Below, piece by piece: positions 1 to 64,000 of a stretch of 64,000 bases of DNA (position 1 is the stretch's first letter; each line of letters opens with the position of its first letter). The DNA is from a virus: positions 64,001 to 128,000 of the IMG/VR virus record IMGVR_UViG_3300032236_001503, one strand, 5' to 3'. The notes below the pieces were generated by a model. The model saw only the letters and a program-made list of their open reading frames with translations, searched no databases and was not told the origin of the DNA. Made by a program: the position numbers and the translations under genes.

Positions 1-9
1 TTTAAAAAT

Positions 10-684
10 ATGCCAATAAGTGATTCATTTATAAAAGATTTTTATAGTAAAATCTATATAATCCATTGGAAACCTTTAACAGATAGAAGGAAATACATGG
101 AAGAGAAGTTAGAAGAGTTTGGTTTAACTGATTTAGTTGAATGGGTGGATCAATATGATACACCGCAAACCGTTAAAAAGATAAAAAACGTATTCCATAT
201 TAATCCAAGATTAATTTGTGTTAATCAATCACACATATATTGCTATCAGCAACAGATAAAAAACAAATACAAACATATTCTAATATTAGAAGATGATGTT
301 GATTTTGAAAATATAGATTTTCGAATGTATTTGGAGCAAGCAGCATTTGAATTTGAAAAATTAGATGGCGATGTTGCATTTTTAAGCTCTTGTTGTGGGT
401 TAGAAGTTAAAAATAAAAAGCCACCAACTCTTTTATACTACGATGCATCATATGTAACTAGATGTACTGGTGCTTATATAGTAAATTTAAGATGCGCAGA
501 GAGTCTTTTAACCGCTGCTAGGTTAAACTGTCACGCAATCGATAGAGTTTTAAATTTCTTTATACCTCAAATGAAAATAAGAGTTTTATGGTCAGGATTA
601 GTGTTAAAACAGGGTTCTGAAACTGGAAAATACAAGAGTTCTTTTCTTGATATAAGAGATAAAAACGGTAATTACAAATCATAA
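10..684 (+). CDS. Glycosyltransferase family 25 (Lex2/LgtB-like)
   Basis: KIYIIH..L.DRR N-terminus, ILEDDV DxD motif, CTGAYIV..A..LL....AID segment. Confidence 0.8.
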   Translation: MPISDSFIKDFYSKIYIIHWKPLTDRRKYMEEKLEEFGLTDLVEWVDQYDTPQTVKKIKNVFHINPRLICVNQSHIYCYQQQIKNKYKHILILEDDVDFENIDFRMYLEQAAFEFEKLDGDVAFLSSCCGLEVKNKKPPTLLYYDASYVTRCTGAYIVNLRCAESLLTAARLNCHAIDRVLNFFIPQMKIRVLWSGLVLKQGSETGKYKSSFLDIRDKNGNYKS

Positions 685-685
685 G

Positions 686-1285
686 ATGAATATTAATTTA
701 GAATTGATTAAAAAATATTTCTATCCTAAAAATATATTGGATATAGGTGCTCATTGTGGTGAATTTAATGCTCATTGTAAACATTTTTTTCCTGATAGTA
801 AAATAATCTCAATTGAGGGAAACGAATCATGTGAAAAGGATTTAAAAAATAATAATTGTGATTACAAGATACTTTTACTAGGTAAAGAAAATAAAAAAGT
901 CATCTTTTATAAACAAAAAAATGATTTAGCATGTACTGGCAATTCAATCTATAAAGAGTTAACGGAGCATTTTAATGATGATGCTTTGATTAAAGAAGAA
1001 AAGAATCTTAAAATGTTAGATGAAGTTTTTGATCAAACTACTACATTTGATTTAATCAAAATAGATACACAAGGTTCTGAATTAGATATACTAGAAGGTG
1101 GCAAAAATCTTGCACAAAAAGCAAATGGAATACTGTTAGAGGTCTCATTAGAGCCTTATAATGAAGGTGCTCCGTTATATGATGAAGTTGTAAAATACAT
1201 GAATAGTATTGGGTTTGAAGAAAAGGAAACATTGGATAGAAGCACAAATCCCCCACAATTAGATATTCTCTTTATAAAAAAATGA
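686..1285 (+). CDS. FkbM-family SAM-dependent methyltransferase
   Basis: LDIGAHCG SAM motif; IKIDTQGSELDILEG. Confidence 0.9.
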   Translation: MNINLELIKKYFYPKNILDIGAHCGEFNAHCKHFFPDSKIISIEGNESCEKDLKNNNCDYKILLLGKENKKVIFYKQKNDLACTGNSIYKELTEHFNDDALIKEEKNLKMLDEVFDQTTTFDLIKIDTQGSELDILEGGKNLAQKANGILLEVSLEPYNEGAPLYDEVVKYMNSIGFEEKETLDRSTNPPQLDILFIKK

Positions 1286-1974
1286 AATTATATACCGTAT
1301 TCACAGAATCACATTATGGAATGTTCAAAGATTACTTTATAAAAAGTTTTCCATTTGATCCAAATTTAGAACTTGTAGTTAAATTCAAACCTCAAGTTTG
1401 CGCCAGTTCGGAATTTCAAAGCGAAGGATGGAGAGAAACTATGATGTACAAGGTTCAATGTTTCATTGATGCAGCATATGAAACCGAATATGGACAGTGT
1501 TTCATGTTTGCAGACCCAGACATTCAATTTTTTAAACCATTTCATGATGACGTTTTAAAACATCTTGGTGATGCGGATGCAATTTTTCAAAATGATTTCG
1601 GAGGTGGTGTTAATACTGGATTTTTTATGATGAGATCAACTCCCGTTACAAGAGCATTTCTTCAAACAGTAAAGGGCAATCTCCATAACTTCCCAGAAGA
1701 ACAAGTTTGCTTCAATCATTTATTGAGAAATTTTCAAATATATCCAAAAATTGCATTTAAATGGGGAATGCTACCAAAAGAATATTGGACTTATGGTGAA
1801 TTAGCAATTCATAGAGCTACACAACAAAATCCAGCAGGTACATGGCAAGGTAATGAAGAATTTGATATACCTGAAAATATAATAATTCACCATGCCAACT
1901 GGACAACTCCATTTAAAAATAAAATAAAGTTATTAGATGTCGTAAAGGAGAAATACAATGCTAGATCAGTTTAA
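1282..1974 (+). CDS. Nucleotide-diphospho-sugar transferase (GT77-like, GT-A fold)
   Basis: FADPDIQFF DxD motif, VNTGFFMMR, EQ..FN, HHANW...K. Confidence 0.75.
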   Translation: MKLYTVFTESHYGMFKDYFIKSFPFDPNLELVVKFKPQVCASSEFQSEGWRETMMYKVQCFIDAAYETEYGQCFMFADPDIQFFKPFHDDVLKHLGDADAIFQNDFGGGVNTGFFMMRSTPVTRAFLQTVKGNLHNFPEEQVCFNHLLRNFQIYPKIAFKWGMLPKEYWTYGELAIHRATQQNPAGTWQGNEEFDIPENIIIHHANWTTPFKNKIKLLDVVKEKYNARSV

Positions 1975-2839
1975 AAAATACTGCGTACAAGCGGTTTATC
2001 CACCATATCCATTCTACCATCAGGGGAAATATATAGAACAATATTTTTTAGATTTTTATTTAAAAAATATCGATATTTTTGAAAAATTAGATAGACAATA
2101 TATTCCAGTTACATGGACTGATGTGTATTTAAAGGCAATGAACGTTGTTCCTGAACTCCAAAAGGAAATAAACAATCTTGATAGATCTAAGAAATATTTT
2201 ACGGTATCTCAACATGACGATGCTCCATTTCAAAAATTTCCACCAAATACGATACATTTTTCTGCTGGTGGCAATATGCCAAATACCATACCAATTCCTT
2301 TAATTTGTAGTGAAATACCAAACAAACCTGTTGTTGAAAAGGATATATTTTGCAGTTTCGTAGGGAGTATAACTGATGCTGGTACAGGTTGGGGTAAAGT
2401 TGCACATCAAATTAGAATGAAAATGCTGGAAGTCTTGATAGATAAACCAGAATATGTTTTAAAACCTAAAAATTGGTCAGAAGAAGTTAAAAATGAAAGG
2501 CAAGATTTGTTTTTAAACACAACGGCACGAAGTAAATTTACATTATGCCCAAGAGGTTACGGAGCAACTAGTTTCAGATTATATGAATCAATGCAATTAG
2601 GTTCGGTTCCAGTTTATATCTATTTCCAAAGACCATTTCTACCATTTGTTGATGATATTAATTGGGATGATATATGTGTATTGGTTGATTTTGATGATAT
2701 TGAAAGCTTAGATGATAGATTAAAATCTATTTCGGATGAAAGATATAACTTTATGCTTGAAAAAATAAAAGAAGTTTATCCAAAGTATTTTACTTTACAG
2801 GCAATGTGTGATAATATCTTAAAAACATTGCAAAAATGA
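1958..2839 (+). CDS. Exostosin-family glycosyltransferase (GT47-like)
   Basis: SKFTLCPRGYGATSFRLYESMQLGSVPV...LPF...INW signature. Confidence 0.85.
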   Translation: MLDQFKKYCVQAVYPPYPFYHQGKYIEQYFLDFYLKNIDIFEKLDRQYIPVTWTDVYLKAMNVVPELQKEINNLDRSKKYFTVSQHDDAPFQKFPPNTIHFSAGGNMPNTIPIPLICSEIPNKPVVEKDIFCSFVGSITDAGTGWGKVAHQIRMKMLEVLIDKPEYVLKPKNWSEEVKNERQDLFLNTTARSKFTLCPRGYGATSFRLYESMQLGSVPVYIYFQRPFLPFVDDINWDDICVLVDFDDIESLDDRLKSISDERYNFMLEKIKEVYPKYFTLQAMCDNILKTLQK

Positions 2840-3600
2840 AAAAAGTATTATTTGTAATTGCCCGTTATAACGATTATAGGCAAAAAATATTTGACGAGAT
2901 CATCTCACCTAGAAATAAAGCTTATTGTGATAAGCATGGATTCAAATATATCGCAATAGGAAACGAAACACCGCTTGAATTATATAGAGGTAATCCAACT
3001 TGGTGGAAATTTTCAATAGTAAAGGATTTAATTGATAATGGAACTCTTAAAGACGGAGATATTCTTGCACATATTGATGCAGATATGTATTTCGTTAACG
3101 ATTCTGTCTCAATTGAGACACCAAAATCATTTTCTTATGCAATAGATTCAGGAAATACTCATTGCATGGGTTGGTATAGTATAAAAATTAATGATTGGTC
3201 AAAAAAATTAATCAATAACATTCTTTCAGAGGAAAGGTTTAATAAATTATATAAAAAAATTTCAATACATGAAAGATTCAAAACCCATTCTAGTTTTTGG
3301 CATGAGTTTAGAGAACAGGCAAGTTGGTATAGTTTAGCAGGAATTAAAAGACATTCGGATAAATCATTTTGGGAATACCCAAATAATGGTTTTCATAGTG
3401 AAATGAACGAAGATGTAATCTATTCCTTGGATGAACTCAATGAAAACGTTCAGATATTCGATACTGGATTTAATGTAACCGAATGGGTTGGTGAAAGTAG
3501 TTGCCAATTTGATATAAACAGAGTATCTATTGATAATATTGTCATTAGACACTTTGCTGGTGGTCAAGATTGGAATAATGTAAGAAATTGGATAAATTAA
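2836..3600 (+). CDS. GT34-like (GMA12/MNN10) glycosyltransferase
   Basis: AYCDKHGF, W.K, HIDADMYF DxD motif, EQA, C-terminal IRHFAG. Confidence 0.7.
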   Translation: MKKVLFVIARYNDYRQKIFDEIISPRNKAYCDKHGFKYIAIGNETPLELYRGNPTWWKFSIVKDLIDNGTLKDGDILAHIDADMYFVNDSVSIETPKSFSYAIDSGNTHCMGWYSIKINDWSKKLINNILSEERFNKLYKKISIHERFKTHSSFWHEFREQASWYSLAGIKRHSDKSFWEYPNNGFHSEMNEDVIYSLDELNENVQIFDTGFNVTEWVGESSCQFDINRVSIDNIVIRHFAGGQDWNNVRNWIN

Positions 3601-3603
3601 AAC

Positions 3604-4638
3604 ATGAAAAAAGTTTTAATTACTGGTTCTGGTGGATTAATCGGTTCTGAAGCCGTTGAATATTATTGCAATAAAGGATATCAAGTTGTTGGAACTGATA
3701 ATAATTTCAGAGAGTATTTTTTTGGTAAAGGTGGATCGGTTAATTGGAGAATTGATGAATTAAAAAAACATAAAAACTATACTCATTATAGTTCCAATAT
3801 TGTTAATAATGAAGAAGTTGAAAATATCTTTATACAACAGGGTAAATTTGATTTAATTATCCACACTGCGGCTCAGCCATCTCATGATTGGGCATGTAAG
3901 GAGCCATTAACAGATTTTAACGTTAATGCAGTTGGTACAATTAATCTTTTGGAGTCTTATAGATTACACTCACCAGATGCAGTTTTTATTTTTACATCAA
4001 CTAATAAGGTTTATGGTGATACCCCAAATAGAATTGCACTTCACGAAGACGAAACTAGATTTAGCCCTCTTTTACCCGACCATGAAAACGGTTTTGATGA
4101 ATGGGTATCAATAGATCATTGTCTACATAGCGTATTTGGTGCTAGTAAAGTGGCTGCTGATATAATGGTTCAAGAGTATGGAAAATATTTTAATTTAAAA
4201 ACTGTTGTATTTAGAGGTGGTTGCTTAACCGGACAGAAACATTCTGGTGTTGAACTTCATGGATTTCTTTCATACTTGGTAAAATGTTGTGTAAATGACA
4301 TTCCATACACAATTTTTGGGTATAAAGGTAAGCAAGTAAGAGATAATATCCATTCCTCAGATTTAATATCAGCCTTTGATGCATATTTTGAATCACCTAG
4401 ATCAAATGGCGAAGTTTATAATATCGGTGGAGGAATTTATTCAAATTGTTCGGTCTTAGAAGCTATTTCTCTAATAGAAACTATGACAAATAAGAAATTA
4501 AACTATACTATTAAAGATGAAAACCGAATGGGTGATCATATATGGTGGATTTCTGATACTAGAAAATTTAAAAGACATTTTCCAAATTGGAAACAAGAAT
4601 ATAACATGGAAAAAATCATAGAAACCTTTTTAAAATAA
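3604..4638 (+). CDS. NAD-dependent epimerase/dehydratase (CDP-paratose 2-epimerase/RfbE-like extended SDR)
   Basis: TGSGGLIG Rossmann motif, HTAAQPSHD, STNKVYGD, GYKGKQVRDNIH. Confidence 0.85.
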   Translation: MKKVLITGSGGLIGSEAVEYYCNKGYQVVGTDNNFREYFFGKGGSVNWRIDELKKHKNYTHYSSNIVNNEEVENIFIQQGKFDLIIHTAAQPSHDWACKEPLTDFNVNAVGTINLLESYRLHSPDAVFIFTSTNKVYGDTPNRIALHEDETRFSPLLPDHENGFDEWVSIDHCLHSVFGASKVAADIMVQEYGKYFNLKTVVFRGGCLTGQKHSGVELHGFLSYLVKCCVNDIPYTIFGYKGKQVRDNIHSSDLISAFDAYFESPRSNGEVYNIGGGIYSNCSVLEAISLIETMTNKKLNYTIKDENRMGDHIWWISDTRKFKRHFPNWKQEYNMEKIIETFLK

Positions 4639-5501
4639 TGAAAATATCTTTTCTAGATTTTTGGGATGGATTTGATGCTGAAAATAATTTTTTAATTGAT
4701 TTAATCAGATCCTTTAAATATGATGTTTATATATCTGAACCACACCAAGCCGATTTAATTATATTTTCATGTTTTGGTAATTCAAATAAACAATTTAATC
4801 ATTGCAAAAAGATATTTTATACCGGAGAAAATCTAAGACCTAATTTCAATGATTGTGATTACTCTTTAACATTTGATTTTGATGATTATGATGGCAAAAA
4901 TATTAGATTACCATTATGGTTAATGCAAATAGACTTTTTTAACAAAAAAAGTTATGGAAATCCTAAGTTTTTAATCAATTTAAAAACATTATTAGATAAT
5001 GAGGAAAATCCCTATTCAAAAATTAAAAAAGAAAATTTTTGCGTAATTGTAAACAATCATTTGGGTAATAAGCGTGAAGAAATACTGAGATGTTTAATAA
5101 AAAATAAACATAAACAAGTTAATGGTTATGGTAAAATATTTAACAATTGGTTTTATGGTGAGGATACCAAATTAGATATCCTTTCAAAGTTTAAATTTAA
5201 CATATGTTTTGAAAATTCAATACATTCAGGTTATTATACTGAAAAATTGATACATGCAAAGGCAGCTTTCACGATACCTGTTTATTATTCTGATAGTAAT
5301 ATCGAAAAGGATTTCAATAAAAATTCATTTTTAAATCTAAATGATTATGAATCAATGGAGCATTTTTGCGATAGAATATTAGAAATAGATTCTAACGAAT
5401 CTTTATATAAAGATATAGTTGAACAACCATTATTCAATAAACCTGATCACGCAATTCAATTATTAAGTGACATATCATATAAAATATCCAAAATACTATG
5501 A
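4638..5501 (+). CDS. Alpha-1,3/4-fucosyltransferase-like (GT10)
   Basis: FYTGENLRP, RLPLW, KFNICFENS..GYYTEKL. Confidence 0.85.
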   Translation: MKISFLDFWDGFDAENNFLIDLIRSFKYDVYISEPHQADLIIFSCFGNSNKQFNHCKKIFYTGENLRPNFNDCDYSLTFDFDDYDGKNIRLPLWLMQIDFFNKKSYGNPKFLINLKTLLDNEENPYSKIKKENFCVIVNNHLGNKREEILRCLIKNKHKQVNGYGKIFNNWFYGEDTKLDILSKFKFNICFENSIHSGYYTEKLIHAKAAFTIPVYYSDSNIEKDFNKNSFLNLNDYESMEHFCDRILEIDSNESLYKDIVEQPLFNKPDHAIQLLSDISYKISKIL

Positions 5502-6193
5502 AGTTAAACACATATGTTATTCATTATACTAAGTTAAAAGAGAGAAAAGATAATATTATTTCTCTTTTTAATGATAATGATTTTAATTTAAATTTTATAG
5601 AAGAATTTGATAAAGAAGAGATAACAAAAGAAAACATAAGGTTGTTTTACAATCCAAATAAAGAATTATTTGATTCGAAAATCAGCCCCCTATGGGATAA
5701 CTCAATCCATAAATTTCGTTATTTAACTTACCCAGAGGCATCTTGTGCTATAAAACAAGTTTTAGCGATAAAACAAGTTTCAGAACAAGAAAATGAATAC
5801 GCATTAATCATAGAAGATGATGTTTTGCCAAAAAATTCAAATTTTTCAAAAGAAATTGAAAATGTGATATCAAACTCACCCAAAGATTGGGATGCAATAT
5901 TTATAGGTGAAGGTTGTGGTGAGGAATTTATTAAATTTAAACTAAATGATTTTCAAAAAATAAATGATAAAGTCTATAAAGCTAATCATCCAGCAACAAA
6001 TTGTGCAGAAGCATATATTTTAAAGAAAAGTTCAGCCCAAAAGATATATGAAAATATCATACCATTCCAACTTGCATTTGATTGGGAACTTGCATATATA
6101 TTCTATAAGCTAAAAATGAATATATACTGGGCTATACCGCCTATTTTTGTTCAGGGTTCAAAAAACGGAACTTACAACACAAGCATACAATAA
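5498..6193 (+). CDS. Glycosyltransferase family 25
   Basis: TYVIHYTKL.ERK, IIEDDV, P.DWD.IF.G, CAEAYIL...A, AFDWEL; paralogue of 10-684. Confidence 0.8.
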   Translation: MKLNTYVIHYTKLKERKDNIISLFNDNDFNLNFIEEFDKEEITKENIRLFYNPNKELFDSKISPLWDNSIHKFRYLTYPEASCAIKQVLAIKQVSEQENEYALIIEDDVLPKNSNFSKEIENVISNSPKDWDAIFIGEGCGEEFIKFKLNDFQKINDKVYKANHPATNCAEAYILKKSSAQKIYENIIPFQLAFDWELAYIFYKLKMNIYWAIPPIFVQGSKNGTYNTSIQ

Positions 6194-6194
6194 A

Positions 6195-6866
6195 ATGAAA
6201 GAAATAATAGACATATACGAACATCCAAAATACAAACATCTATACGATTGCATAGCACCGAGACCGCAACCACCAGATTTTGCATTACATTACTTTAACA
6301 ATGCCGAAAATTTAACTTTTGTTGATATTGGTGCAAACGATGGTGTTACTTGGAGCAATTCCTTATCAATGGAAATAAATTATGGATGGAATGGTATATG
6401 TATTGAGCCACATCCAGTTGCATATAAAAAATTAACCGAAAATAGAACTTGTAAATGCTTAAATTTAGCAGTTTCCGATGTGGATTTAGAGTTAGATTTT
6501 CTTGTTATTGAAGGAAAAGCCGAAATGCTTAGCGGATTGATTAAAGATTTCCACCCTGAACATAAAATAAGAATAAATGAAGAAGTAGCCAAAAATGGAG
6601 ATAAGGCATACAAACAAAAAGTTCATTCTAAACCTTTGCATTCTATTTTACAGGAAAATAATATTAGTAAAGTGAATTATTTATCAATTGATACAGAAGG
6701 ATCAGAGCTATCCATCATAAAGGGAATAGATTTTTCAAAAACCGACATAGACTTGATAAGCCTTGAGGTAAATTACGAAATAGAACCCACTAATCAATTA
6801 ATGGATTCCGTTGGTTATAAATTTTTAAATAAAATCTGCGGTGATGCTTTCTATTGCAAGAAATGA
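6195..6866 (+). CDS. FkbM-family methyltransferase
   Basis: FVDIGANDG..WSNS, GWNGICIEP, YLSIDTEGSEL; start moved to ATG 6195, just after the upstream stop. Confidence 0.9.
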   Translation: MKEIIDIYEHPKYKHLYDCIAPRPQPPDFALHYFNNAENLTFVDIGANDGVTWSNSLSMEINYGWNGICIEPHPVAYKKLTENRTCKCLNLAVSDVDLELDFLVIEGKAEMLSGLIKDFHPEHKIRINEEVAKNGDKAYKQKVHSKPLHSILQENNISKVNYLSIDTEGSELSIIKGIDFSKTDIDLISLEVNYEIEPTNQLMDSVGYKFLNKICGDAFYCKK

Positions 6867-7816
6867 AAATAGGTTTTTATCTACCTCATTTAGATATACA
6901 AGGAACAGGTGTTAGTTGCTTTGATTATGCATACTATAATGAAAAAATTCTTGGAAATAAATCTTATTTTTTCTGCGTCAAGAATCATCAAGGTACACAT
7001 CCTCTAGCAGAAAAAAAGTTTAAAGATAATTTAGATGTAATTGAAATAGAAAACGAATCAGACATGTTATCTTTGGATAAACATTGTAAAGATTTAGGAT
7101 TAGATGCTCTTTATATCCAAAAATTAGGTAAAAAATACGAAGGTGGTTATGTAGAAAGCACACCAATGCTTATTCATTGCGTAGGAGCCTATAATGAGCC
7201 ACATGGTAAGGTTTATTCATATGTCAGCGAATGGTTAAGTTCACATTGTTCCAATAACAGAATACCATTTGTTCCATACATGGTTCATCTACCAGAAACG
7301 GATGAAAACCTAAGAAAAGAACTTGGAATCCCATCTGATGCGATTGTTTTTGGTAGAACTGGTGGACCTTACTCATGGAATATACCATTTGTTAATGATG
7401 TGATTAAAAAAATATTAGATGAGAAAAAAAATGTGTATTTTTTATTTGCTAACACAAATCATTTTATAAATCATGATCGTGTAATATTTCATGAACCATT
7501 TGCTGATTTAATTTATAAAAGAAAATTTATAAATACGTGTGATGCGTTTTTACACGCAAGAAGTGAAGGTGAATCATTCGGTGCATCCGTAGCCGAATTC
7601 TCTATTTGTAATAAACCAATAATAACTTTTTCAAATTCACCAGAAAGAAATCATATTTTAACATTAAAGGAAAAAGGAATATATTATAATGATTTTATTT
7701 CATTATATAACATATTAAATGAATTTACACCACAAACAGATATTGAATGGAACGCATATCAAGCATTTACCCCAGAAAAAGTAATGGAAAAATTTAAAAA
7801 TGTCTTTTTAAGTTGA
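6863..7816 (+). CDS. GT-B (GT4-like) glycosyltransferase
   Basis: DAFLHARSEGESFGASVAEFS..NKPII (ExxxxxxxE motif); ATGA overlap with the upstream stop. Confidence 0.75.
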   Translation: MKIGFYLPHLDIQGTGVSCFDYAYYNEKILGNKSYFFCVKNHQGTHPLAEKKFKDNLDVIEIENESDMLSLDKHCKDLGLDALYIQKLGKKYEGGYVESTPMLIHCVGAYNEPHGKVYSYVSEWLSSHCSNNRIPFVPYMVHLPETDENLRKELGIPSDAIVFGRTGGPYSWNIPFVNDVIKKILDEKKNVYFLFANTNHFINHDRVIFHEPFADLIYKRKFINTCDAFLHARSEGESFGASVAEFSICNKPIITFSNSPERNHILTLKEKGIYYNDFISLYNILNEFTPQTDIEWNAYQAFTPEKVMEKFKNVFLS

Positions 7817-7840
7817 TTAAATTATTTTTCAGTGTATACT
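7813..7840 (+). promoter_or_regulatory. Sigma70-like promoter for gp46
   Basis: TTGATT-N16-TATACT, 11 nt before ATG. Confidence 0.6.
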
Positions 7841-7851
7841 TCTTTAAGTAA

Positions 7852-9648
7852 ATGAAAAAAGTTCAGTTTAATTCTGTAAAAATACAAAATTTTCTTTCTA
7901 TTGGAAAAGATCCAATAGTAATCGAATTCCAAAAAGGGATAAATCTTATTACTGGTGAGAATAAAGATAAGGGTGGCAAGAATGGAATTGGTAAAAGTTC
8001 TATATTAGAGTCAATTTATTGGTGTTTATTTGGAAATACCATTCGTGATCTCAAAAAGGATAAGATTATACACAATCTTAGTAAAAAGGATTGTAAGGTT
8101 ACTCTAGATATTTCGGTAGAAACTACGTCAGGTATAAAGAATTACTTGATAATTCGTTCAATTGAACCCACAAAAATATCTATTATTTGTGATGGTGAAG
8201 ATGTAACGCATTCTACTATGCCAGAAAACGATTCTTTTATTAAAGAAATTATCGGAGCTTCAGAAGAAGTCTTTCAGAATGCGGTCATAATGTCTGCAAA
8301 CAATACTTTGCCTTTCATGGCGCAGAAAAAAATCGATAAAAGAAAATTTATCGAAGGAATTCTTAATTTAAACATTTTTAGTGAAATGTTATTAAAGGCG
8401 AGAAGTGATTACAATGATCTAAAGAAGGAAAATGATCTCTTAAGTAATACATTCATTAATTTACAAAGAAATTTAACTACCTTTGAAGATCAAAAAGCTA
8501 ATGCTGAAACAAAAAAGCAAGAAAAGATCGACGCATTTAAAAATCGCATTAAAGAAAACGAAAAAACCATAGAAGATTTAAAGAATAATAATCTTCCTTT
8601 ACTTATTGATGTCAATAAAGAGATAAAAGAATTAGAAGATAAATGTAATACATTAAAAAATGGCGTAAAATCATTTAATAAAACAAAATCAGAACTTATA
8701 ACAAAGAGTTCAAATATATCTGCTGAAATAAGACAACTAGAAAAAGAAAAACAAAATATCATTAATAAGGGAAATACTTGCCCAACATGCAATAGAGAGT
8801 ATTGTGAGGACGATATTAAAGCAGTTCAAGAGAAATTAAAAGATATTGACTCTCAACTAATAGTTCTTGCTAACGAATCCTTTACTATTAACTCCGAAAA
8901 GATTGTTTGGGATGATAAAATCGAAGAAGTAGAAGAAGGAATTGAAAAAATCAATAAAAAAATCAGAAGTTTAGATCAAATTAAATCTGATATAAAACTT
9001 AATGATCAAAAAATTTCTAATTGCGAAGGAAATATTATAGATTGCTTAAAATGGATTGAAGAAACTAAGAAAGATGATCCATCAATTGATTCAAATATTG
9101 AAAAAACCCAAAAAGAAATTGAAAAAACCGAAAAAGAGTTGACCGATATTAAAAAAGATATGGCAATTCTTGATACTGTGAAATTTATTGTTTCGGAAGA
9201 AGGTGTTAAGACTTATATCGTTAAGAAAATGCTTACACTTCTTAACAATAAAATTAATTTTTATCTCCAAGCACTTGATACACCTTGTAAATGTGAATTT
9301 AATGAGTTGTTTGAAGAAACTATTATCAATGAAACAGGCAAAGAGTGTTCATATTTTAATTTTAGTGGTGGAGAAAGAAAAAGAATTGATACAGCAATCC
9401 TATTTATGTTTCAAGATTTATTGAGAATTCAAACCGGAACGTCATATTCTCTCAATATCTATGATGAAATGATCGATTCTGCATTAGATCAGAAGGGAAC
9501 TGATAAGATTCTTGAGTTACTTAAAGAAAAGGTTACGAAATATGATGAATCTGTCTACATTGTTAGTCATAAATCTTCCGATATGGCAAATATCGATAAC
9601 GTAATTCTTCTAGAAAAGGAAGATGGTGTAACTAAAATTGTTAGTTGA
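7852..9648 (+). CDS. gp46: Recombination endonuclease ATPase subunit (T4 gp46, Rad50/SbcC-like)
   Basis: Walker A NGIGKS, coiled coil with CPTC zinc hook, FSGGE signature, YDE..DSALD, VSH. Confidence 0.92.
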   Translation: MKKVQFNSVKIQNFLSIGKDPIVIEFQKGINLITGENKDKGGKNGIGKSSILESIYWCLFGNTIRDLKKDKIIHNLSKKDCKVTLDISVETTSGIKNYLIIRSIEPTKISIICDGEDVTHSTMPENDSFIKEIIGASEEVFQNAVIMSANNTLPFMAQKKIDKRKFIEGILNLNIFSEMLLKARSDYNDLKKENDLLSNTFINLQRNLTTFEDQKANAETKKQEKIDAFKNRIKENEKTIEDLKNNNLPLLIDVNKEIKELEDKCNTLKNGVKSFNKTKSELITKSSNISAEIRQLEKEKQNIINKGNTCPTCNREYCEDDIKAVQEKLKDIDSQLIVLANESFTINSEKIVWDDKIEEVEEGIEKINKKIRSLDQIKSDIKLNDQKISNCEGNIIDCLKWIEETKKDDPSIDSNIEKTQKEIEKTEKELTDIKKDMAILDTVKFIVSEEGVKTYIVKKMLTLLNNKINFYLQALDTPCKCEFNELFEETIINETGKECSYFNFSGGERKRIDTAILFMFQDLLRIQTGTSYSLNIYDEMIDSALDQKGTDKILELLKEKVTKYDESVYIVSHKSSDMANIDNVILLEKEDGVTKIVS

Positions 9649-9672
9649 TAAACAAATACAAACTTATAAATT
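9645..9672 (+). promoter_or_regulatory. Sigma70-like promoter for the GT-B gene
   Basis: TTGATA-N16-TAAATT, 5 nt before ATG 9678. Confidence 0.45.
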
Positions 9673-9677
9673 TCAAT

Positions 9678-10988
9678 ATGGCACTTAAACTTAAAGAACA
9701 ACCAAAACCAGTTTCAAATGGAAACATTACCTTTGAATATTCCCCTTTATATGCAGGAATACCCAATCCACCTGCTGGATTGCCAGTTGGTATGCCCGTT
9801 TATTCCCATGTTTCGTTAAAACCGATTAATATTCCTGCTCCACCACCACTTGAAATGCCAGAAAGCTCACTTCCAAGAGCATTAAATTATTATGCTGATT
9901 ACGGTGGTTGTGGTTTTTGGAGAATGATATGGCCCGAATTCATGCTAAATCAATACCAGAAGGCTTGTATATCTGGATTGACTTGCATGGTTATGGATGT
10001 TCGCTTTTATCAAGGAATAAAGGCAATTAGAATGCAAAGACAGGCAACACCAATTCAAAGAGACTTTATTAAAGAGCTTAGAAAGGCAAGTAAGCAATTT
10101 GATTTTAGATTAATCTATGAAGTTGATGATATCGTATTCAAAGATGATATCCCAGATTACAATCGCTGCAAAGATGCATTCTGTGATCAATCAATTATCG
10201 ATAGTATTTTAGAAATTATGGGTATGATGGATGAAATTACCGTTACATGTCCATTCATGAAGGAATATTATCAAAATAAAACCGGAAATAAGAATATTAC
10301 CGTTATTCCAAACTATGCACCGAAGTTTTGGCTTGATAGATTCTACGATAAACAAAAAATTGAAAGATTATACGATGAAAACAAGAAAAGACCTCGTATT
10401 CTTTATTCTGGATCAGGTACACATATTGACGTTCTCAACAGAACGGGTCTTAAAGACGATTTCCATCACGTTGTTGATGCAATTATTAAAGCTCGTAAGA
10501 AATTTAAGTTTGTTTGGAAGGGTTGTTTCCCATTAGCAGTAAAACCATACATTGATAATGGCGAAATGGAATTCCTTGATTGGTCTCCTCTTCCAAATTA
10601 CCCACAAGGTCTTGTTGACGCTAATTGTAATGCTGTTTTTGCGCCATTAGTTGATAATATATTCAACAAGTCAAAGAGTAACATCAAAATGATTGAAGCT
10701 GGTGGTCTTGGACTACCGGGTGCGTATCAGGATATGTGTACATATGCTGAAGCAGAGCAAAAATTCAAGAATGGTGATGATTTAATCAATCAATTAGAAT
10801 ATATCACCTCTGATTTTGATCGTTATATGGATCTTTCGGGTAAAGCTAGAGAGTTTACGGAAGGATTATGGCTTGAAGATCATATGGATGAGTACGAAGC
10901 ACTCTATTTCACTGATTTTGGTTCAAAAGAGAGAAAAGAAAAGGCTCCAAGACTCATAGAACTCAATCCCGACCAAGATATTTCTTGA
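9678..10988 (+). CDS. GT-B fold glycosyltransferase with Pro-rich N-terminus
   Basis: GGCGFWRM.WP, LIYEVDD, ITVT, VIPN, YSGSGTH, FN.SKSNIKMIEAG; first ATG is at 9678. Confidence 0.7.
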   Translation: MALKLKEQPKPVSNGNITFEYSPLYAGIPNPPAGLPVGMPVYSHVSLKPINIPAPPPLEMPESSLPRALNYYADYGGCGFWRMIWPEFMLNQYQKACISGLTCMVMDVRFYQGIKAIRMQRQATPIQRDFIKELRKASKQFDFRLIYEVDDIVFKDDIPDYNRCKDAFCDQSIIDSILEIMGMMDEITVTCPFMKEYYQNKTGNKNITVIPNYAPKFWLDRFYDKQKIERLYDENKKRPRILYSGSGTHIDVLNRTGLKDDFHHVVDAIIKARKKFKFVWKGCFPLAVKPYIDNGEMEFLDWSPLPNYPQGLVDANCNAVFAPLVDNIFNKSKSNIKMIEAGGLGLPGAYQDMCTYAEAEQKFKNGDDLINQLEYITSDFDRYMDLSGKAREFTEGLWLEDHMDEYEALYFTDFGSKERKEKAPRLIELNPDQDIS

Positions 10989-11013
10989 TTTATGCAACCA
11001 TATGGTGCATAAT
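10985..11013 (+). promoter_or_regulatory. Sigma70-like promoter for DNA polymerase
   Basis: TTGATT-N17-CATAAT, 6 nt before ATG. Confidence 0.6.
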
Positions 11014-11019
11014 TGAGTA

Positions 11020-13647
11020 ATGGCTTATAGAAATGTCTATTATGACAACAATAATGAGGTAATTCACCTCTTTACTTGGGATAAAGACGGCAATAGGACG
11101 AAAGTTCTATGCTCATATGAGCCATATCTATATCTAGAATCGCAAAATGGTTGCGATGGCAAGTCAATTTTTAATTCTACCCTTAAAAAGGTTAAATTTA
11201 ATAACCAAAGAGCTAGAAATAAGTTCGTACAAGAGACTCCGATTACGAGATTGTTCTATAATCTTGGAACTGATCAACAATTTCTTCTTGATAACTTTAA
11301 AAATGACGTAGATAAAGAAGATTATGGTAAACAACCATTAAAAATCTTCTATATTGATATTGAGACTTATTCTGATGGCACAGGCTTCTCAAAGGCATCG
11401 GATGCCGATGATCCAATTAACCTTATTACGATTTACGACTCATTAAGTGAAATGTTTTATACTTTTGGCTGTAAAACATACGCAACTTTAGAAAAAAACG
11501 TAAGATATATCAAATGTACATCAGAAAGAGATCTTCTTACTCAATTTATTAAGTTTTGGAAGAAAGATTACCCTGATATTGTTACCGGATGGAACATCGA
11601 TGGCTATGATATTCCCTATATCATCAATAGAATTTCAAAAATATGGGATAATGAAGATAAACCAAAGGAATTATCACCTGTTGGTAGAATTCAGTTTAGA
11701 GAAAACGTAGCAGTTAATAAATTAGGTCAACAAATTGATCGTTGGTATATTCACGGCATCAGTATTTTGGATTATATGGAAGTTTATAAGACTTTCGCAC
11801 AAGGAAATCGTGAAAATTATAGTTTAAACTATATTGGTGAATATGAATTAGGCGAAGGAAAGGTTGCAGTTGGTAGTTATTCCCTTTCTCGTCTGGCTGA
11901 TGAGGATTGGATGAAGTTTGTTGACTACAACATTCAGGACGTTCGCATATTGGTTAAGCTTGAGGAGACTTTGAAGTATTTAAAGCTAATTCGCAACCTT
12001 TCTTATAGGGGGTTTGTTCCATTCACAAAGGCACTGGCAAAGGTTTCGGTCATTACTGGTGCAGTTGCGCACCAAGCATTAAAGGATGGATATATAATCC
12101 CAACATTTACTGATGAAAGAGAGAAGAAAAAGTTTGCTGGTGGTTATGTTTATGAGCCTAAACCGGGTCTTTACGAAGATCTAGTCACATATGACGCAAA
12201 TAGTCTATATCCCAATACAATTATCACATTAAATATTTCACCAGAGACCAAAATCGGTAAAATATTGTCATTTGAAGACAATAAATTTCAAGTTTTACTC
12301 ACAAATCAAAAAACAGTTTCCTTTACAAAGGAAAACTTTAAAAAGTTTATTGATGAACAACAGCTTTCTATCACGAAGGCAAACATTCTTTACTCGCAGA
12401 AAGCAAAAGGAGTTGTTCCAAAGTTAATTGATAAACTTTACAAAGAAAGAATTGCAGCAAAGACAAAAATGTTAGAGGCAGAAAAGAAATTAGTTAAAAC
12501 TACCGATGAGAATCAGAAAAAGGTATTGGAAGAAGAGGTGGTAGATAACTACACACTTCAGAACGTGTATAAAACTTTGCTCAACTCCATTTATGGTGTC
12601 TTTTCCAACATCTACTCGCCACTTTTTGATATTGAACATGCCGAAAGCGTCACACTAACTGGTCAAGCAGTTGTAAAAACTGGTGCAAAGATCGTTCACG
12701 AATATGCAGTTGGTAAGGGATTTGATGGAAACCTGCATGATATATGCGTTTACTCTGATACCGATAGCGTATACTTCAGTTTTAGTAAATTATTTGCTAA
12801 GAATGGTATCACTTTGTCCAATAAAGATGGTGAAATTACTCCAGAAGCTAATCAATTGATTAAAGATATCGGTGCGGATCTCAATACTAAAATTAATGAA
12901 TGGGCAAAGGCTGAATTAAAAACTATTGACCCAAGATATTTCTTTAAAAGAGAGAAAATTTGTGATGTTGCCTTGCTTCAGGCTAAGAAATATTACATTC
13001 TTCACATCTTGGATAGCGAAGGTGTTCCAACCAATGAATTCTTATATAAGGGAATTGAAATTGCTACATCGAAAATATCAAAGGAGATTAAACAAATGTT
13101 AAAAAATGTTGTTGAGTCTGCAATTCTCTCAAAGGATAGAAATAAAGCTGGTCAATTATTTCAAGATAGTTACGAAGAGTTTTGTAAACTCCCCGTTGAC
13201 GCAATTGCAACAAGAAAAAAGGTAAACAATTATAAAAAATATGAAGGAATGATTCAGGAAAGCGGTGAAGTTGGTAAAGGAACACCGGGTCATACCAAAG
13301 CAGCTATTCATTTTAATACACTTCTTGAGAAATTAAATTTAACTAACAAGTATCATACAATTCAAACTGGAACAACTATCAAAGTTTTTTATTGTAAGAA
13401 AAACAAATATAATTATGATGTTCTTGCGTTCGGTGATGAATTTCCTCAAGAGATCCAAGAATATATCAAACCAGATTATAAGATGATGTTTGAAAAGAAT
13501 GTTATGCCAGTTGTAACAAGAATTTTTGAAATCATTGGGTGGCCCACACCAGCAATCGGTTGCCAAGAACATACTGATCTTATTGATTTATTCTCCCAAG
13601 ACATAAATGATTTTTTATATGAAGACGAAACTAATATCGATAACTAA
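11020..13647 (+). CDS. gp43: Family B DNA polymerase (T4 gp43-like)
   Basis: ExoI DIET, YNIQD, YDANSLYP, KTLLNSIYG, YSDTDS, KKYY; uninterrupted ORF. Confidence 0.97.
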   Translation: MAYRNVYYDNNNEVIHLFTWDKDGNRTKVLCSYEPYLYLESQNGCDGKSIFNSTLKKVKFNNQRARNKFVQETPITRLFYNLGTDQQFLLDNFKNDVDKEDYGKQPLKIFYIDIETYSDGTGFSKASDADDPINLITIYDSLSEMFYTFGCKTYATLEKNVRYIKCTSERDLLTQFIKFWKKDYPDIVTGWNIDGYDIPYIINRISKIWDNEDKPKELSPVGRIQFRENVAVNKLGQQIDRWYIHGISILDYMEVYKTFAQGNRENYSLNYIGEYELGEGKVAVGSYSLSRLADEDWMKFVDYNIQDVRILVKLEETLKYLKLIRNLSYRGFVPFTKALAKVSVITGAVAHQALKDGYIIPTFTDEREKKKFAGGYVYEPKPGLYEDLVTYDANSLYPNTIITLNISPETKIGKILSFEDNKFQVLLTNQKTVSFTKENFKKFIDEQQLSITKANILYSQKAKGVVPKLIDKLYKERIAAKTKMLEAEKKLVKTTDENQKKVLEEEVVDNYTLQNVYKTLLNSIYGVFSNIYSPLFDIEHAESVTLTGQAVVKTGAKIVHEYAVGKGFDGNLHDICVYSDTDSVYFSFSKLFAKNGITLSNKDGEITPEANQLIKDIGADLNTKINEWAKAELKTIDPRYFFKREKICDVALLQAKKYYILHILDSEGVPTNEFLYKGIEIATSKISKEIKQMLKNVVESAILSKDRNKAGQLFQDSYEEFCKLPVDAIATRKKVNNYKKYEGMIQESGEVGKGTPGHTKAAIHFNTLLEKLNLTNKYHTIQTGTTIKVFYCKKNKYNYDVLAFGDEFPQEIQEYIKPDYKMMFEKNVMPVVTRIFEIIGWPTPAIGCQEHTDLIDLFSQDINDFLYEDETNIDN

Positions 13648-14260
13648 ACCAGAAGTTGAAGGATTAACAACCGCAGAAGAATTAATTTCTTATTGTGCAA
13701 GAGTTTCAAATCCATCTAATCAGATGAATACTGAAACAGCACCAAGACTTCTTGCTTATTTAATTAAGCATAAGCACTGGAGTCCTTTTGAAATGGCAAG
13801 TATGACCGTAGAAATCAAAACTTCTCGTGCAATTGCTGCACAAATCCTTCGTCATCGTAGTTTTTCTTTTCAAGAATTTTCTCAAAGATATGCATCAGTT
13901 ATCGGTACTGAAAGAATTGAATGGAGAAAACAAGGTAAGACTAATAGACAAGTTGGTGATGAAGTTATAAAACTTCCGATTAAATTAGAAGATGATTTTC
14001 AATGGATTCAAGATAAATGTGAAGATCTTTATCATGATTTAATTAAAGAAGGAATTGCAAAAGAATGCGCTAGGATGGTTCTCCCTCTCAATACTTCAAC
14101 TACAATCTATATGAGTGGAACTATTCGTAGTTGGATTCACTACATTGATATTAGAGCAAAGGAAGACACTCAAAAAGAGCATCGTGAGATTGCATTAGAG
14201 ATTAAAGAAATATTCAAAAATAATTTTCCTAATACAGCAGAAGCATTAGATTGGAAATAA
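13619..14260 (+). CDS. thyX: Flavin-dependent thymidylate synthase
   Basis: HWSPFE, RHRSFSFQEFSQRY ThyX motif, ARMVLP, TQKEHR. Confidence 0.95.
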   Translation: MKTKLISITKPEVEGLTTAEELISYCARVSNPSNQMNTETAPRLLAYLIKHKHWSPFEMASMTVEIKTSRAIAAQILRHRSFSFQEFSQRYASVIGTERIEWRKQGKTNRQVGDEVIKLPIKLEDDFQWIQDKCEDLYHDLIKEGIAKECARMVLPLNTSTTIYMSGTIRSWIHYIDIRAKEDTQKEHREIALEIKEIFKNNFPNTAEALDWK

Positions 14261-14274
14261 TTTTATTTTGTCTA

Positions 14275-14302
14275 TTGATTTTGTTATAAAGTGTGTTAAA
14301 TT
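14275..14302 (+). promoter_or_regulatory. Sigma70-like promoter
   Basis: TTGATT-N16-TAAATT with TGn extension, 6 nt before ATG. Confidence 0.5.
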
Positions 14303-14308
14303 TATTAT

Positions 14309-14701
14309 ATGTCAAATACAACAACGCCAACATTAACCGTAATATTAGATTCAGTCGGACGCACTATTCTCGGTGAGTCAGCTACATCAACTGATGCAGC
14401 TAAGATTGCTATCAAAAACCCAGTGGTTCTTCATGTTATCCCTGCTGATAATCAGGGTAAGATGTCAGTTCAGCTTCTTCCAATTTTCTTCAGAGAATTT
14501 CTCGGAGATAAGACCGGAGACGTTACCGTAACTTACGATACCGCTCGTGTTAGTACAACCGACATAGATGCTCTTGATTTCAGACTTCAGGCTCAATATG
14601 CTCAGATGTTTAACAAGGGTAATAGTTTTGTAACACCAGCATCACAGCCAACTAATGGCGGTGGTTCGAATCAGAGTGTAATTAATTTATTTGACGAGTA
14701 A
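14309..14701 (+). CDS. Hypothetical protein (small, beta-rich)
   Basis: Clean 130-aa ORF with its own promoter and a downstream hairpin. Confidence 0.7.
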   Translation: MSNTTTPTLTVILDSVGRTILGESATSTDAAKIAIKNPVVLHVIPADNQGKMSVQLLPIFFREFLGDKTGDVTVTYDTARVSTTDIDALDFRLQAQYAQMFNKGNSFVTPASQPTNGGGSNQSVINLFDE

Positions 14702-14724
14702 ACTGCGATAAAAAATAACTCGCT

Positions 14725-14762
14725 AAAAATCCCAGATTGTCTTTGACTTTCTGGGATTTTTT
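14725..14762 (+). terminator. Rho-independent terminator overlapping the uvsX promoter
   Basis: AAAAATCCCAGA-N13-TCTGGGATTTTTT inverted repeat ending in a T run. Confidence 0.7.
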
Positions 14763-14770
14763 GTTATTAT
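14743..14770 (+). promoter_or_regulatory. Sigma70-like promoter for uvsX
   Basis: TTGACT-N16-TATTAT with TGn extension, 7 nt before ATG. Confidence 0.6.
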
Positions 14771-14777
14771 ATATTAT

Positions 14778-15878
14778 ATGGCTAAAAAGAAAAACGACGA
14801 AGTAGAACAAATTAAAAATGGAAATATTGAAGATGCTTTTCAAGTGCTATCGGATCTTAATCCAGAGGCAGCATTCCTTGATGATGGTAGTCTTTCGAGT
14901 GTGAATGAATGGATTGATACTGGATCTCTTGCACTTAATGCAATTATATCTGGTTCACTTTATGGTGGAGTCCCAATGGGAAGACTTACTGGATTTGTTG
15001 GTCCTGAATCTTGCGGTAAAACTTTGATGGTAAACAAAATCATGGCAAATGCTCAAAAGAAAGGTATGCATATCGCATATTTTGATACGGAAGGTGCATT
15101 AGATGAGAACACAGCAAAGAGACTTGGTTGCGATACTTCAAAAATTAAACATATCCCAAGTGAAGTTACTGAAAATTGTAGAAATCAAATTGTAAAGTTT
15201 CTTGATACCGTTGTTGAAAAGGGTCTTCAAGGAAAAGTTCTTCTTGCTATTGATTCTCTTGGTAACTTAATTACTGCACAGGAAAAAAAGAAGATTGAAG
15301 AAGGATCAGATACTCCAGATATGGGAAATAGAGCAAAGGCTCTTAAATCTATGATGAGAGCTATCACTCACTCCGCTGCAAAAGCTAATTGCCCTGTCAT
15401 TTTTACTAATCATATTTATGATGATCCATCTCAGCTTCATCCATCAGCAATCAAGAAGCAAGCAGGTGGTTCTGGACCCCTCTATATGGCTTCTGTAATT
15501 GTTCAAATGGCTAAAAAGGCAGAAAGAGCAGAGGATAGTAAGAACAAAGATTCAAATACCGAAACAACTCTTTTGTCAAAGGGTATTAATGGCTTAACAC
15601 TGAGAGCATTAACGACAAAAAATCGTTTTGTTACACCATTTCTTGAGATTGAGATGTATCTCAATTTTAGAACAGGTCTTAATAAATATTCTGGTCTTGT
15701 TGAAATGGCAGAAGGTTATGGTGTCATTGAGAAAAATGGTCATCGTTACGTTTTTAATGGAGAAAATCTCGGATTCTTTAAAGAATGGAAAGATAATGAA
15801 GAAGTATGGGCTAAGATCCTTCCTGTTCTTGAAGAGAAGCTACAAGTAGGTCTTGCATTCAAGAATGAATGCGCATAA
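14778..15878 (+). CDS. uvsX: RecA-like recombinase
   Basis: DTGS..LN..ISG, GPESCGKT Walker A, FDTEGA, IDSLGNL, GGSG..Y. Confidence 0.93.
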   Translation: MAKKKNDEVEQIKNGNIEDAFQVLSDLNPEAAFLDDGSLSSVNEWIDTGSLALNAIISGSLYGGVPMGRLTGFVGPESCGKTLMVNKIMANAQKKGMHIAYFDTEGALDENTAKRLGCDTSKIKHIPSEVTENCRNQIVKFLDTVVEKGLQGKVLLAIDSLGNLITAQEKKKIEEGSDTPDMGNRAKALKSMMRAITHSAAKANCPVIFTNHIYDDPSQLHPSAIKKQAGGSGPLYMASVIVQMAKKAERAEDSKNKDSNTETTLLSKGINGLTLRALTTKNRFVTPFLEIEMYLNFRTGLNKYSGLVEMAEGYGVIEKNGHRYVFNGENLGFFKEWKDNEEVWAKILPVLEEKLQVGLAFKNECA

Positions 15879-15881
15879 ATA
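15876..15881 (+). promoter_or_regulatory. Late-type TAAATA promoter
   Basis: CATAAATA, 7 nt before ATG 15889. Confidence 0.5.
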
Positions 15882-15888
15882 AACATAT

Positions 15889-16140
15889 ATGACAACATTA
15901 TTTCAAATTTTAAGTGGCAAAGAAGAAGATCTTTTGTCTTATTTTAAAGAAAAATATAATTTGGTAGAAAGGGAAGTAAAAGAAATTGCTACCATGATAG
16001 AAAAATCGGAAAAAGCTAACGAAATATCCGATCCACATGCAGTACCAAATGCATTTCAAAATAAACCAGCAACCGATACTAATAAAGTTAGTAAAGGTAT
16101 TGGTAATCTTTTTGGTGGTACTAGTTGGGGTAAAAATTAA
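15889..16140 (+). CDS. Hypothetical protein (occupies the T4 gp40 position)
   Basis: 83-aa ORF between uvsX and the helicase gene, preceded by TAAATA. Confidence 0.6.
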   Translation: MTTLFQILSGKEEDLLSYFKEKYNLVEREVKEIATMIEKSEKANEISDPHAVPNAFQNKPATDTNKVSKGIGNLFGGTSWGKN

Positions 16141-16151
16141 TGATTTATAGG

Positions 16152-16180
16152 TTGCTTTTGTGTGAGAAGCAATCTATAAT
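16152..16180 (+). promoter_or_regulatory. Sigma70-like promoter for the helicase gene
   Basis: TTGCTT-N17-TATAAT, 6 nt before ATG. Confidence 0.65.
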
Positions 16181-16186
16181 ATTCTA

Positions 16187-17584
16187 ATGGTAAATAAACC
16201 AATCCCTTTAGATCATGACGAGTATGAAAAGATCGTTATGTATAATTCTTTGTTCGATGAGTCATATCTCGAAACGATCATTGAACATATAAATCCATCC
16301 TTTTTTAAGGATAAGGATACCAAAACCATTTTTAAAGTTGTAAACTCTTTTTACCAAGAGTTTAAAAAAACTCCAAACGTAACGGAGATTAAAGCCCACC
16401 TACCCTCAGAGGAGGAAAAACAAGCTCTTAAGAGAGTCATATTATCCTTTAACAATATTGATAAGGAATACGATAAAGAAGTATTGCTTAAAAATACAGA
16501 AAGATGGTTGAGGGAAAAGGCAATCTTAAATACATATTTTAATACATCGGTTGAAGTTCAAACTGGTGATATTGATAGCACAACTCTCCTTAAGAAGTTT
16601 GAAGAGGCATGTAATCTTTCATTGGTTGATAATCTTGGATTGGATTACTTGGAGAGTATCGATGAACACGTTGATGAACTTTTAAAAACCGAAGAAAAAA
16701 TTTCTACTGGATGGAAATGGCTTGATAAAAATCTTGGTGGTGGCTTTCTTAAAGATGGTAGAGCATTGTATGTATTTTATGGTTCAACCAATGTTGGTAA
16801 ATCTATCTTCTTGGGTAACATGGCAACCAATATTCTTAGTCAAAATAAAACAGTTGTTTTGATATCTTTGGAAATGCCAGAGCATGTTTATGCGAAGAGA
16901 ATTAGTGCATGCTTATCAAAGATCCCATCAAATGATCTGAAACTACAAATCGATCCACTTAAAACAAAACTTAATCAATATAAGGTTAAAAACAGTGAAA
17001 GTAAGCTTATTATTAAAGAATTCCCAACAAAGGGTGTAACGGTTTTGGGTATTAAGACGTATATCGAAAAGCTTGTCAGAAAGGGTGTAAAACCAGACGT
17101 AATCATTCTTGATTATTTGAATCTGATTGCACCACCACATGCCAATAAGAATTCTTATGAGTCAATTAAAGAAATTACGGAATATGTTAGAGCATTGACT
17201 TATAAGTTTGAATGCCCAATTATAACAGCAACCCAAACAAATCGTTCTGGATATAAGAACGAGATGCCAGATTTGGAAACCACTAGTGAATCAATGGGTC
17301 TTGCTCATACGGCTGATGCACAGTTCCCAATTTGGGTTGATGATCAGGATTTTGAACTTGGTATTATCCACTTGGGTATTGCTAAAAATCGTTTTGGTAG
17401 TAGAGGTATTCATACTCAATTAAAAATTGATTACCCGACTCTATCAATTACTGAAATGGATGATATTGTATTTACAAATACACCAAAGGGTAAAATTCCA
17501 ACCAATTTGGTTGATGATTCTAATCCTAATATATCAGATATTCTTAATAGTGTAGAAAAATATGCAAATGATGATGAAAATTAA
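16187..17584 (+). CDS. gp41: Replicative DnaB-like helicase (T4 gp41-like)
   Basis: TNVGKS Walker A, ISLEM, IKEFPT, ILDYLNL, TATQTNR, SES.GL, KNRFG. Confidence 0.95.
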   Translation: MVNKPIPLDHDEYEKIVMYNSLFDESYLETIIEHINPSFFKDKDTKTIFKVVNSFYQEFKKTPNVTEIKAHLPSEEEKQALKRVILSFNNIDKEYDKEVLLKNTERWLREKAILNTYFNTSVEVQTGDIDSTTLLKKFEEACNLSLVDNLGLDYLESIDEHVDELLKTEEKISTGWKWLDKNLGGGFLKDGRALYVFYGSTNVGKSIFLGNMATNILSQNKTVVLISLEMPEHVYAKRISACLSKIPSNDLKLQIDPLKTKLNQYKVKNSESKLIIKEFPTKGVTVLGIKTYIEKLVRKGVKPDVIILDYLNLIAPPHANKNSYESIKEITEYVRALTYKFECPIITATQTNRSGYKNEMPDLETTSESMGLAHTADAQFPIWVDDQDFELGIIHLGIAKNRFGSRGIHTQLKIDYPTLSITEMDDIVFTNTPKGKIPTNLVDDSNPNISDILNSVEKYANDDEN

Positions 17585-17607
17585 TAGGTTAGTAGTAAAT
17601 AACCTTA

Positions 17608-17922
17608 ATGATTATTACGTCATCACAGCAATTTGATAACTTAAGCAACCCATATGATGCATTAAATGTTGAAGAATTTGAAGATATTACTTTAAAATTC
17701 GGATCTTTTGTTTGTATTGCCAAAGGTAAAAAAATGAATTATCTCAATTTTTTAAAATTTTTGGTAGACGATAAAAGAACTCAAAAAATTTATTTTGCAT
17801 TACTTGGAGAATATTCTTTACAAAATATTATAAAGACGTATCTTGGATCTACACCAAATGTCTATAAAAAGATATTTAGATCCAAATTAAATCGTAAGAA
17901 AAATGCTAAACCTGTCAGATAA
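17608..17922 (+). CDS. Hypothetical protein (occupies the T4 gp33 position)
   Basis: 104-aa ORF; TAAATA at 17596-17601, 6 nt before ATG. Confidence 0.6.
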   Translation: MIITSSQQFDNLSNPYDALNVEEFEDITLKFGSFVCIAKGKKMNYLNFLKFLVDDKRTQKIYFALLGEYSLQNIIKTYLGSTPNVYKKIFRSKLNRKKNAKPVR

Positions 17923-18571
17923 AGAAAAATCCATATATAACTGCTATTTGAAATTTTCTAGGAAAGGTCAACCCTTTAACCCTAGAAAAGATTTTACTGA
18001 TTTGGATGATAACACCATCGTCTCTCTTAAAAAGATTGCTATTTTCCTTTCTCGCTATCCACATATAAGAATGGAAGATTATTTTAATGCGCCAACCGAA
18101 TTACATCCCGATGAAAAATATCCAAGTCTTGCCTTTTTTACAACACTAGCAGCTACAAAAAATTATACACTTTTTAAAAAGAAACAAGAGGATGAAGACC
18201 CTGAAAAACAAATTGACCTTATTAAGGAAAGTTTTAGATTTATTGGCATGTTCTGCCTTGAAAACAATATTCCATTGGAAAAATATCTGACCCATAAAAC
18301 GGGATATATGCTTTCGTGGTTAAATCATTATAGGGAGCATCGTATCAATCCGTATAGCCTTATGGAAATTAATGGACTTTATGAAAGTCTTTCAACCCTT
18401 CCCAAAGATGAAGTAGAACTTTTTGCAAAAAACCTTAATGAAAATTTCGTTGCTTATAAAAATAGATACAATTCATCACAAGAGACAAAAACACTTGTAA
18501 AAGAGGCAACAAATAAAATTAAGATTTTTATAAAAAACAACTTGCAATCTAGCAAAAAACTGTTAGTATAA
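17903..18571 (+). CDS. Hypothetical protein, possible gp59-like helicase loader
   Basis: 222-aa helical, basic ORF directly upstream of gp32; function inferred from position and size only. Confidence 0.45.
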   Translation: MLNLSDKEKSIYNCYLKFSRKGQPFNPRKDFTDLDDNTIVSLKKIAIFLSRYPHIRMEDYFNAPTELHPDEKYPSLAFFTTLAATKNYTLFKKKQEDEDPEKQIDLIKESFRFIGMFCLENNIPLEKYLTHKTGYMLSWLNHYREHRINPYSLMEINGLYESLSTLPKDEVELFAKNLNENFVAYKNRYNSSQETKTLVKEATNKIKIFIKNNLQSSKKLLV

Positions 18572-18575
18572 GGAG
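18542..18575 (+). promoter_or_regulatory. Sigma70-like promoter plus Shine-Dalgarno for gp32
   Basis: TTGCAA-N16-TAGTAT, then AGGAG at 18571-18575, 6 nt before ATG. Confidence 0.6.
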
Positions 18576-18581
18576 AACAAT

Positions 18582-19439
18582 ATGACAACAAAATACAACT
18601 CAAACCTATTCGATTCACTCAAGGATGCCCTTTCCACTAAGGAAAGCAATTCCGAAAATAGCTTCAAGGATTTCTTGAAGTTTGAAACGGACAAGACTTA
18701 TATCATTCGTCTTTTTCCAAATCTTGAAAACACCAAGCTTACTCGTTTTCACTATTATCAACACGTTTTTAAGTCCATCGTAAACGGCAAGTATATCAGT
18801 GTTCTTTGTCCTCACACTTATGGTGAGAAATGCCCAATTGATGAGTATCGTAGCAAGGTTTATGCCGCCAAGAATGATACTCTCATCGAACAGTCTCGCC
18901 CTCTCAAGAGAACTGAAAAGTGGCTTTATAACGCTTATGTTATTAAAGATCCTACCAATCCTGACAACCAAGGTCAGGTTAAAATTGTCAATGCTGGAAC
19001 CCAGCTTAACAAGATCATCCAGAATGCAATTGATGGTGATGATGCAGAAGAGTTTGGTGCTCACAAAATCTTCAATCTCTCCCCTACTGGTTGCAATTTG
19101 AAGGTTAAGGTTGAGAAAAATGATGGTGGTTATCCAACTTATGTTAGTTCCAAGTTTACCTCACCTAGTGAGATTGAGGGTCTTGATGATATTGATGAAG
19201 TGTATGGACAGTTCAAGAGTCTTGATACGGTCTTTCAACCCAAGTCTTATGATGATATTAAGAAGCTTCTTGATGTTCATTTCTTTGGTAAGGATGAAAC
19301 TTCAGCTACCACAAGTCACATTGAAGACGAGGATGAGGACGATGATGATGTTGTAGTAACGCCTAAGTCCGTAACAGAATCTTCGGCAACTCTATCCGAT
19401 CACGATAAGAAGATGCAGGATATCCTTAAGGATCTCTAA
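18582..19439 (+). CDS. gp32: Single-stranded DNA-binding protein (T4 gp32-like)
   Basis: IIRLFP, H..C.....GEKCPI zinc site, YVIKDP.NP.N.G.VK, G.NLK.K, Y..SKF, acidic tail. Confidence 0.92.
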   Translation: MTTKYNSNLFDSLKDALSTKESNSENSFKDFLKFETDKTYIIRLFPNLENTKLTRFHYYQHVFKSIVNGKYISVLCPHTYGEKCPIDEYRSKVYAAKNDTLIEQSRPLKRTEKWLYNAYVIKDPTNPDNQGQVKIVNAGTQLNKIIQNAIDGDDAEEFGAHKIFNLSPTGCNLKVKVEKNDGGYPTYVSSKFTSPSEIEGLDDIDEVYGQFKSLDTVFQPKSYDDIKKLLDVHFFGKDETSATTSHIEDEDEDDDDVVVTPKSVTESSATLSDHDKKMQDILKDL

Positions 19440-19441
19440 TA

Positions 19442-19894
19442 ATGAGCCATCGTCAACAAGAAGAAGCACTAGAAGTCGCTAAACTTGCGGCGATGGTTGG
19501 TGGACAATTAAGGGCTGTTGATCAATTAAGATCTGATAGTGGTGGTATGCCAGCAAATCGAATTGATATCAACAGCTTTATTGCCAAAGCAAAAGGTCAA
19601 AATGTCAGACAACAGGGTGGCTTTCTTCCAGTAGATAATCTACAAAAGAAAGCAATGGAAGATGCAATGCGTGAAGCCATGATGGTTCCAGATGTTCCAT
19701 CATGGTCTCCACCTCCATCTGATGTTTCATCACAAATGATTCCTTTGCCACCTAACCCAATCCCAGCACCTAATACTGGTGCAGTTATCGCATCTGATGC
19801 ATTAAAAAACATTGAAGAAAAGATAGAAAAGATTGGCAATACGTTAGAAAATCTGTTAGAATTGATTCAAACAACATTGAATCAAAATGAGTGA
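19442..19894 (+). CDS. Hypothetical protein (Pro-rich linker, C-terminal coiled coil)
   Basis: In the operon between gp32 and the clamp gene. Confidence 0.7.
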   Translation: MSHRQQEEALEVAKLAAMVGGQLRAVDQLRSDSGGMPANRIDINSFIAKAKGQNVRQQGGFLPVDNLQKKAMEDAMREAMMVPDVPSWSPPPSDVSSQMIPLPPNPIPAPNTGAVIASDALKNIEEKIEKIGNTLENLLELIQTTLNQNE

Positions 19895-20651
19895 TAACGA
19901 AAAACTTCTTCCCCTTCCAAAGACATCTTTAGAAAAGCTTTTAAAGCCTATTAATCGGCTCACTGAAAGCTGTGTTCTAAAAACTAGAGGAGATGTTTTG
20001 GATTCTATTTGTACATCACAGGACAATAGCGTAATTCTTTATGCTAATTGTAAACTCCCTATGGAGATTGATGATAGTAAATTGAATCTTATTAACATTA
20101 AGAAGTTTCTAACCGGATTAGAATGTTTAGGTGATGACGGTCAATTTACTTTGAAAATTCTTCCAAATAGCATTAAATGCCAATCTAAAAATGAAGAAAC
20201 TGGTGAGAATACTCATTTTAAATATCACTTAGTTGATGATGGTATTATTAAGGAAGCACCAGTTAAAATTGAAAATATAGCGGCTCTTGAGTTTGATACC
20301 GAATTTGAAATATCTTTACAGAAAATCAGACAAATTATGTCTGCTTATTCTTTCGTTTCTGATGTAACAAAGATATATTTTTATACTAAAGACGGTAAGG
20401 TTTACGCCGAAATTGATGATAAAACTATGCAGAATGTCGATAATGTTTCATTGTTATTGGCATCAGAATATCAAGGCGAAGATATGCAACATATTTCTAT
20501 TAAAATAGAGGTCTTTAAAAGTCTCGTAAGTAGCAAATATCCAGTAAAGGTAAAGGTTAAAAATAACAATAAAATGAAAGTATTCGTTTTTAATACTAGA
20601 GAAGATGAAAATGTACAACTTAAATATATTGTTTCTGCTCTTGTTAAATAG
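19887..20651 (+). CDS. gp45: DNA sliding clamp (gp45/PCNA-like)
   Basis: 254 aa, alternating alpha/beta pattern, LNLINIKKFL, C-terminal LKYIVSAL strand, replication-module context. Confidence 0.7.
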   Translation: MSDNEKLLPLPKTSLEKLLKPINRLTESCVLKTRGDVLDSICTSQDNSVILYANCKLPMEIDDSKLNLINIKKFLTGLECLGDDGQFTLKILPNSIKCQSKNEETGENTHFKYHLVDDGIIKEAPVKIENIAALEFDTEFEISLQKIRQIMSAYSFVSDVTKIYFYTKDGKVYAEIDDKTMQNVDNVSLLLASEYQGEDMQHISIKIEVFKSLVSSKYPVKVKVKNNNKMKVFVFNTREDENVQLKYIVSALVK

Positions 20652-20672
20652 AATAAACAAATAAATAATATT

Positions 20673-20993
20673 ATGGCTAAAAATAAACTGACAACATGTA
20701 GTTACTTCATTAAACGTCTCCGTGATAGCGGTTATGTTACCGATAAAGTATTCACTGATTATGCTGATACAGATCCAAGATCTTGGACTGTTGTTATTGA
20801 TCCAAAAGTATCATCCGTGATGATTACTTGTTTCAATAATCATAATTATTTAGGTGAAGAATATTTTGAAATGCATGATGGTGGTCAATTTATTCCAGAA
20901 CATTTTAAGATTAAGACTAGCTCAATTGAAGTTCTTATCGAATATCTTGTAAAATTTGGTATTAATAATAAAGCAGAAACATATCAAAAGTAA
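20673..20993 (+). CDS. Hypothetical protein
   Basis: 106-aa ORF; TAAATA at 20662-20667. Confidence 0.7.
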   Translation: MAKNKLTTCSYFIKRLRDSGYVTDKVFTDYADTDPRSWTVVIDPKVSSVMITCFNNHNYLGEEYFEMHDGGQFIPEHFKIKTSSIEVLIEYLVKFGINNKAETYQK

Positions 20994-20997
20994 TTTT

Positions 20998-21393
20998 ATG
21001 TCAAACCGAAAAAGGAAAACAAATATACCTTCATTGTCTTCGGTTGAAAACATAAAAAACAACATAAAAACAAAATCCACTGATTCAGTAGAAGAAATTT
21101 CAAAAAAAGTTTTTGAGGCAATATCAAATGTTGAACTTCAAAAAAGTATAGATAAGTGGATGAAAGAAAATAAAAAAGAACAAGTAGTATCAATGCGAGA
21201 TTTAGGTATTCTTAAGGGTATTATTTCGGAATACCTTGATACCTATTTAGTATTTGGATATAATGTAAATGGAGAAAGAATAATTTTACAAAACTTTAAA
21301 AATGCAAGAGATAGGGATGCTATTATGGAATTCCTTAAAACCATTTTTCTTAAACAACAACACGAGAATTTCTTAGATCAAGACGATGAGTAA
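20998..21393 (+). CDS. Hypothetical protein
   Basis: ATG 20998 follows the upstream stop. Confidence 0.65.
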   Translation: MSNRKRKTNIPSLSSVENIKNNIKTKSTDSVEEISKKVFEAISNVELQKSIDKWMKENKKEQVVSMRDLGILKGIISEYLDTYLVFGYNVNGERIILQNFKNARDRDAIMEFLKTIFLKQQHENFLDQDDE

Positions 21394-22384
21394 CCAAGAT
21401 CCATTATGTAATCCCCCATTATTGGATTCATCATTGTTTCCAACTGGTTCTACCTTGGCTACACAAGGTTCTGATTACAATATATTACCATTTTTATGTA
21501 ATTTAGTTAATCTAGCAACTAACCCAAATGTAGATCCCGTATTAGTTACGCCTCCAGCATACGATTGGACACCACATGTAAACTTTTCAGCATTAACTGG
21601 TGTTGGTGATCCTAGGTTCTCAGATGGTGCGATTTTATCCGCTTGTTTCACTGAATTTTTACCAAAAATATTAACGCAGCTTGAGGTTAAAAAAGCTGGT
21701 GGTTATCAAGTCGTAGACACATACATTTGCGATGCCGATGGCAATCCAATTTTAACAAAAACCGAACAACCAATTCAAACTACAGTTGGAAACGGTAATA
21801 TAAATTTATATGGGTATCAGATAGGTTCTGTAACAACAGAACAATTAATGGAACCAATTACTGAGCAATCTATTGCTACATTTTATGCTAATTATATTCA
21901 ATCGCAGCAAAATATTTATGCTGGAGCTTTTGCTACATATATAAACACGGTTTACACACCAACTGCATGCAAAAACAACGTATTTTCTTCTAATGGTTGG
22001 AGAGCCACCTTAAACACGACATCCATATTCCCTTTATTTTACGTTCAATTAGACTTTTTAATCAATGGCAATGTTGATCATAGTGTATATTTAAAATATT
22101 ATAATGATTCTCAACAAGCAGTTCTCAATAATTTAATTAGTCTTAATTATATACCCAATAATTCAGTAATAAATGTTCAACCAACAATGAAAGCATCAAG
22201 TAATGCAATGATTGCAATGGTTATGAATCCAATTCCTGATTATACAAATACTAATAATTTTGTTAATATCGCAACAAACCAAGTGAATATGTTCTCAGCA
22301 TCGGTTCTTCAAAATTATACGAACCAATATAGTACTTTTATTAAAAATCCGTCAGCATTTAAAGCTACTTATAAGCTCAGTTAA
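21386..22384 (+). CDS. Putative virion structural protein
   Basis: 332 aa, N/Q/T-rich and charge-poor like the tail proteins; converges on the spike gene. Confidence 0.55.
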   Translation: MSNQDPLCNPPLLDSSLFPTGSTLATQGSDYNILPFLCNLVNLATNPNVDPVLVTPPAYDWTPHVNFSALTGVGDPRFSDGAILSACFTEFLPKILTQLEVKKAGGYQVVDTYICDADGNPILTKTEQPIQTTVGNGNINLYGYQIGSVTTEQLMEPITEQSIATFYANYIQSQQNIYAGAFATYINTVYTPTACKNNVFSSNGWRATLNTTSIFPLFYVQLDFLINGNVDHSVYLKYYNDSQQAVLNNLISLNYIPNNSVINVQPTMKASSNAMIAMVMNPIPDYTNTNNFVNIATNQVNMFSASVLQNYTNQYSTFIKNPSAFKATYKLS

Positions 22385-24465
22385 CAATTTCTGAATGGAC
22401 TTAATGTTGGTGGTGGATTGAGTGATCCATCCGCATTGTAATTAGGATACGCTTCAACGTAATTTGTACCATCAGCTACACCATTACCATCACCTTGGAT
22501 GCCATATGCCATATTTCTTGCTCCTGTTCCAGCATTTCGCCCTAATCCTAATCCCAAGCAAAGCGAAATAGGGAGTGATCCAGAATCAGCAGGACTTGTT
22601 CCAGTGCCATTACCTCTAGGTGGCGTTGGTATATTACTAGGTGAAGGTCTTTGACTTTGGAATCCAGCGGTTGTGTCACAATGAACACCTTCATGACCAA
22701 CGTATTGGTGAGTATGCATTCCTGATATATTGTCATGATTGTGAGGACCGGTATAAACGGGTAACATATCAGCATCAACAAATGTATTAGTAAACACAAC
22801 AGGGAAAGTTCCTGCTGCTCCATATGCTCCTGCTGGTGGTACTGTCACCCAAGCAATACTTTCTTTAGCCACCATTAATGGCGTATAACCATTCGCATTA
22901 ACAGCCCAAGCTAATCCTGTAGGTATGCCTTGATTATCTAATGGTACTGCCAATTTAGTTGAATTTATAGCTCTTTTTACCACATTATATAAACCAGTAA
23001 CAGTTAATAATTCACCAGTAATAGCATCAAATCCAGCTTTAATAGCGTGTAATGCTTCGGAGAAAACATTTTGACTAGTAGCTTGTTGATTTGCATTAAA
23101 TGGTGGTGGACTATTCCAAGATGAACAATTACCAACCGACTGAATTGATGCCGATGGCTCGGTTTGCATCGACATACTTTTTGTAACTAAATTTGGTGCA
23201 TATAAAGTACCATCATGAGTTATCATTCCTTGAACCGATAAATCACCATTAACGCTTACTTGTCCAGTAAAAAGGGTGTGATCGGAATTTACATGAACTC
23301 CACCATCACCACTATTATCTTTTGCGTCAATTATTACTTGCTTACCTTTAATTTGAGTTAAACCAGCACCAAATAAATTTAAATCACCATGAGTTGTTGA
23401 CATCTCAACGTGACCAACTTTTACTTCAAGTGGTCCATCAGATACCATATGAGTTCCATTACCACCAGAAGTTATATCAACACTATGGGTAGCATCTAAA
23501 TGGATATTACCAACTGGTGAATGATCGGGTGTTAGATAATAATTTAATTCTGATGGAGCACCATTAGAAACTTGAGCCAATTTTCCACCATTAGATTCAT
23601 GTGCAGTTGGGAAATTTGAATTATTTACGTTTTTAACATATGGTGAAACTGTGCTTCTTGTTCCATGTCCTGCTCTAACCACATAATTATCAGCCATGTG
23701 AGCGTGTGTAGTATCCTGACTACCCATTGCTTGCTCATTTTGTTGTATTGATGGATCGCTTTTTATTGCCGAAATAGCCGCTTGGTTTGCAGCATCATAA
23801 TCGGGAACTTTTATATGCGAACCATCACAATTTGGATGATTACAAGTTCCACTTTTAGTAAATGTATTATTAGTAAAAATACTCATCATTGGTATGACTA
23901 ATCCACCAATAACTTTTCTAAAGGTTGCATAAGAAAATGGCATATATGGGGGCCAAATTTGACCCAATCCACCAAGCATTCTATCTAAAAATGCACTAGC
24001 TCTATCATTTGTTACTTTTTGATTACATACTGGACATGGAACTGTTTTAGTAGCATCTTTAAATGCATCATTTTTTGCCTGTTGAACATTATCTAAAGAT
24101 TTTTGATGAGCAGTTTGTGCTGCAATTGCTTGTGGACTTCTATTTGCTTTTATTTCAGTTCCACCAGTTTGAGCCATAATATGACTTTGACCTAAACATG
24201 TAAACTGTGAATCACCACCAACCGAATAAGAAACATTTTGCCCAATTGCAAAATGAAAATCGGCTTGCGTATTAAATAAACCATCACCACCTATAAATTG
24301 TAAGAAATTTCCACTCTTATGAAATATTCCAGCCATTGATTGATCCCTAATAATACTGGAACCAGACATTGCTTGGTAATATGAATTCAATTGAATACTA
24401 CCAGCATCAGATGCTAAATTATTAGTCTGACTACTAACTACATTATTTGATACATCTGCTGGCAT
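22381..24465 (-). CDS. Baseplate central spike, gp5 C-terminal part (beta-helix)
   Basis: HKSG..L.F gp5-like start, V.G-periodic beta-helix repeats, HNH/HTH tip motifs; adjacent to the gp5-N gene. Confidence 0.6.
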   Translation of the reverse strand: MPADVSNNVVSSQTNNLASDAGSIQLNSYYQAMSGSSIIRDQSMAGIFHKSGNFLQFIGGDGLFNTQADFHFAIGQNVSYSVGGDSQFTCLGQSHIMAQTGGTEIKANRSPQAIAAQTAHQKSLDNVQQAKNDAFKDATKTVPCPVCNQKVTNDRASAFLDRMLGGLGQIWPPYMPFSYATFRKVIGGLVIPMMSIFTNNTFTKSGTCNHPNCDGSHIKVPDYDAANQAAISAIKSDPSIQQNEQAMGSQDTTHAHMADNYVVRAGHGTRSTVSPYVKNVNNSNFPTAHESNGGKLAQVSNGAPSELNYYLTPDHSPVGNIHLDATHSVDITSGGNGTHMVSDGPLEVKVGHVEMSTTHGDLNLFGAGLTQIKGKQVIIDAKDNSGDGGVHVNSDHTLFTGQVSVNGDLSVQGMITHDGTLYAPNLVTKSMSMQTEPSASIQSVGNCSSWNSPPPFNANQQATSQNVFSEALHAIKAGFDAITGELLTVTGLYNVVKRAINSTKLAVPLDNQGIPTGLAWAVNANGYTPLMVAKESIAWVTVPPAGAYGAAGTFPVVFTNTFVDADMLPVYTGPHNHDNISGMHTHQYVGHEGVHCDTTAGFQSQRPSPSNIPTPPRGNGTGTSPADSGSLPISLCLGLGLGRNAGTGARNMAYGIQGDGNGVADGTNYVEAYPNYNADGSLNPPPTLSPFRNC

Positions 24466-24471
24466 ATTATA

Positions 24472-24479
24472 TATTTATG
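24472..24479 (-). promoter_or_regulatory. Late-type promoter
   Basis: CATAAATA on the minus strand, 6 nt before ATG 24465. Confidence 0.6.
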
Positions 24480-24481
24480 AT

Positions 24482-25687
24482 TTAAGATTGATATGCAACA
24501 TTTGAACCATTCAAAACTGATCCAAAATAAACGGGTTTTTGAACATCTCCACCATAGAAAAATACCCAAACTTTAGCACCAACTGCTGGTTTTGAGAAGA
24601 ATCCATTTGCTCCACCATTAGCTACATGAGCAGTGACCATATTAGCAACCATACTTCTATTATTACTATAACCAATAACAGATGTGCCTCCTTGTGGTAC
24701 ATTACCATTTCCTAAATTATTAGCTAAAACGTTACCAGAACCAGCAGCTTCACCTGCTGTGCCATATGCCCTGCTAATTCCACCCATTACTGAGTTATTT
24801 TGATTCAATAATGAATTGAATGCAGCAGCGGTTGCATTAGCTTGAGCATTTGGATCATAGATATTATCAGCAGTTAATCCCCATTGACCTATTGTATTAC
24901 TAAATAAACCTTCAGAAATAACATTTTGACCATTATCACCTTTAAAATTTTCGACATACTGTTCATTAACGGCAATATAACCATTAACAGTAGTAGATTC
25001 ATGAACCATAATTGAATCCATCAAATTAGCCCATTGATCTGCCGTGGTAGTATTACTACTCATATCGAATCCATAATTTGCACCATCTGACGGAGGTGGT
25101 CTACCAGCTAAACTTTGGGCAGCAGCTAAATTTGCAGCATGTGCATCTGCTATTGAAATGAATTGTAAATCACTTGCTGGTTTTTGTACATTAATTCCAC
25201 CTGCCTCATTGCCAACTATTCTATTACCCAATCCCAATGATGCTCCGCTATAAACAGTATATTGTGATGGTTGTGCATTTGCACTTTGATTTAAATTTAA
25301 AGCTGGTGTTATCGGTGTATTCGCACTCGTATTACTAATTGGTGTTGGTGGGTTATTCTGTGCTTGTACAGCATTTGATTGGGGATTTGCTGTAGCAGCA
25401 CCTAAAGATGGATTAACTGGTGCTGATGTGCCACCACCAAAATGTGGAGCAGATGCTTCAGCCCAAGGCAAAACTTCGTATAATTTCTGTGCAACTGCTT
25501 GCGAAATTCCACCAGCTGCTTGTTGAGTTTCAAAAGTTTTAAATGATAAATCTTTTAACTGATCATTCCACCCAGAATAAACCGTGTTACTAACGTTTGG
25601 TATAAAAACCTGTAATCTACTTCTTTTTTCTGGATCTTGGTCATTTATTACAATACCAATATGATTTCCGTGAACAGGCTCGTACAT
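24482..25687 (-). CDS. gp5 N-terminal OB-fold protein with an inserted lysozyme/SLT-like domain
   Basis: G.V.N.QDPEK..RLQV..P and LPWA at the N-terminus; P.VGAKVWVFF.GGD.QKPVYFG at the C-terminus; internal HES...SEGLF...IYDP. Confidence 0.75.
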   Translation of the reverse strand: MYEPVHGNHIGIVINDQDPEKRSRLQVFIPNVSNTVYSGWNDQLKDLSFKTFETQQAAGGISQAVAQKLYEVLPWAEASAPHFGGGTSAPVNPSLGAATANPQSNAVQAQNNPPTPISNTSANTPITPALNLNQSANAQPSQYTVYSGASLGLGNRIVGNEAGGINVQKPASDLQFISIADAHAANLAAAQSLAGRPPPSDGANYGFDMSSNTTTADQWANLMDSIMVHESTTVNGYIAVNEQYVENFKGDNGQNVISEGLFSNTIGQWGLTADNIYDPNAQANATAAAFNSLLNQNNSVMGGISRAYGTAGEAAGSGNVLANNLGNGNVPQGGTSVIGYSNNRSMVANMVTAHVANGGANGFFSKPAVGAKVWVFFYGGDVQKPVYFGSVLNGSNVAYQS

Positions 25688-25688
25688 A

Positions 25689-27260
25689 TTATTTCTTCGG
25701 TGTATTATTACCAGTAAAGACTGAACCTAAATTTGAAAAAGATGTTCCAATATTATTTAAATCATTTCCGATATTATTAAATCCAGCATTGGGTGTATTA
25801 AATGCTGCAAATGGATTTGGTACATTACTAATACCAGTTATGTTTATCGTTTGTGGGATGTGTGGCATGTTATTAACATATGTAGCAGTTCCCTGATTAT
25901 TAACATATGTATTATAATTGAATGTTGATGGAGCAGGTGGAAATGGTGAAACATTTCCATTTTGATTTTGACCCATTGGAGACAATGCAGCGAAATTAGG
26001 TCCGTATTTACTTATTATTTGACCCATTAAATTAGCTTGTAAACTAATTAATGATTGATGATAACCATAATTCATCATACCAGTTCCCAAAGAAGGATTT
26101 AATCCAATTTGATTAACCATATTAATTATTTGATTAACCTGTGGAGGAAAATGTGACTGAGGAGACCCCAATACATTACCAGCTAAGTTATTGGTGTTCA
26201 TAAAAGACTGAAACTGATTTGTATATTGATTTAAAAATGCAGATTGATTAAATAAAGATGAGTAAAATTGACTATCACCAAAAAACGATTCTAATAATTC
26301 TAATATTAAACATAATAAATCTATTGGTATTATGTATTTGTTAATTAAACTTAAAATATAATACTGTATTGCTGCTATAATACCGTTTATTACTGCATAA
26401 ATTTGTTGTACAAGTTGAATTACCCCTTGATAGATATCTCTTAATAAAGCTTCAAATGCAACCATAATTCCATTTATAGCAGCAATAGCTTTTTGAAAAC
26501 TTGCAAATGCAGTCGCAGGTAATGAAAGATAAGCTTGAGTTCTTGCTTTTCCTACATTTTGTTCCAATGCACTATTAATACCTTTATTAACAGTGTTTAA
26601 TAATCTTTCAACTAAGCTGGTTCCTGCTTGTTTTGTGGGTCCGGACATTGGATTGGCTGGTTGTTTATTTGAATTAACACCATGAGTAACTCCGAAATAA
26701 CCTACATCATCAAAACAACCTTTTTTATAAGCTGGTGTTTTTTTAATTATGTTTAAAATAGTTGGATTTAACGGTCCAGCTAATGATTTAAAATCTCTAA
26801 TAAAATTTTGATCTACGTGTGCTTGAGCGTGATCAGGATTTTGCTTTGCTGTCATTACATGGTAATCAAAACCATAAACTAAAAAACATAATAACAAATA
26901 CCAATAGTTATCATTAAGTCTAGAAAAAAAGGATTTAAGTATTGTTAACTCCTGAGTAGTTAATCCAACTTTTTGTTCCAAATCCTTCAAAGAATCTGGT
27001 TGATTATTGTACCAAGCTTTTTGTATACTAGCCTGATGTGTTTGATTTACATTTGCAGCTTCTTTTTCTGCTACTGGTGTCGCTGGCGGTGGGTTCGTAC
27101 CAATAGTCATATTATTGGATACTGAATTTTCACTTGTCAAAGAGGGTGCAGCAACAATGGGTGTAGTTGCAGCTACGACATTAGGATTAGTTACTATCCC
27201 ACTGAATGTACTGGTTCCACCACCTATGGTTAAACTTGATGTATTTGATGAATCAGCCAT
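25689..27260 (-). CDS. Putative virion/baseplate protein with long hydrophobic helices
   Basis: 523 aa, late promoter, first gene of the spike operon, N/Q-rich. Confidence 0.55.
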   Translation of the reverse strand: MADSSNTSSLTIGGGTSTFSGIVTNPNVVAATTPIVAAPSLTSENSVSNNMTIGTNPPPATPVAEKEAANVNQTHQASIQKAWYNNQPDSLKDLEQKVGLTTQELTILKSFFSRLNDNYWYLLLCFLVYGFDYHVMTAKQNPDHAQAHVDQNFIRDFKSLAGPLNPTILNIIKKTPAYKKGCFDDVGYFGVTHGVNSNKQPANPMSGPTKQAGTSLVERLLNTVNKGINSALEQNVGKARTQAYLSLPATAFASFQKAIAAINGIMVAFEALLRDIYQGVIQLVQQIYAVINGIIAAIQYYILSLINKYIIPIDLLCLILELLESFFGDSQFYSSLFNQSAFLNQYTNQFQSFMNTNNLAGNVLGSPQSHFPPQVNQIINMVNQIGLNPSLGTGMMNYGYHQSLISLQANLMGQIISKYGPNFAALSPMGQNQNGNVSPFPPAPSTFNYNTYVNNQGTATYVNNMPHIPQTINITGISNVPNPFAAFNTPNAGFNNIGNDLNNIGTSFSNLGSVFTGNNTPKK

Positions 27261-27268
27261 ATTTTTAG

Positions 27269-27296
27269 TTGATATTTATAAATTTACCTCTATAAT
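27269..27296. promoter_or_regulatory. Overlapping divergent promoters (sigma70-like on +, TATAAATA late on -)
   Basis: Plus strand: TTGATA-N16-TATAAT, 6 nt before ATG 27303. Minus strand: TATAAATA at 27273-27280. Confidence 0.65.
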
Positions 27297-27302
27297 ATAT
27301 TT

Positions 27303-27914
27303 ATGCCTGAAACTCTATTTTCATACCCCAATGTCATTGGTATAGCTGGTGCTGCTCGTGCTGGTAAAGATACTTTATGTAGGTCTCTACAGAGAGAATT
27401 TATAAAAAAAGGTATTCTAGCCGTTAGAAAATCTATAGCTGGTGATACCGTCAAAGGTGATTTACAAGAACTTCTTGAAAGAAAGTTCAAATTGGATTCT
27501 TTTACTGAAATTACCGAGCAAAAGGAATTTATGAGACCGCTTTTGGTTGAATATGGTAAAATGCAAAGAGCAAAAACGCAAGGTAGATATTTTATTGAGC
27601 AATTTGAACCAGAACAAGATGCGATAAACATTTTACCAGATATCAGATATGTTGAATATCCAAAAGATGAGGTTTTTTGGCTTAAAAATGAAATGAATGG
27701 TTTTCTAATCTTTATTGAAAGAAAAGGAAATTACGATGCTAATGATACAGAAAAGGTAAACAATAAAATCATCAAAAATATGGCAGATTATGTTGTTCAA
27801 TGGGATACAATGCCCGAATGGTCAGAAGAAGGCAGAAAGCTTATTGATCAATATGCTGAAAAGATTATTAAAAAAATGGCTACCATTTACCAAGAGGACA
27901 TGACGCAGCCTTAA
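27303..27914 (+). CDS. Deoxynucleoside monophosphate kinase (T4 gp1-like)
   Basis: IGIAGAARAGKDT P-loop, KE..RPLLVEYG...R, PDIRY...DE. Confidence 0.75.
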   Translation: MPETLFSYPNVIGIAGAARAGKDTLCRSLQREFIKKGILAVRKSIAGDTVKGDLQELLERKFKLDSFTEITEQKEFMRPLLVEYGKMQRAKTQGRYFIEQFEPEQDAINILPDIRYVEYPKDEVFWLKNEMNGFLIFIERKGNYDANDTEKVNNKIIKNMADYVVQWDTMPEWSEEGRKLIDQYAEKIIKKMATIYQEDMTQP

Positions 27915-28173
27915 GGTAAGTTTTTATTGCCATATTGCAACCGCATTTAGTACATCTATCTTGAGCTTTGTTAAAAGATGGACATGAATTACATGTATTT
28001 TTTCTTTTACTGATAACATCGTCTGGTGCATTTAGTGGATTTCCAGCAGCAACAGATTTAACTGTTGCTATAGCAGTTTGTGCTAAATTTTTAGCCATTT
28101 GAACAGGAGATGGCATTGATTTATTCTTATTAGCGTTTTCAATTAATATTTTTTTTAATTTTTCTTTATCCAT
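27880..28173 (-). CDS. Small Cys-rich protein (DUF6171-like)
   Basis: R...C..C........C..CGC....K......CP.GKW. Confidence 0.7.
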   Translation of the reverse strand: MDKEKLKKILIENANKNKSMPSPVQMAKNLAQTAIATVKSVAAGNPLNAPDDVISKRKNTCNSCPSFNKAQDRCTKCGCNMAIKTYLKAASCPLGKW

Positions 28174-28174
28174 A

Positions 28175-29818
28175 TTAAATTGTTGTGTCGTTTTGAGTCC
28201 AAAGTTTTGAATTGCTATCAACTTTTACTGCACATACATTATTTACATAAGCATTTTTAGTAAAAATATGATTTACTTTAACTGTTAACCATTGACCTAA
28301 AAATCTATCATCAAATGGGTTTGATGTAGAACTTGAAAATCTATCAATAAAAATGAATTTACCTGCTGTTCTTAATGTTATACCGTTAACATCAAATGAA
28401 ATTGCTTCATTTAAAAATAATGCATCCTTTAACATTTTGTTTCCAGCATAATTTGGTGGATAAAAAGTGGATGTAACATGAACATTTTCTAAAATCGTTC
28501 CGTTTTGTTTTGATTGATTTAAATTCAATAATACATGAGCATTACTAGAATTTGTATTATTACTTGAAAAATTATAAAGACCCATTTTTGCATTTGATTG
28601 CATATTATCTCTTACGCTTTTTGCGGTATTATTAGTAAATGTTATAGAATATGTACCAGTATTAAAATCATAATGATGTACAGGTGAATTCGTTTGTCTT
28701 GCGTCATCTGCTGCAACCATCGGTGAGTATTTATAATTTTGAATTCTTGAACCCATTGGTGATACATAGTTTATGTTGTTACCCTGTGGAGCATCCCATG
28801 ATCTAGGTATATATGGCGTAGAAGATGGAATACCGTCTTCAATAAATAATCTTTCAGTTTGATAAGCAGCCGAATTAGAAAATAATGATTCTAATGAAAT
28901 TAATTTCCATGTTTTATCATCTGTTGTTCTTCCAAAACGTAAAAATACCGGTCCGTTACTTTTATTTGAAACGCAATGTTCTAAAACAATAGATATATCA
29001 TTTATTGCTTTTGAATTAGCTGGTGATGTATAAAGATATAAATTATTTTGACTACCATTATCCCAATTATTTGAAGAACTATTTTTAATACCATCATCAA
29101 AACTAGCCATTGGCTGAGTTGGATTTGATATAACTTCACCTTTAAGATAATTAAATCCAACTTTAATACTCGTTGGTGTATTAGTAATACCCTTTTTCAT
29201 CACTGGTGGATTTGATGCAGCAGTTGTAATAATATCCTTTATCATCAAATTAGGATTAAATGCTCTTTGCTTATCAGTTAAACCAGTTGTAACTGTAAGA
29301 TTAGGATTACTATAAACAGAAGAATAATCTATATTTCTTTCACATAATATTTGGTATCTTTCATCCCAGAAATAATATTTTCTATATTTTCTACCATTAT
29401 CATCGGACTCTAAATCTTCAATATCATAAATTACACAATCGAAAGACATTTCCCAATCTTTATCTAGGTATTCGCCAGATGTGTTATTAGAAAATAATGG
29501 TTTTATTCTAAAACTAATTTTGTTTCGACCATCGGTTCTAAAAACATAGGGTGCTTTTATTAATGGAGTATTAGCAATAGCTAATGCACCTCGTTCTAAT
29601 ATTTCAAAATCAGAATTTAATGTTATATAACCTTTTACAATCCATGTCATTAAACTTTCCTCAATTGATAATTCATCAACAATTTTAAATGACAATGGTA
29701 CGGGGGCATATCCATCACTTTCTAAGGCATTATAAAGAAATATTTCAATATAATATGGTTGATTACCTATAGTAACAACAAAATTTTGATTTAAATTGTC
29801 TGTTGTTGTATCAGCCAT
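28175..29818 (-). CDS. Baseplate hub protein (gp27-like)
   Basis: L.IEES....V.G.I N-terminus; V.G...R..GKFI.I...F.G.WL.VKV.H.F....Y.N...AVK C-terminus. Confidence 0.7.
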   Translation of the reverse strand: MADTTTDNLNQNFVVTIGNQPYYIEIFLYNALESDGYAPVPLSFKIVDELSIEESLMTWIVKGYITLNSDFEILERGALAIANTPLIKAPYVFRTDGRNKISFRIKPLFSNNTSGEYLDKDWEMSFDCVIYDIEDLESDDNGRKYRKYYFWDERYQILCERNIDYSSVYSNPNLTVTTGLTDKQRAFNPNLMIKDIITTAASNPPVMKKGITNTPTSIKVGFNYLKGEVISNPTQPMASFDDGIKNSSSNNWDNGSQNNLYLYTSPANSKAINDISIVLEHCVSNKSNGPVFLRFGRTTDDKTWKLISLESLFSNSAAYQTERLFIEDGIPSSTPYIPRSWDAPQGNNINYVSPMGSRIQNYKYSPMVAADDARQTNSPVHHYDFNTGTYSITFTNNTAKSVRDNMQSNAKMGLYNFSSNNTNSSNAHVLLNLNQSKQNGTILENVHVTSTFYPPNYAGNKMLKDALFLNEAISFDVNGITLRTAGKFIFIDRFSSSTSNPFDDRFLGQWLTVKVNHIFTKNAYVNNVCAVKVDSNSKLWTQNDTTI

Positions 29819-29820
29819 AA

Positions 29821-30420
29821 TTAGCAATTAACTTGGTCAACGTTATTTAATAATGAAACGTTTAATTGATTAAAAGCAAATGTAACAGAACAATTTACTT
29901 CACTTGGATCTTGATTAGAAAAATTAATTTCACTTAATCCCGTTGGAAATGCGTTAGTATATGAAAAATTAATTACTTTATTATTATATTCATCCAAAGA
30001 AAATATATTAAAAGTGGAAAAATAATTTGAAACTGGATTGTGAGTATGACCTAAATTTTTAGGAACATCTGGATATGATACTATAGGTGAAGTTGATTTT
30101 TGTGAATTATTAAAAAGATTTAACCAATTCCAAAGTATCCAATAATTTTTATATCCATTATCAACTAAAAATTTTATAGTTAATGGATTATAAGCAGGTC
30201 TTGAATTTGATGATATTTTTGCAACTTGACCACCAAATGGTAAACTAATATCGGGGACTGTTATTGCAGGTACAGGAGAACCATAAATTGTAAATTGTAT
30301 TGGATCAGCCGAATAATTAGTACCAAGAACAGGATCTGATATTGCTTTCATAGCAATAGGTAAATCCAAAATCATGGTGAATTTATCATTTCTAGATCTG
30401 TTTAAAGGTGCTTGGTACAT
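29821..30420 (-). CDS. Tail completion/tube terminator protein (gp3-like)
   Basis: Y.PL.I.F.VD....NY..L.NW, F.NAFPT.LS.I.F, V.FAF tube-fold motifs. Confidence 0.75.
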   Translation of the reverse strand: MYQAPLNRSRNDKFTMILDLPIAMKAISDPVLGTNYSADPIQFTIYGSPVPAITVPDISLPFGGQVAKISSNSRPAYNPLTIKFLVDNGYKNYWILWNWLNLFNNSQKSTSPIVSYPDVPKNLGHTHNPVSNYFSTFNIFSLDEYNNKVINFSYTNAFPTGLSEINFSNQDPSEVNCSVTFAFNQLNVSLLNNVDQVNC

Positions 30421-30423
30421 AAA

Positions 30424-32304
30424 TTAAAAAAGTATTGATGGCATATAACCATCTCCTTCATATTTATCAGTATCAACTGGTTTAAATGGTCTAGAAATTG
30501 GTTTATCTATTGGTGGTGGTGTTTTACCATCCCAAGCATGTAACCATGCTGAGAAATTAGCAACATCTTGATCCATATCAGGACTGGTATTTTCATCATA
30601 TCTACCTATCCAAGTTAAAGGTGTACTGGTTATTGCTGTTTTCTTATAAATTGATACCTGTCCTTGGAAAATGGGACTTTTTCTGATCAAGTCGGCATTA
30701 TCTATAAGTGGTTTTATCTTTAATGGTCTACCTTGATCATCCAAATCAATGATATTAAAATACTTTGTTGCTAAAGAAGGATCTAATAAAAATAATGCCC
30801 AAACTAATGCTAAAACTCGGTCATCCAAATCTTTATCAGTTCTTTTACTAAAGGTAAAATTTGGTAAACGAACAAAATTTGCCAATTCTAATGCCGTATC
30901 TAAATCATTTAATTTTAAAGCCTTTAAACTATTTGCCCAATATCTAAAGTTAGTAATACCTTTATAACGAGTATTTGTATGATTATGAATACCCATACGA
31001 TTATCGTTATTATAATGCTTACTCATACCTTCAAAAGTATAGGTAACGATATTTTCATAATTATGTGTTTTTGATAAAACGTTCAATACTTCCACACCAT
31101 TGTTATTATTTTCAATTAATATAGGTGGTCGCCCCCAATCTTCTAATATACCCATTATTCTTGTTCCAAAATTATATGGACTAATGTTATTACTAGCAAA
31201 TACTGCAACTTGATCAATGTTACCCAAATCAGATACATCCAATATCTGACAAACGCTATTTGATCTACCAATTCCTTCACCTACGTCAACACCAATTACA
31301 TAGAAAGAACCTTCTTTTGGTTGATTAAATATTTTATAATCACCATTATCCATTACTAAAATTGGTTCTTTACATTGAGCTTTTAATCGTTCTAATTCAG
31401 CAGGATCTATTGCGGTTTTTCCTTTTTCATGGAATACATTTCCATATTCTTGATCAAAATCGTCTTTTGAACCAATAGCATCAGTAGCTTCTTTTTTCCA
31501 TTGTTCATCTCTACCGGGTACGTCCCACCAATTAACCGTTTCTAAATGCCAATCACTATCAGGTTTTTTAGCTTGTTCAACCAATTCATAAAACTTATTA
31601 TCAACACCATTAGGCGTACTAATAACAACGAGTTGTGATTTTTTCATGGAAGAAATAATAGGAATAGCGGATTTCCATAATTCTTTCATGAGATCATTAG
31701 GACAGTGTGCCATTTCGTCAATAATAAGAAGATTACTTGTGCTACCACGAGGACCTGCACTACTGGTAGAACTAATAGTTATTCTAGAACCGTTCTCTAA
31801 TTCGAACCCATCTTTTCTCCAAGACTTAACAGATGGTTTCATCCAAATTGGAAGTTCTTCAAATGACATTCTAATACGAGCAAAAATTTCCTTTGCTGTA
31901 TCTTCTTTATTTGCAACAATTGTGATTCGTTTATCATCTTGAAAACACACCATCCAAAGAGCATAAATGGTGATTGTAGTTGTTTTTCCACTCTGACGGC
32001 TGGAAAGCACCACGTTGAATCTATTATTAACAAATGCTTTTAATAAATTCTTTTGATATTTGTATAATTTAATTCGTTCTTTACCATCTTCGGTAATAAT
32101 ATAGAAATAATTTTCCGCAAAATGCAAAACTTTTTTTGCACAAATCTTTATCTCCTCAATCATCTCAGGAGTCCACTTTATTTGTGCATTACCCCTTAAA
32201 AGATTTTCATTTCCTTTATAAAAACTACCATCTATTAACACATCTTCATTATTAAGATCTGCTAAAGATGATGCATTATCTACTATTTTAGGTTTTCTTC
32301 CCAT
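30424..32304 (-). CDS. gp17: Terminase large subunit (T4 gp17-like)
   Basis: Y.GN.NL, SRQSGKTT, IIDEMAH, STPNG.N.FY, F.QEY, GVDVGEG, DD.V.A; start set at ATG 32304. Confidence 0.95.
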   Translation of the reverse strand: MGRKPKIVDNASSLADLNNEDVLIDGSFYKGNENLLRGNAQIKWTPEMIEEIKICAKKVLHFAENYFYIITEDGKERIKLYKYQKNLLKAFVNNRFNVVLSSRQSGKTTTITIYALWMVCFQDDKRITIVANKEDTAKEIFARIRMSFEELPIWMKPSVKSWRKDGFELENGSRITISSTSSAGPRGSTSNLLIIDEMAHCPNDLMKELWKSAIPIISSMKKSQLVVISTPNGVDNKFYELVEQAKKPDSDWHLETVNWWDVPGRDEQWKKEATDAIGSKDDFDQEYGNVFHEKGKTAIDPAELERLKAQCKEPILVMDNGDYKIFNQPKEGSFYVIGVDVGEGIGRSNSVCQILDVSDLGNIDQVAVFASNNISPYNFGTRIMGILEDWGRPPILIENNNNGVEVLNVLSKTHNYENIVTYTFEGMSKHYNNDNRMGIHNHTNTRYKGITNFRYWANSLKALKLNDLDTALELANFVRLPNFTFSKRTDKDLDDRVLALVWALFLLDPSLATKYFNIIDLDDQGRPLKIKPLIDNADLIRKSPIFQGQVSIYKKTAITSTPLTWIGRYDENTSPDMDQDVANFSAWLHAWDGKTPPPIDKPISRPFKPVDTDKYEGDGYMPSILF

Positions 32305-32310
32305 CGTTAA

Positions 32311-32320
32311 TAAATACTTA
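32311..32320. promoter_or_regulatory. Back-to-back overlapping late promoters
   Basis: TAAATA (+) 5 nt before GTG 32322 and TAAGTA (-) 10 nt before the terL ATG, inside a 17-bp gap. Confidence 0.55.
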
Positions 32321-32321
32321 T

Positions 32322-32708
32322 GTGAATCCCTCCGAATCTGAACCACTAGAAAACGAAAAAATTGTTGATTTAGGTAAAAAAGATGGTGTTTTTGCTTATG
32401 ATAGCCAATGGCCCGTGTTTGTTTTACATAAAACTGATCCAAATGGTATATGGACTAGATTTAAAACAAAAATAGATATTTTAGAATATCAAAATTCTTT
32501 ACAAGATCTTACCATAGAAGAAATAGAAGAATTTCTATATCATAATTCTGATATAGATTTAGATATGAATATATTTGAAGAAGAGATGCCAGAATTTAAT
32601 TTCTTTAAATACAAAAACGAAATATATTGTTACACTTATGGTAAAAAGGGAAAGGATAAAAGTCGATTTTACGTTCGTTTTTACTTTGATCTTGAAGAGA
32701 TTTTTTAA
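32322..32708 (+). CDS. Hypothetical protein
   Basis: 128-aa ORF filling the gap between terL and gp53. Confidence 0.6.
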   Translation: MNPSESEPLENEKIVDLGKKDGVFAYDSQWPVFVLHKTDPNGIWTRFKTKIDILEYQNSLQDLTIEEIEEFLYHNSDIDLDMNIFEEEMPEFNFFKYKNEIYCYTYGKKGKDKSRFYVRFYFDLEEIF

Positions 32709-33064
32709 TTATTATTTTGTAGATTTAACTGTTGTAAAACTGGAGAAACGTATTGAGATTTTAATAACTTTAATTTTGTTCCTACTTGAGGCATAATAGT
32801 TGGATTAGTAATCTGATTATATTCACACACCAACCACCATAAATCCATAGTTCCATAATAGTTATGCGATATTAAATACCAAGTATCATTAAATTTTGTA
32901 GTATATGTATCTTCAATTGATGTATTATCAGCTGGTAATACAGTAATATTTCTTAGTAAATTATAAAAATATGTACCATCATCATTCTGATAAACATTTA
33001 AAAAATTCTCATATCTGTAAGGAGAATTTATTTTTGGTAGATTTGAAAAATTATTTTGGTTCAT
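32705..33064 (-). CDS. Baseplate wedge subunit (gp53-like, LysM-like)
   Basis: DTW..IS..YYG..DLWW.V...N.I.NP...P..G..LK. Confidence 0.8.
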   Translation of the reverse strand: MNQNNFSNLPKINSPYRYENFLNVYQNDDGTYFYNLLRNITVLPADNTSIEDTYTTKFNDTWYLISHNYYGTMDLWWLVCEYNQITNPTIMPQVGTKLKLLKSQYVSPVLQQLNLQNNN

Positions 33065-33067
33065 AGA

Positions 33068-34135
33068 TTATTGTTTAATTCCTATAAGATTTTCTGCTCC
33101 ACCAACAACGGTTTTTGCTACACCGTTAATCGCAGCAGCAGCAGTACTAGCTGTTTTATTAACGACATTCATGGCTTCATTATTTAATGGGTTTACAACT
33201 TGAACTTTAGTACCACCCATTGTACCTGCGAATATATTAGAACTGTCAGGAAGCAATTGTTTGAATGTTATACTGACTTTATAAGCCTCTGGAACTAATA
33301 ATGCATTACCATTAGTATTACCAGTGTAACCAGTTTCAGATAGATATCTTGTTGTACCTATACTTTGAATATCAAGATTACTGACATATGCTGCGGGCCA
33401 ATATATTCCACCAAATGCCCAACCATCAAGAGTATAAATTTTAGGTGGAATATATGTAATAAAAGATGTTCTATTTTTTAAATTTTGAAAGGTAAACAAA
33501 GTGACAAAACAATAATTGTCAAATGCACTTTTTGTATCAAATGTATTATATAAAGGAAAACTTATAGTTATTTCTTGTAAAGCGGTATCTGTATATTGAT
33601 ATGTTGATTCAATACCCATACCCGGTGACACCACACCACCTAATGCTGCTATACCAGCACCGATTTGATTACCCTTTGATGATTTATCACCTTTACCCTC
33701 AAACAAACCAAGAATATCACCCATTCCAGCTGCGTTATCCCATTGATTATTAAAAGATCTTATTTTTGGGTTATCACTACTAATTAACCAAGGAAATGCA
33801 TAACTAAATCCAGTTGGGTTAGCAGCATATAATGTTAAATACGGATCTACGTTTGCTAAACTTCCAGTAACGGTTGCGTTAGCAACAACTAATGCATTAG
33901 CTATATTTTGAACCCACGCACCATATTGTAATTCACTTTCGGTTACTAAAATATATGGAACCTCGGATACATCACCTGAATTTGACCAAGTGAATTCATT
34001 CAATATATCAATTAAACCGGAACCATTTGGTTTTAAATATGGGATATTTTTACTGACTAAATTTAAACCCGGTATATTGGCATTACTATTAGTATAACCA
34101 ACATTTGAAAATAATCTATTTGATGGTATAGCCAT
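33068..34135 (-). CDS. Baseplate/tail tube cap protein (gp48-like)
   Basis: Follows the tape measure gene; YIPPKIY, AYV..L.I, P.A..VSI.F..L. Confidence 0.55.
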   Translation of the reverse strand: MAIPSNRLFSNVGYTNSNANIPGLNLVSKNIPYLKPNGSGLIDILNEFTWSNSGDVSEVPYILVTESELQYGAWVQNIANALVVANATVTGSLANVDPYLTLYAANPTGFSYAFPWLISSDNPKIRSFNNQWDNAAGMGDILGLFEGKGDKSSKGNQIGAGIAALGGVVSPGMGIESTYQYTDTALQEITISFPLYNTFDTKSAFDNYCFVTLFTFQNLKNRTSFITYIPPKIYTLDGWAFGGIYWPAAYVSNLDIQSIGTTRYLSETGYTGNTNGNALLVPEAYKVSITFKQLLPDSSNIFAGTMGGTKVQVVNPLNNEAMNVVNKTASTAAAAINGVAKTVVGGAENLIGIKQ

Positions 34136-34137
34136 AA

Positions 34138-36189
34138 TTAACAGTACACTCCCCCTCTTTTCATTGTCATTGCATGCCAATTAACTCTCATGTCATGTAA
34201 TGGATCTCTTGATGATCCTTTAGAACCATTATTTGATGTTATACTGACATTCGAAACATTATTAGATGTTGGAATATTATTATTGTTGTTATTTTTCTGC
34301 ATTGCTATGATAGCTTTCGCTAAATCTTGTACGTTTTTATTTAAGCTATTAATAGACTTATCTATTGAACCACCTGATTTTGTAGCAATTACTGTGTCAG
34401 CCTTACTATTGGGAACATATGTTTTACCATCTATACCAGTAATATATGTTGCATCAATTTGAGCATCTTCAGTTGGTATAGGGTTATTAACATTTCTTCT
34501 ACCTGCTTGTAATTCCTCTTTTGTTGGCGGTGGTAATGTGGATGATGCAGTCATTCCTTTCCAGACGTTACTAAAAAATCCACCTTCCGATTGATTAGAT
34601 TCCTTTTCTAAATCAACTGTTTTTTTACCTAATGAAACACCTAATGATTCTCCACCAGTAAAATTATTTAATCCTTTGGAAACCGCATTTTCAGTTTTAA
34701 ATCCTTTACCCATCAACCAACTGAATGCACCAGATGATAATTTAGCAACCCAATCAGTTATGGTAACTAAAATATCACCAAATCCTCCAATAAACGACAT
34801 TAATACTGCTGTTGTTTTTTGAATTGGTGACAATTTATCATCGGAAAATACAGAAAATAAAGTTTTAATTGAATCAACAACTGGGTCAATTAATAACGCA
34901 ATCGGTCCTAAAAACTTTTCCAATACATCAAATAATGGTGCGAATTTTGAAAATAATTCTATTACACCAGCAAACGGTCCTCTTATCTTGGATATCCAAG
35001 ATAATAATCCTTCACCAGCTTCAGCAAACCCTTTAAAAAATTTAGTAATACCAGAAAAACGTCCACCTTCAGCAAATAATCCTTCTATACCCTTTCCAGC
35101 ATCTTCTACAAATTTTCCTGCTGATTTTATAGGAGATGTAAGCTTTTCAAATCCCTTTGTAAAATCTGCAACAATTTTATCAAAATTAGTAGCTTCTTTT
35201 ATTTTAGTTATTAAATTTGTCCATTTTGTATTAACCCATGCCGAAATATCATCAAATTTTATTAAACGTTTAATACCATCAATCATCGCATTCCATTTTT
35301 CACCAAACCATTCGGATACTTTTATTAATGTTTTACTTGATCTAAATGATTCTTCCCATTCACCTAAAACTCTTTCGGGTAAACCAAATAACCATTCAAA
35401 TGCTTTTGATAATTTACCAGCCAATAATATACCATCGGAAATTAATCCTAATAATAATAAAAATAATCCTGACATTCCACCCTTTGCTTGTTCTTCTTGA
35501 TTATTACCAGTGATAGAAATTTTTGGAAATTTCTTGATAGCGTTATCTAAAAGATCGGTTATAAATTCTTTACCACTTTTTGAAAATCCAATAAGAGTTT
35601 CTTGTGGACCGAAATTCTTCTGCTCCTGATCAGCAGGTTCATTTGGTTTGATATTCTTAACCGAATCGGGAATTATATTTTGAATTGGTTGATTTACTTT
35701 ATTTAAATTCTCTGTTGGATTTGCAGCAGAAGCCTGTTGAGCAAGAAATTGATCTCTTACTTCATTAGATACGAATCTATTATTTTGATCAACATATTGA
35801 CCAGCTTTATTTTGTTTTATAGCTGGTATATTCTTTTTATATTCTTCACTGGGTTCAAATTTCTTGTTGAGAAATTTTTCCATATTTGTTTTATATTTCT
35901 TAATAGCATCCTCATACTCTTTATTGATGTTAGATAACCCAAAAGGATCTGTTAATTTATCAACGGTTGTATTGTTTACTGTATCTAATTTCTTCTTTAT
36001 TAAAGAATAGAAATCTTTTAACTTAGTTGAAACGGGATTAAAGAAATTTTCCTTAAATGATGCATGGAATTCATCTATATAGGCAGTATTATCCCCAAAT
36101 AGAAGCTTATTGATAAGTTCTTGGGAATTAATTTCCCCTGTCAAATTATCTTTAAGACTGTCTAGGACTTTTAAAATGTCTTCACCCAT
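34138..36189 (-). CDS. Tail tape measure-like protein (gp29-like)
   Basis: 683 aa helical protein with W/F-spaced amphipathic repeats and hydrophobic segments; downstream of the gp26-like chaperones. Confidence 0.65.
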   Translation of the reverse strand: MGEDILKVLDSLKDNLTGEINSQELINKLLFGDNTAYIDEFHASFKENFFNPVSTKLKDFYSLIKKKLDTVNNTTVDKLTDPFGLSNINKEYEDAIKKYKTNMEKFLNKKFEPSEEYKKNIPAIKQNKAGQYVDQNNRFVSNEVRDQFLAQQASAANPTENLNKVNQPIQNIIPDSVKNIKPNEPADQEQKNFGPQETLIGFSKSGKEFITDLLDNAIKKFPKISITGNNQEEQAKGGMSGLFLLLLGLISDGILLAGKLSKAFEWLFGLPERVLGEWEESFRSSKTLIKVSEWFGEKWNAMIDGIKRLIKFDDISAWVNTKWTNLITKIKEATNFDKIVADFTKGFEKLTSPIKSAGKFVEDAGKGIEGLFAEGGRFSGITKFFKGFAEAGEGLLSWISKIRGPFAGVIELFSKFAPLFDVLEKFLGPIALLIDPVVDSIKTLFSVFSDDKLSPIQKTTAVLMSFIGGFGDILVTITDWVAKLSSGAFSWLMGKGFKTENAVSKGLNNFTGGESLGVSLGKKTVDLEKESNQSEGGFFSNVWKGMTASSTLPPPTKEELQAGRRNVNNPIPTEDAQIDATYITGIDGKTYVPNSKADTVIATKSGGSIDKSINSLNKNVQDLAKAIIAMQKNNNNNNIPTSNNVSNVSITSNNGSKGSSRDPLHDMRVNWHAMTMKRGGVYC

Positions 36190-36195
36190 ATATAA

Positions 36196-36203
36196 TATTT
36201 ATA
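36196..36203 (-). promoter_or_regulatory. T4-type late promoter TATAAATA
   Basis: Exact TATAAATA, 6 nt before ATG 36189. Confidence 0.7.
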
Positions 36204-36222
36204 TGGGAATAGTGGTTTAAGC

Positions 36223-37032
36223 TTAACTTAAAAACAATAAACTATCTATAGTTATAACCTTCTTGAGATCACCATTTGTAACAGTCAATATCGAATCTAT
36301 ATCATTTTTCCATTCTGAAACTTGTGCGAGAACTTTTTGAATCAAGCCAGATGGTAATTTTTCAACAACTCTAAGTTTTTGATTGAATGTTAAAGTGTTA
36401 AAATCATATTTTGCGCCATTAATGGTGACATAATTGATATACTTTGAGGTTTCTGATATAAAAGCATCAGAAATAATAGCTTGTACATCTTTATTAGTCT
36501 TAATATCATCTATCTTTTTATAATCATTATAAAAATTTTCTTCATATTCGACTTCGGTTTTAATGGTAGGCAAAGAAACACCAACAATTAAAGAAACTGT
36601 TTCATTTTTAAGCTCAACATCAGTTAAATTTGGTGTTTTATAATCATTAAATCTAGATATAACATCATTTAAATTTATTTTTGATGATATATCATCATTG
36701 AATTTAACAGTTAATTCTTCTGATATCTGAGATTTAAGTGCAATAGCAATAAACGATTTATCTGATACTGTTAATTCATCTACGACTGACTTTTCTTCCG
36801 AGAGAATGTTTTCCTTTAAGATACTGTAAAAAGTTTTTACGAATTCCGAATTATAAACAGAATTATCCATTGCTGAGCTTAAAAGCGTTTTCTGTTGTTT
36901 TGCATCAATTTCTTTAAAGTATATGGTTTTTTCTTTTGAAGGTATATAAACGCCAATTTTGAACGATTCTGACACACTGTTGAGTGCATTTATCGCAGCA
37001 TTAAAGTCTAAAATTGTATTTTCTTCGGTCAT
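36223..37032 (-). CDS. Baseplate hub assembly chaperone (gp26-like)
   Basis: IPS..K.I.FK.I..KQQK.LL, L...D..FI...L, PT, F at the C-terminus. Confidence 0.7.
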   Translation of the reverse strand: MTEENTILDFNAAINALNSVSESFKIGVYIPSKEKTIYFKEIDAKQQKTLLSSAMDNSVYNSEFVKTFYSILKENILSEEKSVVDELTVSDKSFIAIALKSQISEELTVKFNDDISSKINLNDVISRFNDYKTPNLTDVELKNETVSLIVGVSLPTIKTEVEYEENFYNDYKKIDDIKTNKDVQAIISDAFISETSKYINYVTINGAKYDFNTLTFNQKLRVVEKLPSGLIQKVLAQVSEWKNDIDSILTVTNGDLKKVITIDSLLFLS

Positions 37033-37037
37033 GAGAT

Positions 37038-37045
37038 TATTTATA
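37038..37045 (-). promoter_or_regulatory. T4-type late promoter TATAAATA
   Basis: Exact TATAAATA, 5 nt before ATG 37032. Confidence 0.7.
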
Positions 37046-37049
37046 TAGG

Positions 37050-38012
37050 TTACTGTCCAAATTCAAGTGCCAAATCTTGGACACTTTTACTGGCATTACT
37101 CTTAATCATGTTGTTAACGCCGTCATTTTGGTTGTTTTCTTTCCTTTTTCTTGCCTCTACTATGATTGATGAATATACTTTTCTTTCTGCTGGTGATAAT
37201 TTTAATACGTATTCAGGGGGTAAATTCTCACCTGCCATATAAAAGATCTCTTCATAAAGAGACTTTACATCATAAGAGAAAAACAACCTTATAAAATCTA
37301 TGAATGATAATGTGTATAAATTAAATGTATTATTTTTAAATGATTCAACCATGAATAAATCACATTGATTTAATTTCTTAACATTTTCTAGAACTAATTC
37401 TTGTACTTTTTTTATTAATGAAACCGATATTTTACAAAAAATTTCATTTTTTTGTATCGAATCAAAATTAGAAAAAATAATTTTCTTATCTCCTATTTTT
37501 ATATATTCTATAAATTCTTGAAAACTATCAAATACAACTTTGAAATCATTATCTATTATATCCTGAAACACTTTTATCGATTTTATGGTGGGCCAACACA
37601 ATTTAATTTCAATGTTATTTTCAGTTATTAAATTATCTTTAATAGCTTCTACTGCACCATAATATAAATTCTTTAAAAATAAATTTAAATTTATTGTAGT
37701 TTTTGCGGTTTTAAATTCAGCATTTTCAGTCTTGGTTATGAACTCTATAGATGAACCAATACTCACAATTCTTAATTTTGTTATGAATAAAACATAATCA
37801 ATTATATTAATATTATCAAAATCATCTGGTGTTTCTAAACACTCTTTAATTGTTTTTAAAACAAAGTTATTATAATCAAAATAATTTTCTTTGGTTTTAG
37901 GAAAAGACAAATTAGCTTTTGACAGAGCTATTTGCTGCTCCGTTGTAATTTCCTTAAACTTTACCTTCTTGTTTGAAAATGGTAATTCTGTACTATAGTT
38001 ATAGTATTCCAC
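37050..38012 (-). CDS. gp26-like chaperone with a gp51-like C-terminus
   Basis: LP.S.K.VKF...T, IDY...I.KLR..SIG..I; C-terminal Y.EIFY.......EYV.KL.P.ER.VY. Confidence 0.65.
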   Translation of the reverse strand: MEYYNYSTELPFSNKKVKFKEITTEQQIALSKANLSFPKTKENYFDYNNFVLKTIKECLETPDDFDNINIIDYVLFITKLRIVSIGSSIEFITKTENAEFKTAKTTINLNLFLKNLYYGAVEAIKDNLITENNIEIKLCWPTIKSIKVFQDIIDNDFKVVFDSFQEFIEYIKIGDKKIIFSNFDSIQKNEIFCKISVSLIKKVQELVLENVKKLNQCDLFMVESFKNNTFNLYTLSFIDFIRLFFSYDVKSLYEEIFYMAGENLPPEYVLKLSPAERKVYSSIIVEARKRKENNQNDGVNNMIKSNASKSVQDLALEFGQ

Positions 38013-38020
38013 CTAATAAC

Positions 38021-38737
38021 TTATAAGGTCTTTATCAAAGATCCAGTAGAAGCATCGGAAACCCAATATGAATCATAAACAAATTCTATTGGACTAGTTC
38101 TTAATCCGTCTTCCATGTAGGAATAAGATTCTGGTGGAATCGTTATGGGTGCAACATTACTAAAACTATAAACTTTTCTTGGAGCCATTGGACTACCATA
38201 ACCCGTTTTAGCAAGCATTATTACATCCAATTGTCCACATTTTACATACTTCTCAGAACCCTTATCTCTAGCAACTAAACCATTATAACCAACTGAAATA
38301 GCCCAAGGTCTTAATATTAAATCGATAAATGATGCATTTGTTTCTAACATCGTGATCGATAATGGTTTATATTTTGTTCTTGTATTGGAAGTAGCAGGTG
38401 CTTGATAACCACCATAATCCAATCCTTCATGTGATGCATTTATATTCTCACCGGGTAGATCGACTTCTCTAGCCCATGCACAACCAATATTACCAGTGTA
38501 TTGGAACGTTTGACTTAATAAACTATATGAAGTACTTGGATCATAACTCCAACCAGCACTATTTTCATACGTATTTAATAAATTAGAAAAATTACTAGAT
38601 AGAACATTAATATCAGTTATTCCAGTAAACTGCAAAAACCACTGACTAGCCATTGCTAGATTAGTGGGCCAAGTACCTAGAAGACTTAAATAGTAATCAT
38701 AGGTACTTGCGTATCCAAATGTATTAATTGGTGGCAT
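38021..38737 (-). CDS. Tail tube initiator/tube-like protein (gp54-like)
   Basis: V.LPGE.I, L.I..LET, Y.F..V.P..I, F.YD; follows the tube gene; late promoter at 38743-38750. Confidence 0.65.
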   Translation of the reverse strand: MPPINTFGYASTYDYYLSLLGTWPTNLAMASQWFLQFTGITDINVLSSNFSNLLNTYENSAGWSYDPSTSYSLLSQTFQYTGNIGCAWAREVDLPGENINASHEGLDYGGYQAPATSNTRTKYKPLSITMLETNASFIDLILRPWAISVGYNGLVARDKGSEKYVKCGQLDVIMLAKTGYGSPMAPRKVYSFSNVAPITIPPESYSYMEDGLRTSPIEFVYDSYWVSDASTGSLIKTL

Positions 38738-38765
38738 AATAATATTTATGCCTTAGTGCTTATTA

Positions 38766-39305
38766 TTAAGACTTTCTCCAATACTGATAAGCAATTGTTG
38801 CACCTTGTGTTAAGACTGTTCCAGCATCGGTAATATCTAACGCAAGTTCACCAACTTCTTGTAACCATGCACCATAAAGTGTATAAGTTTCAAGAGGATT
38901 ACCTAACTTATCAATTAATACTAAGATAATTGAATTATTAGCATTTGTTGATGGTATATTGTAATTGCCAGTACTAGAAGAATCATCAAAAATTGATGTG
39001 ATCCACTGTTCAAGCTTTTGACGGATTGAAATATTTTGAGGTAAACGGAATTCAACTTTCCAACCAGCACTATTTGGATAGTTAACCGTACCCGGTACGT
39101 TAAACTTAAGACCCATGAATGGGAGTTCAACATTCTGGATAGCCTTTGCTGGCATTGTTGTAGTTGTGATATAAAGTAATTCTTCAGGACTGAAGGTTGT
39201 GCCTCCAATTGAGATTACTCTGAATAAGTTCTTTCTTGCGAAGTCATTAGCTGCCGCCGCATTGTAGAAGTTTTCGATTCCGTATGTGTCAAGTATTCCG
39301 CTCAT
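38766..39305 (-). CDS. gp19: Tail tube protein (gp19-like)
   Basis: AR.NLFRV, V.LPF.G....PG..Y...W.V.F, IR..LE.W, Y.L.G.W...VG, YQYW; TAAATA at 39313-39318. Confidence 0.9.
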   Translation of the reverse strand: MSGILDTYGIENFYNAAAANDFARKNLFRVISIGGTTFSPEELLYITTTTMPAKAIQNVELPFMGLKFNVPGTVNYPNSAGWKVEFRLPQNISIRQKLEQWITSIFDDSSSTGNYNIPSTNANNSIILVLIDKLGNPLETYTLYGAWLQEVGELALDITDAGTVLTQGATIAYQYWRKS

Positions 39306-39334
39306 ATGTTAATATTTATCCTTGTTGTATACAA

Positions 39335-41809
39335 TTAGAATTGGTTATTAGCAACTAATTCAGTAAAGTCTACTCCTGTTTGGGTTGCGATGAAGTCACA
39401 CAAGATGAATTCAGCTGTTTTAACTGGTTGGATATAAATTGAAACCTTCAATTGATTATTATCAATGATGTCAGGTGTATTGTTTCTACTATCACATACA
39501 ATCAAGTAGTTGTATAAACCACTATTGATTTTTGCATTATCGAATATTGGCTTTAATGCAGCAACCAAGCGAGTTTGGGTTGTATATGTGTTTGGCTCAA
39601 ATACGAAGTACTTAAGTAATGATTGTGTTTGTTTTTCTAAGGTTAAGAAAAGTTCACGAACATTAACTCTATCGAAAGCAGATGGTGTTCTATAAAGAGT
39701 CTTCTGACCATATACAACATAACCTTCATTTGGGAAATATGCGATTGGGTTCAAGTTCACCTTATAGAGTAAATCTCTCTGCTTTTGTGTTGGGTTAATT
39801 GCGAGATCAACCACATTGGTCAATGCACCTCTTGTGAATCCAGCAACTGCATTCCAAGGGAATGTTTGTTGGAAAGATGTAGCCATTGCAGCTGCAACAT
39901 AACCAGATGATGGAATCCAAACTAATTTGTTAGTTGTTGCATCATTATACTTGATCCAGTTAGCGTATGTAGCAACATAACTACTATTGATTGAACCAAA
40001 CTGATTATTGAGGGGCCAGTAGATATCGTTTGAGAATACAAATCCATTATTGGATGTAACCTTGTTATCTGCACCCTGAACCAATAAATGTCTGATTGGG
40101 TCAGCGACGAAGATGTGATCTTTTCTATTATCATTTGCAAGTGATACGAATTGATCAGCAATACTTAAATAGTCAGCACCGGAACCACTTGTCCATCCTG
40201 AACCACTTCCAGTGATATCGTATAATCCAGTACCATTAGTTACTGAATCGGCACTTGTTCCAAGATTCCATTGGTAGTTATATGTTTCATCATAGAACCA
40301 AGGTAAACCTTGTGGTGTGGCAATTTGCTGCTGATAAGCATTAACACTTGCCCAAATTGTTCCTAATCCAGCTTCTACTGTAATATCAAGTTTAACGGTG
40401 TCATCATTTTGTATTCTTGATAAAACATTTTGTAACTTTAATGGAATATTACCGCAATCCTTTGTTTTATAATCAGTTTGGGACTGATAAACACCTGATG
40501 CATAAAGATTCTGACCAACTGGTGCAACTGAAACCTCTTTAGGTGGAATGTATGCACCATTACTATTTGTTGTACCTGTCCAATTTCCATATTGTGAAAT
40601 ATATGGATTGGTATGTACACTGATATTCTTAGAAGCTTTGTTTACAACATTGTCCAAGAAGAATGATACTGGTGCGCCACCGTTAGGGTTATTTTGGGTT
40701 CTATTTGAATAGAGTGAACCAACATAACCTTCAGCAACACTATATGATAATGTTACAGTATCTTGATTATAAGTTGATGTACCAATCTTAAAGAGAACGA
40801 GTGATAAACTGTCTTGATAAGATGGTGATGAGAAATTATATCCGGTTGGGAAAGTTTCTATAATCTCAGAAATACTCTGTCCACCAAAGGAATTAGCAAC
40901 CGATGTGATTGGACTTGAGATACTAAATCTACTAGCTGGTACAGTGTAATAATCTTGCTGTGTACCATTTTGATCAATAGCAACAACTGATCTTACACCA
41001 GTAATACTTGTAAAGTTTGTTGCTGGGTTAATATTTTGATTACCGCATAAACCAACATAATAACCTTCATAAAGATTATCAACACTTGTTTTTGATTCAT
41101 TGATAATGACTATACCACTACTGAAATTTGATGATAATTGTGCAAAACTAGTAATCGTTGGGAGAATGTATGAACCACCTGCACTTAATGCATTTGTTAA
41201 AGGATAATATGAAAGATTTACACCCGATGTTGAAGCATTGTATGAAACAGATGAAACGTCAGTTGCAGAATTAACATAATGTTGTGAATAGAATCCAGTT
41301 AACGCAGCAGCACTCGTTGATGGTGTTGAAATGATATTAACAGATGATAATACATAAGGACTTACACCCCATGTGATATTATTCTGTTTAATCTGAGCAT
41401 ATTGAGAATCATTCAATAAGATTGAAACTGGTTCTAATAATGTATAATTTGTTGCATTAGCAAAAAGAGGATTATCGGTTGATACAGGGTATACCAATGC
41501 ACTATGATTGCTAGTATATCCAGTGCCAGCACTTTGACCATAAGGTAATCTCACAATATTTAAATTTGCTGGTGATGTATTTAAAATCTGTCTAGCACTG
41601 TGATAGAGGTAACGCTCAGCGGCATTTGATGGAACACCAAAAACACTTTCGTATTCACTGATACTGCTTACATTAATAAGTTCATTTGTAGGTCCTTGTT
41701 CAGCAAATCCCACCGCAAGAACATTTGTATTTCCTGTTGTGTTAGTTATTAAACTAAGATCTACTTCATTAATCTGAACGCCCGGTGATGTTATGGTTAA
41801 AGTTGACAT
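39335..41809 (-). CDS. gp18: Contractile tail sheath protein (gp18-like)
   Basis: SPGVQINEVDLS, G.A..GP, FG.P, PW.A.AG..RG, NP..QRD.LY...NPI..FP..G....GQKT, AFDRVNVR.LF, FEPN...T. Confidence 0.95.
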   Translation of the reverse strand: MSTLTITSPGVQINEVDLSLITNTTGNTNVLAVGFAEQGPTNELINVSSISEYESVFGVPSNAAERYLYHSARQILNTSPANLNIVRLPYGQSAGTGYTSNHSALVYPVSTDNPLFANATNYTLLEPVSILLNDSQYAQIKQNNITWGVSPYVLSSVNIISTPSTSAAALTGFYSQHYVNSATDVSSVSYNASTSGVNLSYYPLTNALSAGGSYILPTITSFAQLSSNFSSGIVIINESKTSVDNLYEGYYVGLCGNQNINPATNFTSITGVRSVVAIDQNGTQQDYYTVPASRFSISSPITSVANSFGGQSISEIIETFPTGYNFSSPSYQDSLSLVLFKIGTSTYNQDTVTLSYSVAEGYVGSLYSNRTQNNPNGGAPVSFFLDNVVNKASKNISVHTNPYISQYGNWTGTTNSNGAYIPPKEVSVAPVGQNLYASGVYQSQTDYKTKDCGNIPLKLQNVLSRIQNDDTVKLDITVEAGLGTIWASVNAYQQQIATPQGLPWFYDETYNYQWNLGTSADSVTNGTGLYDITGSGSGWTSGSGADYLSIADQFVSLANDNRKDHIFVADPIRHLLVQGADNKVTSNNGFVFSNDIYWPLNNQFGSINSSYVATYANWIKYNDATTNKLVWIPSSGYVAAAMATSFQQTFPWNAVAGFTRGALTNVVDLAINPTQKQRDLLYKVNLNPIAYFPNEGYVVYGQKTLYRTPSAFDRVNVRELFLTLEKQTQSLLKYFVFEPNTYTTQTRLVAALKPIFDNAKINSGLYNYLIVCDSRNNTPDIIDNNQLKVSIYIQPVKTAEFILCDFIATQTGVDFTELVANNQF

Positions 41810-41821
41810 ATTTTCTAAATG

Positions 41822-41883
41822 TATTTACCCTAGAAAATACCCATTTTATAAAATCTTTTTTTATTTCTCTTTAGGAGTAAGTA
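41822..41883. promoter_or_regulatory. Divergent late promoters (sheath operon on -, small basic protein on +)
   Basis: TAAATA (-) at 41822-41827; TAAGTA (+) at 41878-41883. Confidence 0.55.
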
Positions 41884-41891
41884 ATAGTAAT

Positions 41892-42167
41892 ATGAATAAA
41901 TATGATTTATTAGTAGCTTCTATTCTTGAAGAATCAAATTGCACCAAAGTAACTCAAAAAACTCATTCAACTAGAAAAGGTAAGAAGTGGATGAAATGTG
42001 TTAAAAATCCAAAGGGTGGATATAAGAGAATCCATTGGGGACAAGCTGGTGTGAGAGTTACTGGTAAATCTGGAAATACAAAGAGAAAGAAATCATTTAG
42101 AGCTAGACATAAATGCTCATCAGCAAAACCGGGTACGCCTAAATATCAAGCTTGTAAAGATTGGTAA
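41892..42167 (+). CDS. Small basic phage protein (RKKSF.ARH.C...W family), candidate internal head protein
   Basis: RKGKKW...V, IHWGQ.G, KRKKSFRARHKC, C.DW; start at ATG 41892. Confidence 0.7.
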   Translation: MNKYDLLVASILEESNCTKVTQKTHSTRKGKKWMKCVKNPKGGYKRIHWGQAGVRVTGKSGNTKRKKSFRARHKCSSAKPGTPKYQACKDW

Positions 42168-42186
42168 TAAGTATTATAATAAAAAC

Positions 42187-42621
42187 ATGAGCAAACATTT
42201 CGAAACAGTTTTAAGAAAATATATATCAGAAGCAATTGGACAAGATGTTACAAGTCCATTAACACCAGCTGATATAGCAAATTCTGAAAAACAATTAAAC
42301 ACTGCTTCACCAGCAGTTAAAAAGGCAGCACAAACTGCTGCTCAAGCTTTAACACCAGCTAAACCATTTGAACAAATGTCACCAGTTGAGCAACTTCAAT
42401 CTATTATTGATCCAACTCATCCAGAAAATGATATATCAAAGGTTAGTCTAACACCCGAATTGGACGAGCATCTTAAAAAAGTAGGGATTAATATTGGCAA
42501 TCCAAGCAATTCTCAAACTACTCCATCAGCTTCTCAAGAAAAAGCTGGATCAGTTCAAACTAATCCTCAATCAGTTGAGGGTGGAACTACTTACGGTAGT
42601 GATAAAACACAAAATATATAA
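42187..42621 (+). CDS. Hypothetical protein, candidate internal head protein
   Basis: TAAGTA at 42168-42173; N-terminal ...YISE; low-complexity Q/P/S/T sequence. Confidence 0.6.
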   Translation: MSKHFETVLRKYISEAIGQDVTSPLTPADIANSEKQLNTASPAVKKAAQTAAQALTPAKPFEQMSPVEQLQSIIDPTHPENDISKVSLTPELDEHLKKVGINIGNPSNSQTTPSASQEKAGSVQTNPQSVEGGTTYGSDKTQNI

Positions 42622-42652
42622 CTATTACTTTTTTAATTAGTTATTAAAATTT

Positions 42653-43555
42653 ATGAGCAAAAAAATGCGCCCAAAAAAGGGTTCTGACAGGCATCAATCT
42701 GGCAGAACTCGTAATGTAACAACAACCCCAGAAAGTGGGAAACAAGAAGACAATTCACCATATGTCTTCCAAAGAGATAAAATCGCTTTTGATTTAACAA
42801 TTAAAAATTTACCTTGGACAGAAAAACAAAAGGAAATTATTGCTAGATTTTTAGATAAAGGAACAAAAGTACTCTTACTTAAAGGACCTGCTGGTACATC
42901 TAAAACAACCCTCGCAATGTATTGCGGATTAACTCTTCTTAATATGAGAAGAATTTCCGATATGGTATTGGTTCGTTCTGCTGTTGAATCATCTGATTCA
43001 AAACTTGGATTCCTACCGGGTGATGTTGCAGAAAAGTTCAACGTTTATCTAACACCATTCCATGACAAGTTTGAAGAGCTTTTAAATAAGCCACAACTTG
43101 ATAAACTGGAAAAGGATAATCGTTTAACAATTTGCCCTATTAACTTTGCAAGAGGTCTTCACTTCTCAGCAAAGTTTGTTTGTGCTGATGAAGTTCAGAA
43201 CTTTTCAAAAAGAGAAATTCACACTCTTATGAGTCGTATTGGTGAGTTTTCAAAGGTTTTCCTTTGTGGTGATCCTGAACAAAGTGATCTTCCAATTGGT
43301 AAATCGGGATTTGATAAGGTTTATAACCTTTTCAATAATGATGAAGCAAAAGAACATGGTATTTTTTGTATGGAATTAACCGAAGATGATATCGTTCGTT
43401 CTGAACTTTGTAAATTTATTACTCATAAGTTCAAGGAATTACAGCTTGCTACCCAACAAGAGGAAGCAAATAAGGCTCAACATCACAAAGAAAATTCACA
43501 TAAAGAATTTTCCGGAACCGAAAAAAGAACTTGGAATCCTTCAAGTAATAAGTAA
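42653..43555 (+). CDS. phoH: PhoH-family ATPase
   Basis: GPAGTSKT, RSAVE...LGFLPG...EK, RG, DE.QN, R.GE.SK....GD..QSD, DDIVRS. Confidence 0.95.
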   Translation: MSKKMRPKKGSDRHQSGRTRNVTTTPESGKQEDNSPYVFQRDKIAFDLTIKNLPWTEKQKEIIARFLDKGTKVLLLKGPAGTSKTTLAMYCGLTLLNMRRISDMVLVRSAVESSDSKLGFLPGDVAEKFNVYLTPFHDKFEELLNKPQLDKLEKDNRLTICPINFARGLHFSAKFVCADEVQNFSKREIHTLMSRIGEFSKVFLCGDPEQSDLPIGKSGFDKVYNLFNNDEAKEHGIFCMELTEDDIVRSELCKFITHKFKELQLATQQEEANKAQHHKENSHKEFSGTEKRTWNPSSNK

Positions 43556-43565
43556 GTATATCACG

Positions 43566-43748
43566 ATGAATAATAATCCTCAATATCAAACATTAGAGAA
43601 TCGTCCGGTCGCTTGTACATTTTGTGGTGCGCAAGTTCAAGGTAGAATAACTCCAAAGCAAGATCCAAAAACAAAGGCAATCGTACAAGAATGTCGTTGG
43701 TCTTGTGGAAGATGTGGTAATCTAGTTAGAATTGGTAACTTAAAGTAA
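43566..43748 (+). CDS. Small zinc-ribbon protein
   Basis: CTFC...CGRC; TAAGTA 7 nt before ATG 43566. Confidence 0.65.
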   Translation: MNNNPQYQTLENRPVACTFCGAQVQGRITPKQDPKTKAIVQECRWSCGRCGNLVRIGNLK

Positions 43749-43751
43749 AAA

Positions 43752-44237
43752 ATGGAATTGGATAAGATCATAACAGAAGTATATGATACTGCTAATAAGT
43801 CTTATCCTGCCTATAGCTCACCAGCTAGAAAAGATTTTTCACCTCAATCTGCCAGAAACACACCAAATTTTCCTTATCAAAAACAGGATGATTTAACTAA
43901 TCCACCACCCCAATCAGTTCCTAGTTTACCGTGGCCCCTGCAAACAGTAGTGGATGATTTAACGGATAGTTTTGTGTTTTTATCACAAGCAATGGATAAA
44001 ATTTCATCAGCAGTTAAAAACAACCCATCCTTAAACGATAAACAAAAAACAAGATTAATTCGCTTTTATAAGATAGCAAAATTATCATTAAAAGGAATTA
44101 GAAAAATTGGTTTACATATTATAGATGTTGCCAACTTAGCAAGCGAACAACCATCACAGAATCCAGTTCCACCATCAGAGTATATTCCACCTGAATCTGC
44201 TCCTATGAAAAATAGGATTAAAATAAGAGTTAGATAA
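43752..44237 (+). CDS. Hypothetical protein
   Basis: 161-aa ORF starting MELDKIITE. Confidence 0.65.
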   Translation: MELDKIITEVYDTANKSYPAYSSPARKDFSPQSARNTPNFPYQKQDDLTNPPPQSVPSLPWPLQTVVDDLTDSFVFLSQAMDKISSAVKNNPSLNDKQKTRLIRFYKIAKLSLKGIRKIGLHIIDVANLASEQPSQNPVPPSEYIPPESAPMKNRIKIRVR

Positions 44238-44245
44238 AAAAGTAG

Positions 44246-44274
44246 TTGACATGTTATTTGCAATATTGTAATAT
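44246..44274 (+). promoter_or_regulatory. Sigma70-like promoter
   Basis: TTGACA-N17-TAATAT, 7 nt before ATG 44282. Confidence 0.65.
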
Positions 44275-44281
44275 TGCTTAT

Positions 44282-44719
44282 ATGTTAAAAATAAAAATTC
44301 CTTGGATCTTTATCAGATCCACTATAACAGTATTATTTATATCCTTTATAGGATCACTAGGTGTCAAGACTATCGGTGGCAATTTTTGGGCATCCTTTGC
44401 CCTTTTTATTGCCATACAATATATTTTATTTTCTTTTGTAGCAACAATAGTTAAAAATTACATTTATCAAAAGACTCTTCAAAAAGAACTTGATGCACTT
44501 GAACCACTTTCGACCATTCTTGATTGTGCATATTGTTCAACTGCAAACGTTATGACATTCTTACCAGATCAAAATGAAAGAGCAGAATTTGTATGTACAT
44601 CTTGTGATAAAAGAAATTTAGTTAATATACAATTTGTAGTTGCTAGAATAACTGAACCCGTAAATATGCCTTCTGCAACTGGTATCCCATCCATTCAAAC
44701 TGTCGCTAATGAAAACTAA
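44282..44719 (+). CDS. Two-TM membrane protein with C-terminal zinc ribbon
   Basis: Two hydrophobic helices followed by CAYC...CTSC. Confidence 0.7.
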   Translation: MLKIKIPWIFIRSTITVLFISFIGSLGVKTIGGNFWASFALFIAIQYILFSFVATIVKNYIYQKTLQKELDALEPLSTILDCAYCSTANVMTFLPDQNERAEFVCTSCDKRNLVNIQFVVARITEPVNMPSATGIPSIQTVANEN

Positions 44720-44981
44720 TAAATCTTGGAAAGTGATAACTGAAGATAGTGCTAAATGGGCTAGATGGATGGCTTTTTACGAAGCAGTAAATATCATCAT
44801 TGATAATGCCGAAGATAAGAAAATTCCCTTAGATAAGGTTGTTTTTAAACCTTTAAAAATTAGAGAATATATCGAAGCAACCGAAGATCTCTTTCTCAGA
44901 AAGCTTCTCAGACAAGAACATAATATTGATGTTGCTTACCAAGAAGAACCTAATACAAAGGAAGAATATCAGTTTATTTAG
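44709..44981 (+). CDS. Hypothetical protein
   Basis: 90-aa ORF overlapping the upstream stop. Confidence 0.6.
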   Translation: MKTNKSWKVITEDSAKWARWMAFYEAVNIIIDNAEDKKIPLDKVVFKPLKIREYIEATEDLFLRKLLRQEHNIDVAYQEEPNTKEEYQFI

Positions 44982-45607
44982 TATTCCCCATACACACTAG
45001 TATTAGAGCATGGATTATCTATTGGGTAATGGAAGTTTCCTTCAGCTAAAGCCTCAAGAGCATCATTATCATTAACGGGTTTATTACCTTCGCCAGAACC
45101 GGGTGAACCGGGTTCGTAACTGTAATCATATCTCTTAGCTTTAAAGAACCAAACATAGTGACCACCTAATGCGTTAATAACAAACTCATCTATAACCTCT
45201 GTTAATTCATAGACAGTAGGACCTCTTTTTGGATAATTGATTCTATCGCTTCCAAATTCTGTTAATTGTAATAGATCGCTTGGTTTTGGTTCACTTGCTG
45301 TACCAAAAACTTCCGTAAAATCATCAGGGTGTAAAACACCGTTTAAATCACTATCAGCAATGATACCAAATTTAGATAACAAATATGAATCGTTACTAAG
45401 ATTTAATAAAACGATTAATGGTTTTGGTGGAGCAAATCCAGCATCTGGTTCTTCACCATAAAGTATATTAACACCAGATAATGCAGTTTTATTTTGATAA
45501 TAATTTATCAATTGACCATTAACATGGATTTGTTCTTTCCAGTAATTACTGAACAGTTGTCTTTCATTACTATTAATTCCTTTATTTAAATAGCGTAGCG
45601 ATTCCAT
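44978..45607 (-). CDS. Neck/head-closure protein (gp14-like)
   Basis: EQI...G..I.Y, LYGE.P...F, LSKFG, EPK.SDL, YE.T. Confidence 0.8.
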   Translation of the reverse strand: MESLRYLNKGINSNERQLFSNYWKEQIHVNGQLINYYQNKTALSGVNILYGEEPDAGFAPPKPLIVLLNLSNDSYLLSKFGIIADSDLNGVLHPDDFTEVFGTASEPKPSDLLQLTEFGSDRINYPKRGPTVYELTEVIDEFVINALGGHYVWFFKAKRYDYSYEPGSPGSGEGNKPVNDNDALEALAEGNFHYPIDNPCSNTSVYGEY

Positions 45608-45608
45608 T

Positions 45609-45959
45609 TTATTTTTCTAGATAAGGTTTACCTGTTATTGGATTTCTTTTTATTTTGACACCATTAGCTAATGATTTACCTTTGGTTCCAATTTTATTAA
45701 TATTGATTTTTCCACCATTAGAGCTTTTAGCTATAATCTTTTTAAGTTCAACTTGTGATGCAACTGGTACTTTTGTTTTTGGGTTGTTGTTTGCTCTCTT
45801 AACTTTTTGATTTTTTCTTTGTTCTTTTTTAATACTATCTGCCACTAATCCCATTGACTTTGGAATAACTGCACTTGCTATTTTAGATCCAGTTGCAGCT
45901 GCTATGGATTGGTGATGAGGACCACTCTTACGTTCTAAGAAAAATTGCTTGAAGTTCAT
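45609..45959 (-). CDS. Basic protein, candidate internal head protein
   Basis: Starts MNFKQFFLE; K-rich; TAAGTA at 45966-45971. Confidence 0.65.
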   Translation of the reverse strand: MNFKQFFLERKSGPHHQSIAAATGSKIASAVIPKSMGLVADSIKKEQRKNQKVKRANNNPKTKVPVASQVELKKIIAKSSNGGKININKIGTKGKSLANGVKIKRNPITGKPYLEK

Positions 45960-45976
45960 TAATATTACTTACCAAC

Positions 45977-46005
45977 AAAAAAGCCCTCCGAAGAGGGCTT
46001 TTTTT
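45977..46005 (-). terminator. Rho-independent terminator with C-UUCG-G tetraloop (possibly bidirectional)
   Basis: Minus strand reads AAAGCCCTC-TTCG-GAGGGCTTTTTT. Confidence 0.9.
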
Positions 46006-46025
46006 ATTTATGGTTTTATTTTAAC

Positions 46026-46931
46026 TTATTCTCCACGCTGATCGTCAAAGAGGAACTTACCAGCTTTTACACCCTTTGCATCATGGGATGCCTTGGCTTG
46101 AAGTTTACTTACACCTTCTTTGTTTTCGAAAGCTTCTGGCTTACCAGTTACTTTCTTACCCTTTACAACTTCAGCCTTTGTGCCAGCCTTTGGTACTGCA
46201 CCCTTAACGTTCCATGCAGTTTTCTTTGTGTGACCAGCTTCTAACTTTTCTTGGTCAACGAGAGCGTGTCCGAGAACTTCAGCATCAACAGCTTCTTCAC
46301 TGAGATCTTCATCTTCGTGTTCTGTTTCTTCTTCACCCTCTTCTCTTGAATCCTCTGGGAACTCCTCGCCCTCTTCTCCCTCTTCATGTTCGATATGACC
46401 TTCTAAGTGGGACTCAAGTTTACCAACTAATTCTTTAAGTTGTGAAACAAGGGATTCAAGATCCTCATGTTCGTCTTCTTCAAAATCTTCTACGTCATCC
46501 TCGTCACCAAATGCCTCTTCGTCACTGAGTTCTTCATCATGACCACCAAGACCTTCAGGACCACCGAAATTATCTTCTGGTTGTACACCCTCTTCTGAAC
46601 CAAATGCAAATGAATCTTCGGAAATGATCTTATTGAATAACACATCAAATGGATTTCTTGAATCCTTTAATGTTAACTTCTCACTAGCCTTGAATTCCTT
46701 TGGCTCATTTTCTGGATCTTCTGAGAGTTCAGCAGGTGCTTCAACTGGAGCTTTAACATCTTTCTTGGCTTTTTCTACGCCAGAATCTTTATAGAAAGTT
46801 TCGGTATTCTTTTTATTTTCGGAATGACCAAATGGTTCTCCAACTTTTAAGGATTGTCCTTCGACTTTTCCAGATGCTGAGTTTTCTTCAATTACCTTGA
46901 GGTAGGCTGATGTGAGAGGATCTTGTTTCAT
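46026..46931 (-). CDS. Highly charged protein, candidate prohead core/scaffold
   Basis: E/D-rich centre with K-rich flanks, own late promoter (46944-46949) and terminator. Confidence 0.55.
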   Translation of the reverse strand: MKQDPLTSAYLKVIEENSASGKVEGQSLKVGEPFGHSENKKNTETFYKDSGVEKAKKDVKAPVEAPAELSEDPENEPKEFKASEKLTLKDSRNPFDVLFNKIISEDSFAFGSEEGVQPEDNFGGPEGLGGHDEELSDEEAFGDEDDVEDFEEDEHEDLESLVSQLKELVGKLESHLEGHIEHEEGEEGEEFPEDSREEGEEETEHEDEDLSEEAVDAEVLGHALVDQEKLEAGHTKKTAWNVKGAVPKAGTKAEVVKGKKVTGKPEAFENKEGVSKLQAKASHDAKGVKAGKFLFDDQRGE

Positions 46932-46946
46932 ATGTGTTTTGAATAT

Positions 46947-47228
46947 TTACTCCTGACCTATTCCATTTTCAATATTTTTTTTAAAATGTTGATTATTATT
47001 TTTATAATATTGATTAGGTTTATCTGGACGTTCTACGCCATAAGTTAGGTTCTCAACACCTCTACAATCTTTAATATCGAAATAAAGATATTCACCCGTT
47101 TCATGTAAATGAACCAAAAATACACCATTTTGATTCATACCATAATCTATATGAATTATGGCGAATCCTTCACCCTTTGGGGTTTGAATCCAAAGGGGTG
47201 GTTCTAGTTGTAATTGTGAAACACTCAT
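46947..47228 (-). CDS. Hypothetical protein
   Basis: 93-aa ORF, QL.PP.W..TPKG.G.A...IDYG. Confidence 0.65.
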   Translation of the reverse strand: MSVSQLQLEPPLWIQTPKGEGFAIIHIDYGMNQNGVFLVHLHETGEYLYFDIKDCRGVENLTYGVERPDKPNQYYKNNNQHFKKNIENGIGQE

Positions 47229-48061
47229 GCGTTATTAATTAATAATTCTGCTTCTCTTTCGAGATTAAGAATATTTATCAACTCGTAATCATCTTGACCA
47301 GCAACCCAAATAATATTACAATCACCAACTTCAAATGGTGTATTTCTTTCTAGTATTAGTTTATACAAACAAAGCTGAAGACTATATTTACCAAGTTCAC
47401 ATTTAGGAACCGTATCAATTGGTGATAACATAGTTTCACCTTTATAACCTTGCCTTTTTATTTCCTTATTAGTTTTATAATCGAATAAGGCAAGTTTACC
47501 AGTTTTCTTATTAAATGAAAGGTTATCAATGGTTCCACAGATTTTAGTTTCTTTATCACCAACGACAAATTCAGATTTTAGAAGAATATGATCTTGTCTC
47601 CACCATTCATAAAAATTTTTAAAATTCTTAAGCATAAGAGCCATATCCATATAATATGTTGCGAGTTGATCATCGGTATATCGACCATTATGTTTTCTGT
47701 TTAAGAATTTAATAATGTCTTCCTTATCAATCGGGATAGTTCTCCTCTGATAAAATTCTTCAACCATTAAATGAAACTCGTTGCCTTTATGACAAGAGTA
47801 ATCTTTATTATATTCCCATTGCCATAAAACATCTTCAACTAATTTACCATCTCTTTTTGCAACCCTGTGTGCAATACTATTATCAAATGGTTTTTCGTAT
47901 TTTGAAATAAGTTGAGAAACAGACATTGCTGCTCTCTTACCATCAATTTCGTAATGGTGATCCTTCTCAAAAAACTTGATAGAAGAAAATGCTTCTTCTA
48001 AAAGTATTAAGCTATTAAAATTAATTTCTACCGAATCCGACGATTCTTTCTTTATCTTCAT
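47225..48061 (-). CDS. PD-(D/E)XK exonuclease (RecB/Cas4-like)
   Basis: H.Y..DG, SVS.LI, KG...H...E, SE, CGTID.L, FDYKT, Y.LQL.LY; start is either 48061 or 48076. Confidence 0.8.
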   Translation of the reverse strand: MKIKKESSDSVEINFNSLILLEEAFSSIKFFEKDHHYEIDGKRAAMSVSQLISKYEKPFDNSIAHRVAKRDGKLVEDVLWQWEYNKDYSCHKGNEFHLMVEEFYQRRTIPIDKEDIIKFLNRKHNGRYTDDQLATYYMDMALMLKNFKNFYEWWRQDHILLKSEFVVGDKETKICGTIDNLSFNKKTGKLALFDYKTNKEIKRQGYKGETMLSPIDTVPKCELGKYSLQLCLYKLILERNTPFEVGDCNIIWVAGQDDYELINILNLEREAELLINNA

Positions 48062-49235
48062 TTGTTTTTTCTTCATTTAAATCAACTTCTTTTTCCAGAT
48101 TATAAATATCAGCAACTGACATTGGTTTGGTAATGTCATCGATAGTTTTCTTTTTATATTTCAAACTCTTTGCGAGTTTTTTTGCATCCGATATTGGCAA
48201 TGCACCAAACTCGTAATCAACTTGCAATCTTCCTTTTCTCCTAAGTGCCGAATCAATTTCATTCTTTGGGCAGTTGTAAGTTAATATCACAGAAGTCTTT
48301 AAGATATCACTCATAATACCATCGGATAGATTAAGGAGAGAAGAAACCGCAGATGAATCCATACCATCACCGTGTCTTTTCATGATTGCTTTCTCCGCAT
48401 CTTCTAAAATAATAACCGAATTGGGCTTTTGAATTAAAACACTTAAGCAATTGGGATCAGAGGTAAATGTCTCAACCATAGTAGTTGGGATATAAATAAA
48501 GTCCCTATCAACCTGACTAGCAAGATATTTAATATATGTAGTTTTACCAGTACCCGGTAACCCATGAAACATAAACAACCCACTCTTATTATTTGTTAAT
48601 CTTTCTTTAATGGTTTTATCAGTTTCCAAAAACTTTGATCCATAATTAAGTTCAAGATCAATGTTTTCGGGTACATTTACACTAATAGGCTCAAATGAAT
48701 AATCACCATATTGATTCTTTATGAACAAATGAACCTTTGATCCTTCTTCTTTGGATATGAATTTTTCAAAATCTTCAAAGTGATAATCTTGAACACTAGT
48801 TGGTGCAGCTATCATAATATCATATTTTTTAGTATTAATTTTATTTTCTTTTCTAGCCTTTTCGTCTTCGTCAAAATTAAACGGAAGACCAGCAACATCC
48901 ATTGTCATGTTGTCATCTTCTTGTCCACTTGCTGAAAGTTTGATATAAATGTCTTTATAATGAAACCAAAATGTGCCACCCCTAAAATGTTTGTAATTTT
49001 TAGTTAAATGCTTTATTTTACCTGTTGAACTTGATTTAATAAGTTTGGAATTTTCCAAAAGAAAGTCAAAAACATCTTCGTTAAATTTTTCATCAATGAA
49101 GAAAAATGAAGGAGAACAGTCATAAGTTTTTGAAATGAAACGAGTTATATTAAAATCATTTCCATTTGATAATGAATACAAATCTTTATTATCTTCGTTA
49201 TGTTTGTAGATCTTGGATTCTTTTAACTTAAACAT
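48021..49235 (-). CDS. AAA+ ATPase
   Basis: GLPGTGKT, ILEDAE, LLNLSDG, ID.AL.RKGRL. Confidence 0.88.
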   Translation of the reverse strand: MFKLKESKIYKHNEDNKDLYSLSNGNDFNITRFISKTYDCSPSFFFIDEKFNEDVFDFLLENSKLIKSSSTGKIKHLTKNYKHFRGGTFWFHYKDIYIKLSASGQEDDNMTMDVAGLPFNFDEDEKARKENKINTKKYDIMIAAPTSVQDYHFEDFEKFISKEEGSKVHLFIKNQYGDYSFEPISVNVPENIDLELNYGSKFLETDKTIKERLTNNKSGLFMFHGLPGTGKTTYIKYLASQVDRDFIYIPTTMVETFTSDPNCLSVLIQKPNSVIILEDAEKAIMKRHGDGMDSSAVSSLLNLSDGIMSDILKTSVILTYNCPKNEIDSALRRKGRLQVDYEFGALPISDAKKLAKSLKYKKKTIDDITKPMSVADIYNLEKEVDLNEEKTNEDKERIVGFGRN

Positions 49236-49241
49236 CCATTA

Positions 49242-49312
49242 AATCTAACACAAATATCATATAAAGCAACAAAAAAATTCCATTTGACTTTTTGGCTTAG
49301 ATATTCGATAAT
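49242..49312. promoter_or_regulatory. Divergent sigma70-like promoters
   Basis: Minus strand: TTGCTT-N16-TAGATT, 6 nt before ATG 49235. Plus strand: TTGACT-N17-GATAAT, 7 nt before ATG 49320. Confidence 0.6.
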
Positions 49313-49319
49313 ATAAGCA

Positions 49320-49517
49320 ATGAAAATTGCTATCATTGTTACAGTTGTCCTATTTTCTCTTTTAGTCCTACCATTATTAATAATCTGGAGTTTAAACAAT
49401 ATTTTTAAACTTGGGATTGCTTACAATGTTTCGGATTGGTTTTCAATTTTAGTGCTACTTACAATTTTAAATGCCATTTTTAAGGCATCCGTAACACCAT
49501 CAAAAAAAGATAAATAG
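49320..49517 (+). CDS. Small two-TM membrane protein
   Basis: Two hydrophobic helices and a basic C-terminus. Confidence 0.7.
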   Translation: MKIAIIVTVVLFSLLVLPLLIIWSLNNIFKLGIAYNVSDWFSILVLLTILNAIFKASVTPSKKDK

Positions 49518-49523
49518 TAGGGT

Positions 49524-49907
49524 ATGGAAAAGCTAGGAAAATTAAAAACTAAAAAACTTTATACTAGATGCTTGAACCTAGCTAGAAGAAAACCCCCAGA
49601 GTTTTTTAATTTTAGAAAAATGAGGGGAACTCATGGGTATTGTAATTGGACAGACTTAGAATTTAATCCCGGTGGCGAATTGCTTTCAACAGCATACCAT
49701 GAATGTATCCACTATTTAGAACAAGATTGGAGCGAAACTCAAGTCCTTTACGCTGAATCAAGAATAAGAAACGTTATGTCTTATTTAGAACACGCAAGAT
49801 TTTTAAAATATATTTCTGTTAAATTATATAAATCAGAATTAATGAAACACGTTTTCAATAAACCTAAAAAAAGAAAAAAAAAGCTTTCCAACAATAAGAA
49901 AAACTAA
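49524..49907 (+). CDS. Hypothetical protein with HExxH (minimal zincin-like)
   Basis: HGYC, then TAYHECIH, then SE..V; TAAATA at 49511-49516. Confidence 0.55.
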   Translation: MEKLGKLKTKKLYTRCLNLARRKPPEFFNFRKMRGTHGYCNWTDLEFNPGGELLSTAYHECIHYLEQDWSETQVLYAESRIRNVMSYLEHARFLKYISVKLYKSELMKHVFNKPKKRKKKLSNNKKN

Positions 49908-49929
49908 TACAATTTACTAAATAAAATTT

Positions 49930-50901
49930 ATGATATTCGAAGAACAAATCAGCCGTAAACCCAACCATTACAAATGGACAGAAGAATTTATCGAAGCTAT
50001 GCACAATGGTTTCTGGACAGATAAAGAATTTAATTTTAAATCTGACGTTCAACAATTCAAAGTGAATTTAAACGATCAGGAAAGAGACATTATCATTCGC
50101 ACCCTTTCAGCAATTGGTCAAATTGAAATTGCTGTAAAAACATTTTGGGCAAAACTCGGAGAGAATCTCCCTCATCCATCATTAACCGATCTTGGTTATG
50201 TAATGGCTAACGTAGAAGTTATTCATAATAATGCTTACGAAAGACTTATATCAGTCCTTGGACTTGAAGATGTATTTGAAAAGAATTTAAAGTTGAGTTG
50301 GATAGAAGGTCGTGTGAAATATCTAAGAAAATACACCCATCGTTTTTATAAAGATAGTAAAAAGCAGTATCTATATGCTCTCATTTTATTCACACTCTTT
50401 GTTGAGAATGTTTCCTTATTCTCACAATTCTATGTTATCAATTGGTTTGCTCGTTTTAAGAATGTTCTTAAAGATACAGATCAACAAGTAAAATATACTC
50501 GTAACGAAGAAAATATTCATGCTCTTGTTGGTATTAAGATTATTAATACAATTCGTGAGGAATATCCTGATTTATTCGATGATGAACTTGAACAGAGAAT
50601 TACACATGAAGCAAAGATGGCATTTGAATCGGAATCAGAAATTGTCGATTGGATGGTTAATGGAATCCAAGAAGAAAATTTAACTGCTCCTATTTTAAAA
50701 GAATTCATTAAGAATCGTATTAATGAATCACTTGCTCAAATCGGTTTTAAGCAACCATTTGAAATTAATAAAGATCTTTTAAGTAAAACTAAATGGTTTG
50801 AAGAAGAACTTCTTGGTAATAATATGACTGATTTTTTCCATTCTAGACCAGTAGAATACTCAAAGAAGAATCAATCGTTCACGGAAGACGATTTATTCTA
50901 A
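49930..50901 (+). CDS. nrdB: Ribonucleotide reductase class I beta subunit
   Basis: FW...EF, EVIHNNAY (radical Tyr), ENVSLFSQF, EENIH, DFF..R..EY. Confidence 0.95.
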   Translation: MIFEEQISRKPNHYKWTEEFIEAMHNGFWTDKEFNFKSDVQQFKVNLNDQERDIIIRTLSAIGQIEIAVKTFWAKLGENLPHPSLTDLGYVMANVEVIHNNAYERLISVLGLEDVFEKNLKLSWIEGRVKYLRKYTHRFYKDSKKQYLYALILFTLFVENVSLFSQFYVINWFARFKNVLKDTDQQVKYTRNEENIHALVGIKIINTIREEYPDLFDDELEQRITHEAKMAFESESEIVDWMVNGIQEENLTAPILKEFIKNRINESLAQIGFKQPFEINKDLLSKTKWFEEELLGNNMTDFFHSRPVEYSKKNQSFTEDDLF

Positions 50902-50952
50902 AATTTGATTGCTATTAAGCGTCATTTTGATAAGATAGATATATCAAATTTT

Positions 50953-52620
50953 ATGAGTACCGAAACGCAGAATTCCGACATTTATTGGCTTAACAAAGAT
51001 TCTAGAAAGTTCCTTCAAAGAGGTTATTTGTTAGAAGGCGAAACACCAGAGCAAAGAATTCATGATATTGCAAAAACAGCCGAAAAGTTTTTAATCAAAA
51101 CTGGCTTTGCAAAAAAGTTTGAGAACTATATGCACAGAGGATTTTATTCTCTCGCATCTCCTATTTGGTCGAACTTTGGTCGCAAGAGGGGTCTTCCTAT
51201 TTCTTGTTTTGGTTCTTATATTGAAGATACTATTGAAAGTATCTTAGGAACTAAACACGGAGAAGTAGCTGTAATGACAAAGACAGGCGGTGGAACTTCT
51301 GGATATTTTGGAGAAATAAGAGGAAGAGGAGAGTCGATTTCTTCTAATGGTGAATCTACTGGTTCTGTCCATTTTATGGAGAGTTACAATAAACTAATGA
51401 ATGTAGTTTCTCAAGGTAATGTAAGAAGAGGTAGCTTTGCTGCATATCTACCAATTGACCATAAAGATATTGAAGAATTTTTAAAAATTCGCTCGGAAGG
51501 AAATGAGATACAAGATCTATCTATCGGTGTGTGTGTTTCTGATGAGTGGATGAAGTCCATGCTTGATGGCGATAAGGAAAAAAGAAGAATTTGGGGTCTT
51601 GTTATCAAGAAGCGTTTTGAATCGGGTTATCCTTATATCTTCTTTAAAGACAATGCAAATAATCAAGCACCGCAAGTTTATAAAGATAAAGGATTAACAA
51701 TTCACCATAGCAATCTTTGTAGCGAAATCATGCTTCCTAATTCACCAGATGAATCATTTGTTTGTGATTTATCATCAATGAATCTTGAGCGTTGGGAAGA
51801 ATGGAAGGATACTGATGCAGTCGAAACGATGATTTGGTTTTTGGATGCAGTGATGGAAGAGTTTATTGAAAAAACCGAAGGGATGAAATTCATGGAAGCT
51901 GCTAGAAAGTTTGCTATTCGTCATCGTGCATTAGGTCTTGGTGTTCTCGGTTGGCATTCACTTTTGCAATCCAAGATGATTGCATTTGAATCGATGGAAG
52001 CAAAGTTCCTTAATGGAACTATTTGGAAAACTATCCGTGAAAGAGCAGATAAGGCAACAGCTGAACTTGCTCAAAAATACGGTGAACCAGATATCCTTCA
52101 AGGATATGGTCGTAGAAACACAACTACGCTTGCTGTTGCACCCACAACATCTTCCTCATTTATTCTGGGGCAAGTATCTCCAAGCATTGAACCTAACAAT
52201 AGTAACTACTATGTTAAGGATCTTGCTAAAGGAAAGTTCTCATATAAGAATCCTTATCTTAAGAAACTTTTGAAAGAAAAAGGTAAAAATGATGATGATA
52301 CTTGGCTTGATATTCTCAAGCATAGTGGATCGGTTCAGCATTTAGATTTTCTTACGCAAGAAGAAAAAGATGTATTTAAGACATTTGAAGAAACATCTCA
52401 AAGGGAAATTATCATTCAAGCTGCTGGTAGACAAAGGTATATTGATCAGGGTCAAAGTTTAAACATGCTTATCCCTGCTGGTACACCCCCTAAAGCAGTT
52501 AATGAGCTTATCATCTTTGCTTGGGAAAATGGAATCAAGAGTCTTTATTATCAAAGATCTACCAATCCAGCCAAAGAATTAGCTAGATCAATTATGACTT
52601 GCAAATCATGTGAAGCATAA
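50953..52620 (+). CDS. nrdA: Ribonucleotide reductase class I alpha subunit (short form, no ATP cone)
   Basis: ISCF, GGG, SQG..RRG, SNLCSE, APT.SSS, KSLYY.RS, C-terminal CKSC. Confidence 0.95.
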   Translation: MSTETQNSDIYWLNKDSRKFLQRGYLLEGETPEQRIHDIAKTAEKFLIKTGFAKKFENYMHRGFYSLASPIWSNFGRKRGLPISCFGSYIEDTIESILGTKHGEVAVMTKTGGGTSGYFGEIRGRGESISSNGESTGSVHFMESYNKLMNVVSQGNVRRGSFAAYLPIDHKDIEEFLKIRSEGNEIQDLSIGVCVSDEWMKSMLDGDKEKRRIWGLVIKKRFESGYPYIFFKDNANNQAPQVYKDKGLTIHHSNLCSEIMLPNSPDESFVCDLSSMNLERWEEWKDTDAVETMIWFLDAVMEEFIEKTEGMKFMEAARKFAIRHRALGLGVLGWHSLLQSKMIAFESMEAKFLNGTIWKTIRERADKATAELAQKYGEPDILQGYGRRNTTTLAVAPTTSSSFILGQVSPSIEPNNSNYYVKDLAKGKFSYKNPYLKKLLKEKGKNDDDTWLDILKHSGSVQHLDFLTQEEKDVFKTFEETSQREIIIQAAGRQRYIDQGQSLNMLIPAGTPPKAVNELIIFAWENGIKSLYYQRSTNPAKELARSIMTCKSCEA

Positions 52621-52636
52621 ATATAATAGTTAGATT

Positions 52637-53224
52637 ATGAGTCATCTTAATAGAACTACAGTTCTGGTGCTTAATCGCAACTGGCAAGCTATTCACGTTA
52701 AATCGCCAGCGGAAGCATTGTCGATGATGTATACTGATGCCGCAACCGGATTAGATATATTAGGAGAGGATCAAATGGTTCCATATCGTTGGAAAGATTG
52801 GATTAAGTTACCAAAGGACGACGATTCTGATTACGTATCAACTGTTAATGGCAATATCAAAATACCAAAAGTAATTGTGCTTTGTAAATTTAATAAAGTT
52901 CCGATGAAAAGACCTAAGTTCTCCCTGAGTGGCGTTTGGAATCGTGACAATGGTATTTGTCAATATACGGGTAAAAAACTTTCAAAGAACGAAGGTAATG
53001 TTGATCACGTTATGCCAAGAAGTAGAGGTGGTAAAACTGATTGGAGTAATTGTGTTCTTGCTCATAAAGAAGTTAATGCGCAAAAAGCCAATAGAACACC
53101 AGAAGAAGCTGGTTTAAAGCTCATTAAACCACCAGCTATTCCTAGGCATATGCCGACAACATTCTATATTAAAAATAAACATAATATCAAGGAATGGGAT
53201 ATGTTCCTTAATTTTGAATCATGA
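52637..53224 (+). CDS. HNH endonuclease (McrA-like family)
   Basis: VLVLN, RD..CQYTG, DHV.PRSRGG...W.N.V.A....N..KANRTP. Confidence 0.88.
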   Translation: MSHLNRTTVLVLNRNWQAIHVKSPAEALSMMYTDAATGLDILGEDQMVPYRWKDWIKLPKDDDSDYVSTVNGNIKIPKVIVLCKFNKVPMKRPKFSLSGVWNRDNGICQYTGKKLSKNEGNVDHVMPRSRGGKTDWSNCVLAHKEVNAQKANRTPEEAGLKLIKPPAIPRHMPTTFYIKNKHNIKEWDMFLNFES

Positions 53225-53625
53225 AAAGCTGGGAACAATACGCATATGATCTTGCCATAGTCGCTGCGAGTAAGTCTAAAGATCCTTATGTAAAAGTTGG
53301 ATGTTGTTTACTCAGAGATGACAATAGTGTTGCATCTTTAGGTTATAATGGATTTCCTGCTGGTATGCTAGAGGATTGGTCGGATCGTGATGAACGCAGA
53401 AAATACGTTGTTCACTCTGAAATTAATGCACTTCGTTATATTAAACCTAATGAGTGCTATTTAGCTGCGACAACACTCCTCCCCTGCAATGATTGTTTAA
53501 AATCTCTTGCATCCTATGGGATTAAGAAGATCATATACGGCGAGGTCTATAAACAAGACCCATCAACTCTTGAACTAGCTAAAAAGTTCGGAATTGAATT
53601 AGTCAATATCGTGTCTGTAGACTAA
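53221..53625 (+). CDS. dCMP deaminase
   Basis: SKDP..KVG, GYNGFP, HSEINAL, PCNDC. Confidence 0.93.
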   Translation: MKSWEQYAYDLAIVAASKSKDPYVKVGCCLLRDDNSVASLGYNGFPAGMLEDWSDRDERRKYVVHSEINALRYIKPNECYLAATTLLPCNDCLKSLASYGIKKIIYGEVYKQDPSTLELAKKFGIELVNIVSVD

Positions 53626-53946
53626 TACGTTAGCTACCTTCACAATATGTTCTTCTGCTGATGTAATCAGATCTTGCATCCAAGGTTCAATCACACTACC
53701 TTTCTTTATTGCATCAACTGCCTGATGAGCATGCGCAACAACCGAGCGTAGGCGAGTTTCAACCATACGGATTTTTTCATGTTCTAAATTTTCTAAATTT
53801 TCACCATCTTCTAAGTGTTCAGATGGTTCGATATCCTTACTGAAGTCACTATCATCTTCATGATGTGAATGCTCTTCTGGTGCAACTTCAAAGGAAGCAA
53901 CTTCTTCATATGCTTCCATTAAACTTCTGATATCTTTTTTATTCAT
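53599..53946 (-). CDS. Hypothetical protein, candidate internal head protein
   Basis: Starts MNKKDIRSLMEAYEE; TAAATA at 53953-53958. Confidence 0.65.
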   Translation of the reverse strand: MNKKDIRSLMEAYEEVASFEVAPEEHSHHEDDSDFSKDIEPSEHLEDGENLENLEHEKIRMVETRLRSVVAHAHQAVDAIKKGSVIEPWMQDLITSAEEHIVKVANVLVYRHDID

Positions 53947-53976
53947 ATGGAATATTTACCCATATGAGTAACAAAA

Positions 53977-54225
53977 TCAGAAATTTATTTTTATAGTCGT
54001 ATAAGTTCTAACTCTGTTAATACTGTTAAAATTATTATAATCTAATAAATTTTCGCCAGTTAATTTAACTTCAAATGTTTTATGTTTAGATACTTGTAAA
54101 AAGTAAAGATTCTCTAACCTATCTTGCGCATAATCCTTTATAGGTAAATTAATATAATTTATTTCATTAGTATCTGCAAAACAGATACTGGTAAAAAATA
54201 TATTACATATGAGTAATAACCTCAT
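53977..54225 (-). CDS. Small secreted protein with an OMP-like C-terminal beta-signal
   Basis: Signal-peptide-like MRLLLICNIFFTSICFA; ends ...GENLLDY...RTYTTIKINF. Confidence 0.5.
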   Translation of the reverse strand: MRLLLICNIFFTSICFADTNEINYINLPIKDYAQDRLENLYFLQVSKHKTFEVKLTGENLLDYNNFNSINRVRTYTTIKINF

Positions 54226-54598
54226 GAAACTCTTTCGGAATAATAACATTATTTGGATGGTTTTTAAACATTGGAGCAATATCTTCAGGCGTATATCCTG
54301 CTAAACCACAACCAATTTGAGTTACTAAAAAGGTTTTATCTGAGTTTTCTTTAGCATATTCCAAGAAATCAATAACATATTCTTCAATTCTGGTTAATGG
54401 AAGAGTCCAAATCATTTCATCTTTAGTTGGGATTGCATAACATTGCCCAGTGATACCTATACCAACTCCCATTTGAGCACCAAATTTTTCTCTTGCGAGT
54501 TTAGCTGCTCCTGCACCATGAACACCTTTGAGATTTGAACCAAATACAAAAATCTCATTTGCTTTAAGTTCGTTTATATAGTTATCTGTGTATTTCAT
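54203..54598 (-). CDS. A1S_2505-type phage protein (macrodomain-like)
   Basis: IFVFGSNL.G.HGAGAA, YAIPT, FLVT.IGCGLAGY....IAPMF. Confidence 0.8.
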   Translation of the reverse strand: MKYTDNYINELKANEIFVFGSNLKGVHGAGAAKLAREKFGAQMGVGIGITGQCYAIPTKDEMIWTLPLTRIEEYVIDFLEYAKENSDKTFLVTQIGCGLAGYTPEDIAPMFKNHPNNVIIPKEFHEVITHM

Positions 54599-55578
54599 AT
54601 TTTTTTAAAAACAAAAACTGGTTCATATTTGAATCCACCTTTAGTGATACTGGAAAGTTGAAGTTTAAGAGTTTCAATCAATTCAAATCCTTCTTCCTGT
54701 GCAATTCTAACAGTATCTGCCTCCAGTGTATTATGCGTTATTACGTTGGCTACGTTCAATATCATATGTCCAGTTGATTTAAGACAACTATAACAGTTTT
54801 GTATGGTCTTACGCAAGAAGTTTTCATTCCAAGATTGAACATTATCATATGCCATATAACTCTGGGTTGCTTCATCAGAATACTTTTCAGTATTAAAATA
54901 CGGTGGTGATGTAAAGCATAAATCAACATCTTGTGAAAATAAGAATTTATCTTCACTTCCTCTTTTCTGGATAAGAGAAAACATATTCATATATTGAAAA
55001 TCTTCCTGCATTTGCTGTAAACCATTAAACGTTTCGGTGCAAGGATCAGTACCATAATAAAACTTCACTACACCGCTTGCTAATGCCCCTAGGAACCTCC
55101 CACCAAAGCCACATGACATATCCCATACAATTCCATCTCCTGCATATTTACGATAAATTCCAGCGGCTGCTGATGGTCTGAAATTTGATACGGATTGAAC
55201 ACCAGAATGACTTCTGAGAGCTTTTCTAATTTGAGAATCAGTCATTGAACCATCTGGTTTTAGCATTGGAAACCCACCTCTTTTTAGTCTTCTCTCGACC
55301 GCTTTTTTAAGAAGATCTTTATCATTAAAAACTTCCATTGGTGTTTTCATATTCCTAGTCTTCACACTCCATGCATGAGGGAAGTATGACCAAGCTAAAC
55401 CCAATCCATGCATGGTTTGTCTAACTGTATCACCTTGGATTATCTTAGATAAATCATACTTCTTAATCTTTTCCAATTCCTTTTTCTTCTCATTTAGTGA
55501 GAATTCATAATATGGGAATCCCCTGCTTAATACATAAGCATAGGCGGTATCCAATACGCTACTATCAAATGTGTACAT
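54595..55578 (-). CDS. Amino-DNA methyltransferase (N4-mC/N6-mA)
   Basis: F.P..A, DMSCGFGGR.LG SAM motif, GTDP, FTSPPYF..E.YS. Confidence 0.82.
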   Translation of the reverse strand: MYTFDSSVLDTAYAYVLSRGFPYYEFSLNEKKKELEKIKKYDLSKIIQGDTVRQTMHGLGLAWSYFPHAWSVKTRNMKTPMEVFNDKDLLKKAVERRLKRGGFPMLKPDGSMTDSQIRKALRSHSGVQSVSNFRPSAAAGIYRKYAGDGIVWDMSCGFGGRFLGALASGVVKFYYGTDPCTETFNGLQQMQEDFQYMNMFSLIQKRGSEDKFLFSQDVDLCFTSPPYFNTEKYSDEATQSYMAYDNVQSWNENFLRKTIQNCYSCLKSTGHMILNVANVITHNTLEADTVRIAQEEGFELIETLKLQLSSITKGGFKYEPVFVFKKI

Positions 55579-55747
55579 TATCCTTGGATATCAAATTAGG
55601 ATTAAACTCAATAATTCTAGAAATTATACCAATTATATCCCTAGGTGTAATGGTAGAAACCCAATCACAATCATCACATATACGATCAACTTCATCCATG
55701 TAAAGATTGTAAAGTTTTTCTCTATCTATTTTAATATCTTCAAACAT
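55565..55747 (-). CDS. Hypothetical protein
   Basis: About 60 aa, coupled to its neighbours, contains CDDC. Confidence 0.55.
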   Translation of the reverse strand: MFEDIKIDREKLYNLYMDEVDRICDDCDWVSTITPRDIIGIISRIIEFNPNLISKDNVHI

Positions 55748-56054
55748 TTTTAAGTCCTTTGAAAATTGGATCATCCTTTAAAGCTTCTTTCAATTTATTA
55801 TTAATGACATCATTAATAGAAATATCTTTATCACAAGATTCTTTAATTAAGAAGTGAAGAAGTTCGACGGGCCATTCTTCCAAATCAAGCTCCATTTTTA
55901 CAAATGGAATTAACTGAACAGATCCATCATCAAGAGCTTTGAACTCAAATTTTTGACCTTTCTCCCAACCAAATTCCTCAATCTCTTCATCAGTAAACTG
56001 AATGTAGACATCATTTGTCGGTACTACCTTTTTAATAAAAGTTTTAGCAACCAT
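55740..56054 (-). CDS. AbrB/MazE-like DNA-binding protein
   Basis: YIQFT.E.IEE.GW.KG....F....DG.V.L swapped-hairpin pattern; alternative start at 56105. Confidence 0.55.
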   Translation of the reverse strand: MVAKTFIKKVVPTNDVYIQFTDEEIEEFGWEKGQKFEFKALDDGSVQLIPFVKMELDLEEWPVELLHFLIKESCDKDISINDVINNKLKEALKDDPIFKGLKNV

Positions 56055-56064
56055 TGATGATTTA

Positions 56065-56391
56065 TTATTTGTTGTTTTCTTTAATTTGCTTTTTTGCTTC
56101 TTCATAGTTTAATTTTATATCTTTAACCGCCTGATCCTTATAGAGATCAAATTTACTCTCAAACAAATAATAATCGGTGAAATCACGAGCCGTAAATTTA
56201 GGAAGTGGTTTTTCGTGTTTCTTTATCTTCTCAATATGAAAGAAATAATGATATCCTAAAAGTAAACCAAGGATAAAAATTCCAGCGATTACAGTTTTAA
56301 ATGCGCCAGCAATAACTCTTTCAATTAACCAAAGAGATAGAATAATAAGAAAAGCTAGAATTACAATTTCAAGAGGGTTATCTAAGTTCAT
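56065..56391 (-). CDS. Membrane protein (2 TM)
   Basis: Two N-terminal hydrophobic helices. Confidence 0.65.
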   Translation of the reverse strand: MNLDNPLEIVILAFLIILSLWLIERVIAGAFKTVIAGIFILGLLLGYHYFFHIEKIKKHEKPLPKFTARDFTDYYLFESKFDLYKDQAVKDIKLNYEEAKKQIKENNK

Positions 56392-56957
56392 AAAATATTT
56401 GGATTTGTGATACGATTATAGACTATATCAACTGCCCTGTCAACTGTCATTTTACCATAAGCTGTTGATCTCGGATGTATTCTTACTTCAGGAAATTCTG
56501 GTACTTCATAAGGTGAATCAATTCCGGTAAAATCTTTAATCTCACCTGCACGAGCTTTTTTATATAAACCTTTAGGATCTCTCTCTTCGCATATTTCTAA
56601 CGGCGTATCCATATAAACTTCTATAAATCTAGCGTTACAATATTTTGTAAGAATATCTCTAGCAATATCCCTCATTTCTTTTAATGGTGAAATTAGAGCA
56701 ACAATTACAACTTCTGTTTTTTGAAATTGAAACATATTACTTGCCATGTAAACTACATTATTAACAAATTGTTTTCTATCCTCTATAGTGAAACCATAAT
56801 CTCTTCCCTTATTTTCTTTTAAATATTTTCTAACGTCATCACCATCCAAAACACCAATTTTCACTCCATCGGCTTTTAAACGAGCTTCTAAAGCTTTAGC
56901 AACTGTTGTTTTACCGGAACCCGATAATCCAGTTAACCATATGACTGCCTTCTCCAT
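56388..56957 (-). CDS. cysC: Adenylyl-sulfate (APS) kinase
   Basis: IWLTGLSGSGKTT, LDGD.VR, ISP, F.EVY...P...CE.RDPKGLY.KARAGEIK.FTGIDSPYE.P. Confidence 0.95.
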   Translation of the reverse strand: MEKAVIWLTGLSGSGKTTVAKALEARLKADGVKIGVLDGDDVRKYLKENKGRDYGFTIEDRKQFVNNVVYMASNMFQFQKTEVVIVALISPLKEMRDIARDILTKYCNARFIEVYMDTPLEICEERDPKGLYKKARAGEIKDFTGIDSPYEVPEFPEVRIHPRSTAYGKMTVDRAVDIVYNRITNPNIL

Positions 56958-56958
56958 A

Positions 56959-57294
56959 TTATCCTCCAAGTCTACTATCAAAATCTGCTTGTTCACCAGC
57001 TTCGCAGACAGTCTCCCACAAAGAATCAATAGTGTGACAAATTTCTACTTTCTTTCTCCCAACTTTTTTATAAGCTTTATTTTTTTTACCACTGAGACCT
57101 TCCCTTTCATATAGATACCAATCAATCCATCCCAATTGATCTGGGTTGAATGATGCCTTGAATAATTCATCAATTGCATGTTCATAGTTCTCATCATATT
57201 GCATGAGATCGACACCAAGTTTGTAGAGTTCATGAGATCTCTTACGTGCAACCTGAAGGTTTAAGATAATCTTTTCGAATGAATGTTTTGTCAT
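56959..57294 (-). CDS. Hypothetical protein
   Basis: 111-aa ORF containing WIDWYLYE. Confidence 0.65.
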   Translation of the reverse strand: MTKHSFEKIILNLQVARKRSHELYKLGVDLMQYDENYEHAIDELFKASFNPDQLGWIDWYLYEREGLSGKKNKAYKKVGRKKVEICHTIDSLWETVCEAGEQADFDSRLGG

Positions 57295-57521
57295 TTGTCT
57301 AAATTTAAATTTTGCTCATCGATAAGTTGCCAAAGCTCATCTCTTACTAGTTGAAAAGTATCAATGTCGGCTTGTGGCATTTCATCACTAGCATATTTGA
57401 TACTATTTCTCAAGTATTGATCTAAGTTCCAAAGAATGGAATAATACTTTCCAGCATTAGTAGCAGTTTCGAATTCATCCTGCTCTTCTGGTAAATTAAA
57501 TTCTAGGATTGCTTTTGGCAT
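57291..57521 (-). CDS. Hypothetical phage protein
   Basis: KAILEFNLPEE..EF; start at ATG 57521. Confidence 0.7.
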   Translation of the reverse strand: MPKAILEFNLPEEQDEFETATNAGKYYSILWNLDQYLRNSIKYASDEMPQADIDTFQLVRDELWQLIDEQNLNLDK

Positions 57522-57522
57522 A

Positions 57523-58083
57523 TTATATATTTTTTTTAATTTGTGGAAACCACCTATAATCAAAAACCCAATTAGCCTTTCCGTTTCCCTTTGTATCATT
57601 TATACGATTTTGTAAAATATGTTTTTTTGCTTTATTTTCAGATATAAGCTCAAGAATATGATGCATGCTTGTTATTCTAATTTCTCTATCTTCCATCCAA
57701 TCGTTATACATGATATCAAACACTAAAATAAAATAAGGATAATTTTTATATCTTTGAACATCTTTATCATTCATTGTAATTGCATATCTGCTTTCGATAT
57801 TATATAAATCAAATGCTTTATAAAAAGGTGTTCTAATTGTTTTTAAATCTGAAGGGAATGCAGTCCATATATCATGAGTATAAGGATTAGTTTCCTTTTC
57901 TTTATTTTTCTTAATTATAATATTATAATTTTTAGCATGATTATCAAGAAAATCTTTTTCTTGATCTTCACCAAATTTACACCATGCTTTTTTATCTTCT
58001 ACATCTTTGGCGGGATTATAAATTCCATTAAAAATAGGTTGATTATTTTTATTCCAAGGTTTAACTTCATATTTATTACTCAT
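57523..58083 (-). CDS. Hypothetical protein, possible PD-(D/E)XK nuclease fold
   Basis: G...E..F, PY.HD, DLK pattern; TATAAT 6 nt before ATG. Confidence 0.45.
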   Translation of the reverse strand: MSNKYEVKPWNKNNQPIFNGIYNPAKDVEDKKAWCKFGEDQEKDFLDNHAKNYNIIIKKNKEKETNPYTHDIWTAFPSDLKTIRTPFYKAFDLYNIESRYAITMNDKDVQRYKNYPYFILVFDIMYNDWMEDREIRITSMHHILELISENKAKKHILQNRINDTKGNGKANWVFDYRWFPQIKKNI

Positions 58084-58090
58084 ATTAATA

Positions 58091-58876
58091 TTATAATTTT
58101 GTTGAACACTCTTTAATAATATTCTTACAGGTATTAATATAATCGGATTCCATTTCGATTATATTAATATTATCTTCAAATAGAATAAATGGTGAGTGAG
58201 TTGAAATAATGATTTGAAATTTGTCTTGAAAACTCTTAAGAAGTCTAAACAATTCAATTTGCTTTGGAATTGAAAGTGACTTCTCTGGTTCATCAAGAAG
58301 AATAGTAACTTTACCATTACGAGGAAGAGAACGAATGTATTGAACTTCCATTTGTTCAAATCTGTTACCGGGATTTGGCGTAGTTAAAGTAAAATCAGGT
58401 GGATTCATTGCGATGTTAAAAATCTTATTTAACTTTTGCATACGAGTCTGACCAGAAGACGGTCTTCTTGCCATATAATCCATCTGCTCTGCTGGTGAAG
58501 TCAATCCTTCTTGAGCTAGGATATCTTTATTGTAAAACCATGCCATATCATCAATACGAAGATCACTATCATTATAAAAGGTAGGAGTTCCATCCCATTC
58601 AACAATGGTATCACATTCTTTAGTCGGGGTTAATGCACGATAAACCATCGGGAAGTTTTTAACTCCACCAACACCTAATGACATGTAGTTACTGATCTTA
58701 CTCCAGCCACCATGTTCAATTGCACAATAAGCTTTGATACATTTCATGAGTGTGGATTTACCACAACCATTACTACCAAATAATACGTTAAATCCATCAT
58801 TAAATTGGAATACTCTGTCCTTTAGACAAACCAATTCTGATGCGAACCCTTTTAATACTTTTACTCTATTAATCAT
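58091..58876 (-). CDS. Stand-alone ABC-type ATPase
   Basis: GSNGCGKST, SSGQ signature, ILLDEPE.SL, IISTHS. Confidence 0.85.
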   Translation of the reverse strand: MINRVKVLKGFASELVCLKDRVFQFNDGFNVLFGSNGCGKSTLMKCIKAYCAIEHGGWSKISNYMSLGVGGVKNFPMVYRALTPTKECDTIVEWDGTPTFYNDSDLRIDDMAWFYNKDILAQEGLTSPAEQMDYMARRPSSGQTRMQKLNKIFNIAMNPPDFTLTTPNPGNRFEQMEVQYIRSLPRNGKVTILLDEPEKSLSIPKQIELFRLLKSFQDKFQIIISTHSPFILFEDNINIIEMESDYINTCKNIIKECSTKL

Positions 58877-59445
58877 GACTTTTTATTTATATTAACTTGT
58901 GAATTAATCAATTTCAATTCTTCAACTTGCTTTTCAAGTTTTACAACTCTTAAAGCTAAATCCGAAGTTGCTTGCTCCCAAGTGGTATCTACACTATATC
59001 CACCCCAATGTATAGGATATATTGGATGTTTTTGTAATCTTACATCACCACAATCCTTTGGTGGAAAAATCTTTAATGAGTTATTTTCATTTTTAACATC
59101 TTGCAGATCCTTTTTTAGTTTATCAATTGTTTCCTTTGCTCCATCGATTATCTTATGAAGAGCCTTGATTTGAAGCTCTAGCTTTTGATTTAATTCACCA
59201 ACTGGTTCACATGCATAACAAGAGCCTTGATAACCATCTCTATATTTTGCAAGCATTTCCATTAGATCAACATTCTCTTGCTTAAGATGTCTGAGATCTT
59301 TAATCTCTTTCATAAGCTCGTCAATAATTTCTTGTTGTTCCTGTAGATAACCAACTGGTTCCCAATCTGTAGTAGGAAACGGAGATAATCCATTATCTTC
59401 TAAAATTTCATCAACACTTTTTTTTGGGGGAAATAAATTGAACAT
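58873..59445 (-). CDS. Coiled-coil hypothetical protein
   Basis: 190 aa, contains CYACE; promoter upstream. Confidence 0.65.
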   Translation of the reverse strand: MFNLFPPKKSVDEILEDNGLSPFPTTDWEPVGYLQEQQEIIDELMKEIKDLRHLKQENVDLMEMLAKYRDGYQGSCYACEPVGELNQKLELQIKALHKIIDGAKETIDKLKKDLQDVKNENNSLKIFPPKDCGDVRLQKHPIYPIHWGGYSVDTTWEQATSDLALRVVKLEKQVEELKLINSQVNINKKS

Positions 59446-59451
59446 AACACT

Positions 59452-59486
59452 ATGATAGATGAAATTATATGGATGTCAAATAAATA
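59452..59486. promoter_or_regulatory. Divergent promoters (sigma70-like on -, late-type on +)
   Basis: Minus strand: TTGACA-N16-TATCAT, 6 nt before ATG 59445. Plus strand: TAAATA at 59481-59486, 5 nt before ATG 59492. Confidence 0.65.
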
Positions 59487-59491
59487 ATTCT

Positions 59492-59650
59492 ATGCAACAG
59501 AGAATTGGTAAAACTGGAAAAAAACATGACACAATCGAACATTGGTTAGGGCATCACAATCGAAAGTTTGAAATGCTTAGAACAATCACTAGTCTCATTA
59601 GTGCCGTTGCTTCTACAATCGTATTATTAAAACTTTTTAATGTTATATAA
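59492..59650 (+). CDS. Small protein with a C-terminal TM helix
   Basis: 52 aa, basic N-terminus, hydrophobic tail, late promoter. Confidence 0.55.
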   Translation: MQQRIGKTGKKHDTIEHWLGHHNRKFEMLRTITSLISAVASTIVLLKLFNVI

Positions 59651-59652
59651 TA

Positions 59653-60144
59653 TTAACGATAAAAAAGATACATTTTTTTATCATTTTCATATATAAATGT
59701 AAAGTATTTATAATTTATGGTATGAGCCAAAGTTGATACCATTTTATCATAGAGCTTAACTCTGGATGGTTCAATAGCCATAATTCTGGCAAATTTTGGA
59801 TTAAATTTATCAGCAAAATCTTTTAATCTAGCAAAAACATTACTAAAAACTTCTACTGATTCACCAGAACCTGTTACACCATAAGATGCTTCATTACCTT
59901 TTTCTTCAAATACGATATTCCATACCAATTCATTTGGATGATTTAATACCATATCGTTTAAATCATCTGGTGGAACCGATCCATCATTAACAATAAACAT
60001 AAATTTTTTTATATTCGTGGGATCTGATTCTATGTAAACTCTGTATTCTTTATTATTTTTTGTTATAAAATCCGAAAAGAATTCACCAGCACGAGAACCT
60101 TCTTGCCAGTTTATATCCACATCTATGTTAGTAATATCAAACAT
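59653..60144 (-). CDS. Hypothetical phage protein
   Basis: TG.G....VF..V.....F.....P.......SR.KLY motif. Confidence 0.65.
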   Translation of the reverse strand: MFDITNIDVDINWQEGSRAGEFFSDFITKNNKEYRVYIESDPTNIKKFMFIVNDGSVPPDDLNDMVLNHPNELVWNIVFEEKGNEASYGVTGSGESVEVFSNVFARLKDFADKFNPKFARIMAIEPSRVKLYDKMVSTLAHTINYKYFTFIYENDKKMYLFYR

Positions 60145-60165
60145 TAATATAATTAGTTATTTGAT

Positions 60166-60525
60166 TTATATTTCAAGAACTCTATTTTTAATTTCTCCAA
60201 GCTGTTTTTTATCATACCTTGCGTGTCTATCACAAGCATATTGAATATCATCATCAGGCATTTCCAGATAAAAATTAATCTCTTCGATTATGGTTTCCTT
60301 TAAAAGGCGAATCATTTCTAATTCTGCTTCTTCGTATGTGTTCCATATGGTATCTTCATATCTGTGGTTTATATAACCTTTATGCTCGACAATATATTCG
60401 ATTGAATCACCATAAAAATAATGAGAATAGATATAAAAATGACAATCTCTATCTTTATGATATTCACTCGTAATAAGGTTATACCATATTGTATTAAGCG
60501 TTATTATTTTTTGATTATTTGTCAT
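60166..60525 (-). CDS. Hypothetical protein
   Basis: Start at ATG 60525; contains HKDRDCH. Confidence 0.6.
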   Translation of the reverse strand: MTNNQKIITLNTIWYNLITSEYHKDRDCHFYIYSHYFYGDSIEYIVEHKGYINHRYEDTIWNTYEEAELEMIRLLKETIIEEINFYLEMPDDDIQYACDRHARYDKKQLGEIKNRVLEI

Positions 60526-61096
60526 ATATTTTAGTTCCTTCTTCGTAATCTTTAAATAAATGTCCATTTTTATCTTTGTCGGAAAGAATAGGTACTCTAT
60601 CACCAATACCAAATTGCCCTAATTGCCAATCAATTTTTAAATCGGGATCATTCCACATAAGCGTTCTTTCATATTCAGGATACCTATAATCAGATACAAG
60701 ATAATTAAATCCACCTTCAATTGATTTTACCATAAACCCATGAGCGCATCCTGCTGGTATATAGAGAAGGGTTCCTCTATTTAAAACATCAAACTTATAA
60801 GAATCCCACATACCAAATGTAGGCGAATTTTTTCTTAAATCAACAAACACATCAAGTATGATACCACTATTAACCCACACTAATTTGGCTTGTGGGTGTT
60901 CAATTTGATAATGCAATCCTCTTAAAACATTCTCATTTGATTTACTTTTATTCATTTGAACGAAGTCATGATGAATACCCAATAACTCACTAAAATCATT
61001 GGAATTCCACATTTCGGAAAATGATCCTCTATCATCTTCAAAGACTTTAGGTTCAATAATCCAAGCCCCTTCTATTTTTGTTTTTGTAAATTTCAC
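60515..61096 (-). CDS. rfbC: dTDP-4-dehydrorhamnose 3,5-epimerase
   Basis: F.D.RG.F.E, VLRGLHYQ, Q.KLV, VDLR..SPTFG.W, IP.G.AHGF, WNDP.L.I.W, LS.KD. Confidence 0.95.
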   Translation of the reverse strand: MKFTKTKIEGAWIIEPKVFEDDRGSFSEMWNSNDFSELLGIHHDFVQMNKSKSNENVLRGLHYQIEHPQAKLVWVNSGIILDVFVDLRKNSPTFGMWDSYKFDVLNRGTLLYIPAGCAHGFMVKSIEGGFNYLVSDYRYPEYERTLMWNDPDLKIDWQLGQFGIGDRVPILSDKDKNGHLFKDYEEGTKIYDK

Positions 61097-61572
61097 CTCT
61101 TTATAAGTTCTGGTGAATATTGTGGAATCAAAGATGGTGGTTCCGGTTGACCTTTAAGACCTTCTTGATGCGCTGTCCTCCTTCTCAAATCACTGGAAGA
61201 AAAATCATGTTTACGAGTATGATAATAAATTTCAATTCCGTGATCAATACAGTATTGCTTACCAGTAAAATCACGATCCTTATATTCCTCAGAAAGAAAA
61301 CGAATATGCATCGTTTGAGTCATAATCATTTGAAGAAGATCATACTCAGTTGAATACACTAAAATCTCATCCACATATTTGCAACCTTGAAGTTGAACAT
61401 ATCTCTCATAGATAGATTGAATTGGTTTGTTTTTAATACCGGGTCTATCAATAGTAGGATCAACTTGAAGAGCAACCTTCAAGTAATCACACATTTCCTT
61501 TTCTTGTTTAAGCATCGTGACATGACCTGCGTGAAGTAAATCAAATGACGAGCAGTTGAATCCTATTTTCAT
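61093..61572 (-). CDS. tagD: Glycerol-3-phosphate cytidylyltransferase-like protein
   Basis: FDLLHAGH, KNKPIQS..ER, YVDEI, R.H.FSSS.LR. Confidence 0.85.
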   Translation of the reverse strand: MKIGFNCSSFDLLHAGHVTMLKQEKEMCDYLKVALQVDPTIDRPGIKNKPIQSIYERYVQLQGCKYVDEILVYSTEYDLLQMIMTQTMHIRFLSEEYKDRDFTGKQYCIDHGIEIYYHTRKHDFSSSDLRRRTAHQEGLKGQPEPPSLIPQYSPELIKR

Positions 61573-61573
61573 A

Positions 61574-62026
61574 TTAATATCCCATATTAAGCTCTTGCGC
61601 TTGCTTTGTCAATTCATCTAAAACATTTGCACGAGAATCTTTAATGCATGGTGTAATTTCACTTTGAACTATTTCTGGAAATTCACGACCAAGCATTGGT
61701 ATTATAACTTTTGGTATAGATGTGTGATCCGCAATTATATCTTGAAGAACTTGAATAGCAGCATCTTTTTGTTTACATGATAGTTCAAGTTCTTTGATCT
61801 CTTCTTCCAATAATGAAATTTTTTTATTTGCTTTTTGTAGTTTCAAATCGGATTCAAGACCATCAAGATAAAAATTATTTTTCTTTTGAATTTCAATACA
61901 ACATCTTGTTTGCGCATCATACATATTCTCTTCCCACCCACAGAGATATTGCATCTTACCAGATAATGTAACCAATTCTTGTTCAGAACCGCAGTGTGGA
62001 CACTGTGAATGAGTTTTATTTTCCAT
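61574..62026 (-). CDS. Hypothetical protein (Zn finger plus coiled coil)
   Basis: CPHCG...YLCG. Confidence 0.6.
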   Translation of the reverse strand: MENKTHSQCPHCGSEQELVTLSGKMQYLCGWEENMYDAQTRCCIEIQKKNNFYLDGLESDLKLQKANKKISLLEEEIKELELSCKQKDAAIQVLQDIIADHTSIPKVIIPMLGREFPEIVQSEITPCIKDSRANVLDELTKQAQELNMGY

Positions 62027-62606
62027 AGTTTTCAAGACCAAAGACTTCTAATTCAATAGCCCCAAGCTCCATAGGAGTATAGTTGATATGCTCACAAGAA
62101 ACACAGAAGTATCTTGGATCAATTTCTTGTTTGTATATTATTTCTCCACATGAATCATCTGAGTTTGGATATGCTACAGAATGATATACTTTCTTATCAT
62201 GAATATGACCATGAACGTTTATCTTATGAGCATTACCAAAAGTACTAGGATGCACAGGGATATGGCTCATGATAATACCATTATCCAAGCGATGAGTTCC
62301 ACGAATATCTTTGAAATACTTCGCATACTCTTTCATCTCGTAAATGTCATGATTTCCTTTGATAAGGATTTTTTTACCATTGAGTTTACCAAAGTTAGCA
62401 ATGTCTTTCTTTTTCTGAGCCACATCACCAAGAATATATACTTTGTCACTTGGATGAGTGACTACTTTATTCCAATTCTCAATCAAAGCAGCATCATGCT
62501 CTTCTACACTCTTAAACGGGCGTATAGGATGTCCATCCTCTTTAATGAGGCTGCACATATCAGAATCCCCGAAATGGAGATCAGCTATGAGGAATACATT
62601 TTTCAT
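62016..62606 (-). CDS. Calcineurin-like metallophosphoesterase
   Basis: ADLHFG, LGD, GNHD, SH.P, HGHIH. Confidence 0.9.
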   Translation of the reverse strand: MKNVFLIADLHFGDSDMCSLIKEDGHPIRPFKSVEEHDAALIENWNKVVTHPSDKVYILGDVAQKKKDIANFGKLNGKKILIKGNHDIYEMKEYAKYFKDIRGTHRLDNGIIMSHIPVHPSTFGNAHKINVHGHIHDKKVYHSVAYPNSDDSCGEIIYKQEIDPRYFCVSCEHINYTPMELGAIELEVFGLENYGK

Positions 62607-62839
62607 TCAAGCATCTTAACAGCATCTCTATATGCTGTCAATGCTTTTATAATAGAATCAAGCTCATCGTTTTCAAAAGTCATGAATCTTTTTGGAGAAC
62701 GATCAGCATCTAAATGACTAGAACATATATCAGTTGTAAACATCTCAGTCCACTCGTAGTTATCTGGTGATTGCCTGAATGTTACAAAAAAATCTTCCAG
62801 TTTTACATTTACTTGTACGCTTGTATTTTCGTTTTTCAT
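62603..62839 (-). CDS. Hypothetical protein
   Basis: ATGA-coupled ORF. Confidence 0.6.
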   Translation of the reverse strand: MKNENTSVQVNVKLEDFFVTFRQSPDNYEWTEMFTTDICSSHLDADRSPKRFMTFENDELDSIIKALTAYRDAVKMLE

Positions 62840-63126
62840 ATATTCCAAGTTTCTCTATATCCAGAATGACCACAATCATCACATGAGCTTTCATCAAACT
62901 TTGTATCATCGGATTGAAAACATTCTACTAAATCTTTAAACGAGCAAGTACCATTCTTGATTCCTTCTTTAAGTTTTACAAGAAGATAATCCAGAAGTTC
63001 ATCATCTTCTTCGGGTTGCTTAACACCTTCTTCTACTTCTCCGCTTCTCCATACATCATTAATAGAGAATCCCCAGTTATAACAGGACATCTCATCATAT
63101 ACAATTTTATATTTTGGTTCATTCAT
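62836..63126 (-). CDS. Hypothetical acidic protein
   Basis: ATGA-coupled ORF with C-terminal CDDCG. Confidence 0.6.
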   Translation of the reverse strand: MNEPKYKIVYDEMSCYNWGFSINDVWRSGEVEEGVKQPEEDDELLDYLLVKLKEGIKNGTCSFKDLVECFQSDDTKFDESSCDDCGHSGYRETWNI

Positions 63127-63332
63127 TTGTTTTTTTCTTTCTTTTTCTTTTCTATTAATTCTTTAAAGGATGAAACATTATTTTCATAATACAATTCTTC
63201 TAATCCTTGCTTGACACCTTGGATAAATCCACTCACTAACCAAGAAGCAAAGGTTAATATGAAAACAATTATTCCCAATGCCAATGTGCCAAGAATAATT
63301 GCAGCTGATATTTTTATAATTTCTAGTGACAT
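63123..63332 (-). CDS. Small membrane protein
   Basis: N-terminal TM helix; start at ATG 63332. Confidence 0.6.
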   Translation of the reverse strand: MSLEIIKISAAIILGTLALGIIVFILTFASWLVSGFIQGVKQGLEELYYENNVSSFKELIEKKKKEKNK

Positions 63333-63336
63333 GTTA

Positions 63337-63471
63337 TTAATAAAGATAATCAATTAATGCAGATATGATAAACCAAATTCCAAATATAAAACACCCAACA
63401 ATTAAAATAGATAGAAATAAAGATAAAAGGGTTACTAAAGTAATTCTAATAAATTGAAATAAAGTTATCAT
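63337..63471 (-). CDS. 44-aa hydrophobic membrane peptide (not in the ORF track)
   Basis: Translated by hand: MITLFQFIRITLVTLLSLFLSILIVGCFIFGIWFIISALIDYLY*; ATGA overlap with the upstream stop. Confidence 0.6.
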   Translation of the reverse strand: MITLFQFIRITLVTLLSLFLSILIVGCFIFGIWFIISALIDYLY

Positions 63472-64000
63472 AGATCTTTATAAATGCTATCATATGCACC
63501 AATACTATTCAAAGCTTTTTTTCTTCTTTTTTCTTGTGCGACTAAATAAAAGTTCGCAAGCCCCGTATCAATAGCTGCACAACTTCCATCTTCATCAATC
63601 TCAAGAACTTGGGTTAATCCACAATCGATATTGGCATTAATACCACCATTCTCATACCATATAGTAACTTTATTCATCGTTGGAGTATGTCCAAAAACTT
63701 GTTTTAATCCTCTTGTAACATGACCCTCTCTAAAATCATCACACCAGAGGATACCACCAACACTCCGCATACCACCACGACAACGACCAACCGCACCAAT
63801 AGTTTCATTCCAAGTACGATTCAAATAATCATCAGTAGCCTTTGCAAGCTTGTCTAGAATAACTTCGTTACTCATACCTTTGATTGGATGCTCAAACCAA
63901 TGAGGATGAATACCAGCGTGAGTAAACCAAAAACCATTACCATAATGAGCAAATTTGATTTTATCCCAATCCTTTGCTTCCATGACACGATTAATGGCAT
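63468..64000 (-). CDS. Metallophosphoesterase, 5'-truncated by the window edge
   Basis: THAG, GILWCD, QVFGHTP, IDCG; frame stays open to 64000. Confidence 0.75.
   Translation of the reverse strand, partial: AINRVMEAKDWDKIKFAHYGNGFWFTHAGIHPHWFEHPIKGMSNEVILDKLAKATDDYLNRTWNETIGAVGRCRGGMRSVGGILWCDDFREGHVTRGLKQVFGHTPTMNKVTIWYENGGINANIDCGLTQVLEIDEDGSCAAIDTGLANFYLVAQEKRRKKALNSIGAYDSIYKDL

Follow-up and report, generated by a model that had tools for sequence, protein, structure and literature searches.

Missing CCWGG and other Type II-like words in an uncultured T4-like phage are consistent with avoidance of host restriction

Genomic context

We analysed a window of 64,000 bases, corresponding to positions 64001-128000 of a 163,237-bp T4-like virus record with a CheckV completeness of 73%, whose nearest cultured phages are distant (terminase identity ≤34%). 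The window carries candidate nuclease genes, a DNA methyltransferase gene, two neighbouring genes of DNA metabolism and 17 codon pairs encoding Pro-Gly (Table 1). A second sporadically distributed nuclease gene lies at record positions 129926-130444, and the phage's only tRNA-Pro is UGG.

Table 1. Features of the window (window coordinates)
Feature	Position	Strand	Remark
Pro-Gly sites, the only CCSGG words	10716, 12163, 13285, 42129, 43016, 49668	+	in + strand genes
Pro-Gly sites, the only CCSGG words	31514, 33621, 34068, 38451, 39091, 41781, 45099, 45108, 48553, 58368, 61439	-	in - strand genes
DNA polymerase	11020-13647	+	runs directly into ThyX
ThyX	13607-14260	+	directly after DNA polymerase
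PD-(D/E)XK exonuclease	47225..48076	-	phrog_298; belongs to the core set in purged and unpurged relatives alike; not the cause of the purge
HNH protein	52637..53224	+	common to purged and unpurged relatives; host clue, not the cause
N4-cytosine/N6-adenine DNA methyltransferase, 327 aa	54595..55578	-	PF01555, SPPY motif
PD-(D/E)XK-type nuclease, 186 aa	57523..58083	-	unnamed viral family; putative restriction half of an R-M pair

Loss of CCWGG and codon choice at Pro-Gly

Exact counting revealed no CCAGG and no CCTGG in the window. A maximal-order Markov model predicts 43.7 CCWGG (z -8.3), and 300 synonymous-codon shuffles of the 75 window genes yielded an expectation of 25.0 with a minimum of 17; the observed count is far below both of these nulls, which had been proposed as the check. 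The original prediction that CCWGG is completely purged thus holds for the window, while the whole record keeps 3 copies against 59.8 expected under a null preserving protein sequence and codon usage. All three leftover copies are CCA-GG Pro-Gly pairs, two of them within the major capsid gene. The depletion spans core and accessory genes across the window, as had been predicted.

All 17 Pro-Gly pairs in the window are coded CCG (10/17) or CCC (7/17), against a CCS background of 16% (133/840) among window Pro codons. This codon choice had been read correctly at every place, save that one pair lies at 34068 rather than 34048. The retained CCSGG words stand in the contexts ACCGGG and CCCGGT.

Dcm sites are recognized mutation hot spots, and CCWGG could in principle have decayed by deamination of 5-methylcytosine with no selection at all. 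Such decay is scarcely credible here: the Pro-Gly middle base goes from A/T to C/G, which is not a deamination product, the predicted products CTAGG and CTTGG occur at 1.06 and 1.02 of expectation, and we found no C5 methylase in the phage record or in 24 related records.

Other purged words

About 17 further Type II-like words, 4-7 bases long, are missing to the same degree as CCWGG. Within the window genes, there are no copies of CGCG (a count that the original prediction had proposed), GGYRCC, CTGCAG, CAGCTC, CTCGAT, GGATCC, GTGCAC, CCATGG, AGGCC, YGGCCR, RGCGCY, CCTNAGC or GCAGGC. We take most of the purged words to be textbook Type II sites; for the asymmetric CAGCTC, CTCGAT, GCAGGC and AGGCC, we know of no matching enzyme that could be named. 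GATC, GCWGC and GAATTC match expectation, and the word scan found no conspicuous depletion among bipartite Type I words.

The exclusion is therefore not specific to CCWGG, as had been supposed, since at least 13 other words stand at zero. CCSGG and GGWCC, cited in support of that specificity as tolerated words, occur only where the protein forces them: every window copy of CCSGG (17/17) is one of the 17 Pro-Gly pairs, and every copy of GGWCC (18/18) is one of the 18 Gly-Pro pairs. In frames where a synonymous change could avoid the word, the window holds 0 CCSGG versus 2.6 expected and 0 GGWCC versus 8.6 expected, and off-frame values for the whole record are 0/34 for CCWGG, 1/7 for CCSGG and 2/24 for GGWCC. 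This calls for caution with control words, which may seem tolerated merely because the protein sequence forces them.

Cost in protein sequence

Pro-Gly (32/118, 0.27 of expectation) and Gly-Pro (48/118, 0.41) are the two most depleted dipeptides, compared with Pro-Gly values of 0.79-1.64 in six unpurged relatives. Where CCN-GGN or GGN-CCN is forced, the dipeptide is gone in 60-70% of cases. Alignment with the unpurged relative G004 showed that 13 of its 44 Pro-Gly pairs are retained in the phage studied here, versus 46% and 53% for Pro-x and x-Gly pairs. The forced dipeptides that remain take the less harmful middle base.

Variation among relatives and the DpdA3 contrast

Of 15 Pro-Gly sites shared with the closest relative, 14 are coded CCA/CCT in that genome, where CCSGG is missing instead. 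Orthologous Pro-Gly sites are CCW in G006, G007, G022 and G003, such that sister genomes differ in their W/S state at identical codons; relatives also vary in which words are missing.

On a polymerase tree of the family loci built with FastTree, none of the 30 tips carrying a DpdA3-like guanine transglycosylase is purged, and all 27 purged tips, including three complete genomes, are without this gene; these tips share ancestry and are non-independent, so that the contrast amounts to about three transitions. Six further loci (L603, L609, L615, L618, L619 and L621) are unpurged and have no DpdA/Que gene within their 10-kb flanks. In unpurged relatives, the DpdA3-like gene adjoins the polymerase gene, some also having QueD, QueE, FolE or QueC, and in G004 and G010 it occupies the slot between polymerase and ThyX that is empty here. 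We found no DpdA3-like or preQ0 pathway genes in the 73%-complete record or at the syntenic slots.

The relatives' protein is 37-38% identical to those of Flavobacterium phage immuto_2-6A and Campylobacter phage CP220, in both of which DpdA3 substitutes every guanine (PMC10516641, PMC6884629), and the DNA of immuto_2-6A withstands cutting at G-containing restriction sites (PMC10516641). Judging from their genes, relatives with DpdA3 would carry 7-deazaguanine DNA. Our literature look-up returned no earlier report linking DpdA to such purges. A Z-genome made through PurZ was considered for the present phage and rejected, as its PurA-like gene retains the GDEGKGK aspartate motif.

Candidate nucleases and a putative restriction-modification pair

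The nuclease at 57523 belongs to no Pfam, PHROG, NCBIfam or PADLOC family. Its residues E42, D71, D79 and K81 are invariant or nearly so, and its fold is PD-(D/E)XK-like; the fold searches gave no strong match, the best being fusellovirus D212 (PDB 2w8m; Z 6.6, rmsd 3.7, 112 residues). Close homologues in several T4-like phages are paired with a methyltransferase encoded directly downstream, and the methyltransferase gene here sits 1.9 kb away. With catalytic PD-(D/E)XK residues and a linked methyltransferase, as in a Type II system, the two genes look like a phage-borne restriction-modification pair that is not tied to CCWGG loss. Small phages carry distant homologues with no accompanying methylase, in some cases adjoining a helicase, which makes the restriction role less than certain.

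A search for the methylase's target through release of avoidance in methylase carriers revealed no released word. GGWCC was considered as the target of the nuclease family, with 0 copies in 22 loci of methylase-free carriers, 0 in five larger records and 11 in one; it was set aside as a lead only, given that GGWCC is likewise missing from 48 of 105 relatives that do not carry the nuclease.

The original prediction had also proposed that the phage makes its own nuclease against CCWGG or methyl-CCWGG and is protected by lacking the site. We consider this very improbable, even though both sporadic nucleases are missing in sister G006 or G007, which code Pro-Gly differently, four of six loci bearing close homologues of the 57523 nuclease are free of CCWGG, and 27% of the genome is unseen, where a modification or nuclease gene may sit. 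Nuclease presence does not track site loss, since for each of the four candidates some phage that retains CCWGG encodes a close homologue. In G006, which keeps CCA/CCT-GG at Pro-Gly, the HNH protein is 89% and the exonuclease 84% identical; 70% identical homologues of the 57523 nuclease occur in L244 (2 CCWGG) and L249 (1 CCWGG), and an 85% homologue of the second sporadic nuclease in L652 (3 CCA-GG, 0 CCSGG). None of the 22 further family genomes tested encodes the 57523 nuclease, seven of them being equally CCWGG-free, and its distant homologues are mostly in CCWGG-keeping phages. Furthermore, complete genome G025 has CCWGG at 0/100 yet lacks both sporadic nucleases, CCWGG remains at three places, including two in the capsid gene, and a single enzyme cannot account for about 17 other words. 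If the 57523 nuclease is paired with a methylase, loss of CCWGG would moreover be unnecessary. The purge is thus no sign of a novel phage weapon directed at CCWGG.

Host and source of the selection

The host is probably a member of Verrucomicrobiota; the HNH protein is up to 58% identical to chromosomal genes of this phylum. Ribonucleotide reductase was rejected as a host marker, its matches being mostly phage-like contigs in bins and 1 of 251 Verrucomicrobiota genomes. Within the candidate host order, EcoRII-C occurs in 10 of 151 genomes and MvaI/BcnI in 4 of 151.

Classical avoidance of host restriction sites, by a lytic phage lacking a chemical shield on its DNA, is in our view highly probable. 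Restriction avoidance had been among the predicted explanations and is supported, but the loss of about 18 words points to many enzymes instead of one EcoRII/Dcm system, and a patchy panel of host Type II enzymes is the best reading of the pressure.

A methylation-dependent (Type IV) scenario, in which a Dcm-like orphan methylase of one host marks CCWGG in progeny DNA and the next host cleaves the marked DNA, would select identically against this word and would likewise be thwarted by modified guanines, so that sequence alone cannot distinguish the two for any single word. It is nonetheless improbable: it must recur for each of about 18 words, for which a patchy complement of ordinary Type II systems offers a simpler account, and the candidate host order does have EcoRII-type nucleases.

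Under Type II avoidance, an ancestor would have had its guanines swapped for 7-deazaguanine, and DpdA3-less lineages would then have faced a shifting repertoire of host Type II enzymes. This repertoire would include an EcoRII/MvaI-like CCWGG cutter and an NciI/BcnI- or ScrFI-like CCSGG/CCNGG cutter, with selection stripping sites one by one. In the present lineage the CCWGG cutter would be dominant, and Pro-Gly would consequently be written CCS against both the AT bias and the sole tRNA-Pro (UGG).

We lean, by a modest degree, towards a broader proposal: repeated DpdA3 loss within a widespread uncultured T4-like family may have led to a compensatory rewrite costing 40-85% of Pro-Gly, the Pro-Gly middle base may serve as a two-state record of the host's current CCNGG-type enzyme that flips between sisters, and the nuclease and methylase may form an R-M pair whose nuclease represents an undescribed family.

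Comparison with known systems

EcoRII sites are scarce in T7 and T3, and chloroviruses encode R-M systems of nuclease plus methyltransferase. The 57523 nuclease resembles such virus-encoded pairs in that several T4-like phages have it arranged in tandem with an N4/N6 methylase, and differs from these pairs and from D212 in belonging to no named family. EcoRII-Dcm, MvaI/BstNI, BcnI/NciI and ScrFI/SsoII recognize CCWGG, CCSGG or CCNGG, and their sites match the removed words; the difference is that these enzymes would be the host's, the phage record being without a C5 methylase. With the DpdA3 7-deazaguanine system, the unpurged relatives share the protein beside the polymerase and some of them the Que or FolE genes, all of which the present phage lacks in its record.

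Phages generally avoid Type II sites without a Type I signal (Rusinov et al. 2018, PMC6286503), and hydroxymethylase-encoding coliphages do not avoid sites (2.4% vs 55.8% of sites; PMC6286503; BASEL collection, PMC8594841). Our findings resemble this known avoidance by lytic dsDNA phages in the near-total loss of Type II sites with no Type I signal and in relatives with modified DNA that do not avoid sites. They differ in that the relatives' shield is DpdA3-like guanine replacement, with the contrast lying inside one uncultured family, and in that about 18 words are gone together, Pro-Gly and Gly-Pro are lost, and sisters switch between CCW and CCS. Site avoidance itself is already known; the family provides an unusually clean natural control, displaying both anti-restriction strategies, chemical masking or sequence erasure, the latter at a measurable protein-sequence cost. 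Comparison can thus test how fast, and at what cost, sites are avoided, and the restriction enzymes of an uncultured host become readable from its phages.

Loss of CCWGG and of many other restriction-type words

The phage record (linear, 163,237 bp, 33% G+C, estimated completeness 73%) carries a T4-like gene set and 18 called tRNA genes, has no close cultured relative (terminase identity to cultured phages ≤34%) and has numerous relatives in IMG/VR, the complete ones spanning 198–212 kb. The window takes up bases 64001–128000 of the record. For comparison we used 22 related records, taken in full or almost in full, plus some 80 polymerase loci, and set word counts in genes against synonymous-codon shuffles (300 for the window). 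Accessory genes include a GMP reductase and a short PurA; the latter retains the catalytic aspartate motif and is therefore not PurZ.

Neither CCAGG nor CCTGG occurs in the window, whose genes hold 0 CCWGG against 25 expected (shuffle minimum 17); the complete purge originally noted holds there, whereas the whole record retains 3 copies against 60 expected. All three are CCA-GG Pro-Gly codons; the two in the major capsid gene, 21 bases apart, may stem from selection on translation that favours CCA or from recent recombination. That gene also retains rare copies of GGGCCC, CACGTG and CCAGTC. The 17 window Pro-Gly sites lie at the positions originally listed and, as noted there, all use CCG or CCC, against 16% CCG/CCC among prolines.

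The proposed specificity for CCWGG was not borne out. Under the same null, record genes lack CGCG (0 observed/37 expected), whose count had been left for follow-up, as well as GGYRCC (0/39), AGGCC (0/37), CAGCTC (0/32), CTGCAG (0/31), CTCGAT (0/27), CCTNAGC (0/25), YGGCCR (0/24), RGCGCY (0/17), GGATCC (0/16), GTGCAC (0/14), GCAGGC (0/14) and GGCGGA (0/12). CCATGG (1/19), CCAGTC (2/24), RCCGGY (3/41) and CCCGC (4/28) are scarce; GATC (492/515), rightly regarded as an occurring word, GCWGC (175/176) and GAATTC (50/59) lie near expectation. No split Type I-like word was conspicuous. CCSGG and GGWCC fail as neutral controls: the 17 window CCSGG are the 17 Pro-Gly sites, and the 18 GGWCC are the 18 Gly-Pro sites. 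In avoidable frames of the whole record, CCWGG stands at 0/34, CCSGG at 1/7 and GGWCC at 2/24. Pro-Gly (32/118) and Gly-Pro (48/118), necessarily encoded CCN-GGN and GGN-CCN, are the most depleted dipeptides of the proteome; Ala-Ala, which forces GCNGC, shows no depletion. The word-loss signal is real and strong.

Lineage-specific switching of Pro-Gly codons

Sixteen related records likewise lose avoidable CCNGG and Pro-Gly (0.16–0.75 of expectation). Their forced Pro-Gly sites are almost only CCS in seven, mixed or mostly CCS in five and mainly CCW in four, the last group without CCSGG or CCGG. The nearest relative, G006 (mean identity 77%; sister of the record with support 1.0 in a 17-gene FastTree), is CCW-type: 14 of 15 common Pro-Gly sites are CCS in the record and CCW in G006. 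Another relative, G007, has CCW at 11/11 common sites where the record has CCS. The tree accommodates either direction of the switch.

Methylcytosine deamination was rejected as its cause, since an A/T to C/G change of the middle base is not its product and neither CTAGG nor CTTGG is enriched. The change also runs counter to AT bias and to the sole phage tRNA-Pro (UGG). Pro-Gly codon state is thus under selection that differs between lineages.

Candidate nucleases and the methyltransferase

A self-encoded CCWGG nuclease, the alternative originally proposed, is made unlikely by gene distribution: none of four candidates tracks CCWGG loss. The HNH (52637) and exonuclease (47225) genes are kept in CCS-type, CCW-type and unpurged relatives alike, and the 57523 nuclease has a homologue in 0/22 other records.

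Locations of nuclease, methyltransferase and accessory features
Feature	Location	Strand	Remark
PD-(D/E)XK-like nuclease (57523)	window 57523-58083	-	unnamed viral family, at least 371 clusters
N4/N6 methyltransferase (54595)	window 54595-55578	-	homologue close to 57523 homologues elsewhere
Second nuclease-like ORF, 172 aa	L005:3926-4444	-	1.9 kb past window end
181-aa protein of a G007-type phage	L252:9001-9546	+	GEFAV nuclease-like motif; 2 genes upstream of methylase
Short PurA and GMP reductase	L005:7148-8152 and L006:985-1923	- and -	accessory genes
Two capsid-gene CCWGG	L002:3638-3663		CCA-GG Pro-Gly

Homologues of 57523 with 65–86% identity lie directly before, or near, a homologue of the 54595 methyltransferase, so the two genes look like an uncharacterised phage-borne R-M pair. 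In the window they are split by 1.9 kb. Small genes intervene here, as they do at locus L257; G006 and G007 have only the methylase (88–89% identity). In another T4-like group (L244, L247, L249, L251, L255), a tandem nuclease-methylase cassette sits between neck gp13 and portal.

CCWGG is retained at two loci carrying close 57523 homologues. Distant, methylase-free homologues occur in unrelated 24–74 kb phages (L259-L280, L296-L311; G027-G032), with an adjoining helicase gene in two cases; most of these phages have CCWGG and lack GGWCC, which is missing from all but one of the carrier records. As GGWCC is also absent from 46% of the relatives of these phages that have no 57523-type gene, it is only a lead as the family's target.

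The second nuclease-like ORF matched no Pfam, PHROG or NCBIfam family, and the L252 protein no Pfam family. A CCW-type phage encodes a homologue of the former at 85% identity; its 62% identity in the distant relative G008 suggests horizontal exchange.

Candidate host

Shine-Dalgarno motifs are absent from the phage genes. A search within Verrucomicrobiota found full-length, chromosomal HNH homologues (≤58% identity) in 62/201 genomes, and we lean modestly towards a host in this phylum. The order of the best match, a candidate host order, has EcoRII-type nucleases in 10/151 genomes and MvaI/BcnI-type in 4/151, the patchy spread that host restriction requires.

Ribonucleotide reductases 76–86% identical to the phage's occur on AT-rich contigs (L087, L090, L092, L093) binned with unrelated bacterial and archaeal assemblies; L087 at least carries additional genes of this phage family, and the contigs are probably misbinned phage DNA.

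A DpdA3-like gene in many unpurged relatives

Six related records are unpurged, with normal Pro-Gly (0.79–1.64). Four of them span the replication region, and all four carry 7-deazaguanine genes. In three, the protein encoded between polymerase and ThyX shares 37–38% identity with two others, the Flavobacterium phage immuto_2-6A DNA guanine transglycosylase and a Campylobacter phage CP220 protein; the remaining genes are QueD, QueE or FolE. DpdA3, the enzyme typified by these two phages, replaces every guanine, and immuto_2-6A DNA withstands enzymes whose site contains G (PMC10516641). In the unpurged relatives such a system is predicted from the genes. Purged records, three complete ones among them, have no DpdA3-like, Que or FolE gene, and in the window polymerase adjoins ThyX directly.

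A polymerase tree with broader sampling has 30 tips that carry DpdA, all of them unpurged, and 27 purged tips, every one without DpdA. Among other unpurged loci, three outgroup loci carry QueC, three end before the polymerase-ThyX interval and about six show none of these genes in the stretch covered. Because the purged clades lie among DpdA-bearing ones, loss is a likelier direction than gain; independent changes number about three. Many DpdA3-like carriers (L570-L610 and other polymerase loci) lack both QueD and QueE within 10 kb and may rely on host precursors or genes elsewhere.

The signal is very probably best explained by a phage with unmodified DNA having shed the target sites of many host Type II enzymes, which would select against those sites. 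The original appeal to host restriction stands as to the avoidance of host sites, but it extends to many Type II sites beyond CCWGG. Restriction-site avoidance itself is already known; this phage adds the within-family DpdA3 link, orthologous Pro-Gly sites that have switched codons and the nuclease-methylase pair. The trade-off between modification and site avoidance that separates DpdA3-bearing from purged members of this family is the same as that published for hydroxymethylase-encoding coliphages (PMC6286503).
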